64,000 nt of DNA from Eledone cirrhosa (Eukaryota), in assembly GCA_964016885.1 (NCBI GenBank), contig OZ024753.1, positions 26,350,001-26,414,000 of the forward strand. Direction: 5' to 3'. A model generated the notes under the pieces. It saw only the letters and a program-made list of their open reading frames with translations. It made no database searches and was not told where the DNA came from. The position numbers were made by a program, and so were the translations under genes. Numbering within the stretch: the first letter of the stretch is position 1; each line of letters starts with the position of its first letter. This document shows, piece after piece, positions 1 through 64,000 of the stretch.

Positions 1-3000
1 CTAAAATATCAATTTGAAAAACGCATATTAATTTTTTTCCAAAATTGATTTCTTTAGGTTTTTTCGAAATATATACTTCTGAACTAATCTTTTTACGTTT
101 TTCTGATTTTCGAAATTTTAAAAAATCGTAAAAAATTAATGCTTTCTAAATATTTACTTTCTGGTTTCAAATTTTGCAAATTAAATTCTTTTTGAAAAAC
201 CTAAAAAAAATCAGATTTCGAAAAACGCAATTTTAAAAACGCATATTAATTTTCTTTCAAAGACCTTATATAATCAATTATACTTTTAAAAATATTTATA
301 TCTGATTTCAAAAATTGATTTTTTTAGATTGCTTTTTGAAAAAGTATCGATATTCACAAATTGTTTTTTTACACAGTATTTCAAAAAATGTAAAAAAAAT
401 CAATAATCTTTTTACGTCTTTCTGATTTTCGAAATAAAACGTAAAAATGCTTTCGAAATATTTACTTTCTGGTTTCAAATTTTCCAAATTAAATTTTTTT
501 CGAAATACCTAAAAATAATCAGAAGTTTCGAAAACTTGAAAAACGCATATTAATTTTTTTCAAAAATTGATTATATACTTTTGCATTAATCTTTTTACGT
601 TTTTATGATTTTCGAAAATTGATTATATACTTGTGCATTAATCTTTTTACGTTTTTATGATTTTCGAAAATTTATTATATACTTGTGCATTAATCTTTTT
701 ACGTTTTTATGATTTTCGAAAATTGATTATATACTTATGCATTAATCTTTTTACGTTTTTATGATTTTCGAAATTTAAAAAAAAAACGTAAAAAATTAAT
801 GCAGAAGTATATAATCAATTTTCGAAAAAAAATTAATATGCGTTTTTCAAATTTTCAAATTTTCAAAAATTAGAAGTTTCGAAAACTTGAAAAATGCATA
901 TTAATTTTTTTTCGAAAATTGATTTTTTTTAGGCTTTTCGAAATATATTTTGCATTAATCTTTTTACGTTTTTGTAATTTTCGAAATTTAAAAAGAACGT
1001 AAAAAATTAATGTTTTCTAAATATTTACTTTCTGGTTTCAAATTTTGCAGAGTAAATTCTTTTCAAAAAACTTACAAAAAATCAGTAGTTTCGAAAAACG
1101 CAATTTGAAAAACTCATATTAATTTGTTTTAGACCTTATATAATCAATTTTTTTATACTTTTAGAAATATTTATATCTGATTTCAAAAATTGATTTTTTT
1201 AGGTCTTTTTGAAAAAGAATTATGTTTTAACAAATTGATTTTTTACACAGTAAATGTAAAGAAATCAATTTCAAAAACGCTTATTAATTTTTTTTCGAAA
1301 ATTAATTATATACTTCTGCATTAATCTTTTTACGTTTTTATGATTTTCGAAATTTAAAAAAAAAAATCAGAAGTTTCTTTTCGAAGACCTTATATAATCA
1401 ATTTTTTTATACTTTTAGAAATATTTATATCTGATTTCTAAAATTGATTTTTTTAGGTTTTTTTGAAAAAAAATTGATTTTTTTTATGATTTTCGAGATC
1501 GTAAATGTAAAAAAATCAATTTGAAAAACGCATATTAATTTTTTTTTAAAAATTGATTATATACTTTTGCATTAATCTTTTTACGTTTTTATGATTTTCG
1601 AGAATTGATTATATACTTCTGCATTAATCTTTTTCGAAATTTAAAAAAAAAACGTAAAAAATTAATGCAGAAGTATATAATCAATTTTCGAAAAAAAATT
1701 AATATGCGTTTTTCAAATTGATTTTTTTACATTTACTGTGTAAAAAATCAAAATAGAATATGAGTTTTTCAAATTGCGTTTTTCGAAACCTGATTTTTCT
1801 AGGTTTTTTGAAAAGAATTTAATCTGCAAAATTTGAAACCTGAAAGTAAATAATCTGCAAAATTTGAAACCAGAAAGTAGATATCTCGAAATCATTAATT
1901 TTTTACGTTTTTTTTAAATTTCGAAAATCAGTAAGACGTAAAAAGATTATTGATTTTTTTACATTTTTTTGAAATACCGTGTAGAAAATCAATTTGAGAA
2001 AGCATATCGATTCTTTTTCAAAAAATCTAAAATAATCAATTTTTGAAATCAGCAGAAAAACGTAAAAAGATTAATACAAAAGTATAGATTTCATAAAACC
2101 TAAAGTAATCAATTTTCGAAAAAAAATTAATATGCGTTTTTCATATTGATTTTTTAGTGTGAAAATATCAATTTGTGTAAAAACACAAATTGATATTTTT
2201 ACATTTTTGGAAATACTCTGTAAAAAATCAATTTGTGAAAGCATATCGATTCTCTTTAAAAAACCTAAAAAAATCAATTATATATAAGTTCCTCGAAAAA
2301 AAATTAATATGCGTTTTTCAGATTGCGTTTGATGTTAGGCTTTTCGAGAAGAATTTAATCTGCAAAATTTGAAACCAGAAAGTAAATATTTTGAAAGCAT
2401 TAATTTTTTACGTTTTTTTTAAATTTCAAAAATCAGAAAGACGTAAAAAGATTATTGATTTTTTTACATTTTTTGAAATACTGTGTAAAAAATCAATCTG
2501 TGAAGGCATATCGATTCTTTTTTAAAAAATCTAAAAAAATCAATTTTTGAAATCAGATATAAATATTTCTAAAAGTATAAAAAAATTAATTATATAAGGT
2601 CTTAGAAAAAAAATTAATATGCGTTTTTCAAATTGCGTTTTTCGAAACTTCTTTTTTTTTTAGGTTTTTCTAAATAAATTCTAAAAGAATTTAATCTGCA
2701 AAATTTGAAACCAGAAAGTAAATATCTCGAAAGCATTAATTTTTTACGTTTTTTTTAAATTTCGAAAATCAGAAAGACGTAAAGGGATAATTTATTTTTT
2801 TTTTACATTTGTGAAAGCCTATCGATTCTTTTTCAAAAAACCTAAAAAAATCAATTTTTGAAATCAGATATAAATATTTCTAAAAGTATAAAAAAATTGA
2901 TTTCGAAAAAAAATTAATATGCGTTTTTCAAAAGCTGATTTTTTTTAGAAAGAATTTAATCTGCAAAATTTGAAGCCAAGAAAGCATTAATTTTTTACGT

Positions 3001-3522
3001 TTTTCTTAACTTTCGAAAATCAGAAAAACGTAAAAAGATTAATACAGAAGTATATATTTCGAAAATAAATTTTGAAAAAAAAATTAATCTTTGGAGAAGT
3101 ATATATTTCTAAAAACGTAAAACATTAATGATTTCGAAATATTTACTTTGCAGATTAAATTCTTTTTGAAAAACCTAAAAAAATCAGAAGTTTCGAAAAA
3201 CGCATATTAATATTTTTTCGAAAACCATATATAATCAATGTCTAAAATTGATTTCTTTAGGTTTTTCGAAATATATACTTCTGGCATTAACCTTTTTACG
3301 TTTTTCTGATTTTCGAAATTTAAAAAAAACGTAAAAAATTAATGATTTCGAAATATTTAGTTTCAAATTTTGTTTTCAAATTTTGTTTTCAAATTTTGCA
3401 GATTAAATTTTTTTCGAAAAACCTAAAGATATCAGAAGTTTCGAAAAACGCAACTTGAAAAACGCATATTAATTTTTTTTCGAAAACCTTTATATCATCG
3501 AGTTCGAAAATTGATTTTTTTA
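1..3522. repeat. AT-rich modular satellite (family A), left block, with internal orientation switches
   Basis: Recurrent shuffled modules such as GAAAAACGCATATTAATTTTTTTCGAAAA, TATTTACTTTCTGGTTTCAAATTTTGCAG and GCATTAATCTTTTTACGTTTTT, plus their reverse complements. Spacing between marker modules is irregular (roughly 230-560 bp across family A). Confidence 0.9.
565..772. repeat. 52-bp tandem repeat x4 inside satellite A
   Basis: AATTGATTATATACTTnTGCATTAATCTTTTTACGTTTTTATGATTTTCGAA starts at 565, 617, 669 and 721. Confidence 0.92.
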
Positions 3523-3893
3523 AAGACTTGGGATTGGGGTTTAAGTGTAAGTCTAAGGCTTGGGTTGGGGTTTAAGTCTAAGTCTAAGGCTTTGGGTTGG
3601 GGTTTAAGTTTACGGGTTGGGCTAAGGCTTGGGGTTGGCTTTAAGTTGCAAGTCTAAAGCTTGTTATTAGGGTTTAATTCTAAGACTTGGGGTTGTGGTT
3701 TAAGTCTAGGTCTAAGGCTTGGGTTTGGGGTTTAAGTCTAAGTCTAAGGCTTGGGTTTGGGTTTTAAGTCTAAGCCTAAGGCTTGGGGTTGGGGTTTAAG
3801 TCTAAGTCTTGTGGTTGGGGTTTAAATCTAAGGGTTAGGATTTAAATCTAAGGATGAGTGTTGGGGTTTAAGGCTAAGTCTAATGCTTGTGGT
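3523..3893 (+). repeat. 371-bp segment X of the 32-bp satellite, isolated copy
   Basis: AAGACTTGGGATTGGGG...TAATGCTTGTGGT; appears identical by eye to 28848-29218 and 54167-54537, but here it is flanked by unrelated satellites. Confidence 0.93.
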
Positions 3894-5639
3894 AACATAG
3901 GTAACGTATGGGAGAGTGTCATTAACTATGTTAGGAGGGTACCGTTACCTATGTTGGGAGGGTGCCGGTACCTATGTTGGGAGAGTGCCATTACCTATGT
4001 TGGGAGGGTACAGTTACATTCGTTGGTAGAGTGCCATTACCCATGTTAGAAGGGTGCCGTTACCAATGTTAGGAGGGTGCCGTTACCTATGACGGGAGAG
4101 TGCCGTTACCTATGTTGGGAGAGTGCGGTACCTATGTTAGGAGGGTGCCGTTACCTATGTTGGGAGAGTGCCAATGTGGGGAGGTGCTGTTACCTATGTC
4201 AGGATGGAGCCATTACCTATGTTAGAAGGGTGCCGTTACCTATGTTTGGAGGGTGCCGTTACCTATGTTGCGAGGGTGGCGTTACCTATGTTGGGAGGTT
4301 ACATTTACCTATGTTGGGAGGTTGCATTTACCTAAGTTGGGAGAATGCCATTACCTATGTTACGAGGGTCCCGTTACCTATGTTAGGAGGGTGACATTAC
4401 TTATGTTGGGAGGGTGCCGTTACCTATTTTGGAAGGGTGCTTTTACCTATGTTAGGAGGGTGCAATTACCTATGTTGGAAGGGTGCCGTTACCTATGTTA
4501 GGAGTGTGTCGTTACCTATGTTAGGAGAGTGCCGTTACCTATGTTGGGAGGGTTCCCTTACCTATGTTGGGAGAGTACCATTACCTATGTTGGGAGAGTA
4601 CCATTACCTATGTTAGGAGGCTGTCGTTACCTGTTAGGAGTGTGCCATTACCTATGTTGGGAGGGTGCATTTACCTATGTTAGGAGGGTGCCATTACCAA
4701 TGTTGGTAGGGTGCCGTTACTTATGTTGGGAGGGTGCCTCTAGATATGTTAGGAGGGTGCCGTTACCTATGTTAGGAGAGTGCCGTTACTATGTTGGGAG
4801 AGTGACATTACCTATGTTGGGAGGGTGCCATAACCTATTTTGGGAGGGTGCCGTTACCTGTTAGGAGGGTGCCATTACCTATGTTAGGAGGGTACCGTAC
4901 CTATGTTGGGAGAGTCCCGTTACCTATGTTAGGAGGGTGCCGTTGCCTATGTTGGGAGAGTGCCATTACCTATGTTGGGAGAGTGCCGTTACCTGTTGGG
5001 AGGGTGCCGTTACCTATGGTAGGAGGGTATCGTTACCTATGTTAGGAGAGTGTTGATACCTATGTTGGGAGGGTGCCGTTATCTATGTTGGGAGATTGAC
5101 GTTACGTATGTTGGGAGGGTGCCGCTACATATGTTAGGAGAAAGCCGTTATCAATGTCGGGAGAGTGCCATTACCTATGTTGGGAGGGTGCTTTTACCTA
5201 TGTTAGGAAGGTGCCGTTACCTGTTGGGAGGGTGCCGTTACCTATGGTAGGAGGGTATCGTTACCTAGGTTTGGAGGGTGCCGCTACATATGTTAGGAGG
5301 GTGCCGTTCCCCATGTTGGGAGGGTGCCGTTACCTATGTTGGGAGGGTGCCATTACCTATGTTGGGAGAGTTCCATTGCCTATGTTAGGAGGGTGCCGTT
5401 ACCTATGTTGGGAGAGTGCCGTTACCTATCTTAGGAGGGTGCCATTACCTATGTTGGAAGGCTGCCATTACCTGTTGGGAGTGTGCCATTACCTATGTTG
5501 GGAGGGTGCAGTTACCTATGTTGGGAGGGTGCCTCTGCATATGTTAGGAGGGTGGGGTTACCTATGTTGGGAGAGTGTCGTTACCAATGTTGGGAGAGTG
5601 CCATTACCTATGAAAGTTGGGAGAGTGCCATTACCTATG
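3894..5639 (+). repeat. 23-bp G-rich minisatellite (family B), about 75 units, copy 1
   Basis: Consensus CCGTTACCTATGTTGGGAGGGTG with TTAGG/GAGAG/CCATT variants; TACCTAT at 5331 and 5354 gives the 23-bp period. Confidence 0.95.
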
Positions 5640-8104
5640 AAAGCATTAATTTTTTTTTAAATGAAAGCATTTACGTTTTTTTTAAATTTTGAAAATCAGA
5701 AAAACGTAAAAAGATTAATGCAGAAGTATATATTTCGAAAAACCTAAAAAAAATCAATTTTAGAAATTGATTATATAAGGTTTTCGGAAAAAAATTAATA
5801 TGCGTTTTACAAATTGATCTTTTAGGTTTTTTCACAAATTGATCCTTTTACATTTTTGAAAATTTGTGAAAGCATATCGATTCTTTTTCAAAAAACCTAA
5901 AAAAAAAATCAATTTTTGAAATCAGATATAAATAATCTAAAAGTATTAAAAAATTGGTTTTCGAAAAAAAATTAATATGCGTATTTAAAATTGCGTTTTT
6001 CAACGCTGATTTTTTTAGGTTTTTCGAAAAATTTGAAACCAGAAAGTAAATATTTCGAAAACGTTAATTCAAATTTCGAAAATCAGTAAAACCTAAAAAG
6101 ATTAATGCACAAGTGTATATTTCTAAAATACTGTATACTTGTAAAAAAAATCAATTTTCGAAATCGGTTATATAAGGTTTTCGAAATTGATTATATAAGG
6201 TTTTCGAAAAATAATTAATATGCGTTTTTCAAATTGCGTTTTTCAAAACTGCTGATTTTTTTAGGTTTTTCGAAAAATTTGAAACCAAAAAGTAAATATT
6301 TCGAAAACGTTAATTTAAATTTCGAAAATCAGAAAAACCTAAAAAGATTAATACAGAAGTATATATTTCGAAAAACCTAAAAAAAATCAAATTTTCGAAA
6401 TTGATTATATAAGGTATTCGGAAAAAAATTAATATGCGTATTTCAAATTGCATTTTTCGAAACTTCTGACTTTTTTAGGTTTTTCTAAAAGAATTTAATC
6501 TCAAAAATTTGAAACCAGAAAGTAAATATTTCGATTTTTTTAAATTTCGAAAATCAGAAAAACGTAAAAAGATTAATGCAGAAATATTCGAAATATTTCT
6601 AAAAACCTAAAGAAATCAAATTTCGAAAAAAAATTATGCGTTTTTCTAATTGATTTTCTAGGACTTTTCACAAATTGATATTTTTGCATGTTTTGAAATA
6701 GTGTATAAAAAATCAATTTGTGAAAGCATATCAATTCTTTTTCAAAAAACCTAAAAAAATCAATTTTTGAAATCAGATATAAGTATTTCTAAAAGTATAA
6801 AAAAATTGATTATATTAGAATTTCGAAAAAAAATTAATATGCGTTTTTCAAGTTGCCTTTTTCGAAACCTGATTTTTTTTGGTTTTTTCAAAAAGAATCT
6901 AATCTGCAAAATTTGGAACCAGAAAGTAAATATCTCGAAATCATTAATTTTTTATGTTTTTTTTAAATTTCGAAAATCAGAAAAACTTAAAAAAATTGAT
7001 ACAGAAGTATATATTTCGAAAAACCTAAAGTAATCAATTTTCAAATCGATTTTTTTTACATTTTTTGAAATACTGTGTAAAAAATCAATTTGTGATAGCA
7101 TATCAATTCTTTTTCAAAAAACCTAAAAAAATCAATTTTTGAAATCAGATATAAATATTTCTAAAAGTATAAAAAAATTGATTATATTCGAAGAAGAGTT
7201 GAATATGCGTTTTTCAAATTGCGTTTGATACAGATTAATTAGTATTTTCGGAAAATAATCATTTTGTGTTCAAAAATTGATTTTTTTTACGTCTAATTTC
7301 ACTGACAGTGAATGCGTTCACAAATCGATTTTTTGTATTTTACAAATTATTTACTTCTCATAAATTGATCTTTTTACACCTTATCTCGAAAAATGTAAAA
7401 TTGTGACTTTTGTAAATATGTAAGGAATATCAATCTGTGAACACATAATTTTTGAAATGAGAAGTAAATATTTTGTAAAATATAAAAAATCAATTTCTGA
7501 ACGCATTCATTTTCAAAAACACCATTCATTTTCAAAAACAACAGTGTGTTCAAAAATTGATTTTTTTTACATTTAAATGTAAAAAAATCAATTTTTTAAC
7601 ACAAAATGATTATTTTTCGACCTGTTGTAAAAAAACGTAAAAAAATTAATGCTTTCACAAATCTTTCGAAATATTTACTTTCTGATTTCAAATTTTGCAG
7701 ATTAAATTTTTTACGTTTTTCCGAAAAAGAATCAATATGCGTATTGTTCACAGTTTGATATTTTAATATCAATCTGCCTTTCGAAATATTTACTTCTGCT
7801 TTTACAGACGTGTTTTTGAAAATAAATGCCTTTATACATTGATTTTTTGTAATTTTGTATATTTCAAAAATTGCATTTTTCAAAATATTAACTTCTGATT
7901 TCGAAAATTGATTTTTTTTAGAGTTTTCGAAAAAGAATGAATATAAGTTCATAGTCGAAATAATCTGCATTAATGTTTTTACGTTTTGCGTAAGACTGTT
8001 TTTTTTGCATATTTCGAAATACTTTTAATATCTTTGTTTTTCCAATCAATCTGCGTTTACAGATTGAATTTTTTGGCATTTTTCAAGTTGTAAGTATGTT
8101 TTGT
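5640..8104. repeat. AT-rich modular satellite A, copy 1 of the duplicated block
   Basis: Same modules as 1-3522 (GAAACCAGAAAGTAAATAT, AAATTAATATGCGTTTTTC); orientation reverses after about 7620. Confidence 0.9.
7247..7620. repeat. About 370-bp fold-back (nested inverted repeats), MITE-like in shape
   Basis: 7251-7290 pairs with 7579-7617; 7310-7360 pairs with 7458-7508; there is also a local palindrome at 7545-7603 centred on ATTTAAAT. No clear target-site duplication. Confidence 0.7.
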
Positions 8105-11100
8105 TTAGGGTTAGGGTTAGGGTTAGGGTTAGGTTTGGGGTTGGGGTTGGTGTTAGGTTTGGGGTTGGGGTTGGAGTTGGGGTTTACGTCCAAAGTTTGT
8201 GGTTGGGGTTTAAGTCTAAATCTAAGTTTAAGTTTACATCTAAGTCTATGGGTTAGGGTTTAAGTCTAAGTCTAATCCTTTGGGTTGGCGTTTATGTTAA
8301 GTCTAAAGCTGGGGTTTAAGTCTAAGGCTTGGAGTTCCGGTTTAAGTTTAAGTAGAAGGCTTGGGTTAGGGTTTAAATGTAAGCTTTGTGTTGGGGTTTA
8401 AGTCCAAGTCTAAGTTTAAGTTTACGTCTATGGCTAGAGGTTGGGGTTTAAATCCAAGTCTAAGGGTTGGGGTTTAAGTCTAAGTCTAAGTCTAAGGCTG
8501 GGGGTTGGGGTTTAAGTCTAAGGCTTGGGGTTCGGGTTTAAGTTTAAGTCGAAGGCTTGGGGTTAGGTTTAAGTGTAAGCTTTGGGTTGGGGTTTAAGTC
8601 TACGCCTAAGGCTTGAGGTTGGGGTTTAAGTCAAAGACTAAGTTTAAGTTTACGTCTAAGGTTGGGGTTTAGTCTAAGTCTAAGGGTTGGGGTTTAAGTC
8701 TAAGTCTAAGGCTAGGAGTTGGGGTTCAAATCTAAGTCTAACATTTGGGGTTGGGGTTTAAGTCTAAGTCTACAGCTTGCAGTTGGCGTGGGGTTTGGGT
8801 TTAAGTCTAAGGCTATGAGTCTAAGTCTAATGCTTTAAGGCTCTAAGGCTTTAAGTCTAAGTCTAATGCTAGTCTAAGTCTATGATTTGGGATTGGGGTT
8901 TAAATCTATGTCTAAGGCTTGGGGTTAGGGTTTAAGTCTAAGGCTTGTGATTTGGGTTTAAATCTAAAGCTTGGAGTTTAAGATTTGGGTTGAGGTTTAA
9001 GTCTAAGTCTAAGGCTTGGGGTTGGGGTTCAAGTCTAAGTTTAAGACTTGGGGTTGGGGTTTAATTTAAGGCTTGGGGGTTGTCGTTTAAGCCTAAGTCT
9101 AAAGCTTGGGGTTGGCGTTTAAGTCTAAGGCTGGGGGTTAGGGTTTATGTCTAAGGCCTGGTGTTGGGGTTTAAGTCTAAGTCTAAGACTAGGAGTTTGT
9201 GTATAAGTCTAAATCTAAGGCTTGGGGTTGGGGTTTATGTCTAAACCTTAAGACTTGGAGTTGGGATTTAAGTCTTAGTCTAAGGCTTGGGGTTTGGGTT
9301 TAAGTCTAAGTCTAAGGCTTGGGGTTGGGGTTTACATCTATGTCTATGGCTTGGGGTTTAAGTCTAAGGCTTAATGTTGGGGTTTAAGTCTAAGTCTAAG
9401 GCTTGGGGTTGGGGTTTAAGTCTATGTCTAAGACTTGGGGTTGGAGTTTAAGTTTACGGGTTGGGCTAAGGCTTGGGGTTGGGGTTAGGTTTTAAGACTA
9501 AGTCTTGTTGTTAGGCTTGGTGTTGTGGTTTAAGTATAAGGCTTGGGGTTTACCTCTAAGTCTAAGGCTTTGGTTTGGGGTTAGTATCTACGTCTAAGGT
9601 ATGAGGTTGGGGTTTAAGTCTAAGTCTAAGTCTTAGAGTTGGGGTTTAAGTTTACGTCTAAGGCTAGGGGTTGGGGTGTAAGTCTAAGTTTAAGGGTTGG
9701 GGTTTAACTCTAAGTGGTTGGGGTTTATGTCGAAATCTAAAGCTTAGGGTTGGGGTTTAAGTGTAAGTCTAAGGCTTGGTGTTGGGGTTTAAGTCTAAGT
9801 CTAAGGCTTTGGGTTAGGGTTTAAGTTTAAGGCTCAGGATTGGGATTGAGGTTTAAATTCTAAGTCTACGGCTTGTGGTTTAAGTGTAATCTAAGTCTTG
9901 GTGTTAGGGTTTAAGGCTAAGGCTTATGGTTTGGGTTTAAATCTAAGACTTGGAGTTTAAGATTCTAGGTCTAAGATTCTTAGGTCTTAAGAGTCTAAGT
10001 CTAAGGTTTGGGGTTGGGGTTTAAGTCTAAGGTTTGTTGTTAGGGTTTAATTCTAAGTCTAAGGCTAAGAGTTGGTGCTTAAGTCAAAGTGTAAGGCTTG
10101 GGGTTGGGGTTTATGTCTAAGGCTTGTGGTTATGGTTTAATTCTGAGGCTTGGAGTTGGGGTTTAAGTCTAAGTCTAAGGCTTGGGGTTGGGGTTCAAGT
10201 CTAAGTCTAAGGCTTGGAGTTGGGGTTTAAGTCTATGTCTAAGGCTTGAGGTTGGGGTTTAAATCTATGTCTATGGCTTGGGGTTTAAATCTAAGTCTAA
10301 GGCTTAGGGTTGGGGTTTAAATCTAAGTCTAAGTCTTGTGGTTGGGTTTTATGTCGAAGTCTAAACTTGGGGTTGGGGTTTAAGTCTATGTCTAAGGTTT
10401 GGGATTAGGGTTTAAGCCTAAGATTGAGGCTTGGGGTTGGGGTTTAAGTCTAAGTCTATGACTTTGGGTTGGCGTTTAAATCTATGTCTTGGGGTTTAAA
10501 TCTAAGTCTAAGGCTTAATGTTGGGTTGGGCTAAGGCTTGGGGTTGGTGTTAGGTTGTAAGTTTAAGGCTTGTTATTAGGGCTTCATTGTAAGGCTTGGG
10601 ATTGTGTTTTAAGTCTATGTATAAGGCTTAGGGTTTTGTTTAATTCTAAATCTAAGGCTTTTGTTTGGACTTAGTGTCTACGTCTAAGGCTTGAGGTTGG
10701 GGTTTAAGTCTAAGTCTATGTCTTGGAGTTTGGGTTTGGGTTTAAGTTTACGTCTAAGGTAAGGGGCTGGGGTGTAAATCTAAATCTAAGGCATGAGGTT
10801 GGGGTTTAAGTCTAAGTCTAAGTCTAAGGCTTTGGTTTGAGGTTTAAGTCTAAGTCTAAGGCTTGTTGTTGTGATTTAAGTCTAAGTGTACGGCTTGGGG
10901 TTCAGGTTTAAGTCTAAGCCTAAGGATTTGTTTGTCGTCCAACTCTAAAGCTTGGCGTTTGGGTTTAAGTCTAACGCTGGTGGTTATGGTTTAATTCTAG
11001 GTCTTGGAATTGGGGATTACGTCTAAGTCTAAAGTTTGGGGTTGGGGTTTAAGTCTAAGTCTAAGTCTTGAGGTTGGGGTTTAAATCTATGACTTAGGGT

Positions 11101-13815
11101 TCATGTCTAAGTCTAAGGCTTTGGGTTTGGGGTTATGTCTAAGTCTAAGACTTTGGGTTGGTGTTTAAGTTTAAGGCTTGGGGGTTGGGATTTAAGCCTA
11201 AGTCTAATGCTTGGAGTTGGGGTTTAAGGCTAAGGCTTGGGGTTAGGGTTTATGTCTAAGGCTTGGGGTTGGGGTTTAAGTTTAAGTCTAAGGCTAGGAG
11301 TTGGTGTTTAAGTCTAAATCCAGGGCTTGGGGTTGGGGTTTAAGTCTAAGTCTAAGGCTTGGGGTTGGGGTTTACATCTATGTCTATGGCTTGGGGTTTA
11401 AGTCTAAGGCTTAATGTTGGAGTTTAAGTCTAAGTCTAAGGCTTGGGGTTGGGGTTTAAGTCTATGTCTAAGACTTGGGGTTGGAGTTTAAGTTTACGGG
11501 TTGGGCTAAGGCTTGGGGTTGGGGTTAGGTTTTAAGACTAAGTCTTGTTGTTAGGGTATATTTCTAAGGCTTGGTGTTGTGGTTTGACTCTAAGTCTAAG
11601 GCTTTGGTTGGGGGTTAGTGTCTACGTCTAAGGCTTGAGGTTGGGGTTTAAGTCTAAGTCTAAGTTTTAGAGTTGGGGTTTAAATTTACGTCTAAGGCTA
11701 GGGCTTGGGGTGTAAGTCTAAGTTTAAGGGTTGGGGTTGGGGTTTAAGTCTAAGTCTAAGCCTTGGGGTTGGGGTTAGGGTTTAAGTCTAATGCCTTGAG
11801 TTGAGCTTTAAGTCTTAGACTAAGGCTTGGGGTTGGGGTTTATGTCTAAGTCTAAGGCTTGGTATTAGGGTTTAAATTTAAGTCTAAAGCTTCGGTTTGG
11901 GGTTTAAGTCTAATTCTAAGGCTTTGGGTAGAGGTTTAAGTCTACGTCTAAGGCTTGGGGTTGGACTTTAAGTCTAAGTGTTGGGGTTGGAAATTAAATC
12001 TATGTCCAAGGCTTTGGTTTTTGGTTTAAATATAAATGTAAGGCTTGGGGGTTTGTGATTAAGCCTAAGTCTAAGGCGTGGGGTTGGGATTTAAGTCTAA
12101 TACTTGTGGTTAGGATTTAAGTCTAAGGCTTGGTGTTGGCGTTTAAGTCTATGTCTAAGGCTTGGGTTCGGCGTTTAATTTTAAGTCTAAGGCTAGGAGT
12201 TGGTGTTTAAGTCTAAATCTAAGGCTTGGGGTTGGGGTTTATGTCTAAGCCTTGTGGATATGGTTTAATTCTAAGACTTGGAGTTGGGGTTTAAGTCTAA
12301 GTCTAAGGCTTGGGGTTGGGGTTTAAGTCTAAGTGTAAGGCTTAATGTTGGGGTTTAAGTCTAAGTCTAAGGCTTGGGGTTGGGGTTTAAGTCTATGTCT
12401 AAGACTTGGGGTTGGAGTTTAAGTTTACGGGTTGGGCTAAGGCTTGGGGTTGGGGTTAGGTTTTAAGACTAAGTCTTGCTGTTAGGGTATAATTCTAAGG
12501 CTTGGTGTTGTGGTTTGACTCTAAGTCTAAGGCTTTGGTTTGGGGTTAGTATCTACGTCTAAGGCTTGAGGTTGGGGTTTAAGTCTAAGTCTACGTTTTA
12601 GAGTTGGGGTTTAAATTTACGTCTAAGGCTAGGGCTTGGGGTGTAAGTCTAAGTTTAAGGGTTGGGGTTGGGGTTTAAGTCTAAGTCTAAGCCTTGGGGT
12701 TGGGGTTAGGGTTTAAGTCTAATGCCTTGAGTTGAGCTTTAAGTCTTAGACTAAGGCTTGGGGTTGGGGTTTATGTCTAAGTCTAAGGCTTGGTATTAGG
12801 GTTTAAGTTTAAGTCTAAAGCTTCGGTTTGGGGTTTAAGTCTAATTCTAAGGCTTTGGGTAGAGGTTTAAGTCTACGTCTAATGCTTGGGGTTGGACTTT
12901 AAGTCTAAGTGTTGGGGTTGGAAATTAAATCTATGTCCAAGGCTTTGGTTTTTGGTTTAAATATAAATGTAAGGCTTGGGGGTTTGTGATTAAGCCTAAG
13001 TCTAAGGCGTGGGGTTGGGATTTAAGTCTAATACTTGTGGTTAGGATTTAAGTCTAAGGCTTGGTGTTGGCGTTTAAGTCTATGCCTAAGGCTTGGGTTC
13101 GGCGTTTAATTTTAAGTCTAAGGCTAGAAGTTGGTGTTTAAGTCTAAATCTAAGGCTTGGGGTTGGGGTGTAAGTCTAAGTATAAGGGTTGGGGTTTGTG
13201 TTTAAGTCTAAGTCTAAGGCTTGGTGTTGGGGTTTAAGTCTAATTCTAAGGCTTTGGGTAGAGGTTTAAATCTACTTCTAAGGCTTGGGGTTGGACTTTA
13301 AGTCTAAGTGTTGGGGTTGGAAAGTAAGTCTTTGTCCAAGGTTTTGGTTTTGAGTTTAAATATAAATGTAAGGCTTGGGGGGTTTGTGTTTAAGCCTAAG
13401 TCTAAGGCGTGGGGTTGGGTTTTAAGTCTAAGACTTGGGTTTAGGATTTAAGTCTAAGGCTTGGTTTTGGGGTTTAAATCTAAGTCTAATGCTAGTGGTT
13501 GGGTTTTAAGTTATGCTAGTGGTTGAGGTTTAAGTCTAAGTCTAAGGCTTGGGCTTGGGCTTGAAGTCTATGTCTAAGGCTTGGGGTTGGGGTTGAAGTT
13601 TAAATCTAAGGCTTTGGGTTTGGGTTTAAATCTATGTCTAAGGCTTGGGGTTTGGGTTTAAGTCTAACTCTAAGGCTTGGTGTTGGGTTTAAGTCTACGG
13701 CTTGTGGTTATGGTTTAATTTTAAGGCTTGCGGTTGGGGTTTATGTCTAAGTCTAAGTCTTGTGGTTGGGGTTTAAGTCTAACGCTAAGGCTTGGGTTTG
13801 TGGTTTAAGTCTAAG
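8105..13815 (+). repeat. (TTAGGG)4 head followed by 32-bp telomere-like satellite (array S1), copy 1
   Basis: TTAGGG x4 at 8105-8128, then TTGGGG variants, then consensus GGGGTTTAAGTCTAAGTCTAAGGCTTGGGGTT with 26/38-bp variants from TCTAAG gain or loss. Confidence 0.95.
11405..13169 (+). repeat. 931-bp higher-order tandem duplication in S1
   Basis: AGTTTACGGG at 11491 and 12422; AAATTAAATCTATGTCC at 11991 and 12922; a further variant copy 399 bp later (13321). Boundaries approximate. Confidence 0.85.
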
Positions 13816-14060
13816 TTGGATCGTAGTGCGCATGCGCCAAGTTTGGACAGCAGTGCGCATGCGCAGTACGGTCCAACCTTAGCGCATGCGCACTACGGTC
13901 CAACCTTCGCGCATGCGAACTATGGTCCAACCTTAGCGCATGCGCAGTGCTGTCCAACGTTCGCGCATGCGCTGTGCGGTCCGACCTTCGTGCAACGCAT
14001 TACGGTCCAACCTTAGCGCATGCGCAGTGCTGTCCAACCTTGGAGCATGCGCAGTGCGCA
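13816..14060. promoter_or_regulatory. 27-bp repeat array of GCGCATGCGC palindromes (NRF1-like motif), cassette C1
   Basis: Nine palindrome positions (13828, 13855, 13882, 13909, 13936, 13963, 13990, 14016, 14043), six perfect; matches the NRF1/EWG/P3A2 consensus YGCGCAYGCGCR core. The repeat is directly seen; the regulatory role is inferred. Confidence 0.55.
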
Positions 14061-14110
14061 GTGGGCTATTTCCGGTTGTTTCCGGGTATTTCCGGTTATT
14101 TCCGGGTATT
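14061..14110 (-). promoter_or_regulatory. Four 10-bp-phased CCGGAAA (ETS-like) motifs, cassette C1
   Basis: TTTCCGG on + at 14069, 14079, 14089 and 14099; the minus strand reads CCGGAAA(T/C), an ETS GGAA core. Function is inferred. Confidence 0.5.
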
Positions 14111-14522
14111 CAATTAAATTAAATAATATTAAATAAAATAAAATAAAATAAAATAAAATAAAATTAAATTAAATTTTATTTTATTTTAATTTATTTTATT
14201 TTATTTTTATTTTATTTAATTATTTAATTAATTAATTAATTATTTTATTTAATTAATTAATTAATTATTTTATTTAATTAATTAATTAATTATTTTATTT
14301 AATTAATTAATTAATTATTTTATTTAATTAATTAATTAATTAATTTTATTTAATTGATTAATTAATTAAATTAAATTTTAATTAATTATTTAATTAATTA
14401 ATTAATTAAATTAATTAAAATAAATAAAATAAAATAAAATAAAATAAATTAAACTAAATTAAATAATTAATTAATTAATTAATTAATTAATTTAAATTAA
14501 TTTAATTTAATTTAATTTAATT
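14111..14522. repeat. Near-pure AT tract: (AAAAT)n, (TTTTA)n, (TAAT)n, (TTTAA)n, with a 25-bp sub-repeat
   Basis: Very few G/C in about 410 bp; TATTTTATTT at 14241, 14266, 14291 and 14316. Confidence 0.95.
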
Positions 14523-14557
14523 TAACCCTAACCCCAAACCCAAACCACAAACAAACC
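14523..14557 (-). repeat. Truncated telomeric-array stub
   Basis: TAACCCTAACCCCAAACCCAAACCACAAAC matches the start of the large array at 15477 (TAACCCTAACCCCAAACCCGAACCACAAAC). Confidence 0.88.
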
Positions 14558-14745
14558 TTTTATTTTATTTTATTTTATTTTATTTTATTTTATTTTTATT
14601 ATTTTATTTTATTTTATTTTATTTTATTTTATTTCATTTTATTTAATTAATTTATTTATTTATTTTTTATTATTTTAATTCATTTTAATTTAATTTAATT
14701 TAATTTAATTTAATTTAATTTAATTTAATTTAATTAATTTAATTT
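14558..14745. repeat. (TTTTA)n/(TTTAA)n AT microsatellite tract
   Basis: Directly visible pentamer runs. Confidence 0.93.
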
Positions 14746-14898
14746 AAAAAACGAAGCGAAACCGGGGTAACTAAAAAACCAAACGAAACGAAACCTGGGA
14801 ACCTAAAAAACCAAATGAAACGAAACCGGGGAAACTGAAAAACCAAACCAAACGAAACCGGAGAACCTAAAAAATCAAACGAAACGAAACTGGTTTCG
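14746..14898. repeat. 32-bp A-rich tandem repeat (about 4.5 units) ending in a small hairpin
   Basis: Unit approximately AAACCGGGGAACCTAAAAAACCAAACGAAACG; it ends in CGAAAC-TG-GTTTCG (14885-14898). Confidence 0.88.
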
Positions 14899-14899
14899 G

Positions 14900-15147
14900 G
14901 GTTGGACCGTAGTGCGCATGCGCGAAGTTCGGACTGCCTTGCGCATGCGCCAAGTTTGGACAGCACTGCGCATGCGCACTACGGTCCAACCTTCGCGCAT
15001 GCGCACTATGGTCCAACCTTAGCGTATGCGCAGTGCTGTCCAACCTTCGCGCATGCGCTATGCGGTCCGACCTTTGCGCATTCGCAGTATTGTCACACCT
15101 TTGCGCATACGCACTACGGTCCAACCTTAGCGCATGCGGAGTGCGCA
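14900..15147. promoter_or_regulatory. 27-bp repeat array of GCGCATGCGC palindromes (NRF1-like), cassette C2
   Basis: Nine positions exactly 27 bp apart (14914 to 15130), five perfect; the leading units are inverted relative to the rest. Confidence 0.55.
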
Positions 15148-15197
15148 GTGGGCTATTTCCGGGTGTTTCCGGGTATTTCCGGTTATTTCCGGGTATT
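15148..15197 (-). promoter_or_regulatory. Four 10-bp-phased CCGGAAA (ETS-like) motifs, cassette C2
   Basis: TTTCCGG at 15156, 15166, 15176 and 15186, after the shared GTGGGCTA leader. Confidence 0.5.
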
Positions 15198-15476
15198 AAA
15201 TAAAGTTAAATTAAATTAGATTAAATTAAATTAAATTAAATTAATTAATTAATTTATTAAATTTATTTTATTTTATTTTATTTTAATTAATTTAATTAAT
15301 TAATTAATTTAATTGATTAATTAATTATTTAAATTTTATTAATTAATTAATTAATTAATTAAATTAATTAAAATAAATTAAAATAAAATAAAATAAATTA
15401 AATTAAATAAAATAATTAATTAATTAATTAATTAATTAATTTTAATTAATTTAATTTAATTTAATTTAATTTAATT
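15198..15476. repeat. Near-pure AT tract ending in (TTTAA)n
   Basis: Paralogous to 14111-14522 but shorter; runs directly into TAACCC repeats. Confidence 0.93.
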
Positions 15477-18400
15477 TAACCCTAACCCCAAACCCGAACC
15501 ACAAACCCAAACCCAAACTCTAATACTAACCCAAATCGAAATCCTAACCCTAACCCTAACCCTAACGCAAACCCTAACCCTAAGCCTAACCCAAACCTCA
15601 AAACCAACCCTAACCCTAACCCTAACTCTAACCCACATCCAAACCCTAAATTAACCCCAACCCAAACACTAACCCAAACCCTAAACCTAACCCTAACCCT
15701 AACCCTAACACAAACCCAAACACTAAACCTAACCCTATCACTAACCCCATCCCTAAAACTAACCCAAATCCAATCCTAACCCTAACCCTAACCCAAACCC
15801 CGAACCTAACACTTACCGTAACCCTAACCCTAACTCCAACTCCAACACTAACCCCAACTCCAACCCCAAACCCAAACCTAACCATAACGCTAACCATAAC
15901 CCTAACCCTAAACCTAACCCTAACCAAAACCTCAACACCAACCCTTACCCTAACCCTAATCCTAACCCAAAAGCTAACGCTAACCCTAACCCTAACCCAA
16001 ACCCAAACCCTAACTTAACCCTAACCCAAACACTAACCCAAACCCTGCACCTAACCCTAACCCTAACCCTAATCCTTAACCTAACACTAACATAAACATT
16101 AACCCTAAACATAACCCTTATCCAAACACAAACCCAAACCCTAAAACAAACCCTAACCCTAACACTAACCGCAAAACTAACCTTATCCCTAACCCAAACC
16201 CAACCCCAAACCCTAACACTAACCCAAACCTTAAAACTAACCCAAATCCTAACCCTAACCCTAACCCTAACTCTAACCCTAACCCAAACCCTAATCGTAA
16301 CCCTAACCCAAACCCAACCCAAACCCAAACCCTTACCCTAACCCTAACCCAAACCCAAACCCTAACCCTAATCCTAACCCCAAACCAAACCCTAATCCTA
16401 AATCTAACCCTAACCCTAACCCAAACCAAAACTCTTACCCTAACTCTAACCCTAACCCTTACCCTAACCCTAATCCAAACCCTAAACCTAACACTAACCC
16501 TAACCCTAACCCTAACCCAAAACCTAACCCTAACCCTAACCGTATCACTAACCCCAAAATAACACTAACCCACATCCTAAAACCTTACCCTAACCCTAAC
16601 ACAAACCCAAACCCTAAACCTAACCCTATCACTAAACCCAACCCAAACACTAACCCAAATCCTAACCCTAACCCTAACCCTAACACAAACCCCAAACCTA
16701 ACACTAACCGTAACACTAACCCTAACACCAACCCCAACACTAACCCCAACTCCAACCCCAACACCATCCCCAACCCAAACCCCAAACCTAACCCTAACCC
16801 TAACCCTAACCCTAACCCTAACCCTAACCCTAACCCAAACCCTAACCCTAAACCTAACCCTACCCCAAACCTTAACCCTAGCCCCAAATCTAACCATAAC
16901 CCTAACACTAACCCCAACCATAACCCTAACCCTAAACCTAAACCTAAACCTAAACCTAACCCTAACCCTAGCCCTAACCCTAACCCTAAACGTAACCCAA
17001 ACCCTAACCCTAACCCTAACACCAGCTTTAACCCCAACCCTAACTCTAACCCTAACCCTAACCCTAACCCTAACCCTAACCCAAACCCTAACCCTGAACC
17101 TAACCCTACCCCAAACCTTAACCCTAGCCCCAAATCTAACCATAACCCTAACACTAACCCCAACCATAACCCTAACCCTAAACCTAACCCTAAACCTAAA
17201 CCTAACCCTAACCCTAGCCCTAACCCTAACCCTAAACGTAACCCAAACCCTAACCCTAACCCTAACACCAGCTTTAACCCCAACCCTAACCCTAACCCTA
17301 ACCCTAACCCTAACCCTAACCCTAACCCAAACCCTAACCCTAAACCTAACCCTACCCCAAACCTTAACCCTAGCCCCAAATCTAACCATAACCCTAACAC
17401 TAACCCCAACCATAACCCTAACCCTAAACCTAACCCTAAACCTAAACCTAACCCTAACCCTAGCCCTAACCCTAACCCTAAACGTAACCCAAACCCTAAC
17501 CCTAACCCTAACACCAGCTTTAACCCCAACCCTAACCCTAACCCTAACCCTAACCCTAACCCTAAATGTAACCCAAACCCTAACCCTAACCCTAACCCAA
17601 ACCCTAATCTAACACAAACCCAAACCCTAACCTAACCCTAAACCAAATCCCAAACCTAACACTAACCGTAACACTATCCCCAACTCCAACCCCAACCCCA
17701 TCACCAACCCCAACCCCAAACCTAACCCTAACCGTAACCCTAATCCTAACCCTAACCCTAACCATAATCCTAACCCTAACCCAAACCCTAACCCTAACCC
17801 AAACCTTAACCCTAACCCCAAACCTAACCCTAATCCTAACCCTAACCCCAACCCTAACCCTAACCCTAAACCTAACCCTAACCCTAAACCTAACCCTAAC
17901 CCTAGCCCTAAACGTAACCCAAACCCAAACACTAACCCTAACTCTAACCCTAAGCCCACTTTAACCCTAACCTTAACCCTAACCCTAACCCTAACCCTAA
18001 CCCTAAACGTAACCCTAAACGTAACCCTAACCCTAACCCTAACCCAAACCCTAATCTAACACAAACCCAAACCCTAACCTAACCCTAACCCAAACCTTAA
18101 CCCTATCCCTAACCCTAACCCTAACCCTAACCCTAACCCTAGCCCTAACCCTAAACGTAACCCAAACCCTAACCCTAACCCTAACCCAAACCCTAACCCT
18201 AAACCTAACCCTACCCCAAACCTTAACCCTAGCCCCAAATCTAACCATAACCCTAACACTAACCCCAACCATAACCCTAACCCTAAACCTAACCCTAAAC
18301 CTAAACCTAACCCTAACCCTAGCCCTAACCCTAACCCTAAACGTAACCCAAACCCTAACCCTAACCCTAACACCAGCTTTAACCCCAACCCTAACTCTAA

Positions 18401-20058
18401 CCCTAACCCTAACCCAAACCCTAACCCTAAACCTAACCCTACCCCAAACCTTAACCCTAGCCCCAAATCTAACCATAACCCTAACACTAACCCCAACCAT
18501 AACCCTAACCCTAAACCTAACCCTAAACCTAAACCTAACCCTAACCCTAGCCCTAACCCTAACCCTAAACGTAACCCAAACCCTAACCCTAACCCTAACA
18601 CCAGCTTTAACCCCAACCCTAACCCTAACCCTAACCCTAACCCTAACCCTAACCCTAACCCAAACCCTAACCCTAAACCTAACCCTACCCCAAACCTTAA
18701 CCCTAGCCCCAAATCTAACCATAACCCTAACACTAACCCCAACCATAACCCTAACCCTAAACCTAACCCTAAACCTAAACCTAACCCTAACCCTAGCCCT
18801 AACCCTAACCCTAAACGTAACCCAAACCCTAACCCTAACCCTAACACCAGCTTTAACCCCAACCCTAACCCTAACCCTAACCCTAACCCTAACCCTAAAT
18901 GTAACCCAAACCCTAACCCTAACCCTAACCCAAACCCTAATCTAACACAAGCCCAAACCCTAACCTAACCCTAAACCAAATCCCAAACCTAACACTAACC
19001 GTAACACTATCCCCAACTCCAACCCCAACCCCATCACCAACCCCAACCCCAAACCTAACCCTAACCGTAACCCTAATCCTAACCCTAAACCTAACCATAA
19101 TCCTAACCCTAACCCAAACCCTAACCCTAACCCTAACCCAAACCATAACCCTAACCCCAAACCCTAACCCTAACCCTAACCCTAACCCCAACCCTAACCC
19201 TAACCCTAAACCTAACCCTAACCCTAAACCTAACCCTAACCCTAGCCCTAAACGTAACCCAAACCCAAACACTAACCCTAACTCTAACCCTAAGCCCACT
19301 TTAACCCTAACCTTAACCCTAACCCTAACCCTAACCCTAACCCTAACCCTAACCCTAAACGTAACCCTAAACGTAACCCTAACCCTAACCCTAACCCAAA
19401 CCCTAATCTAACACAAACCCAAACCCTAACCTAACCCTAACCCAAACCTTAACCCTATCCCTAACCCTAACCCTAACCCTAATCCTAACCCTAACCCCAA
19501 CCCTAACCCTAACCCTAAACCTAACCCTAACCCTAAACCTAACCCTAACCCTAGCCCTAAACGTAACCCAAACCCAAACACTAACCCTAACTCTAACCCT
19601 AAGCCCACTTTAACCCTAACCTTAACCCTAACCCTAACCCTAACCCTAACCCTAACCCTAACCCTAAACGTAACCCTAAACGTAACCCTAACCCTAACCC
19701 TAACCCAAACCCTAATCTAACACAAATCCAAACCCTAACCTAACCCTAACCCAAACCTTAACCCTATCCCTAACCCTAACCCTAACCCTAACCCTAACCC
19801 TAGCCCTAACCCTAAACGTAACCCGAACCCTAACCCTAACCCTAACCCAAACCCTAATCTAACACAAACACAAACCCTAACCTAACCCTAACCCAAACCC
19901 CAAACCTAACACTAACCGTAACACTAACCCTAACTCCAACCCCAACACTAACCCCAACTCCAACGCCAACCCCAACCCCAATCCCAAACCTAACCCTAAC
20001 CCTAAACTTAACCCTAAGCCTAACCGTAACCCTAACCCTAACCCTAACCTTAATCCTA
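15477..20058 (-). repeat. 4.6-kb interstitial telomeric array, (CCCTAA)n on + / (TTAGGG)n on -, copy 1
   Basis: CCCTAA-dominated with CCCAAA, ACCTAA, CCCTAG, CACTAA and CCCCAA variants; internal 246-, about 309- and about 1335-bp higher-order repeats. Confidence 0.97.
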
Positions 20059-20151
20059 TGTTTCGAAGTACTTTTGATATCTTTGTTTTACCAATCAATC
20101 TGTTTGCAAATTGAATTTTTTGGCATTTTTCAAGTTATACGTATGTTTTCT
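20059..20151. other. 93-bp linker L between diverging telomeric tracts; paralog of the satellite A end (8010-8104)
   Basis: Aligns to 8010-8104 with 9 substitutions and a 2-bp indel by manual alignment. Confidence 0.9.
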
Positions 20152-23100
20152 TTAGGGTTAGGGTAAGGGTTTGGTTTTGGGTTAGGGTTAGGGTTAGGGT
20201 TAGGGTTAGGGTTAGGTTTGGGGTTGGGGTTGGGGTTGGAGTTGGGGTTAGTGTTGCGGTTGGAGTAGGGGTTTATGTCTAAATTTGGGGTTGGGGTTTA
20301 AGTCTAAATCTAAGTTTAAGTTTGCGTCTAAGTCTAAGGGTTAGGGTTTAAGTCTAAGTCTGAGGCTTAGGGTTGGGGTTTAAGTCTAAGATTTGGGGTT
20401 GGGTTTTAAATTTAAGTCTAAGGCTAGGAGTTGGGGTTCAAATCTAAGTCTAACCTTTGGGGTTGGGGTTTAAGTCTAAGTCTAAAGCTTGAAGTTGGGG
20501 TTCAAGTCGAAGGCTTGGGGTTAGGGTTTAAGTGTAAGCTTTGGGTTGAGGTTTAAGTCTTCGCCTAAGGCTTGAGGTTGGGGTTTAAGTTTAAGTCTAA
20601 GTTTAAGTTTACGTCCAGGGGTTGGGGTTTAGTCTAAGTCTAAGGGTTGAGGTTTAAGTCTAAGGGTTGAGGTTTAAGTCTAAGTCTATGTCTAAGGCTG
20701 GGGGTTGGGGTTTAAGTCTAAGTCTAAGCCTTTGGGTTGGCGTTTATGTCTAAGTCTAAGGCTTGGGGATGGGGTTTAAGTCTAAGGATTGGGGTTCGGG
20801 TTTAAGTCTAAGTCTAAGGCTAGGAGTTGGGGTTCAAATCTAAGTCTAACCTTTGGGTTTCGGGTTTAAGTCTAAGTCTAAAGCTTGCAGTTGGCGTTCA
20901 TGTTTAAGTCTAAGGCTTGGGTTACGGTTTAAGTCTAAGGCTTGGTGTTGGCTTTAAGTCTAAGTCTAATGCTAGTGGTTGAGGTTTAAGTCTATGTCTA
21001 TGATTTGGGGTTGGGGTTTAAATCTATGTCTAAGGCTAGGGGTTGGGGTTTAAGTCTAAGTCTAAGGCTTGCGTTTGTGGTTTAAGTCTAAGTCTAAGGG
21101 TTGGTTTAGGATTTAAGTCTAAGGTTAGGGTTTAAGTTTAAGTCTCAGGATTGGGATTGAGGTTTAAATTCTAAGTCTAAGGCTTGTGGTTTAAGTCTAA
21201 TCTAAGGCTTGGGGTTAGGGTTTAAGTCTAAGTCTAAGGCTTGGGGTTGGGGTTTAAGTCTAAGGCTTGTGGTTTGGGTTTAAATCTAAAGCTTGGAGTT
21301 GGGGTTTACGTCTAAGTCTAAAGTTTGGGGTTGCGGTTTCAGTCTAAATCTAAGTTTAAGTTTAAGTCTATGTCTAAGGGTTTGGGTTTAAGTCTAAGTC
21401 TAAGTCTAAGGCTGTGGGTTGGGATTTAAGTCTAAGTCTAAGCCTTTGGGTTGGCGTTTATGTCTAAGTCTAAGGCTTGGGATGGGGTCTAAGGCTAGGA
21501 GTTGAGGTTCAAATCTAAGTCTAACCTTGCAGTTGGCGTTCAAGTCTAAGGCTTGGGATTTGGGTTTAATTCTAAGGCTTGGTGATGGGGTTTAAGTCTA
21601 AGGCTTGGGGTTCGTGTTTAAGTCTAAGTCTAAGGCTAAGGCTTAGGGTTGGGGTTTAAATCTATGTCTAAAGGTTGAGGTTGGAATTGAAGTCTAACGC
21701 TAAGGCTTGGTGTTGGGTTTAAGTCTACGGCTTGTCGTTATGGTTTAATTCTAAAGTTTGGAATTGGGGTTTATGTCTAAGTATAATGCTAGTGGGTGGG
21801 GTTTAAGTCTAAGATTAAGAATTGGGGTTGGGGTTTAAGTCTAAGTCTAAGGCTTGGGGTTCGGGTTTAAGTCTAAGTTTAAGGCTTGGGTTGTGGTTCA
21901 AGTCTAAGTCTAAGGCTTGTGGTTGGGGTTTAAGTCTAAGGCTTGGGGTGAGGGTTTAAGTTAAAGTCTCAGGATTGGGATTGGGGTTTAAATTCTAAGT
22001 CTAAGGTTTAAGTATAATCTAAGGCTTGGGGTTAGGTTTTAAGTCTAAGTCTAAGGCTTGGGGTTGGGGTTAAGTCTAAGGCTTGTGGTTTGGGTTTAAA
22101 TCTAAGGCTTGGAGTTGGGTTTTACGTCTAAGTCTAAAGTTTGGGGTTGGGGTTTAAGTCTAAATCTAAGTTTAAGATTATATCTAAGTCTCAGGGTTGG
22201 GGTTTAAGTCTAAGTCTAAGGCTAGGAGTTGGGGTTCAAATCTAAGTCTAACCTTGCAGTTGGCGTTCAAGTCTAAGGCTTGGGGTTTGGGTTTAAGTCT
22301 AAGGCTTGGTGTTGGCTTTAAGTCTAAGTCTAATGCTAGTGGTTGAGGTTTAAGTCTAAGTCTATGATTTGGGGTTGGGGTTTAAATCTATGTCTAAGGG
22401 TTGGTGTTGGGGTTTAAATCTAACTCTAAGATTTGGGGTTGGGGTTTAAGTCTAAGTCTAAGGCTTGTGGTTGAGGTTTAAGTCTAAGGCTTGGGGTTCG
22501 GGTTTAAATCTTAGTCTAACTCTTGTGGTTGGGGTTTAAGTCTAAGTCAAAGGCTTGGGTTTGTGGTTTAAGTCTAAGTCTAAGGGTGGTTTTAGGATTT
22601 AAGTCTAAGGCTTGGGGTTAGGGTTTAAGTTTAAGTAACAGGATTGGGATTGAGGTTTAAATTCTAGTCTAAGGCTTGTGGTTTAAGTCTAATCTAAGGC
22701 TTGGGGTTAGGGTTTAAGTCTAAGTCTAAGGCTTGGGGTTGGGATTTAAGTCTAAGTCTTGTGGTTTGGGTTTAAATCTAAGGCTTGGAGTTGGGGGTAC
22801 GTCTAAGTCTAACCTTTGTGGTTGGGGTTTAAGTCTAAGTCTAAGGGTTGGTTTAGGATTTAAGTCTAAGGCTTGGGGCTAGGGTTTAAGTTTAAGTCTC
22901 AGGATTGGGATTGAGGTTTAAATTCTAAGTCTAAGGCTTGTGGTTTAAGTCTAATCTTAGGCTTGGGGTTAGGGTTTAAGTCTAAGTCTAAGGCTTGGGG
23001 TTGGGGTTTAAATCTAAGGCTTGGAGTTGGGGGTACGTCTAAGTCTAACCTTTGGGGTTGGTGTTTGAGTCTAAGTCTAAATCTCTAAGGCTTGGGGTTG

Positions 23101-26100
23101 GGATTTAAGTTTTAGTCTAATGCTTGGGGTTAGGGTTTAAGTGTAAGCTTTGGGTTGGGGTTTAAGTCTACGCCTAAGGCTTGAGGTGGGATTTAAGTCT
23201 AAGTCTAAGTTTAAGTTTACGTCTAAGGCTAGCGGTTGGGGTTTAGTCTAAGTCTAAGTGTTGGGGTTTAAGTCTAAGTCTAAGGCTGGGGGTTGGGGTT
23301 TAAGTCTAAGTCTAAGCCTTTGGGTTGGCGTTTATGTCTACGTCTAAGGCTTGGTGATGGGGTTTAAGTCTAAGGCTTGGGGTTCGTGTTTAAGTCTAAG
23401 TCTAAGGCTAAGACTTAGGGTTGGGGTTTAAATCTATGTCTAAAGGTTTAGGTTGGGTTTAAGTCTAACTCTAAGGTTTGGTGTTGGGTTTAAGTCTACG
23501 GCTTGTGGTTATAGTTTAATTCTAAGGCTTGGAATTGGGGTTTATGTCTAAGGCTTGGAATTGGGGTTTATGTCTAGTGGATGGGGTTTAAGTCTAAGAC
23601 TAAGAATTGGGGTTGGGGTTTAAGTCTAAGTCTAAGGCTTGGGGTTAGGTTTTACGTCTAAGTCTAAAGTTTGGGGTTGGGGTTTAAGTCTAAATCTAAG
23701 TTTAAGATTATATCTAAGTTTAAGGGATGGGTTTTAAGTCAAAGTCTGAGGCTTGGGTTGGGGTTTAAGTCTAAGTCTAAGGCTAGGAGTTGGGGTTCAA
23801 ATCTAAGTCTAACCTTTGGGGTTGGGGTTTAAGTCTAAGTCTAAGTGTAAGGCTGGGGGTTGGGGTTTAAGTCTAAGTCTAAGCCTTTGGGTTGGCGTTT
23901 ATGTCTAAGTCTAGGGCTTTGGGTTACGGTTTAAGTCTAAGGCTTGGTGTTCGCTTTAAGTCTAAGTCTAATGCTAGTGGTTGAGGTTTAAGTCTAAGTT
24001 TAAGGCTTAGGTTTGGGGTTTAAATCTATGTCTAAGGGTTGGTGTTGGGGTTTAAATATAACTCTAAGATTTGGGGTTGGGGTTTAAGTCTAAGTCTAAG
24101 GCTTGTGGTTGGGGTTTAAATCTAAGGCTTGGTGTTCGGGTTTAAATCTAAGTCTAAGTCTTGTGGTTGGGGTTTAAGTCTAAGTCTAAGGCTTGGGTTT
24201 GTGGTTTAAGTCTAAGTCTAAGGGTTGGTTTAGGATTTAAGTCTAAGACTTGGGGTTAGATTTTAAGTTTAAGTCTCAGGACTGGGATTGAGGTTTAAAT
24301 TCTAAGTCTAAGGCTTGTGGTTTATGTCTAATCTAAGGCTTGCGGTTAGGGTTTAAGTCTAAGTCTAAGGCATGGGTCGGGGTTTAAGTCTAAGGCTTGT
24401 GGTTTGGGTTTAAATCTAAGGCTTGGAGTTGGGGTTTACGTCTAAGTCTAAAGTTTGCGGTTGGGGTTTAAGTCTAAGTCTAAAGCTTGAAGTTGGGGTT
24501 CAAGTCTAGGGCTTGGGGTTGGTGTTTAAATTTAAGTCTAAGGCTAAGAGTTGGGGTTCAAATCTAAGTCTAACCTTTGGGGTTGGGGTTTAAGTCTAAG
24601 TCTAAAGCTTGAAGTTGGGGTTCAAGTCTAAGGCTTGGGGTTAGGGTTTAAGTGTAAGCTTTGGGTTGGGCTTTAAGTTTACGCCTAAGGCTTGAGGTTG
24701 GGGTTTAAGTCTAAGTCTAAGTTTAAGTTTACGTCTAAGGCTAGGGGTTGGGGTTTAAGTCTAAGTCTAAGTCTAAGGCTGGAGGTTGGGGTTTAAGTCT
24801 AAGTCTAAGCCTTTGGGTTGGCATTTATGTCTAAGTCTAAGGCTTGGTGATGGGGTTTAAGTCTAAGGCTTGGGGTTCGTGTTTAAGTCTAAGTCTAACG
24901 CTAAGGCTTAGGGTTGGGGTTTAAATCTATGTCTAAATGTTGAGGTTGGGGTTTAAGTCCAACTCTAATGCTTGGTGTTGGGTTTAAATCTACGGCTTGT
25001 GGTTATGGTTTAATTCTAAAGCTCGGAATTGGGGTTTATGTCTAAGTCTAATGCTAGTGGGTGGGGTTTAACTCTAAGACTAAGAATTGGGGTTGGGTTT
25101 TAAGTCTAAATCCAAGGCTTGGGTTTCGGGTTTAAGTCTAAGTCTAAGGCTTGGGGTTGTGGTTTATATCTAAGTCTAAGATTTGTGGTTGTGGTTTAAG
25201 TCTAATGGCTTGGGGTTCGGGTTCAAATCTAAGTCTAAGTCTTGTGGTTGGGGTTTCAATCTAAGTCTGAGGCTTGGGTTTGTGGTTTAAGTCTGAGTCT
25301 AACGGTTGGTTTAGGATTTAAGTCTAAGGCTTGGGTTTAGGGTTTAAGTTAAAGTCTCAGGATTGGGATTGGGGTTTAAATTCTAAGTCTAAGGCTTGTG
25401 GTTTAAGTATAATCTAAGGCTTGGGGTTAGGGTTTAAGTCTAAGTCTAAGGGTTGGGGTTTAAGTCTAAGGCTTGTGGTTTGGGTTTAAATCTAAGGCTA
25501 GGAGTTGGGTTTTACGTCTATGTCTAAAGTTTGGGGTTGGGATTTAAGTATAAATCTAAGTTTAAGATTATATCTATGTCTAAGGGTTGGGGTTTAAGTC
25601 TAAGTCTGAGGTTTGGGGTTCGGGTTTAAGTGTAAGCTTTGGGTTGGGGTTTAAGTCTACGCCTAAGGCTTGAGGTTGGGGTTTAAGTCTAAGTCTAAGT
25701 TTAAGTTTACGTCTAAGTCTAAGGGTTGGGGTTTAAGTCTAAGTCTGAGGCTTGGGGTTGGGGTTTAAGTCAAAGTCTAAGGCTTGGGGTTAGGGTTTAA
25801 GTCTAATGCTTGGGGCTAGGGTTTAAGTCTAAGTAGAAGGCTTGAGGTTAGGGTTTAATTGTAAGCTTTGTGTTGGGGTTTAAGTCTACGCTTAAGGCTT
25901 GAGGTTGGGGTTTAAGTCTAAGTCTAAGTTTATGTTTACGTCTAAGGCTAGGGGTTGGGGTTTAGTGTAAGTCTAGGGTTGAAGTTTAAGTCTAAGTCTA
26001 AGTCTAAGGATGGGGGTTGGGGTTTAAGTCTAAGTCTAAGCCTTTGGGTTTGGTGTATATGTCTAAGTCTAAGGCTTGGGAATGGGGTTTAAGTCTAAGG

Positions 26101-29100
26101 CTTGGGGTTCGGGTTTAAGTCTAAGTCTAAGGCTTGGAGTTTGCGCTTAAGTCTAATCCTTAGGCTTGGTGTTGGTGTTTAAGTCAAGGTCTAAAGCTTG
26201 AGGTTTAAGTATAATCTAAGGTTTGGGGTTAGGGTTTAAGCCTAAGTCTAAGGCTTGGGGTTGGGGTTTAAGTCTAAGGCTTGTGGAGTTGGGTTTGACG
26301 TCTAAGTCTAAAGTTTGGGGTTTAAGTCTAAGTCTGATGCTTGGGGTTGGGGTTTAAGTCTAAGTCTAAGACATGGGGTTGGGGTTCAAGTCTAAGTCTA
26401 AGGCTTGGGGTTGGGGTTTAAGTCTAAGTCTAATTCTAATGGTTGGGGTTTAAGTCTAAGTCTAAGGCTTAATGTTGGGGTTTAAGTCTAAGTCTAAGGC
26501 TTTGGTTTAGGGTTAGTGTCTATGTCTAAGGCTTGAAGTTTGGGTTTAAGTCTAAGTCTAAGTCTTGGAGTTGGGGTTTAAATTTACGTCTAAGGCTAGG
26601 GGTTGGGGTGTAAGTCTAAGTCTAAGCTTGGGGTTGGGGTTTAAATCTAAGTCTAAGCCTTGTGGTTGGGGTTTAATTCTAAGTTTAAGTGTTGTGGTTA
26701 GGGTTTAAGTCTAAGGCCTGGAGTTTGGTTTTACGTCTAAGTCTAAGGCTTGGGGTTGGGGTTTAAGTTTAAGTCTAAAGCTTCCGTTTGGGGTTTAAGT
26801 CTAATTCTAAGGCTTTGGGTAGAGGGTTAAGTCTATGACTAAGGCTTGGGGTTGCGGTTTAAATCTAAGTCTTATGCTTGTGGTTGGGGTTCAAGTCTAA
26901 GTCTAACGCTTGCGCTTGGGCTTCAAGTCTAACTCTAAGGCTTGGGCTTGGGGTGTAAGTCTAAGACTAAGGCTTGTGGTTGGGGTTTAAATCTATGTCT
27001 GAGGCTTGGGGTTTAAGTCTAAGTCTAAAGCTTAATGTTGGGGATTAAGTTTAAGTCTAAAGCTTGGGTTCGGGTTTAAGTTTAATTCTAAGGCTTGGGG
27101 TTTAGGTTTAAGTCTAATTCTAAGGCCTGGGGTTGGTATTTAAATCTAAGTCTAAGGCTTGGGGTTGGTGTTTAAGTTTAAGTCTAAGGCTAGGAGTTGG
27201 TGTTTAAGTCAAAGTTTAAGGCTTGGGGCTGGGGTTTATGTCTAAGGCTTATGGTTATGGTTTAATTCTGAGGCTTGGAGTTGGGGTTTAAGTCTAAGTC
27301 TAATGCTAGTGGTTGGGGTTTAAGCCTAAGTCTAAGGCTTGAGGTTGGGTTTTAAATCTATATTTATGGCTTGGGGTTTAAATCTAAGTCTAAGGTTTAA
27401 GGTTGGGGATTAAGTCTACGTATAAGACTTGTGGTTGGGTTTTATGTCGAAGTCTAAACTTGGGGTTGGGGTTTAAGTCTATGTCTAAGACTTGGGATTG
27501 GGGTTTAAGTGTAAGTCTAAGGCTTGGTGTTGGGGTTTAAGTCCAAGTCTAAGGCTTTGGGTTGGGGTTTAAGTTTACGGGTTGGGCTAAGGCTTGGGGT
27601 TGGCTTTAGGTTGTAAGTCTAAAGCTTGTTATTAGGGTTTAATTCTAAGGCTTGGGGTTGTGGTTTAAGTCTATGTATAAGGCTTGGTGTTGGTGTTTAA
27701 ATCTAAGTCTAAGTCTTGGAGTTGGTATTTAAGTCTAAGTCTATGTTTTGGGGTTGGGGTCTAAGTCTTATGCTTGTGGTTGGGGTTCAAGTCTAAGTCT
27801 AACGCTTGTGCTTGGGCTTCAAGTCTAACTCTAAGGTTGGGCTTGGGGTTTAAGTCTAAGTCTAAGGCTTGTGGTTGGGGTTTAAATCTATGTCTAAGGC
27901 TTGGGGTTTAAGTCTACGTCTAAAGCTTAATGTTGGGGATTAAGTCTATGTCTAAGGCTTAAGGTTGGGGTTTATGTCTAAGTCTAAGACTTGGGGTAGG
28001 GTTTAAGTCTAAATCGAAAGCTTGGGGTTAGGGTGTAAGTGTAAGTCTAAGGCTTGGATTTGGGGTTTAAGTCTAAGTCTAAGGCTGGGGGTTGGAGTTT
28101 AAGTCTAAGTCTAAGCCTTTGGGTTGGCGTTTATGTCTACCTCTAAGGCTTGGGTTGGGGTTTAAGCCTAAATCTAAATCTTGGGGTTGGGCTTTAAGTT
28201 TAAGTCTAAGGCTAGGAGTTAGGGTTCAAGTTTAAGTCTAAGGCTTGGTGTTTGGGTTTAAGTCTAAGTCTTAGGCTTATAATTGGGGTTTAAGTCTAAG
28301 TCTACGACTTTGGGTTTGGGTTTAAGTCTAAGTCTAAGTTTAGGGGTTGGGGTTTAAGTTTACGTCTAAAGCTAGGGATTGTGGTTTAAATCTAAGCCTA
28401 AGCTTGTGTTTATGGTTCAATGCTAAGGCTTGTAGTTGGGGATTACGCCTAAGTCTAAAGCTTAGGGTTGGGGTTTAAGTCTAAATCTGTGGATTAAGGT
28501 TGGGGTTTAAATCTATGTCTATGTCTTGGGGTTTAAGTCTAAGTCTGAGGCTTAAGGTTTGGGTTTAAGTCTAAGTCTAAGGCTTGGTGTTGTGGTTTGG
28601 GGTACGGATTTAAGTCTAATTCTAAGGCTTGTGGTTGGGGTTTAAGTCTAAATCTAAGGCTTGGTGTTGGGGTGTATGTCTAAGTCTAAGGCTTGGATTT
28701 CGGGTTTAAGTCTAAGTCTAAGGCTTGGGGTTGGGGTTTAAGTCAAGGTCTAAGGCTTGGGTTTGGGGTTTAAGTCTAAGTCTAAGGCTTGGGTTTGGGG
28801 TTTAAGTCTAAGCCTAAGGCTTGGGCTTGGGGTTTAAGTCTAGGTCTAAGACTTGGGATTGGGGTTTAAGTGTAAGTCTAAGGCTTGGGTTGGGGTTTAA
28901 GTCTAAGTCTAAGGCTTTGGGTTGGGGTTTAAGTTTACGGGTTGGGCTAAGGCTTGGGGTTGGCTTTAAGTTGCAAGTCTAAAGCTTGTTATTAGGGTTT
29001 AATTCTAAGACTTGGGGTTGTGGTTTAAGTCTAGGTCTAAGGCTTGGGTTTGGGGTTTAAGTCTAAGTCTAAGGCTTGGGTTTGGGTTTTAAGTCTAAGC

Positions 29101-29218
29101 CTAAGGCTTGGGGTTGGGGTTTAAGTCTAAGTCTTGTGGTTGGGGTTTAAATCTAAGGGTTAGGATTTAAATCTAAGGATGAGTGTTGGGGTTTAAGGCT
29201 AAGTCTAATGCTTGTGGT
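20152..29218 (+). repeat. TTAGGG head plus 32-bp telomere-like satellite (array S2), copy 1, ending in X
   Basis: TTAGGG runs at 20152-20211, TTGGGG variants, then the same 32-bp consensus as S1. Confidence 0.95.
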
Positions 29219-30964
29219 AACATAGGTAACGTATGGGAGAGTGTCATTAACTATGTTAGGAGGGTACCGTTACCTATGTTGGGAGGGTGCCGGTACCTAT
29301 GTTGGGAGAGTGCCATTACCTATGTTGGGAGGGTACAGTTACATTCGTTGGTAGAGTGCCATTACCCATGTTAGAAGGGTGCCGTTACCAATGTTAGGAG
29401 GGTGCCGTTACCTATGACGGGAGAGTGCCGTTACCTATGTTGGGAGAGTGCGGTACCTATGTTAGGAGGGTGCCGTTACCTATGTTGGGAGAGTGCCAAT
29501 GTGGGGAGGTGCTGTTACCTATGTCAGGATGGAGCCATTACCTATGTTAGAAGGGTGCCGTTACCTATGTTTGGAGGGTGCCGTTACCTATGTTGCGAGG
29601 GTGGCGTTACCTATGTTGGGAGGTTACATTTACCTATGTTGGGAGGTTGCATTTACCTAAGTTGGGAGAATGCCATTACCTATGTTACGAGGGTCCCGTT
29701 ACCTATGTTAGGAGGGTGACATTACTTATGTTGGGAGGGTGCCGTTACCTATTTTGGAAGGGTGCTTTTACCTATGTTAGGAGGGTGCAATTACCTATGT
29801 TGGAAGGGTGCCGTTACCTATGTTAGGAGTGTGTCGTTACCTATGTTAGGAGAGTGCCGTTACCTATGTTGGGAGGGTTCCCTTACCTATGTTGGGAGAG
29901 TACCATTACCTATGTTGGGAGAGTACCATTACCTATGTTAGGAGGCTGTCGTTACCTGTTAGGAGTGTGCCATTACCTATGTTGGGAGGGTGCATTTACC
30001 TATGTTAGGAGGGTGCCATTACCAATGTTGGTAGGGTGCCGTTACTTATGTTGGGAGGGTGCCTCTAGATATGTTAGGAGGGTGCCGTTACCTATGTTAG
30101 GAGAGTGCCGTTACTATGTTGGGAGAGTGACATTACCTATGTTGGGAGGGTGCCATAACCTATTTTGGGAGGGTGCCGTTACCTGTTAGGAGGGTGCCAT
30201 TACCTATGTTAGGAGGGTACCGTACCTATGTTGGGAGAGTCCCGTTACCTATGTTAGGAGGGTGCCGTTGCCTATGTTGGGAGAGTGCCATTACCTATGT
30301 TGGGAGAGTGCCGTTACCTGTTGGGAGGGTGCCGTTACCTATGGTAGGAGGGTATCGTTACCTATGTTAGGAGAGTGTTGATACCTATGTTGGGAGGGTG
30401 CCGTTATCTATGTTGGGAGATTGACGTTACGTATGTTGGGAGGGTGCCGCTACATATGTTAGGAGAAAGCCGTTATCAATGTCGGGAGAGTGCCATTACC
30501 TATGTTGGGAGGGTGCTTTTACCTATGTTAGGAAGGTGCCGTTACCTGTTGGGAGGGTGCCGTTACCTATGGTAGGAGGGTATCGTTACCTAGGTTTGGA
30601 GGGTGCCGCTACATATGTTAGGAGGGTGCCGTTCCCCATGTTGGGAGGGTGCCGTTACCTATGTTGGGAGGGTGCCATTACCTATGTTGGGAGAGTTCCA
30701 TTGCCTATGTTAGGAGGGTGCCGTTACCTATGTTGGGAGAGTGCCGTTACCTATCTTAGGAGGGTGCCATTACCTATGTTGGAAGGCTGCCATTACCTGT
30801 TGGGAGTGTGCCATTACCTATGTTGGGAGGGTGCAGTTACCTATGTTGGGAGGGTGCCTCTGCATATGTTAGGAGGGTGGGGTTACCTATGTTGGGAGAG
30901 TGTCGTTACCAATGTTGGGAGAGTGCCATTACCTATGAAAGTTGGGAGAGTGCCATTACCTATG
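29219..30964 (+). repeat. 23-bp minisatellite B, copy 2
   Basis: Duplicate of 3894-5639 at +25325. Confidence 0.95.
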
Positions 30965-33429
30965 AAAGCATTAATTTTTTTTTAAATGAAAGCATTTACG
31001 TTTTTTTTAAATTTTGAAAATCAGAAAAACGTAAAAAGATTAATGCAGAAGTATATATTTCGAAAAACCTAAAAAAAATCAATTTTAGAAATTGATTATA
31101 TAAGGTTTTCGGAAAAAAATTAATATGCGTTTTACAAATTGATCTTTTAGGTTTTTTCACAAATTGATCCTTTTACATTTTTGAAAATTTGTGAAAGCAT
31201 ATCGATTCTTTTTCAAAAAACCTAAAAAAAAAATCAATTTTTGAAATCAGATATAAATAATCTAAAAGTATTAAAAAATTGGTTTTCGAAAAAAAATTAA
31301 TATGCGTATTTAAAATTGCGTTTTTCAACGCTGATTTTTTTAGGTTTTTCGAAAAATTTGAAACCAGAAAGTAAATATTTCGAAAACGTTAATTCAAATT
31401 TCGAAAATCAGAAAAACCTAAAAAGATTAATGCACAAGTGTATATTTCTAAAATACTGTATACTTGTAAAAAAAATCAATTTTCGAAATCGGTTATATAA
31501 GGTTTTCGAAATTGATTATATAAGGTTTTCGAAAAATAATTAATATGCGTTTTTCAAATTGCGTTTTTCAAAACTGCTGATTTTTTTAGGTTTTTCGAAA
31601 AATTTGAAACCAAAAAGTAAATATTTCGAAAACGTTAATTTAAATTTCGAAAATCAGAAAAACCTAAAAAGATTAATACAGAAGTATATATTTCGAAAAA
31701 CCTAAAAAAAATCAAATTTTCGAAATTGATTATATAAGGTATTCGGAAAAAAATTAATATGCGTATTTCAAATTGCATTTTTCGAAACTTCTGACTTTTT
31801 TAGGTTTTTCTAAAAGAATTTAATCTCAAAAATTTGAAACCAGAAAGTAAATATTTCGATTTTTTTAAATTTCGAAAATCAGAAAAACGTAAAAAGATTA
31901 ATGCAGAAATATTCGAAATATTTCTAAAAACCTAAAGAAATCAAATTTCGAAAAAAAATTATGCGTTTTTCTAATTGATTTTCTAGGACTTTTCACAAAT
32001 TGATATTTTTGCATGTTTTGAAATAGTGTATAAAAAATCAATTTGTGAAAGCATATCAATTCTTTTTCAAAAAACCTAAAAAAATCAATTTTTGAAATCA
32101 GATATAAGTATTTCTAAAAGTATAAAAAAATTGATTATATTAGAATTTCGAAAAAAAATTAATATGCGTTTTTCAAGTTGCCTTTTTCGAAACCTGATTT
32201 TTTTTGGTTTTTTCAAAAAGAATCTAATCTGCAAAATTTGGAACCAGAAAGTAAATATCTCGAAATCATTAATTTTTTATGTTTTTTTTAAATTTCGAAA
32301 ATCAGAAAAACTTAAAAAAATTGATACAGAAGTATATATTTCGAAAAACCTAAAGTAATCAATTTTCAAATCGATTTTTTTTACATTTTTTGAAATACTG
32401 TGTAAAAAATCAATTTGTGATAGCATATCAATTCTTTTTCAAAAAACCTAAAAAAATCAATTTTTGAAATCAGATATAAATATTTCTAAAAGTATAAAAA
32501 AATTGATTATATTCGAAGAAGAGTTGAATATGCGTTTTTCAAATTGCGTTTGATACAGATTAATTAGTATTTTCGGAAAATAATCATTTTGTGTTCAAAA
32601 ATTGATTTTTTTTACGTCTAATTTCACTGACAGTGAATGCGTTCACAAATCGATTTTTTGTATTTTACAAATTATTTACTTCTCATAAATTGATCTTTTT
32701 ACACCTTATCTCGAAAAATGTAAAATTGTGACTTTTGTAAATATGTAAGGAATATCAATCTGTGAACACATAATTTTTGAAATGAGAAGTAAATATTTTG
32801 TAAAATATAAAAAATCAATTTCTGAACGCATTCATTTTCAAAAACACCATTCATTTTCAAAAACAACAGTGTGTTCAAAAATTGATTTTTTTTACATTTA
32901 AATGTAAAAAAATCAATTTTTTAACACAAAATGATTATTTTTCGACCTGTTGTAAAAAAACGTAAAAAAATTAATGCTTTCACAAATCTTTCGAAATATT
33001 TACTTTCTGATTTCAAATTTTGCAGATTAAATTTTTTACGTTTTTCCGAAAAAGAATCAATATGCGTATTGTTCACAGTTTGATATTTTAATATCAATCT
33101 GCCTTTCGAAATATTTACTTCTGCTTTTACAGACGTGTTTTTGAAAATAAATGCCTTTATACATTGATTTTTTGTAATTTTGTATATTTCAAAAATTGCA
33201 TTTTTCAAAATATTAACTTCTGATTTCGAAAATTGATTTTTTTTAGAGTTTTCGAAAAAGAATGAATATAAGTTCATAGTCGAAATAATCTGCATTAATG
33301 TTTTTACGTTTTGCGTAAGACTGTTTTTTTTGCATATTTCGAAATACTTTTAATATCTTTGTTTTTCCAATCAATCTGCGTTTACAGATTGAATTTTTTG
33401 GCATTTTTCAAGTTGTAAGTATGTTTTGT
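30965..33429. repeat. AT-rich satellite A including the fold-back, copy 2
   Basis: Duplicate of 5640-8104. Confidence 0.9.
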
Positions 33430-36400
33430 TTAGGGTTAGGGTTAGGGTTAGGGTTAGGTTTGGGGTTGGGGTTGGTGTTAGGTTTGGGGTTGGGGTTGGA
33501 GTTGGGGTTTACGTCCAAAGTTTGTGGTTGGGGTTTAAGTCTAAATCTAAGTTTAAGTTTACATCTAAGTCTATGGGTTAGGGTTTAAGTCTAAGTCTAA
33601 TCCTTTGGGTTGGCGTTTATGTTAAGTCTAAAGCTGGGGTTTAAGTCTAAGGCTTGGAGTTCCGGTTTAAGTTTAAGTAGAAGGCTTGGGTTAGGGTTTA
33701 AATGTAAGCTTTGTGTTGGGGTTTAAGTCCAAGTCTAAGTTTAAGTTTACGTCTATGGCTAGAGGTTGGGGTTTAAATCCAAGTCTAAGGGTTGGGGTTT
33801 AAGTCTAAGTCTAAGTCTAAGGCTGGGGGTTGGGGTTTAAGTCTAAGGCTTGGGGTTCGGGTTTAAGTTTAAGTCGAAGGCTTGGGGTTAGGTTTAAGTG
33901 TAAGCTTTGGGTTGGGGTTTAAGTCTACGCCTAAGGCTTGAGGTTGGGGTTTAAGTCAAAGACTAAGTTTAAGTTTACGTCTAAGGTTGGGGTTTAGTCT
34001 AAGTCTAAGGGTTGGGGTTTAAGTCTAAGTCTAAGGCTAGGAGTTGGGGTTCAAATCTAAGTCTAACATTTGGGGTTGGGGTTTAAGTCTAAGTCTACAG
34101 CTTGCAGTTGGCGTGGGGTTTGGGTTTAAGTCTAAGGCTATGAGTCTAAGTCTAATGCTTTAAGGCTCTAAGGCTTTAAGTCTAAGTCTAATGCTAGTCT
34201 AAGTCTATGATTTGGGATTGGGGTTTAAATCTATGTCTAAGGCTTGGGGTTAGGGTTTAAGTCTAAGGCTTGTGATTTGGGTTTAAATCTAAAGCTTGGA
34301 GTTTAAGATTTGGGTTGAGGTTTAAGTCTAAGTCTAAGGCTTGGGGTTGGGGTTCAAGTCTAAGTTTAAGACTTGGGGTTGGGGTTTAATTTAAGGCTTG
34401 GGGGTTGTCGTTTAAGCCTAAGTCTAAAGCTTGGGGTTGGCGTTTAAGTCTAAGGCTGGGGGTTAGGGTTTATGTCTAAGGCCTGGTGTTGGGGTTTAAG
34501 TCTAAGTCTAAGACTAGGAGTTTGTGTATAAGTCTAAATCTAAGGCTTGGGGTTGGGGTTTATGTCTAAACCTTAAGACTTGGAGTTGGGATTTAAGTCT
34601 TAGTCTAAGGCTTGGGGTTTGGGTTTAAGTCTAAGTCTAAGGCTTGGGGTTGGGGTTTACATCTATGTCTATGGCTTGGGGTTTAAGTCTAAGGCTTAAT
34701 GTTGGGGTTTAAGTCTAAGTCTAAGGCTTGGGGTTGGGGTTTAAGTCTATGTCTAAGACTTGGGGTTGGAGTTTAAGTTTACGGGTTGGGCTAAGGCTTG
34801 GGGTTGGGGTTAGGTTTTAAGACTAAGTCTTGTTGTTAGGCTTGGTGTTGTGGTTTAAGTATAAGGCTTGGGGTTTACCTCTAAGTCTAAGGCTTTGGTT
34901 TGGGGTTAGTATCTACGTCTAAGGTATGAGGTTGGGGTTTAAGTCTAAGTCTAAGTCTTAGAGTTGGGGTTTAAGTTTACGTCTAAGGCTAGGGGTTGGG
35001 GTGTAAGTCTAAGTTTAAGGGTTGGGGTTTAACTCTAAGTGGTTGGGGTTTATGTCGAAATCTAAAGCTTAGGGTTGGGGTTTAAGTGTAAGTCTAAGGC
35101 TTGGTGTTGGGGTTTAAGTCTAAGTCTAAGGCTTTGGGTTAGGGTTTAAGTTTAAGGCTCAGGATTGGGATTGAGGTTTAAATTCTAAGTCTACGGCTTG
35201 TGGTTTAAGTGTAATCTAAGTCTTGGTGTTAGGGTTTAAGGCTAAGGCTTATGGTTTGGGTTTAAATCTAAGACTTGGAGTTTAAGATTCTAGGTCTAAG
35301 ATTCTTAGGTCTTAAGAGTCTAAGTCTAAGGTTTGGGGTTGGGGTTTAAGTCTAAGGTTTGTTGTTAGGGTTTAATTCTAAGTCTAAGGCTAAGAGTTGG
35401 TGCTTAAGTCAAAGTGTAAGGCTTGGGGTTGGGGTTTATGTCTAAGGCTTGTGGTTATGGTTTAATTCTGAGGCTTGGAGTTGGGGTTTAAGTCTAAGTC
35501 TAAGGCTTGGGGTTGGGGTTCAAGTCTAAGTCTAAGGCTTGGAGTTGGGGTTTAAGTCTATGTCTAAGGCTTGAGGTTGGGGTTTAAATCTATGTCTATG
35601 GCTTGGGGTTTAAATCTAAGTCTAAGGCTTAGGGTTGGGGTTTAAATCTAAGTCTAAGTCTTGTGGTTGGGTTTTATGTCGAAGTCTAAACTTGGGGTTG
35701 GGGTTTAAGTCTATGTCTAAGGTTTGGGATTAGGGTTTAAGCCTAAGATTGAGGCTTGGGGTTGGGGTTTAAGTCTAAGTCTATGACTTTGGGTTGGCGT
35801 TTAAATCTATGTCTTGGGGTTTAAATCTAAGTCTAAGGCTTAATGTTGGGTTGGGCTAAGGCTTGGGGTTGGTGTTAGGTTGTAAGTTTAAGGCTTGTTA
35901 TTAGGGCTTCATTGTAAGGCTTGGGATTGTGTTTTAAGTCTATGTATAAGGCTTAGGGTTTTGTTTAATTCTAAATCTAAGGCTTTTGTTTGGACTTAGT
36001 GTCTACGTCTAAGGCTTGAGGTTGGGGTTTAAGTCTAAGTCTATGTCTTGGAGTTTGGGTTTGGGTTTAAGTTTACGTCTAAGGTAAGGGGCTGGGGTGT
36101 AAATCTAAATCTAAGGCATGAGGTTGGGGTTTAAGTCTAAGTCTAAGTCTAAGGCTTTGGTTTGAGGTTTAAGTCTAAGTCTAAGGCTTGTTGTTGTGAT
36201 TTAAGTCTAAGTGTACGGCTTGGGGTTCAGGTTTAAGTCTAAGCCTAAGGATTTGTTTGTCGTCCAACTCTAAAGCTTGGCGTTTGGGTTTAAGTCTAAC
36301 GCTGGTGGTTATGGTTTAATTCTAGGTCTTGGAATTGGGGATTACGTCTAAGTCTAAAGTTTGGGGTTGGGGTTTAAGTCTAAGTCTAAGTCTTGAGGTT

Positions 36401-39140
36401 GGGGTTTAAATCTATGACTTAGGGTTCATGTCTAAGTCTAAGGCTTTGGGTTTGGGGTTATGTCTAAGTCTAAGACTTTGGGTTGGTGTTTAAGTTTAAG
36501 GCTTGGGGGTTGGGATTTAAGCCTAAGTCTAATGCTTGGAGTTGGGGTTTAAGGCTAAGGCTTGGGGTTAGGGTTTATGTCTAAGGCTTGGGGTTGGGGT
36601 TTAAGTTTAAGTCTAAGGCTAGGAGTTGGTGTTTAAGTCTAAATCCAGGGCTTGGGGTTGGGGTTTAAGTCTAAGTCTAAGGCTTGGGGTTGGGGTTTAC
36701 ATCTATGTCTATGGCTTGGGGTTTAAGTCTAAGGCTTAATGTTGGAGTTTAAGTCTAAGTCTAAGGCTTGGGGTTGGGGTTTAAGTCTATGTCTAAGACT
36801 TGGGGTTGGAGTTTAAGTTTACGGGTTGGGCTAAGGCTTGGGGTTGGGGTTAGGTTTTAAGACTAAGTCTTGTTGTTAGGGTATATTTCTAAGGCTTGGT
36901 GTTGTGGTTTGACTCTAAGTCTAAGGCTTTGGTTGGGGGTTAGTGTCTACGTCTAAGGCTTGAGGTTGGGGTTTAAGTCTAAGTCTAAGTTTTAGAGTTG
37001 GGGTTTAAATTTACGTCTAAGGCTAGGGCTTGGGGTGTAAGTCTAAGTTTAAGGGTTGGGGTTGGGGTTTAAGTCTAAGTCTAAGCCTTGGGGTTGGGGT
37101 TAGGGTTTAAGTCTAATGCCTTGAGTTGAGCTTTAAGTCTTAGACTAAGGCTTGGGGTTGGGGTTTATGTCTAAGTCTAAGGCTTGGTATTAGGGTTTAA
37201 ATTTAAGTCTAAAGCTTCGGTTTGGGGTTTAAGTCTAATTCTAAGGCTTTGGGTAGAGGTTTAAGTCTACGTCTAAGGCTTGGGGTTGGACTTTAAGTCT
37301 AAGTGTTGGGGTTGGAAATTAAATCTATGTCCAAGGCTTTGGTTTTTGGTTTAAATATAAATGTAAGGCTTGGGGGTTTGTGATTAAGCCTAAGTCTAAG
37401 GCGTGGGGTTGGGATTTAAGTCTAATACTTGTGGTTAGGATTTAAGTCTAAGGCTTGGTGTTGGCGTTTAAGTCTATGTCTAAGGCTTGGGTTCGGCGTT
37501 TAATTTTAAGTCTAAGGCTAGGAGTTGGTGTTTAAGTCTAAATCTAAGGCTTGGGGTTGGGGTTTATGTCTAAGCCTTGTGGATATGGTTTAATTCTAAG
37601 ACTTGGAGTTGGGGTTTAAGTCTAAGTCTAAGGCTTGGGGTTGGGGTTTAAGTCTAAGTGTAAGGCTTAATGTTGGGGTTTAAGTCTAAGTCTAAGGCTT
37701 GGGGTTGGGGTTTAAGTCTATGTCTAAGACTTGGGGTTGGAGTTTAAGTTTACGGGTTGGGCTAAGGCTTGGGGTTGGGGTTAGGTTTTAAGACTAAGTC
37801 TTGTTGTTAGGGTATAATTCTAAGGCTTGGTGTTGTGGTTTGACTCTAAGTCTAAGGCTTTGGTTTGGGGTTAGTATCTACGTCTAAGGCTTGAGGTTGG
37901 GGTTTAAGTCTAAGTCTACGTTTTAGAGTTGGGGTTTAAATTTACGTCTAAGGCTAGGGCTTGGGGTGTAAGTCTAAGTTTAAGGGTTGGAGTTGGGGTT
38001 TAAGTCTAAGTCTAAGCCTTGGGGTTGGGGTTAGGGTTTAAGTCTAATGCCTTGAGTTGAGCTTTAAGTCTTAGACTAAGGCTTGGGGTTGGGGTTTATG
38101 TCTAAGTCTAAGGCTTGGTATTAGGGTTTAAGTTTAAGTCTAAAGCTTCGGTTTGGGGTTTAAGTCTAATTCTAAGGCTTTGGGTAGAGGTTTAAGTCTA
38201 CGTCTAATGCTTGGGGTTGGACTTTAAGTCTAAGTGTTGGGGTTGGAAATTAAATCTATGTCCAAGGCTTTGGTTTTTGGTTTAAATATAAATGTAAGGC
38301 TTGGGGGTTTGTGATTAAGCCTAAGTCTAAGGCGTGGGGTTGGGATTTAAGTCTAATACTTGTGGTTAGGATTTAAGTCTAAGGCTTGGTGTTGGCGTTT
38401 AAGTCTATGCCTAAGGCTTGGGTTCGGCGTTTAATTTTAAGTCTAAGGCTAGAAGTTGGTGTTTAAGTCTAAATCTAAGGCTTGGGGTTGGGGTGTAAGT
38501 CTAAGTATAAGGGTTGGGGTTTGTGTTTAAGTCTAAGTCTAAGGCTTGGTGTTGGGGTTTAAGTCTAATTCTAAGGCTTTGGGTAGAGGTTTAAATCTAC
38601 TTCTAAGGCTTGGGGTTGGACTTTAAGTCTAAGTGTTGGGGTTGGAAAGTAAGTCTTTGTCCAAGGTTTTGGTTTTGAGTTTAAATATAAATGTAAGGCT
38701 TGGGGGGTTTGTGTTTAAGCCTAAGTCTAAGGCGTGGGGTTGGGTTTTAAGTCTAAGACTTGGGTTTAGGATTTAAGTCTAAGGCTTGGTTTTGGGGTTT
38801 AAATCTAAGTCTAATGCTAGTGGTTGGGTTTTAAGTTATGCTAGTGGTTGAGGTTTAAGTCTAAGTCTAAGGCTTGGGCTTGGGCTTGAAGTCTATGTCT
38901 AAGGCTTGGGGTTGGGGTTGAAGTTTAAATCTAAGGCTTTGGGTTTGGGTTTAAATCTATGTCTAAGGCTTGGGGTTTGGGTTTAAGTCTAACTCTAAGG
39001 CTTGGTGTTGGGTTTAAGTCTACGGCTTGTGGTTATGGTTTAATTTTAAGGCTTGCGGTTGGGGTTTATGTCTAAGTCTAAGTCTTGTGGTTGGGGTTTA
39101 AGTCTAACGCTAAGGCTTGGGTTTGTGGTTTAAGTCTAAG
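33430..39140 (+). repeat. (TTAGGG)4 head plus 32-bp satellite S1, copy 2
   Basis: Duplicate of 8105-13815. Confidence 0.95.
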
Positions 39141-39435
39141 TTGGATCGTAGTGCGCATGCGCCAAGTTTGGACAGCAGTGCGCATGCGCAGTACGGTCCA
39201 ACCTTAGCGCATGCGCACTACGGTCCAACCTTCGCGCATGCGAACTATGGTCCAACCTTAGCGCATGCGCAGTGCTGTCCAACGTTCGCGCATGCGCTGT
39301 GCGGTCCGACCTTCGTGCAACGCATTACGGTCCAACCTTAGCGCATGCGCAGTGCTGTCCAACCTTGGAGCATGCGCAGTGCGCAGTGGGCTATTTCCGG
39401 TTGTTTCCGGGTATTTCCGGTTATTTCCGGGTATT
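39141..39435. promoter_or_regulatory. Cassette C1 (27-bp GCGCATGCGC array plus 4 phased TTTCCGG), copy 2
   Basis: Duplicate of 13816-14110. Confidence 0.55.
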
Positions 39436-40223
39436 CAATTAAATTAAATAATATTAAATAAAATAAAATAAAATAAAATAAAATAAAATTAAATTAAATT
39501 TTATTTTATTTTAATTTATTTTATTTTATTTTTATTTTATTTAATTATTTAATTAATTAATTAATTATTTTATTTAATTAATTAATTAATTATTTTATTT
39601 AATTAATTAATTAATTATTTTATTTAATTAATTAATTAATTATTTTATTTAATTAATTAATTAATTAATTTTATTTAATTGATTAATTAATTAAATTAAA
39701 TTTTAATTAATTATTTAATTAATTAATTAATTAAATTAATTAAAATAAATAAAATAAAATAAAATAAAATAAATTAAACTAAATTAAATAATTAATTAAT
39801 TAATTAATTAATTAATTTAAATTAATTTAATTTAATTTAATTTAATTTAACCCTAACCCCAAACCCAAACCACAAACAAACCTTTTATTTTATTTTATTT
39901 TATTTTATTTTATTTTATTTTTATTATTTTATTTTATTTTATTTTATTTTATTTTATTTCATTTTATTTAATTAATTTATTTATTTATTTTTTATTATTT
40001 TAATTCATTTTAATTTAATTTAATTTAATTTAATTTAATTTAATTTAATTTAATTTAATTAATTTAATTTAAAAAACGAAGCGAAACCGGGGTAACTAAA
40101 AAACCAAACGAAACGAAACCTGGGAACCTAAAAAACCAAATGAAACGAAACCGGGGAAACTGAAAAACCAAACCAAACGAAACCGGAGAACCTAAAAAAT
40201 CAAACGAAACGAAACTGGTTTCG
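39436..40223. repeat. AT tracts, telomeric stub and 32-bp A-rich repeat, copy 2
   Basis: Duplicate of 14111-14898. Confidence 0.9.
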
Positions 40224-40224
40224 G

Positions 40225-40522
40225 GGTTGGACCGTAGTGCGCATGCGCGAAGTTCGGACTGCCTTGCGCATGCGCCAAGTTTGGACAGCACTGCGCATGC
40301 GCACTACGGTCCAACCTTCGCGCATGCGCACTATGGTCCAACCTTAGCGTATGCGCAGTGCTGTCCAACCTTCGCGCATGCGCTATGCGGTCCGACCTTT
40401 GCGCATTCGCAGTATTGTCACACCTTTGCGCATACGCACTACGGTCCAACCTTAGCGCATGCGGAGTGCGCAGTGGGCTATTTCCGGGTGTTTCCGGGTA
40501 TTTCCGGTTATTTCCGGGTATT
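40225..40522. promoter_or_regulatory. Cassette C2 (27-bp GCGCATGCGC array plus 4 phased TTTCCGG), copy 2
   Basis: Duplicate of 14900-15197. Confidence 0.55.
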
Positions 40523-40801
40523 AAATAAAGTTAAATTAAATTAGATTAAATTAAATTAAATTAAATTAATTAATTAATTTATTAAATTTATTTTATTTTA
40601 TTTTATTTTAATTAATTTAATTAATTAATTAATTTAATTGATTAATTAATTATTTAAATTTTATTAATTAATTAATTAATTAATTAAATTAATTAAAATA
40701 AATTAAAATAAAATAAAATAAATTAAATTAAATAAAATAATTAATTAATTAATTAATTAATTAATTTTAATTAATTTAATTTAATTTAATTTAATTTAAT
40801 T
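40523..40801. repeat. Near-pure AT tract, copy 2
   Basis: Duplicate of 15198-15476. Confidence 0.92.
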
Positions 40802-43800
40802 TAACCCTAACCCCAAACCCGAACCACAAACCCAAACCCAAACTCTAATACTAACCCAAATCGAAATCCTAACCCTAACCCTAACCCTAACGCAAACCCT
40901 AACCCTAAGCCTAACCCAAACCTCAAAACCAACCCTAACCCTAACCCTAACTCTAACCCACATCCAAACCCTAAATTAACCCCAACCCAAACACTAACCC
41001 AAACCCTAAACCTAACCCTAACCCTAACCCTAACACAAACCCAAACACTAAACCTAACCCTATCACTAACCCCATCCCTAAAACTAACCCAAATCCAATC
41101 CTAACCCTAACCCTAACCCAAACCCCGAACCTAACACTTACCGTAACCCTAACCCTAACTCCAACTCCAACACTAACCCCAACTCCAACCCCAAACCCAA
41201 ACCTAACCATAACGCTAACCATAACCCTAACCCTAAACCTAACCCTAACCAAAACCTCAACACCAACCCTTACCCTAACCCTAATCCTAACCCAAAAGCT
41301 AACGCTAACCCTAACCCTAACCCAAACCCAAACCCTAACTTAACCCTAACCCAAACACTAACCCAAACCCTGCACCTAACCCTAACCCTAACCCTAATCC
41401 TTAACCTAACACTAACATAAACATTAACCCTAAACATAACCCTTATCCAAACACAAACCCAAACCCTAAAACAAACCCTAACCCTAACACTAACCGCAAA
41501 ACTAACCTTATCCCTAACCCAAACCCAACCCCAAACCCTAACACTAACCCAAACCTTAAAACTAACCCAAATCCTAACCCTAACCCTAACCCTAACTCTA
41601 ACCCTAACCCAAACCCTAATCGTAACCCTAACCCAAACCCAACCCAAACCCAAACCCTTACCCTAACCCTAACCCAAACCCAAACCCTAACCCTAATCCT
41701 AACCCCAAACCAAACCCTAATCCTAAATCTAACCCTAACCCTAACCCAAACCAAAACTCTTACCCTAACTCTAACCCTAACCCTTACCCTAACCCTAATC
41801 CAAACCCTAAACCTAACACTAACCCTAACCCTAACCCTAACCCAAAACCTAACCCTAACCCTAACCGTATCACTAACCCCAAAATAACACTAACCCACAT
41901 CCTAAAACCTTACCCTAACCCTAACACAAACCCAAACCCTAAACCTAACCCTATCACTAAACCCAACCCAAACACTAACCCAAATCCTAACCCTAACCCT
42001 AACCCTAACACAAACCCCAAACCTAACACTAACCGTAACACTAACCCTAACACCAACCCCAACACTAACCCCAACTCCAACCCCAACACCATCCCCAACC
42101 CAAACCCCAAACCTAACCCTAACCCTAACCCTAACCCTAACCCTAACCCTAACCCTAACCCAAACCCTAACCCTAAACCTAACCCTACCCCAAACCTTAA
42201 CCCTAGCCCCAAATCTAACCATAACCCTAACACTAACCCCAACCATAACCCTAACCCTAAACCTAAACCTAAACCTAAACCTAACCCTAACCCTAGCCCT
42301 AACCCTAACCCTAAACGTAACCCAAACCCTAACCCTAACCCTAACACCAGCTTTAACCCCAACCCTAACTCTAACCCTAACCCTAACCCTAACCCTAACC
42401 CTAACCCAAACCCTAACCCTGAACCTAACCCTACCCCAAACCTTAACCCTAGCCCCAAATCTAACCATAACCCTAACACTAACCCCAACCATAACCCTAA
42501 CCCTAAACCTAACCCTAAACCTAAACCTAACCCTAACCCTAGCCCTAACCCTAACCCTAAACGTAACCCAAACCCTAACCCTAACCCTAACACCAGCTTT
42601 AACCCCAACCCTAACCCTAACCCTAACCCTAACCCTAACCCTAACCCTAACCCAAACCCTAACCCTAAACCTAACCCTACCCCAAACCTTAACCCTAGCC
42701 CCAAATCTAACCATAACCCTAACACTAACCCCAACCATAACCCTAACCCTAAACCTAACCCTAAACCTAAACCTAACCCTAACCCTAGCCCTAACCCTAA
42801 CCCTAAACGTAACCCAAACCCTAACCCTAACCCTAACACCAGCTTTAACCCCAACCCTAACCCTAACCCTAACCCTAACCCTAACCCTAAATGTAACCCA
42901 AACCCTAACCCTAACCCTAACCCAAACCCTAATCTAACACAAACCCAAACCCTAACCTAACCCTAAACCAAATCCCAAACCTAACACTAACCGTAACACT
43001 ATCCCCAACTCCAACCCCAACCCCATCACCAACCCCAACCCCAAACCTAACCCTAACCGTAACCCTAATCCTAACCCTAACCCTAACCATAATCCTAACC
43101 CTAACCCAAACCCTAACCCTAACCCAAACCTTAACCCTAACCCCAAACCTAACCCTAATCCTAACCCTAACCCCAACCCTAACCCTAACCCTAAACCTAA
43201 CCCTAACCCTAAACCTAACCCTAACCCTAGCCCTAAACGTAACCCAAACCCAAACACTAACCCTAACTCTAACCCTAAGCCCACTTTAACCCTAACCTTA
43301 ACCCTAACCCTAACCCTAACCCTAACCCTAAACGTAACCCTAAACGTAACCCTAACCCTAACCCTAACCCAAACCCTAATCTAACACAAACCCAAACCCT
43401 AACCTAACCCTAACCCAAACCTTAACCCTATCCCTAACCCTAACCCTAACCCTAACCCTAACCCTAGCCCTAACCCTAAACGTAACCCAAACCCTAACCC
43501 TAACCCTAACCCAAACCCTAACCCTAAACCTAACCCTACCCCAAACCTTAACCCTAGCCCCAAATCTAACCATAACCCTAACACTAACCCCAACCATAAC
43601 CCTAACCCTAAACCTAACCCTAAACCTAAACCTAACCCTAACCCTAGCCCGAACCCTAACCCTAAACGTAACCCAAACCCTAACCCTAACCCTAACACCA
43701 GCTTTAACCCCAACCCTAACTCTAACCCTAACCCTAACCCAAACCCTAACCCTAAACCTAACCCTACCCCAAACCTTAACCCTAGCCCCAAATCTAACCA

Positions 43801-45377
43801 TAACCCTAACACTAACCCCAACCATAACCCTAACCCTAAACCTAACCCTAAACCTAAACCTAACCCTAACCCTAGCCCTAACCCTAACCCTAAACGTAAC
43901 CCAAACCCTAACCCTAACCCTAACACCAGCTTTAACCCCAACCCTAACCCTAACCCTAACCCTAACCCTAACCCTAACCCTAACCCAAACCCTAACCCTA
44001 AACCTAACCCTACCCCAAACCTTAACCCTAGCCCCAAATCTAACCATAACCCTAACACTAACCCCAACCATAACCCTAACCCTAAACCTAACCCTAAACC
44101 TAAACCTAACCCTAACCCTAGCCCTAACCCTAACCCTAAACGTAACCCAAACCCTAACCCTAACCCTAACACCAGCTTTAACCCCAACCCTAACCCTAAC
44201 CCTAACCCTAACCCTAAATGTAACCCAAACCCTAACCCTAACCCTAACCCAAACCCTAATCTAACACAAGCCCAAACCCTAACCTAACCCTAAACCAAAT
44301 CCCAAACCTAACACTAACCGTAACACTATCCCCAACTCCAACCCCAACCCCATCACCAACCCCAACCCCAAACCTAACCCTAACCGTAACCCTAATCCTA
44401 ACCCTAAACCTAACCATAATCCTAACCCTAACCCAAACCCTAACCCTAACCCTAACCCAAACCATAACCCTAACCCCAAACCCTAACCCTAACCCTAACC
44501 CTAACCCCAACCCTAACCCTAACCCTAAACCTAACCCTAACCCTAAACCTAACCCTAACCCTAGCCCTAAACGTAACCCAAACCCAAACACTAACCCTAA
44601 CTCTAACCCTAAGCCCACTTTAACCCTAACCTTAACCCTAACCCTAACCCTAACCCTAACCCTAACCCTAACCCTAAACGTAACCCTAAACGTAACCCTA
44701 ACCCTAACCCTAACCCAAACCCTAATCTAACACAAACCCAAACCCTAACCTAACCCTAACCCAAACCTTAACCCTATCCCTAACCCTAACCCTAACCCTA
44801 ATCCTAACCCTAACCCCAACCCTAACCCTAACCCTAAACCTAACCCTAACCCTAAACCTAACCCTAACCCTAGCCCTAAACGTAACCCAAACCCAAACAC
44901 TAACCCTAACTCTAACCCTAAGCCCACTTTAACCCTAACCTTAACCCTAACCCTAACCCTAACCCTAACCCTAACCCTAACCCTAAACGTAACCCTAAAC
45001 GTAACCCTAACCCTAACCCTAACCCAAACCCTAATCTAACACAAATCCAAACCCTAACCTAACCCTAACCCAAACCTTAACCCTATCCCTAACCCTAACC
45101 CTAACCCTAACCCTAACCCTAGCCCTAACCCTAAACGTAACCCGAACCCTAACCCTAACCCTAACCCAAACCCTAATCTAACACAAACACAAACCCTAAC
45201 CTAACCCTAACCCAAACCCCAAACCTAACACTAACCGTAACACTAACCCTAACTCCAACCCCAACACTAACCCCAACTCCAACGCCAACCCCAACCCCAA
45301 TCCCAAACCTAACCCTAACCCTAAACTTAACCCTAAGCCTAACCGTAACCCTAACCCTAACCCTAACCTTAATCCTA
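40802..45377 (-). repeat. 4.6-kb interstitial telomeric (CCCTAA)n array, copy 2
   Basis: Duplicate of 15477-20058, one hexamer shorter near 44190-44217. Confidence 0.97.
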
Positions 45378-45470
45378 TGTTTCGAAGTACTTTTGATATC
45401 TTTGTTTTACCAATCAATCTGTTTGCAAATTGAATTTTTTGGCATTTTTCAAGTTATACGTATGTTTTCT
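45378..45470. other. 93-bp linker L, copy 2
   Basis: Duplicate of 20059-20151 at +25319. Confidence 0.9.
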
Positions 45471-48400
45471 TTAGGGTTAGGGTAAGGGTTTGGTTTTGGG
45501 TTAGGGTTAGGGTTAGGGTTAGGGTTAGGGTTAGGTTTGGGGTTGGGGTTGGGGTTGGAGTTGGGGTTAGTGTTGCGGTTGGAGTAGGGGTTTATGTCTA
45601 AATTTGGGGTTGGGGTTTAAGTCTAAATCTAAGTTTAAGTTTACGTCTAAGTCTAAGGGTTAGGGTTTAAGTCTAAGTCTGAGGCTTAGGGTTGGGGTTT
45701 AAGTCTAAGATTTGGGGTTGGGTTTTAAATTTAAGTCTAAGGCTAGGAGTTGGGGTTCAAATCTAAGTCTAACCTTTGGGGTTGGGGTTTAAGTCTAAGT
45801 CTAAAGCTTGAAGTTGGGGTTCAAGTCGAAGGCTTGGGGTTAGGGTTTAAGTGTAAGCTTTGGGTTGAGGTTTAAGTCTTCGCCTAAGGCTTGAGGTTGG
45901 GGTTTAAGTTTAAGTCTAAGTTTAAGTTTACGTCCAGGGGTTGGGGTTTAGTCTAAGTCTAAGGGTTGAGGTTTAAGTCTAAGGGTTGAGGTTTAAGTCT
46001 AAGTCTATGTCTAAGGCTGGGGGTTGGGGTTTAAGTCTAAGTCTAAGCCTTTGGGTTGGCGTTTATGTCTAAGTCTAAGGCTTGGGGATGGGGTTTAAGT
46101 CTAAGGATTGGGGTTCGGGTTTAAGTCTAAGTCTAAGGCTAGGAGTTGGGGTTCAAATCTAAGTCTAACCTTTGGGTTTCGGGTTTAAGTCTAAGTCTAA
46201 AGCTTGCAGTTGGCGTTCATGTTTAAGTCTAAGGCTTGGGTTACGGTTTAAGTCTAAGGCTTGGTGTTGGCTTTAAGTCTAAGTCTAATGCTAGTGGTTG
46301 AGGTTTAAGTCTATGTCTATGATTTGGGGTTGGGGTTTAAATCTATGTCTAAGGCTAGGGGTTGGGGTTTAAGTCTAAGTCTAAGGCTTGCGTTTGTAGT
46401 TTAAGTCTAAGTCTAAGGGTTGGTTTAGGATTTAAGTCTAAGGTTAGGGTTTAAGTTTAAGTCTCAGGATTGGGATTGAGGTTTAAATTCTAAGTCTAAG
46501 GCTTGTGGTTTAAGTCTAATCTAAGGCTTGGGGTTAGGGTTTAAGTCTAAGTCTAAGGCTTGGGGTTGGGGTTTAAGTCTAAGGCTTGTGGTTTGGGTTT
46601 AAATCTAAAGCTTGGAGTTGGGGTTTACGTCTAAGTCTAAAGTTTGGGGTTGCGGTTTCAGTCTAAATCTAAGTTTAAGTTTAAGTCTATGTCTAAGGGT
46701 TTGGGTTTAAGTCTAAGTCTAAGTCTAAGGCTGTGGGTTGGGATTTAAGTCTAAGTCTAAGCCTTTGGGTTGGCGTTTATGTCTAAGTCTAAGGCTTGGG
46801 ATGGGGTCTAAGGCTAGGAGTTGAGGTTCAAATCTAAGTCTAACCTTGCAGTTGGCGTTCAAGTCTAAGGCTTGGGATTTGGGTTTAATTCTAAGGCTTG
46901 GTGATGGGGTTTAAGTCTAAGGCTTGGGGTTCGTGTTTAAGTCTAAGTCTAAGGCTAAGGCTTAGGGTTGGGGTTTAAATCTATGTCTAAAGGTTGAGGT
47001 TGGAATTGAAGTCTAACGCTAAGGCTTGGTGTTGGGTTTAAGTCTACGGCTTGTCGTTATGGTTTAATTCTAAAGTTTGGAATTGGGGTTTATGTCTAAG
47101 TATAATGCTAGTGGGTGGGGTTTAAGTCTAAGATTAAGAATTGGGGTTGGGGTTTAAGTCTAAGTCTAAGGCTTGGGGTTCGGGTTTAAGTCTAAGTTTA
47201 AGGCTTGGGTTGTGGTTCAAGTCTAAGTCTAAGGCTTGTGGTTGGGGTTTAAGTCTAAGGCTTGGGGTGAGGGTTTAAGTTAAAGTCTCAGGATTGGGAT
47301 TGGGGTTTAAATTCTAAGTCTAAGGTTTAAGTATAATCTAAGGCTTGGGGTTAGGTTTTAAGTCTAAGTCTAAGGCTTGGGGTTGGGGTTAAGTCTAAGG
47401 CTTGTGGTTTGGGTTTAAATCTAAGGCTTGGAGTTGGGTTTTACGTCTAAGTCTAAAGTTTGGGGTTGGGGTTTAAGTCTAAATCTAAGTTTAAGATTAT
47501 ATCTAAGTCTCAGGGTTGGGGTTTAAGTCTAAGTCTAAGGCTAGGAGTTGGGGTTCAAATCTAAGTCTAACCTTGCAGTTGGCGTTCAAGTCTAAGGCTT
47601 GGGGTTTGGGTTTAAGTCTAAGGCTTGGTGTTGGCTTTAAGTCTAAGTCTAATGCTAGTGGTTGAGGTTTAAGTCTAAGTCTATGATTTGGGGTTGGGGT
47701 TTAAATCTATGTCTAAGGGTTGGTGTTGGGGTTTAAATCTAACTCTAAGATTTGGGGTTGGGGTTTAAGTCTAAGTCTAAGGCTTGTGGTTGAGGTTTAA
47801 GTCTAAGGCTTGGGGTTCGGGTTTAAATCTTAGTCTAACTCTTGTGGTTGGGGTTTAAGTCTAAGTCAAAGGCTTGGGTTTGTGGTTTAAGTCTAAGTCT
47901 AAGGGTGGTTTTAGGATTTAAGTCTAAGGCTTGGGGTTAGGGTTTAAGTTTAAGTAACAGGATTGGGATTGAGGTTTAAATTCTAGTCTAAGGCTTGTGG
48001 TTTAAGTCTAATCTAAGGCTTGGGGTTAGGGTTTAAGTCTAAGTCTAAGGCTTGGGGTTGGGATTTAAGTCTAAGTCTTGTGGTTTGGGTTTAAATCTAA
48101 GGCTTGGAGTTGGGGGTACGTCTAAGTCTAACCTTTGTGGTTGGGGTTTAAGTCTAAGTCTAAGGGTTGGTTTAGGATTTAAGTCTAAGGCTTGGGGCTA
48201 GGGTTTAAGTTTAAGTCTCAGGATTGGGATTGAGGTTTAAATTCTAAGTCTAAGGCTTGTGGTTTAAGTCTAATCTTAGGCTTGGGGTTAGGGTTTAAGT
48301 CTAAGTCTAAGGCTTGGGGTTGGGGTTTAAATCTAAGGCTTGGAGTTGGGGGTACGTCTAAGTCTAACCTTTGGGGTTGGTGTTTGAGTCTAAGTCTAAA

Positions 48401-51400
48401 TCTCTAAGGCTTGGGGTTGGGATTTAAGTTTTAGTCTAATGCTTGGGGTTAGGGTTTAAGTGTAAGCTTTGGGTTGGGGTTTAAGTCTACGCCTAAGGCT
48501 TGAGGTGGGATTTAAGTCTAAGTCTAAGTTTAAGTTTACGTCTAAGGCTAGCGGTTGGGGTTTAGTCTAAGTCTAAGTGTTGGGGTTTAAGTCTAAGTCT
48601 AAGGCTGGGGGTTGGGGTTTAAGTCTAAGTCTAAGCCTTTGGGTTGGCGTTTATGTCTACGTCTAAGGCTTGGTGATGGGGTTTAAGTCTAAGGCTTGGG
48701 GTTCGTGTTTAAGTCTAAGTCTAAGGCTAAGACTTAGGGTTGGGGTTTAAATCTATGTCTAAAGGTTTAGGTTGGGTTTAAGTCTAACTCTAAGGTTTGG
48801 TGTTGGGTTTAAGTCTACGGCTTGTGGTTATAGTTTAATTCTAAGGCTTGGAATTGGGGTTTATGTCTAAGGCTTGGAATTGGGGTTTATGTCTAGTGGA
48901 TGGGGTTTAAGTCTAAGACTAAGAATTGGGGTTGGGGTTTAAGTCTAAGTCTAAGGCTTGGGGTTAGGTTTTACGTCTAAGTCTAAAGTTTGGGGTTGGG
49001 GTTTAAGTCTAAATCTAAGTTTAAGATTATATCTAAGTTTAAGGGATGGGTTTTAAGTCAAAGTCTGAGGCTTGGGTTGGGGTTTAAGTCTAAGTCTAAG
49101 GCTAGGAGTTGGGGTTCAAATCTAAGTCTAACCTTTGGGGTTGGGGTTTAAGTCTAAGTCTAAGTGTAAGGCTGGGGGTTGGGGTTTAAGTCTAAGTCTA
49201 AGCCTTTGGGTTGGCGTTTATGTCTAAGTCTAGGGCTTTGGGTTACGGTTTAAGTCTAAGGCTTGGTGTTCGCTTTAAGTCTAAGTCTAATGCTAGTGGT
49301 TGAGGTTTAAGTCTAAGTTTAAGGCTTAGGTTTGGGGTTTAAATCTATGTCTAAGGGTTGGTGTTGGGGTTTAAATATAACTCTAAGATTTGGGGTTGGG
49401 GTTTAAGTCTAAGTCTAAGGCTTGTGGTTGGGGTTTAAATCTAAGGCTTGGTGTTCGGGTTTAAATCTAAGTCTAAGTCTTGTGGTTGGGGTTTAAGTCT
49501 AAGTCTAAGGCTTGGGTTTGTGGTTTAAGTCTAAGTCTAAGGGTTGGTTTAGGATTTAAGTCTAAGACTTGGGGTTAGATTTTAAGTTTAAGTCTCAGGA
49601 CTGGGATTGAGGTTTAAATTCTAAGTCTAAGGCTTGTGGTTTATGTCTAATCTAAGGCTTGCGGTTAGGGTTTAAGTCTAAGTCTAAGGCATGGGTCGGG
49701 GTTTAAGTCTAAGGCTTGTGGTTTGGGTTTAAATCTAAGGCTTGGAGTTGGGGTTTACGTCTAAGTCTAAAGTTTGCGGTTGGGGTTTAAGTCTAAGTCT
49801 AAAGCTTGAAGTTGGGGTTCAAGTCTAGGGCTTGGGGTTGGTGTTTAAATTTAAGTCTAAGGCTAAGAGTTGGGGTTCAAATCTAAGTCTAACCTTTGGG
49901 GTTGGGGTTTAAGTCTAAGTCTAAAGCTTGAAGTTGGGGTTCAAGTCTAAGGCTTGGGGTTAGGGTTTAAGTGTAAGCTTTGGGTTGGGCTTTAAGTTTA
50001 CGCCTAAGGCTTGAGGTTGGGGTTTAAGTCTAAGTCTAAGTTTAAGTTTACGTCTAAGGCTAGGGGTTGGGGTTTAAGTCTAAGTCTAAGTCTAAGGCTG
50101 GAGGTTGGGGTTTAAGTCTAAGTCTAAGCCTTTGGGTTGGCATTTATGTCTAAGTCTAAGGCTTGGTGATGGGGTTTAAGTCTAAGGCTTGGGGTTCGTG
50201 TTTAAGTCTAAGTCTAACGCTAAGGCTTAGGGTTGGGGTTTAAATCTATGTCTAAATGTTGAGGTTGGGGTTTAAGTCCAACTCTAATGCTTGGTGTTGG
50301 GTTTAAATCTACGGCTTGTGGTTATGGTTTAATTCTAAAGCTCGGAATTGGGGTTTATGTCTAAGTCTAATGCTAGTGGGTGGGGTTTAACTCTAAGACT
50401 AAGAATTGGGGTTGGGTTTTAAGTCTAAATCCAAGGCTTGGGTTTCGGGTTTAAGTCTAAGTCTAAGGCTTGGGGTTGTGGTTTATATCTAAGTCTAAGA
50501 TTTGTGGTTGTGGTTTAAGTCTAATGGCTTGGGGTTCGGGTTCAAATCTAAGTCTAAGTCTTGTGGTTGGGGTTTCAATCTAAGTCTGAGGCTTGGGTTT
50601 GTGGTTTAAGTCTGAGTCTAACGGTTGGTTTAGGATTTAAGTCTAAGGCTTGGGTTTAGGGTTTAAGTTAAAGTCTCAGGATTGGGATTGGGGTTTAAAT
50701 TCTAAGTCTAAGGCTTGTGGTTTAAGTATAATCTAAGGCTTGGGGTTAGGGTTTAAGTCTAAGTCTAAGGGTTGGGGTTTAAGTCTAAGGCTTGTGGTTT
50801 GGGTTTAAATCTAAGGCTAGGAGTTGGGTTTTACGTCTATGTCTAAAGTTTGGGGTTGGGATTTAAGTATAAATCTAAGTTTAAGATTATATCTATGTCT
50901 AAGGGTTGGGGTTTAAGTCTAAGTCTGAGGTTTGGGGTTCGGGTTTAAGTGTAAGCTTTGGGTTGGGGTTTAAGTCTACGCCTAAGGCTTGAGGTTGGGG
51001 TTTAAGTCTAAGTCTAAGTTTAAGTTTACGTCTAAGTCTAAGGGTTGGGGTTTAAGTCTAAGTCTGAGGCTTGGGGTTGGGGTTTAAGTCAAAGTCTAAG
51101 GCTTGGGGTTAGGGTTTAAGTCTAATGCTTGGGGCTAGGGTTTAAGTCTAAGTAGAAGGCTTGAGGTTAGGGTTTAATTGTAAGCTTTGTGTTGGGGTTT
51201 AAGTCTACGCTTAAGGCTTGAGGTTGGGGTTTAAGTCTAAGTCTAAGTTTATGTTTACGTCTAAGGCTAGGGGTTGGGGTTTAGTGTAAGTCTAGGGTTG
51301 AAGTTTAAGTCTAAGTCTAAGTCTAAGGATGGGGGTTGGGGTTTAAGTCTAAGTCTAAGCCTTTGGGTTTGGTGTATATGTCTAAGTCTAAGGCTTGGGA

Positions 51401-54400
51401 ATGGGGTTTAAGTCTAAGGCTTGGGGTTCGGGTTTAAGTCTAAGTCTAAGGCTTGGAGTTTGCGCTTAAGTCTAATCCTTAGGCTTGGTGTTGGTGTTTA
51501 AGTCAAGGTCTAAAGCTTGAGGTTTAAGTATAATCTAAGGTTTGGGGTTAGGGTTTAAGCCTAAGTCTAAGGCTTGGGGTTGGGGTTTAAGTCTAAGGCT
51601 TGTGGAGTTGGGTTTGACGTCTAAGTCTAAAGTTTGGGGTTTAAGTCTAAGTCTGATGCTTGGGGTTGGGGTTTAAGTCTAAGTCTAAGACATGGGGTTG
51701 GGGTTCAAGTCTAAGTCTAAGGCTTGGGGTTGGGGTTTAAGTCTAAGTCTAATTCTAATGGTTGGGGTTTAAGTCTAAGTCTAAGGCTTAATGTTGGGGT
51801 TTAAGTCTAAGTCTAAGGCTTTGGTTTAGGGTTAGTGTCTATGTCTAAGGCTTGAAGTTTGGGTTTAAGTCTAAGTCTAAGTCTTGGAGTTGGGGTTTAA
51901 ATTTACGTCTAAGGCTAGGGGTTGGGGTGTAAGTCTAAGTCTAAGCTTGGGGTTGGGGTTTAAATCTAAGTCTAAGCCTTGTGGTTGGGGTTTAATTCTA
52001 AGTTTAAGTGTTGTGGTTAGGGTTTAAGTCTAAGGCCTGGAGTTTGGTTTTACGTCTAAGTCTAAGGCTTGGGGTTGGGGTTTAAGTTTAAGTCTAAAGC
52101 TTCCGTTTGGGGTTTAAGTCTAATTCTAAGGCTTTGGGTAGAGGGTTAAGTCTATGACTAAGGCTTGGGGTTGCGGTTTAAATCTAAGTCTTATGCTTGT
52201 GGTTGGGGTTCAAGTCTAAGTCTAACGCTTGCGCTTGGGCTTCAAGTCTAACTCTAAGGCTTGGGCTTGGGGTGTAAGTCTAAGACTAAGGCTTGTGGTT
52301 GGGGTTTAAATCTATGTCTGAGGCTTGGGGTTTAAGTCTAAGTCTAAAGCTTAATGTTGGGGATTAAGTTTAAGTCTAAAGCTTGGGTTCGGGTTTAAGT
52401 TTAATTCTAAGGCTTGGGGTTTAGGTTTAAGTCTAATTCTAAGGCCTGGGGTTGGTATTTAAATCTAAGTCTAAGGCTTGGGGTTGGTGTTTAAGTTTAA
52501 GTCTAAGGCTAGGAGTTGGTGTTTAAGTCAAAGTTTAAGGCTTGGGGCTGGGGTTTATGTCTAAGGCTTATGGTTATGGTTTAATTCTGAGGCTTGGAGT
52601 TGGGGTTTAAGTCTAAGTCTAATGCTAGTGGTTGGGGTTTAAGCCTAAGTCTAAGGCTTGAGGTTGGGTTTTAAATCTATATTTATGGCTTGGGGTTTAA
52701 ATCTAAGTCTAAGGTTTAAGGTTGGGGATTAAGTCTACGTATAAGACTTGTGGTTGGGTTTTATGTCGAAGTCTAAACTTGGGGTTGGGGTTTAAGTCTA
52801 TGTCTAAGACTTGGGATTGGGGTTTAAGTGTAAGTCTAAGGCTTGGTGTTGGGGTTTAAGTCCAAGTCTAAGGCTTTGGGTTGGGGTTTAAGTTTACGGG
52901 TTGGGCTAAGGCTTGGGGTTGGCTTTAGGTTGTAAGTCTAAAGCTTGTTATTAGGGTTTAATTCTAAGGCTTGGGGTTGTGGTTTAAGTCTATGTATAAG
53001 GCTTGGTGTTGGTGTTTAAATCTAAGTCTAAGTCTTGGAGTTGGTATTTAAGTCTAAGTCTATGTTTTGGGGTTGGGGTCTAAGTCTTATGCTTGTGGTT
53101 GGGGTTCAAGTCTAAGTCTAACGCTTGTGCTTGGGCTTCAAGTCTAACTCTAAGGTTGGGCTTGGGGTTTAAGTCTAAGTCTAAGGCTTGTGGTTGGGGT
53201 TTAAATCTATGTCTAAGGCTTGGGGTTTAAGTCTACGTCTAAAGCTTAATGTTGGGGATTAAGTCTATGTCTAAGGCTTAAGGTTGGGGTTTATGTCTAA
53301 GTCTAAGACTTGGGGTAGGGTTTAAGTCTAAATCGAAAGCTTGGGGTTAGGGTGTAAGTGTAAGTCTAAGGCTTGGATTTGGGGTTTAAGTCTAAGTCTA
53401 AGGCTGGGGGTTGGAGTTTAAGTCTAAGTCTAAGCCTTTGGGTTGGCGTTTATGTCTACCTCTAAGGCTTGGGTTGGGGTTTAAGCCTAAATCTAAATCT
53501 TGGGGTTGGGCTTTAAGTTTAAGTCTAAGGCTAGGAGTTAGGGTTCAAGTTTAAGTCTAAGGCTTGGTGTTTGGGTTTAAGTCTAAGTCTTAGGCTTATA
53601 ATTGGGGTTTAAGTCTAAGTCTACGACTTTGGGTTTGGGTTTAAGTCTAAGTCTAAGTTTAGGGGTTGGGGTTTAAGTTTACGTCTAAAGCTAGGGATTG
53701 TGGTTTAAATCTAAGCCTAAGCTTGTGTTTATGGTTCAATGCTAAGGCTTGTAGTTGGGGATTACGCCTAAGTCTAAAGCTTAGGGTTGGGGTTTAAGTC
53801 TAAATCTGTGGATTAAGGTTGGGGTTTAAATCTATGTCTATGTCTTGGGGTTTAAGTCTAAGTCTGAGGCTTAAGGTTTGGGTTTAAGTCTAAGTCTAAG
53901 GCTTGGTGTTGTGGTTTGGGGTACGGATTTAAGTCTAATTCTAAGGCTTGTGGTTGGGGTTTAAGTCTAAATCTAAGGCTTGGTGTTGGGGTGTATGTCT
54001 AAGTCTAAGGCTTGGATTTCGGGTTTAAGTCTAAGTCTAAGGCTTGGGGTTGGGGTTTAAGTCAAGGTCTAAGGCTTGGGTTTGGGGTTTAAGTCTAAGT
54101 CTAAGGCTTGGGTTTGGGGTTTAAGTCTAAGCCTAAGGCTTGGGCTTGGGGTTTAAGTCTAGGTCTAAGACTTGGGATTGGGGTTTAAGTGTAAGTCTAA
54201 GGCTTGGGTTGGGGTTTAAGTCTAAGTCTAAGGCTTTGGGTTGGGGTTTAAGTTTACGGGTTGGGCTAAGGCTTGGGGTTGGCTTTAAGTTGCAAGTCTA
54301 AAGCTTGTTATTAGGGTTTAATTCTAAGACTTGGGGTTGTGGTTTAAGTCTAGGTCTAAGGCTTGGGTTTGGGGTTTAAGTCTAAGTCTAAGGCTTGGGT

Positions 54401-57400
54401 TTGGGTTTTAAGTCTAAGCCTAAGGCTTGGGGTTGGGGTTTAAGTCTAAGTCTTGTGGTTGGGGTTTAAATCTAAGGGTTAGGATTTAAATCTAAGGATG
54501 AGTGTTGGGGTTTAAGGCTAAGTCTAATGCTTGTGGTTGTGGTTTATGTCTAAGTCTAAGGCATGGGGTTAGGGTTTAAGTCTAAGTCTAAGGCTTGGGG
54601 TTAGGATGTGAGTATAAATATAATGCTTGGCGTTAGGGTTTAAGTCTAAGTCTAAGGCTTGTGCTTGGGGTATAAGGCTAATTCTAAGGATAAGGTTGGG
54701 GTTCGGGTTTAAGTCTAATTGTTGTGGTTAGGATTTAATTCTAAGGCTTGGAGTTGGGGTTTACGTCTAAGTCTAAAGCTTGGGGTTGGGGTTTAAGTCT
54801 ATGTCTAAGGCTTGGGGTTGGAGTTTAAGTCTAAGTCTAAGGCTATGCGTTGGGGTTTAAGACTACGTCTAAGGCCTGGGGTTGGTATTTAAATCTAAGT
54901 CTAAGGCTTAGGGTGGAGGTTTAAGTCTAAGTCTAAGGCTTGGGGTTGGGTTTAAGTTTAAGTCTAAGGCTAGGAGTTGGTGTTTAAGTCAAAGTCTAAG
55001 GCCTGGGATTGGGGTTTATGTCTAATGCTTGTGGCTATGGTTTAATTCTGAGGCTTGGAGTTGGGGTTTAAGTCTAAGTCTAATGCTAGTGGTTGGGGTT
55101 TAAGTCTAAGTCTAAGGCTTGGGGTTGGTGTTCAAGCCTAAGTCTATGGCTTTGGGTTGGGGTTTAAGTCTAATGCTTGGGGGTTGGGGTTTAAGCCTAA
55201 GTCTAAAGCTTGGGGTTGGGTTTTGAGTGTAAGGCTTGGGGTTAGGGTTTATGTCTAAGTCTTGGTGTTTGGGATTATGTCTATGACTAAGCCTTTGGGT
55301 TGTGGTTTAAGTCTAAGTCTAAGATCTGGGGTTGGTATTTAAATCTAAGTCTAAGGCTTGGGGTCGAGGTTTAAGTGTAAGTCTAAGGCTTGGGGTTGGT
55401 GTTCAAGTCTACGTCTAAGGCTTTGTGTTGGGGTTCAAGTCTACGTCTAAGGCTTGAGGTTGGGGTTTAAATCTATGTCTATGGCTTGGGGTTTAAATCT
55501 AAGTATAAGGCTTAAGGTTGGGTTTAAATCTAAGTCTATGGCTTCTGTTTGGGTTTTATGTCGAAGTCTCAACTTGGGGTCGGGGTATAAGTCTAAGTCT
55601 AAGGCTTGGGGTTGGGGTTTAAGTCTAAGTCTAAGTTTTGGAGTTGGGGTTTAAGTCTAAGTCTTAGCCTTGGTGTTGGGGTTTAAGTCTAAGTTTAAGG
55701 CTTGTGGTTGGGGTTTAAGTCTAATTCTAAGGCTTTGGGTTGAAGTTTAAGTTTACGGATTGGGCTAATGCTTGGGGTTGGGGTTAGGTTGTAAGTCTAA
55801 GGCTTGTTATTAGGGTTTAATTCTAAGGCTTAGGGTTGTGGTTTAAGTCTAAGTCTAAGGCTGGCGGTTGAGGTTTAAATCTAAGTCTAAGCCTTTGGGT
55901 TGGCGTTTATGTCTGCGTCTAAGGCTTGGGGTTGGGGTTTAAGTCTAAATCTAAGGCTTGGGGTTGGGGTTTAAGTGTAAGTCTAAAGCTAGGAGTTGGG
56001 GTTCAAGTCTAAGTCTAAGGCTTGGTGTTTGGGTTTAAGTCTAAATCTAAGGCGTGTGGTTGGGGTTTAAATCTATGTCTAAGGCTTGGGGTTTAAATCT
56101 AAGTCTAAGGCTTAAGGTTGGGGTTTAAGTCTACGTCTAAGGCGTGTGGTTGGGTTTTATGTCGAAGTCAAAACATGTGGTTGGGGTTTAAGTCTATGTC
56201 TAAGGTTTGGGATTGGGGTTTAAGTCTAAGTCTAAGGCTTTGTGTTGGTGTTTAAGTTTACCTGTTGGGCTAAGACTTGGGTTTGGGGTTAGGTTGTAAG
56301 TCTAAAGTTTGTTATTAGGGTTTAATTCTAAGGCTTGGGGTTTTGGTTTAAGTCTATGTATAAGGCTTGGGGTTGGGTTTAATTCTAAGTCTAAGGCTTT
56401 GGTTTGGGGTTAGTGTCTACATCTAAGGCTTGAGGTTGGGGTTTAAATCTAAGTCTAAGTCTTTGTGTTGGGGTTTAAGTTTACGTCTAAGGTAAGGGGT
56501 TGGTGTGTATGTCTAAATCTAAGGCATGGGGTTGGGGTTTAAGTCTCAGTCTAAGGCTTGGGGTTGGGGTTTAAGTCCAAGTGTTGGGGTTGGGATTTAA
56601 GTCTATGTCTAAGGTTGGGGTTTAAATCTAAGTCTAATGCTAGTGGTTGGGTTTTAAGTCTAAGTCTAAGGCTTGGGGTTGGGGTTTAAATCTATGTCTA
56701 AGTCTTGTGGTTGGTGTTTACGTCTAAGTCTCAGGATTGGGATTGGGGTTTAAAAATCTAAGTCTAAGGCTTGTGGTTGGGGTTTCAGTCTAAATCTAAT
56801 GGTTGGGATTTAAGTCTAAATCTGAGGCTTAGGGTTGGGGTTTAAGTCTAAGTCTAAGGCTAGGAGTTGGGGTTCAAATCTAAGTCTAACCTTTGGGATT
56901 GGAGTTTAATTCTAAGTCTAAAGCTTGTAGTTGGGGTTCAAGTCTAAGTCTAAGGCTTGATTTTGGGGTTTAAGTCTAGTCTAATTTTAAGTTTACGTCT
57001 AAGTCTAAGGGTTGGGGTTTAAGTCTAAGTTTGAGGCTTGGGGTTGGGGTTTAAGTCTAAGTCTAAGGCTTTGGGTTGGGGTTAAAGTCTAAGTCTAAGG
57101 CTTGTGGTTAGGGTTTAGGTCTAAGTTTAGGGGTTGAGGTTTAAGTTTACGTCTAAATCTAGGGGTTGGGGTTTAGTCTAAGTCTAAGGCTTTGGGTTGG
57201 GGTTTAAGTCTATGTCTAAGGCTTGGCGTTTGGGTTTAAGTCTAAGGCTTGAGTTTATGGTTTAATTCTAAGGCTTGTAGTTGGGGATTACGTCTAAGTC
57301 TAAAGCTTGGGGTTGGGATTTAAGTCTAAGTCCAAGGCTTGAGGTTGGGGTTTAAATCTATGTCTATGTCTTAGGGTTTAAGTCTAAGTCTGAGGCTTAA

Positions 57401-60400
57401 TGTTTGAATTTAAGTCCAAATCTAAGGCTTGGGGTTGGGGTTTGGGGAACGGGTTTAAGTCTAAGTCTAAGGATTTGGGTTTGTGTTTAAGTCTAAGTCT
57501 AAGACTTTGGGTTGGGGTTTAAGTCTAATGCTTGGGGGTTGGGGTTTAAGCCTAAGTCTAAAGCTTGGGGTTGGGTTTTGAGTGTAAGGCTTGGGGTTAG
57601 GGTTTATGTCTAAGGCTTGGTGTTGGGGTTTAAGTCTAAGTCTAAGTCTTGGGGTTGGGGTTTATGTCTAAGCCTTGTGGTTATGGTTTAATTCTAAGGA
57701 TTGGAGTTGGGGTTTAAGTCTAAGTCTAATGCTAGTGGTTGGGGTTTAAGTCTAATTCTAAGACTTGCGGTTGGGGTTCAAGTCTAAGTCTAAATCTTGG
57801 GGTTGTGGTTTCTGTCGATGTCTAAAGCTTGGGGTTGCGGTTTCAGTCTGTGTCTAAGGCTTGGGGTTGTAGTTTAAGTCTAAATCTAAGGCTTGGGGTT
57901 GGGGTTAGGTTTTACGACTAAGACATGTTGTTAGGGTTTAATTGTAAGGCTTGCTGTTGTGGTTTAAGTCTATTTATAAGGCTTTGGGTTTGGGTTTAAT
58001 TCTAAGTCTAAGGCTTTGGTTTAAGGGTTGGGGTTAGGGTTTAAGTCTGAGGCCTTGAGTTGGGGTTTAAGTCTAAGTCTAATTCATGAGGTTGGGGTTT
58101 AAATATATGTCTATGGCTTGAGGTTTATGTCTAAGTCTAAGGCTTTGTGTTTGTGGTTAAGTCTAAGTCTAAGACTTTGGGTTGGGGTTTAAGTCTAATG
58201 CTTGGGGGTTGGGGTTTAAGCCTAAGTCTAACGCTTGGGGTAGGGGTTTATGTCGAAGGCTTGTTGTTGGGGTTTAATTCTAAGTCTAAGGCATAGGATT
58301 AATCTAAGTCAAAGGCTTGGGATTGGGGTTTAAGTCTAAGGCTTGGGGGTTAGTGTTTATGTCTAAGGCTTGGGGTTGGGGTTCAAGTCTAAGTCTAAGG
58401 CTTGGGGTTGGGGTTTAAATCTATGTCTATTGCTTGGGCTTTAAGTCTAAGTCTAAGGCTTGGGGTTGGGGTTTAAATCTATGTCTATTGCTTGGGCTTT
58501 AAGTCTAAGTCTAAGGCTTGGAGTTGGGGTTTAAATCTAAGTCTAATATTTGTGGTTGGGGTTTATGTCGATGTCTAAAGCTTGGGGATGGAGTTTAAGT
58601 CTAAATCTAAGGCTTGGGGTTGGGGTTTAAGTTTACGGTTTGGGCTAAGGCTTGGGGTTGGGGTTCGGTTTTAAGACTAAGTCTTGTTGTTAGGGTTTAA
58701 TTCTAAGGCTTGTTGTGGTTTAAGTCTATGCATAAGGCTTGGGGTTGGGGTTTAATTCTAAGTCTAAACCTTTGGTTTGGGATTAGTGTCTATGTCTAAG
58801 GCTTGAGGTTGTGGTTTAAGTCTAAGTCTAAGTCTTGGAGTTGGGGTTTAAGTCTAAGTCTAAGCCTTGGTGTTGGGGTTTAAGTCTAAGTTTAAGGCTT
58901 GGGGTTGGGGTTTAAGTCTAATTCTAAGGCTTTGGGTTGAAGTTAAAGTCTATTCTAAGGCTTGGGTTGGGGTTTAAGTCTAAATCTAAGGCTTCGGGTT
59001 AGGGTTTAAGTTTAAGTCTAAAGCTTCGGTTTGCGGTTTAAGTCTAACTTTAAGGCTTTGGGTAGAGGTTTAAGTCTACGTCTAAGACTTGGGGTTGGTC
59101 TTTAAGTCTAAGTTGGGAATTAAGTCTATGTTTAAGGCTTTGGTTTGGGATTTAAATCTAAATGTAAGGCTTGGGGGTTTGTGTTTAAGCCTAAGTCTAA
59201 GGCTTGGGGTTGGGGTTTAAATCTAAGGCTTGGGGTTAGGGTCTAAGTCGAAGGCTTGGTGTTAGGGTTTAAATCTAAGTCTAATGCTAGTGGTTGGGTT
59301 GTAAGTTAAGTCTAAGGCTTGGGCTTGGGGTTTAAGTCTACGTCTAAGGCTTGGGGTTGGGGTCTAAGTCTATCTCTAAATCTTGGGGTTGGGGATTAAA
59401 TCTATGTCTAAGGTTTTGGGTTGTGATTTAAGTCTAAGTCTAAGGCCTGGGGTTGAGGTTTAAATCTAAGTCTAAGGCTTGGAATTTGGGGTTTAATTTT
59501 AAGTCTAAGGCTAGGAGTTGGGGCTCAAGTGTAAATCTAAGGGTTGGGTTTAGCGTTTATATCTATGTCTAAGTCTTGGGGTTTAAGTCTAAGTCTACGT
59601 CTTGAGGTTGGCGTTTAAGTCTAAGTCTAAGGTTTGGAGCTGGGGTTTAATTTTAAGTCTAAGTCTTGAGGTTGGCGTTTAAATCTATGTCTATGGCTTG
59701 GAGTTTAAGTCTAAGTGTAATGCTAGTGGTTGAGTTTTAAGTCTAAGTCTAAGACTTGGGGTTGAGGTACAAGTATAAGTCTAAGGCTTGGAGTTGGGGT
59801 TTAGGTCTACGTCTAAGGCTTGAGGTTGGAGTTTAAATCTGTCTATGGCTTGGGGTTGGGGTTTAAATCTATGTCTATGGCTTGGGGTTTAAGTCTAAGT
59901 CTAAGGCTTATGGTTGGGGTAAGTCTAAGTCTAAGGCTTGGGTTTAATTCTAAGACAAAGGGTTGGGGTTGGGGTTTAAGTTTAAGTCTAAGGCTAATGA
60001 ATTGGTGTTTAAGTCTAAGTCTAAGGCTTGGGGTTGGGGTTTATGTCTAAGCCTTGTGGTTATGGTTTAATTCTAAGGCTTGGAGTTGGGGTTTAAGTCT
60101 AAGTCTAATGCTAGTGGTTGGGGTTTAAGTCTAATTCTAAGACTTGCGGTTGGGGTTCAAGTCTAAGTCTAAATCTTGGGGTTGTGGTTTCTGTCGATGT
60201 CTAAAGCTTGGGGTTGCGGTTTCAGTCTGTGTCTAAGGCTTGGGGTTGTAGTTTAAGTCTAAATCTAAGGCTTGGGGTTGGGGTTAGGTTTTACGACTAA
60301 GACATGTTGTTAGGGTTTAATTGTAAGGCTTGCTGTTGTGGTTTAATTCTATTTATAAGGCTTTGGGTTTGGGTTTAATTCTAAGTCTAAGGCTTTGGTT

Positions 60401-63400
60401 TAAGGGTTGGGGTTAGGGTTTAAGTCTGAGGCCTTGAGTTGGGGTTTAAGTCTAAGTCTAATTCATGAGGTTGGGGTTTAAATATATGTCTATGGCTTGA
60501 GGTTTATGTCTAAGTCTAAGGCTTTGTGTTTGGGGTTAAGTCTAAGTCTAAGACTTTGGGTTGGGGTTTAATTCTAATGCTTGGGGGTTGGGGTTTAAGC
60601 CTAAGTCTAACGCTTGGGGTAGGGGTTTATGTCGAAGGCTTGTTGTTGGGGTTTAATTCTAAGTCTAAGGCATAGGATTAATCTAAGTCAAAGGCTTGGG
60701 ATTGGGGTTTAAGTCTAAGGCTTGGGGGTTAGTGTTTATGTCTAAGGCTTGGGGTTGGGGTTCAAGTCTAAGTCTAAGGCTTGGGGTTGGGGTTTAAATC
60801 TATGTCTATTGCTTGGGCTTTAAGTCTAAGTCTAAGGCTTGGGGTTGGGGTTTAAATCTATGTCTATTGCTTGGGCTTTAAGTCTAAGTCTAAGGCTTGG
60901 AGTTGGGGTTTAAATCTAAGTCTAATATTTGTGGTTGGGGTTTATGTCGATGTCTAAAGCTTGGGGATGGAGTTTAAGTCTAAATCTAAGGCTTGGGGTT
61001 GGGGTTTAAGTTTACGGTTTGGGCTAAGGCTTGGGGTTGGGGTTCGGTTTTAAGACTAAGTCTTGTTGTTAGGGTTTAATTCTAAGGCTTGTTGTGGTTT
61101 AAGTCTATGCATAAGGCTTGGGGTTGGGGTTTAATTCTAAGTCTAAACCTTTGGTTTGGGATTAGTGTCTATGTCTAAGGCTTGAGGTTGTGGTTTAAGT
61201 CTAAGTCTAAGTCTTGGAGTTGGGGTTTAAGTCTAAGTCTAAGCCTTGGTGTTGGGGTTTAAGTCTAAGTTTAAGGCTTGGGGTTGGGGTTTAAGTCTAA
61301 TTCTAAGGCTTTGGGTTGAAGTTAAAGTCTATTCTAAGGCTTGGGTTGGGGTTTAAGTCTAAATCTAAGGCTTCGGGTTAGGGTTTAAGTTTAAGTCTAA
61401 AGCTTCGGTTTGCGGTTTAAGTCTAACTTTAAGGCTTTGGGTAGAGGTTTAAGTCTACGTCTAAGACTTGGGGTTGGTCTTTAAGTCTAAGTTGGGAATT
61501 AAGTCTATGTCTAAGGCTTTGGTTTGGGATTTAAATCTAAATGTAAGGCTTGGGGGTTTGTGTTTAAGCCTAAGTCTAAGGCTTGGGGTTGGGGTTTAAA
61601 TCTAAGGCTTGGGGTTAGGGTCTAAGTCGAAGGCTTGGTGTTAGGGTTTAAATCTAAGTCTAATGCTAGTGGTTGGGTTGTAAGTTAAGTCTAAGGCTTG
61701 GGCTTGGGGTTTAAGTCTACGTCTAAGGCTTGGGGTTGGGGTCTAAGTCTATCTCTAAATCTTGGGGTTGGGGATTAAATCTATGTCTAAGGTTTTGGGT
61801 TGTGATTTAAGTCTAAGTCTAAGGCCTGGGGTTGAGGTTTAAATCTAAGTCTAAGGCTTGGAATTTGGGGTTTAATTTTAAGTCTAAGGCTAGGAGTTGG
61901 GGCTCAAGTGTAAATCTAAGGGTTGGGTTTAGCGTTTATATCTATGTCTAAGTCTTGGGGTTTAAGTCTAAGTCTACGTCTTGAGGTTGGCGTTTAAGTC
62001 TAAGTCTAAGGTTTGGAGCTGGGGTTTAATTTTAAGTCTAAGTCTTGAGGTTGGCGTTTAAATCTATGTCTATGGCTTGGAGTTTAAGTCTAAGTGTAAT
62101 GCTAGTGGTTGAGTTTTAAGTCTAAGTCTAAGACTTGGGGTTGAGGTACAAGTATAAGTCTAAGGCTTGGAGTTGGGGTTTAGGTCTACGTCTAAGGCTT
62201 GAGGTTGGAGTTTAAATCTGTCTATGGCTTGGGGTTGGGGTTTAAATCTATGTCTATGGCTTGGGGTTTAAGTCTAAGTCTAAGGCTTATGGTTGGGGTA
62301 AGTCTAAGTCTAAGGCTTGGGTTTAATTCTAAGACAAAGGGTTGGGGTTGGGGTTTAAGTTTAAGTCTAAGGCTAATGAATTGGTGTTTAAGTCTAAGTC
62401 TAAGGCTTGGGGTTGGGGTTTATGTCTAAGCCTTGTGGTTATGGTTTAATTCTAAGGCTTGGAGTTGGGGTTTAAGTCTAAGTCTAATGCTAGTGGTTGG
62501 GGTTTAAGTCTAATTCTAAGAATTGCGGTTGGGGTTCAAGTCTAAGTCTAAATCTTGGGGTTGTGGTTTATGTCGATGTCTAAAGCTTGGGGTTGCGGTT
62601 TCAGTCTGTGTCTAAGGCTTGGGGTTGTAGTTTAAGTCTAAATCTAAGGCTTGGGGTTGGGGTTAGGTTGTACGACTAAGACATGTTGTTAGGGTTTAAT
62701 TGTAAGGCTTGCTGTTGTGGTTTAATTCTATTTATAAGGCTTTGGGTTTGGGTTTAATTCTAAGTCTAAGGCTTTGGTTTAAGGGTTGGGGTTAGGGTTT
62801 AAGTCTGAGGCCTTGAGTTGGGCTTTCAGTCTAAGTCTAAGTCTTGGGGTTGGGGTTTAAATCTAAGTGTAAGGCTTTGGGTTGAGGTTTAAGTCTATGT
62901 CTAATGCTTGTGGTTGGGTTTAAGTCTAAGTCTAAGACTTGGGGTTGGGGTTTAAGTCTAAGGCTTGGGGGTTGGGGTTTAAGCCTAAGTCTAACGCTTG
63001 GGGTAGGGGTTTATGTCTAAGGCTTGGGGTTAGGGTTTATGTCTAAGGCTTGGTGTTGGGGTTTAATTCTAAGTCTAAGGCATGGGTTTAATCTAAGTCA
63101 AAGGCTTGGGGTTGGGGTTTAAGTCTAAGGCTTGGGGTTAGTGTTTATGTCTAAGGCTTGGGGTTGGGGTTCAAGTCTAAGTCTAAGGCTTGGGGTTGGG
63201 GTTTAAATCTATGTCTATTGCTTGGGCTTTAAGTCTAAGTCTAAGGCTTGGAGTTGGGGTTTAAATCTAAGTCTAATATTTGTGGTTGGGGTTTATGTCG
63301 ATGTCTAAAGCTTGGGGATGGGGTTTAAGTCTATGTATAAGGCTTGGGGTTGGAGTTTAAGTCTAAATCTAAGGCTTGGGGTTGGCGTTTAAGTTTACGG

Positions 63401-64000
63401 TTTGGACTAAGGCTTGGGGTTGGGGTTCGGTTTTAAGACTAAGTCTTGTTGTTAGGGTTTAATTCTAAGTCTAAAGCTTTGGTTCGGGATTAGTGTCTAT
63501 GTCTAAGGCTTGAGGTTGTGGTTTAAGTCTAAGTCTAAGTCTTGGAGTTGGGGTTTAAGTCTAAGTCTAAGCCTTGGTGTTGGGGTTTAAGTCTAAGTTT
63601 AAGGCTTGGGGTTGGGGTTTAAGTCTAAATCTAAGGCTTCGGGTTAGGGTTTAAGTTTAAGTCTAAAGCTTCGGTTTGCGGTTTAAGTCTAGCTAAGGCT
63701 TGGGGTTGGTCTTTAAGTCTAAGTTGGGAATTAAGTCTATGTCTAAGGCTTTGGTTTTGGGTTTAAATCTAAATGTAAGGCTTGGGGGTTTGTGTTTAAG
63801 CCTAAGTCTAAGGCTTGGGGTTGGGGTTTAAATCTAAGGCTTGGGGTTAGGGTTTAAATCTAAGTCTAATGCTAGTGGTTGGGTTGTAAGTTAAGTCTAA
63901 GGCTTGGGCTTGGGGTTTAAGTCTATCTCTAAATCTTGGGGTTGGGGATTAAATCTATGTCTAAGATTTTGGGTCGTGATTTAAGTCTAAGTCTAAGGCC
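45471..64000 (+). repeat. TTAGGG head plus uninterrupted 32-bp telomere-like satellite (>18.5 kb, runs off the window)
   Basis: Same consensus throughout; X (54167-54537) is embedded without a break in satellite type. Confidence 0.95.
57630..64000 (+). repeat. 2,379-bp higher-order tandem repeat in the 32-bp satellite (2 near-identical copies plus a third, more diverged one)
   Basis: TTTATGTCTAAGCCTTGTGG at 57661, 60040 and 62419; identical ORFs at 59820 and 62199. Confidence 0.92.

Follow-up and report, generated by a model that had tools for sequence, protein, structure and literature searches.

A tandem duplication of 25.3 kb occupies most of the stretch of 64,000 nucleotides from Eledone cirrhosa analysed here (the window), and both of its head-to-tail copies are bounded by directly oriented homologous repeats, as expected of non-allelic homologous recombination (NAHR) or single-strand annealing (SSA). 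The initial annotation had described an amplicon bracketed by a segment, X, at positions 3523, 28848 and 54167, and this observation was confirmed: megablast of the window against itself aligned 3523-29218 with 28848-54537 in a single HSP of 25,696 columns with 99.953% identity (6 mismatches and 1 gap). The successive periods of 25,325 and 25,319 bp make the array two full units plus one X, in the order A-X-unit-X-unit-X-S with all X identical (Table 1). N letters are absent from the window, and there is no gap at the junction between the copies. As to its origin, we tentatively favour, at somewhat less than even confidence, two steps, in which X was copied between the flank A and the minisatellite B and recombination between X copies then duplicated the interval.

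Table 1. Coordinates of the duplication, its constituents and its flanks in the window
Feature	Position	Strand	Description
Left flank A	1..3522	.	AT-rich (GC about 0.20) patchwork repeat, both orientations; single copy in window, outside unit
Unit copy 1	3523..28847	+	25,325 bp, counted from X1; from self-alignment
X1	3523..3893	+	32-bp satellite piece in foreign context; AT-rich DNA left, 23-bp minisatellite right
Inverted 14-bp piece at X/B	3893..3906	-	From the 23-bp minisatellite; first base common to X; recurs at second X/B
B, 23-bp minisatellite	3909..5639	+	76 copies
A'	5640..8104	.	AT-rich patchwork, same family as A; internal 102-bp paralog pair, offset 246
TTAGGG/GGGTTG seed, then S1	8105..13816	+	Short seed; S1 is a degenerate hexamer-based 32-bp satellite with 931-bp tandem duplication
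Spacer	13817..15476	+	Two blocks of 27-bp GCGCATGCGC repeat, 10-bp CCGG repeat, AT microsatellites, 32-bp repeat
Degenerate telomere-type array	15477..20058	-	(TAACCC)n on +; 766 units, 42% perfect hexamers
Older paralog of A'-end/TTAGGG junction, then satellite array S2	20059..28847	+	284/318 aligned letters identical
X2, hybrid junction copy	28848..29218	+	Satellite left, minisatellite B right
Unit copy 2	28848..54166	+	25,319 bp; from self-alignment
X3, presumed donor	54167..54537	+	Inside continuous 32-bp satellite, satellite both sides
Right flank S3	54538..64000	+	32-bp satellite continues; single copy in window
Nested 2,379-bp tandem duplication	57628..62822	+	437-bp segment three times: 57628, 60007, 62386

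Results

Repeat content of the block

The block consists of eukaryotic satellite DNA, namely AT-rich patchwork, 23-bp minisatellite, TTAGGG-like 32-bp satellite and 4.6 kb of degenerate (TAACCC)n, the last with internal repeats of 246, 309 and 1333 bp. The best match of A to the AT-rich part of the unit was 87.6% over 330 bp. The block is without a recognisable gene. Ten ORFs of at least 150 aa were set aside as repeat read-throughs, all being located within the minisatellite or the telomere-type array. Rfam returned no matches, a literature search gave none for the four satellite motifs, and the 23-bp motif had none among metagenome contigs.

Segment X and its junctions

The three X copies, of 371 bp each, show no pairwise differences, and the nearest other X paralog is 86% identical. 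As a control, 127 tiled 371-bp pieces of the same satellite were searched with unit copy 1 excluded from the subject sequence. Their best partners had a median identity of 85.7%; partners of at least 95% were found for 33 of them, all in two adjacent tandem duplications (offsets 931 and 2379), and none of the 127 had a distant near-identical partner. Identical distant copies of X are therefore not due to chance.

X2 combines the left flank of the distal repeat with the right flank of the proximal one, the arrangement that NAHR or SSA would leave. The A/X1 join is blunt, with 0 bp of left extension in comparison with the native flank. The X/B junctions at 3893 and 29218 are identical, both with the inverted 14-bp piece of B; one novel junction is thus repeated between successive units, as it would be in a rolling-circle or otherwise expanded array. 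The contexts initially assigned to X1 (ectopic) and X2 (hybrid) stood, and X3 is weakly suggested to be the native copy by 4 of the 39 satellite alignments listed, which cross both of its edges. With 0 differences among the X copies, no switch of repeat-specific variants marks a crossover point; moreover, identity over 371 bp bounds divergence only to less than about 1%, so that the order of steps is undated.

Differences between the unit copies

Six substitutions separate the copies (copy-1 coordinates 6087, 12479, 12666, 18326, 20324 and 21079), four of them transitions, together with an indel of one 6-bp telomere unit near 18861. Polarised by in-window paralogs, three derived changes fall in copy 1 and four in copy 2, and none of 53 homopolymer runs of at least 6 differs in length. 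Owing to this 3:4 split and the unaltered homopolymers, the differences look like real mutations and not like errors. The seven differences are not clustered (KS P=0.40) and hence give no position for a crossover or a conversion tract. Had the exchange taken place between homologs, they would be older than it; the description of the amplicon as very young therefore holds only as an upper bound.

Smaller duplications in the same arrays

Recent tandem duplications of 931 and 2,379 bp are present in the same arrays. The latter, nested in the right flank, has the same three-copy geometry as the 25.3-kb duplication; the copies of its 437-bp segment show 3, 3 and 6 pairwise differences, and it lies on an older, more diverged third unit (83-88%). 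The mutation spectra of the 25.3-kb and nested duplications did not differ significantly (P=0.09).

Variants and depth in public contigs

Four of six public runs were used; whole-genome data were present as contigs only, the raw reads being reduced-representation. The contigs came from one sample, which may be another individual or the assembled one; the RAD run X4 gave no information (249 aligned reads, 96% of them continuing into dissimilar sequence). Position 6087, the sole copy difference in the examined contig stretch, occurred with both letters in this sample, T in two of three runs and A on locus-specific flank in all three. The letters at 6042, 6070 and 6087 had been considered as a diverged allele; they equal the paralog at +246, so that 6042 and 6070 no longer counted as evidence for an allele. 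Furthermore, four sites in 4,578 bp (4200, 5538, 6362 and 7186), each in two or three of the three runs, carried letters absent from both window copies. This exceeds the 1.25 expected from the copy-to-copy rate (P=0.04), and the window copies are accordingly closer to each other than to the other version in the sample.

Mean contig depth, which is not a copy number, was 33.4 inside the unit (12 clean records) and 27.5 in the flank (5 records), a ratio of 1.22 (bootstrap 1.10-1.33; 1.33, 1.06 and 1.29 per run), lower than the 1.5 of a heterozygous or the 2 of a homozygous duplication. The ratio used 17 of the 24 listed records, leaving out three in minisatellite B, three on the paralog path and one at a strand-switch joint. 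It should be added that G+C was 0.16-0.21 in flank and 0.21-0.31 in unit records, which alone could explain a ratio of 1.2. Around 6087, two units at 1:1 fitted better than three in run X2 (CV 0.20 vs 0.46) and equally well in run X3 (CV 0.09 vs 0.09); run X2 is compatible with no depth gain (two units, 1:1), and the ratio is above 1 in runs X1 and X3. Two units at 1:1 are also expected from two haplotypes of a single-copy locus. None of the 24 contig records listed (of 10,659) spans A/X or X/B, and a single-copy precursor bracketed by X was not seen among them.

Since depth was about 1.2-fold over the flank and not 2-fold, the duplication is probably not homozygous in the sampled individual. 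Single-copy depth had been named initially as grounds for suspecting an artefact; the depth found leans against a fixed duplication, in a sample that is possibly another individual and by a measure other than copy number. It is likely that the duplication is not fixed in the species.

Discussion

Copying of X followed by unequal X-X recombination, one of two models initially put forward, fits the anatomy best, yet as a reconstruction. In the course of repair, a copy of a 371-bp satellite piece would have come to lie between flank A and minisatellite B, by a non-homologous templated insertion with a blunt A/X join and an X/B join carrying the 14-bp inverted filler. NAHR or SSA between X copies, on sisters or homologs, would then have left the hybrid X2; its reciprocal product would be either a deletion or a circle of 25.3 kb. 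In yeast, a perfect overlap of 390 bp was enough for such head-to-tail duplications (PMC3536649).

An assembly error is a possible source of the tandem copies, and a false heterotype duplication is unlikely but not remote. Each homolog would then carry the locus once, flanked by X on either side, the X3 of one haplotype having been joined to the X1 of the other; the seven differences would be heterozygous sites and only X2 artificial. Half depth and single-copy k-mers are published signs of false duplication (PMC9516828), and the depth ratio of 1.22, instead of 1.5 or 2, points the same way, as do T and A at 6087 at about 1:1, summing to the neighbouring depth in run X2. Two alleles would likewise be expected to carry similar numbers of derived changes, and the public sample may be the assembled individual. 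If it is, however, a third version with four sites found in neither copy is impossible for a diploid single-copy locus, and if it is another individual, its depth is uninformative on the assembly. False duplications usually carry a gap (PMC9516828), but here the join has none. Moreover, the ends fall exactly on X, and overlapping contig ends would more probably have been merged over a 25.7-kb match; that repeats of 246, 931 and 2,379 bp were resolved is suggestive of accurate long reads, to which a 371-bp repeat should be no obstacle.

An array or rolling-circle origin, which we regard as rather improbable, would begin with one non-homologous X/B junction that created a tandem duplication or a 25.3-kb circle (from B to X), copied more than twice, after which the leftmost pass was reduced to its X, either by deletion or through invasion by a broken A end. 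It predicts the same non-homologous X/B junction twice, as found, and the unit contains a 4.6-kb telomere-type array; telomeric circles are known. The nested 2,379-bp case, lying on its diverged third unit, indicates that partial third copies do arise here. Against this, positions 1-3522 hold no unit remnants, so that the native left flank would in addition have been lost or bypassed. The initial wording, an array of three or more copies with the leftmost truncated at 3522, is thereby weakened, since any truncation would need its starting point beyond the array. In its array form this origin would take three events and not two, and copies identical at birth would need time for seven changes with X unchanged, although an unchanged X is quite compatible with the 0.1 change expected over its 371 bp. 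Furthermore, two units with T and A at 1:1 would imply a hemizygous sample and hence a depth ratio of 2, but 1.22 was seen. In its most elaborate version, which we consider very unlikely, excision via X/B would have released a 25.3-kb circle with the telomere-type array; a broken AT-rich end would have entered this circle at X, rolling replication would have made more than two turns, and the product would have been resolved into native satellite. This would amount to germline rolling-circle reintegration of a composite heterochromatin block, still segregating beside single-copy alleles. Equally unlikely in our view is an older ectopic satellite piece between A and B that was later homogenised to X3 by gene conversion or crossover, with no de novo insertion. 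A-type DNA beside this satellite is indeed an old regional feature (8009-8329 vs 20058-20419), and non-allelic conversion is frequent in satellite arrays (10.1101/2025.06.02.657473); yet identity reaches the last base at both X1 edges with no diverged margin, and the old A/satellite junctions carry a TTAGGG seed, whereas A/X is without one.

Yeast re-replication-induced gene amplification (PMC3536649) yields the same order at the original locus, repeat-interval-hybrid repeat-interval-repeat, with perfect homology of 390 bp, comparable in length to the 371 bp of X. In our case the repeats are fragments of satellite and not of Ty or URA3, X1-X3 are identical and leave the crossover point invisible, neither re-replication nor selection has been shown, and the interval is without a recognisable gene. 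Local templated insertions and local 2-jumps (PMC7025897) share with the putative first step a short local template placed into a nearby site, two non-homologous junctions and a small inverted piece at one of them; they were described in cancer genomes, and the product of that step with a single insertion was not observed here. In Arabidopsis centromeres, mutation-accumulation lines point to homology-directed kb-scale duplications and conversions as a running mode of satellite change, with a mean insertion of 1,870 bp (10.1101/2025.06.02.657473). The 931- and 2,379-bp duplications are of that size, but the 25.3-kb unit exceeds them roughly tenfold and comprises several unrelated repeat families, and the X/B junction breaks single-monomer periodicity. 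False heterotype duplication (PMC9516828) resembles our case in adjacent near-identical copies, possibly in single-copy k-mers, and in that depth was not doubled in the sample tested, and differs in that the join here is gap-free, the boundaries lie on a true internal repeat and the tested sample may differ from the assembled one.

Recombination between direct repeats is a well-known process, which classically yields the geometry seen here, and this geometry recurs in the same window. The event affects no recognisable gene, and known mechanisms suffice for it; no function is implied, and it represents turnover of heterochromatic repeat DNA. If false, the duplication would caution that assemblies can retain gap-free joins made through a repeat of 371 bp. 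If real, it would be a clean snapshot of a short copied satellite piece seeding a much larger, multi-family repeat duplication, and thus an example of heterochromatin growth, which could also be used as a marker should alleles with one and with two copies be segregating.

Structure of the tandem duplication

The window comprises 64,000 bases with no N, and its top self-match aligns 3523-29218 with 28848-54537 over 25,696 columns at 99.953% identity, with 6 mismatches and one gap. Because the two matching stretches share 371 bp, this segment of 32-bp satellite (X) is present in three copies, at 3523, 28848 and 54167, without a single difference; the closest further X paralog in the window reaches 86%. 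The unit periods are 25,325 and 25,319 bp. The self-match thus confirms the initial annotation, which had described X as bracketing a tandem 25.3-kb block, and the flanks of X are also as described there, the copy at 28848 being hybrid. As a control for X identity, the same satellite was tiled into 127 windows of 371 bp, with unit copy 1 excluded from the subject. Their median best partner was 85.7%, and the 33 tiles with a partner of at least 95% all fell within two adjacent tandem duplications, none having a distant twin. The three-copy pattern is present in the sequence and is not due to chance. Both geometric features of a direct-repeat tandem duplication were found, namely head-to-tail copies bounded by direct repeats and a hybrid junction repeat.

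The junction between the AT-rich left flank (A) and X is blunt: X does not continue into its native left flank here, and the end of A is in register with A's own paralogs. Where X meets the 23-bp minisatellite B, an inverted 14-bp piece of B lies at 3893-3906, its first base being common to X; both X|B junctions have the same sequence. Among the 39 satellite alignments listed, 4 run over both edges of the third X copy, which hints that this copy may have been the donor.

The same geometry is seen tenfold smaller in the right flank, where 57628-60443 recurs 2,379 bp further on and the copies show 9 differences. This nested 2,379-bp tandem duplication (57628-62822) contains three copies of a 437-bp segment and rests on an older third unit (83-88%). 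Three-copy brackets are therefore not peculiar to the large unit. Eight of the 9 nested differences are T/G or A/C transversions, whereas 4 of the 6 substitutions between the large copies are transitions (P=0.09).

Differences between the large copies were polarised by in-window paralogs, among the contexts listed (at most 40 per site), which placed the derived state in copy 1 at 6087, 12479 and 20324, and in copy 2 at 12666, 18326, 21079 and the 6-bp loss. The copies agreed in the length of all 53 homopolymer runs of at least 6, and no clustering of the differences was found; they appear unlike consensus error. Divergence is 7/25,690, or 2.7e-4 (95% interval 1.1-5.6e-4). This level is equally compatible with two young paralogs or two close alleles, and for the age of the duplication, described as very young in the initial annotation, it gives an upper bound alone.

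Composition of the repeat unit

Repeats of several kinds make up the unit, which appears to be without recognisable gene content. The Rfam search gave no matches, and all 10 ORFs of at least 150 aa lie within B or the telomere-type array. Judging by the TTAGGG-type repeats, the stretch is probably eukaryotic heterochromatin; its four satellite motifs had no match in the literature search, and the 23-bp motif had none in metagenome contigs.

Repeat components of the unit, in order after X
Feature	Position	Remark
Minisatellite B, 23-bp	3909-5639	after X
A' AT-rich patchwork	5640-8104	
Short TTAGGG seed, then degenerate hexamer-based 32-bp satellite	up to 13816	
Spacer of 27-bp, 10-bp, AT and 32-bp repeats	after 13816, before 15477	
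Degenerate (TAACCC)n	15477-20058	4.6 kb
Older second A'-end/TTAGGG junction copy	after 20058	284/318 aligned letters identical
Further 32-bp satellite	from second A'-end/TTAGGG junction copy as far as X	

The G-rich telomere-like arrays change direction within 8105-20273 (and 33430-45590): the 32-bp satellite runs towards a 1.66-kb spacer that the (TAACCC)n array approaches from the other side, and at 20058-20152 a 94-bp AT-rich piece separates arrays that point away from each other. These alternating directions may stem from old inversions or from fusions of ends. Two blocks, 87% identical (13815-14393 and 14901-15479), adjoin telomere-type DNA; each consists of a 27-bp GCGCATGCGC repeat and then a 10-bp CCGG repeat. 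We take them to be similar to the NRF1 and ETS sites found in subtelomeric promoters, but their position is 3' of each G-rich array, at its end. Each unit has two instances (8009-8329, 20058-20419) of the succession of AT-rich end, pure TTAGGG seed and degenerate 32-bp satellite, which resembles a site of telomere addition from which this satellite would have decayed. The interstitial telomere-type array is itself internally repetitive at 16790-19791, with exact repeats of 246, 309 and 1,333 bp.

Comparison with public sequence data

Six runs matched 1-8100: three contig sets of one sample (runs X1-X3, distinct from the X copies), and three RAD runs from samples other than this one; four were used. 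The share of words was 0.35-0.40 in the contig sets, and the one RAD run used gave no usable signal over 1-8100. No record among the 24 listed of 10,659 contig records spanned A|X or X|B; record 11 of run X2 spans B|A'. Single-copy depth, named in the initial annotation as a sign of artefact, was partly addressed in this one public sample: for 17 clean records out of the 24 listed, mean depth was 27.5 in the flank (n=5) and 33.4 in the unit (n=12), a ratio of 1.22 (bootstrap 1.10-1.33; per run 1.33, 1.06 and 1.29), where contig depth does not equal copy number and the flank and unit records are unlike in G+C.

At 6087, the sole site in the compared stretch where the copies differ, runs X2 and X3 show T, and all three runs show A on the locus-specific flank. 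With the listed depths, one run X2 value being inferred by subtraction, run X2 was described best by two units at 1:1 (CV 0.20, against 0.46 for three and 0.66 for four); run X3 gave no discrimination among unit numbers. A 102-bp paralog pair in A' (6005-6106 and 6251-6352; 3 differing sites in copy 1, 2 in copy 2) yields mixed contig paths mistakable for an allele. Letters at 6042 and 6070 were dropped as allele evidence, being equal to the paralog at +246.

At 4200, 5538, 6362 and 7186, a version absent from both window copies was found in at least two of the three runs, at depths 19-34. The three substitutions among these sites had no close in-window context with the alternative letter in a search requiring 6 matching left letters; the fourth site, 7186, is an insertion. 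About 1.25 such sites were expected at the copy-to-copy rate and 4 were seen (P=0.04).

Origin of the duplication

The best supported mechanism, which we favour tentatively, is copying of X between A and B by repair, followed by unequal X-X recombination. Because A|X is blunt and X|B carries inverted filler, the copying step would have been a non-homologous, templated repair event, with a pair of perfect 371-bp direct repeats as its product, separated by 25.3 kb; because the second X copy is hybrid, unequal recombination between these repeats would have followed. In yeast, 390 bp of perfect homology was enough to produce head-to-tail copies joined at a hybrid repeat (PMC3536649); the hybrid junction is alike here, with 371 bp. 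PMC7025897 catalogues local copy-and-paste jumps whose junctions are inverted, comparable to the inverted piece at X|B. For satellites, change has been measured to proceed by kilobase tandem duplications and conversions (10.1101/2025.06.02.657473).

What the initial annotation proposed is thereby supported in part; of its two models, this one fits best. The other, an array or rolling circle, draws on the X|B junction occurring twice, and we consider it unlikely; a leftmost unit copy truncated from within at 3522 is not supported, because 1-3522 is not part of the unit but an A' family member outside it (best match 87.6% over 330 bp). False haplotype duplication is rather unlikely: by the signs in PMC9516828, depth is compatible with it but the gap sign is absent, and if two haplotypes had been falsely joined, depth would be accounted for but an extra near-identical paralog would be required. 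There is nevertheless a real chance of an assembly artefact. That an older satellite fragment was homogenised by conversion seems highly improbable here.

By its sequence, the structure would behave as a tandem duplication that arose through recombination of direct repeats, a known process, with a putative precursor allele. The public sample can be read as another individual with two single-copy haplotypes, one with the copy-1 letter, or as the assembled individual with three versions, and both readings fit a real, non-fixed duplication.
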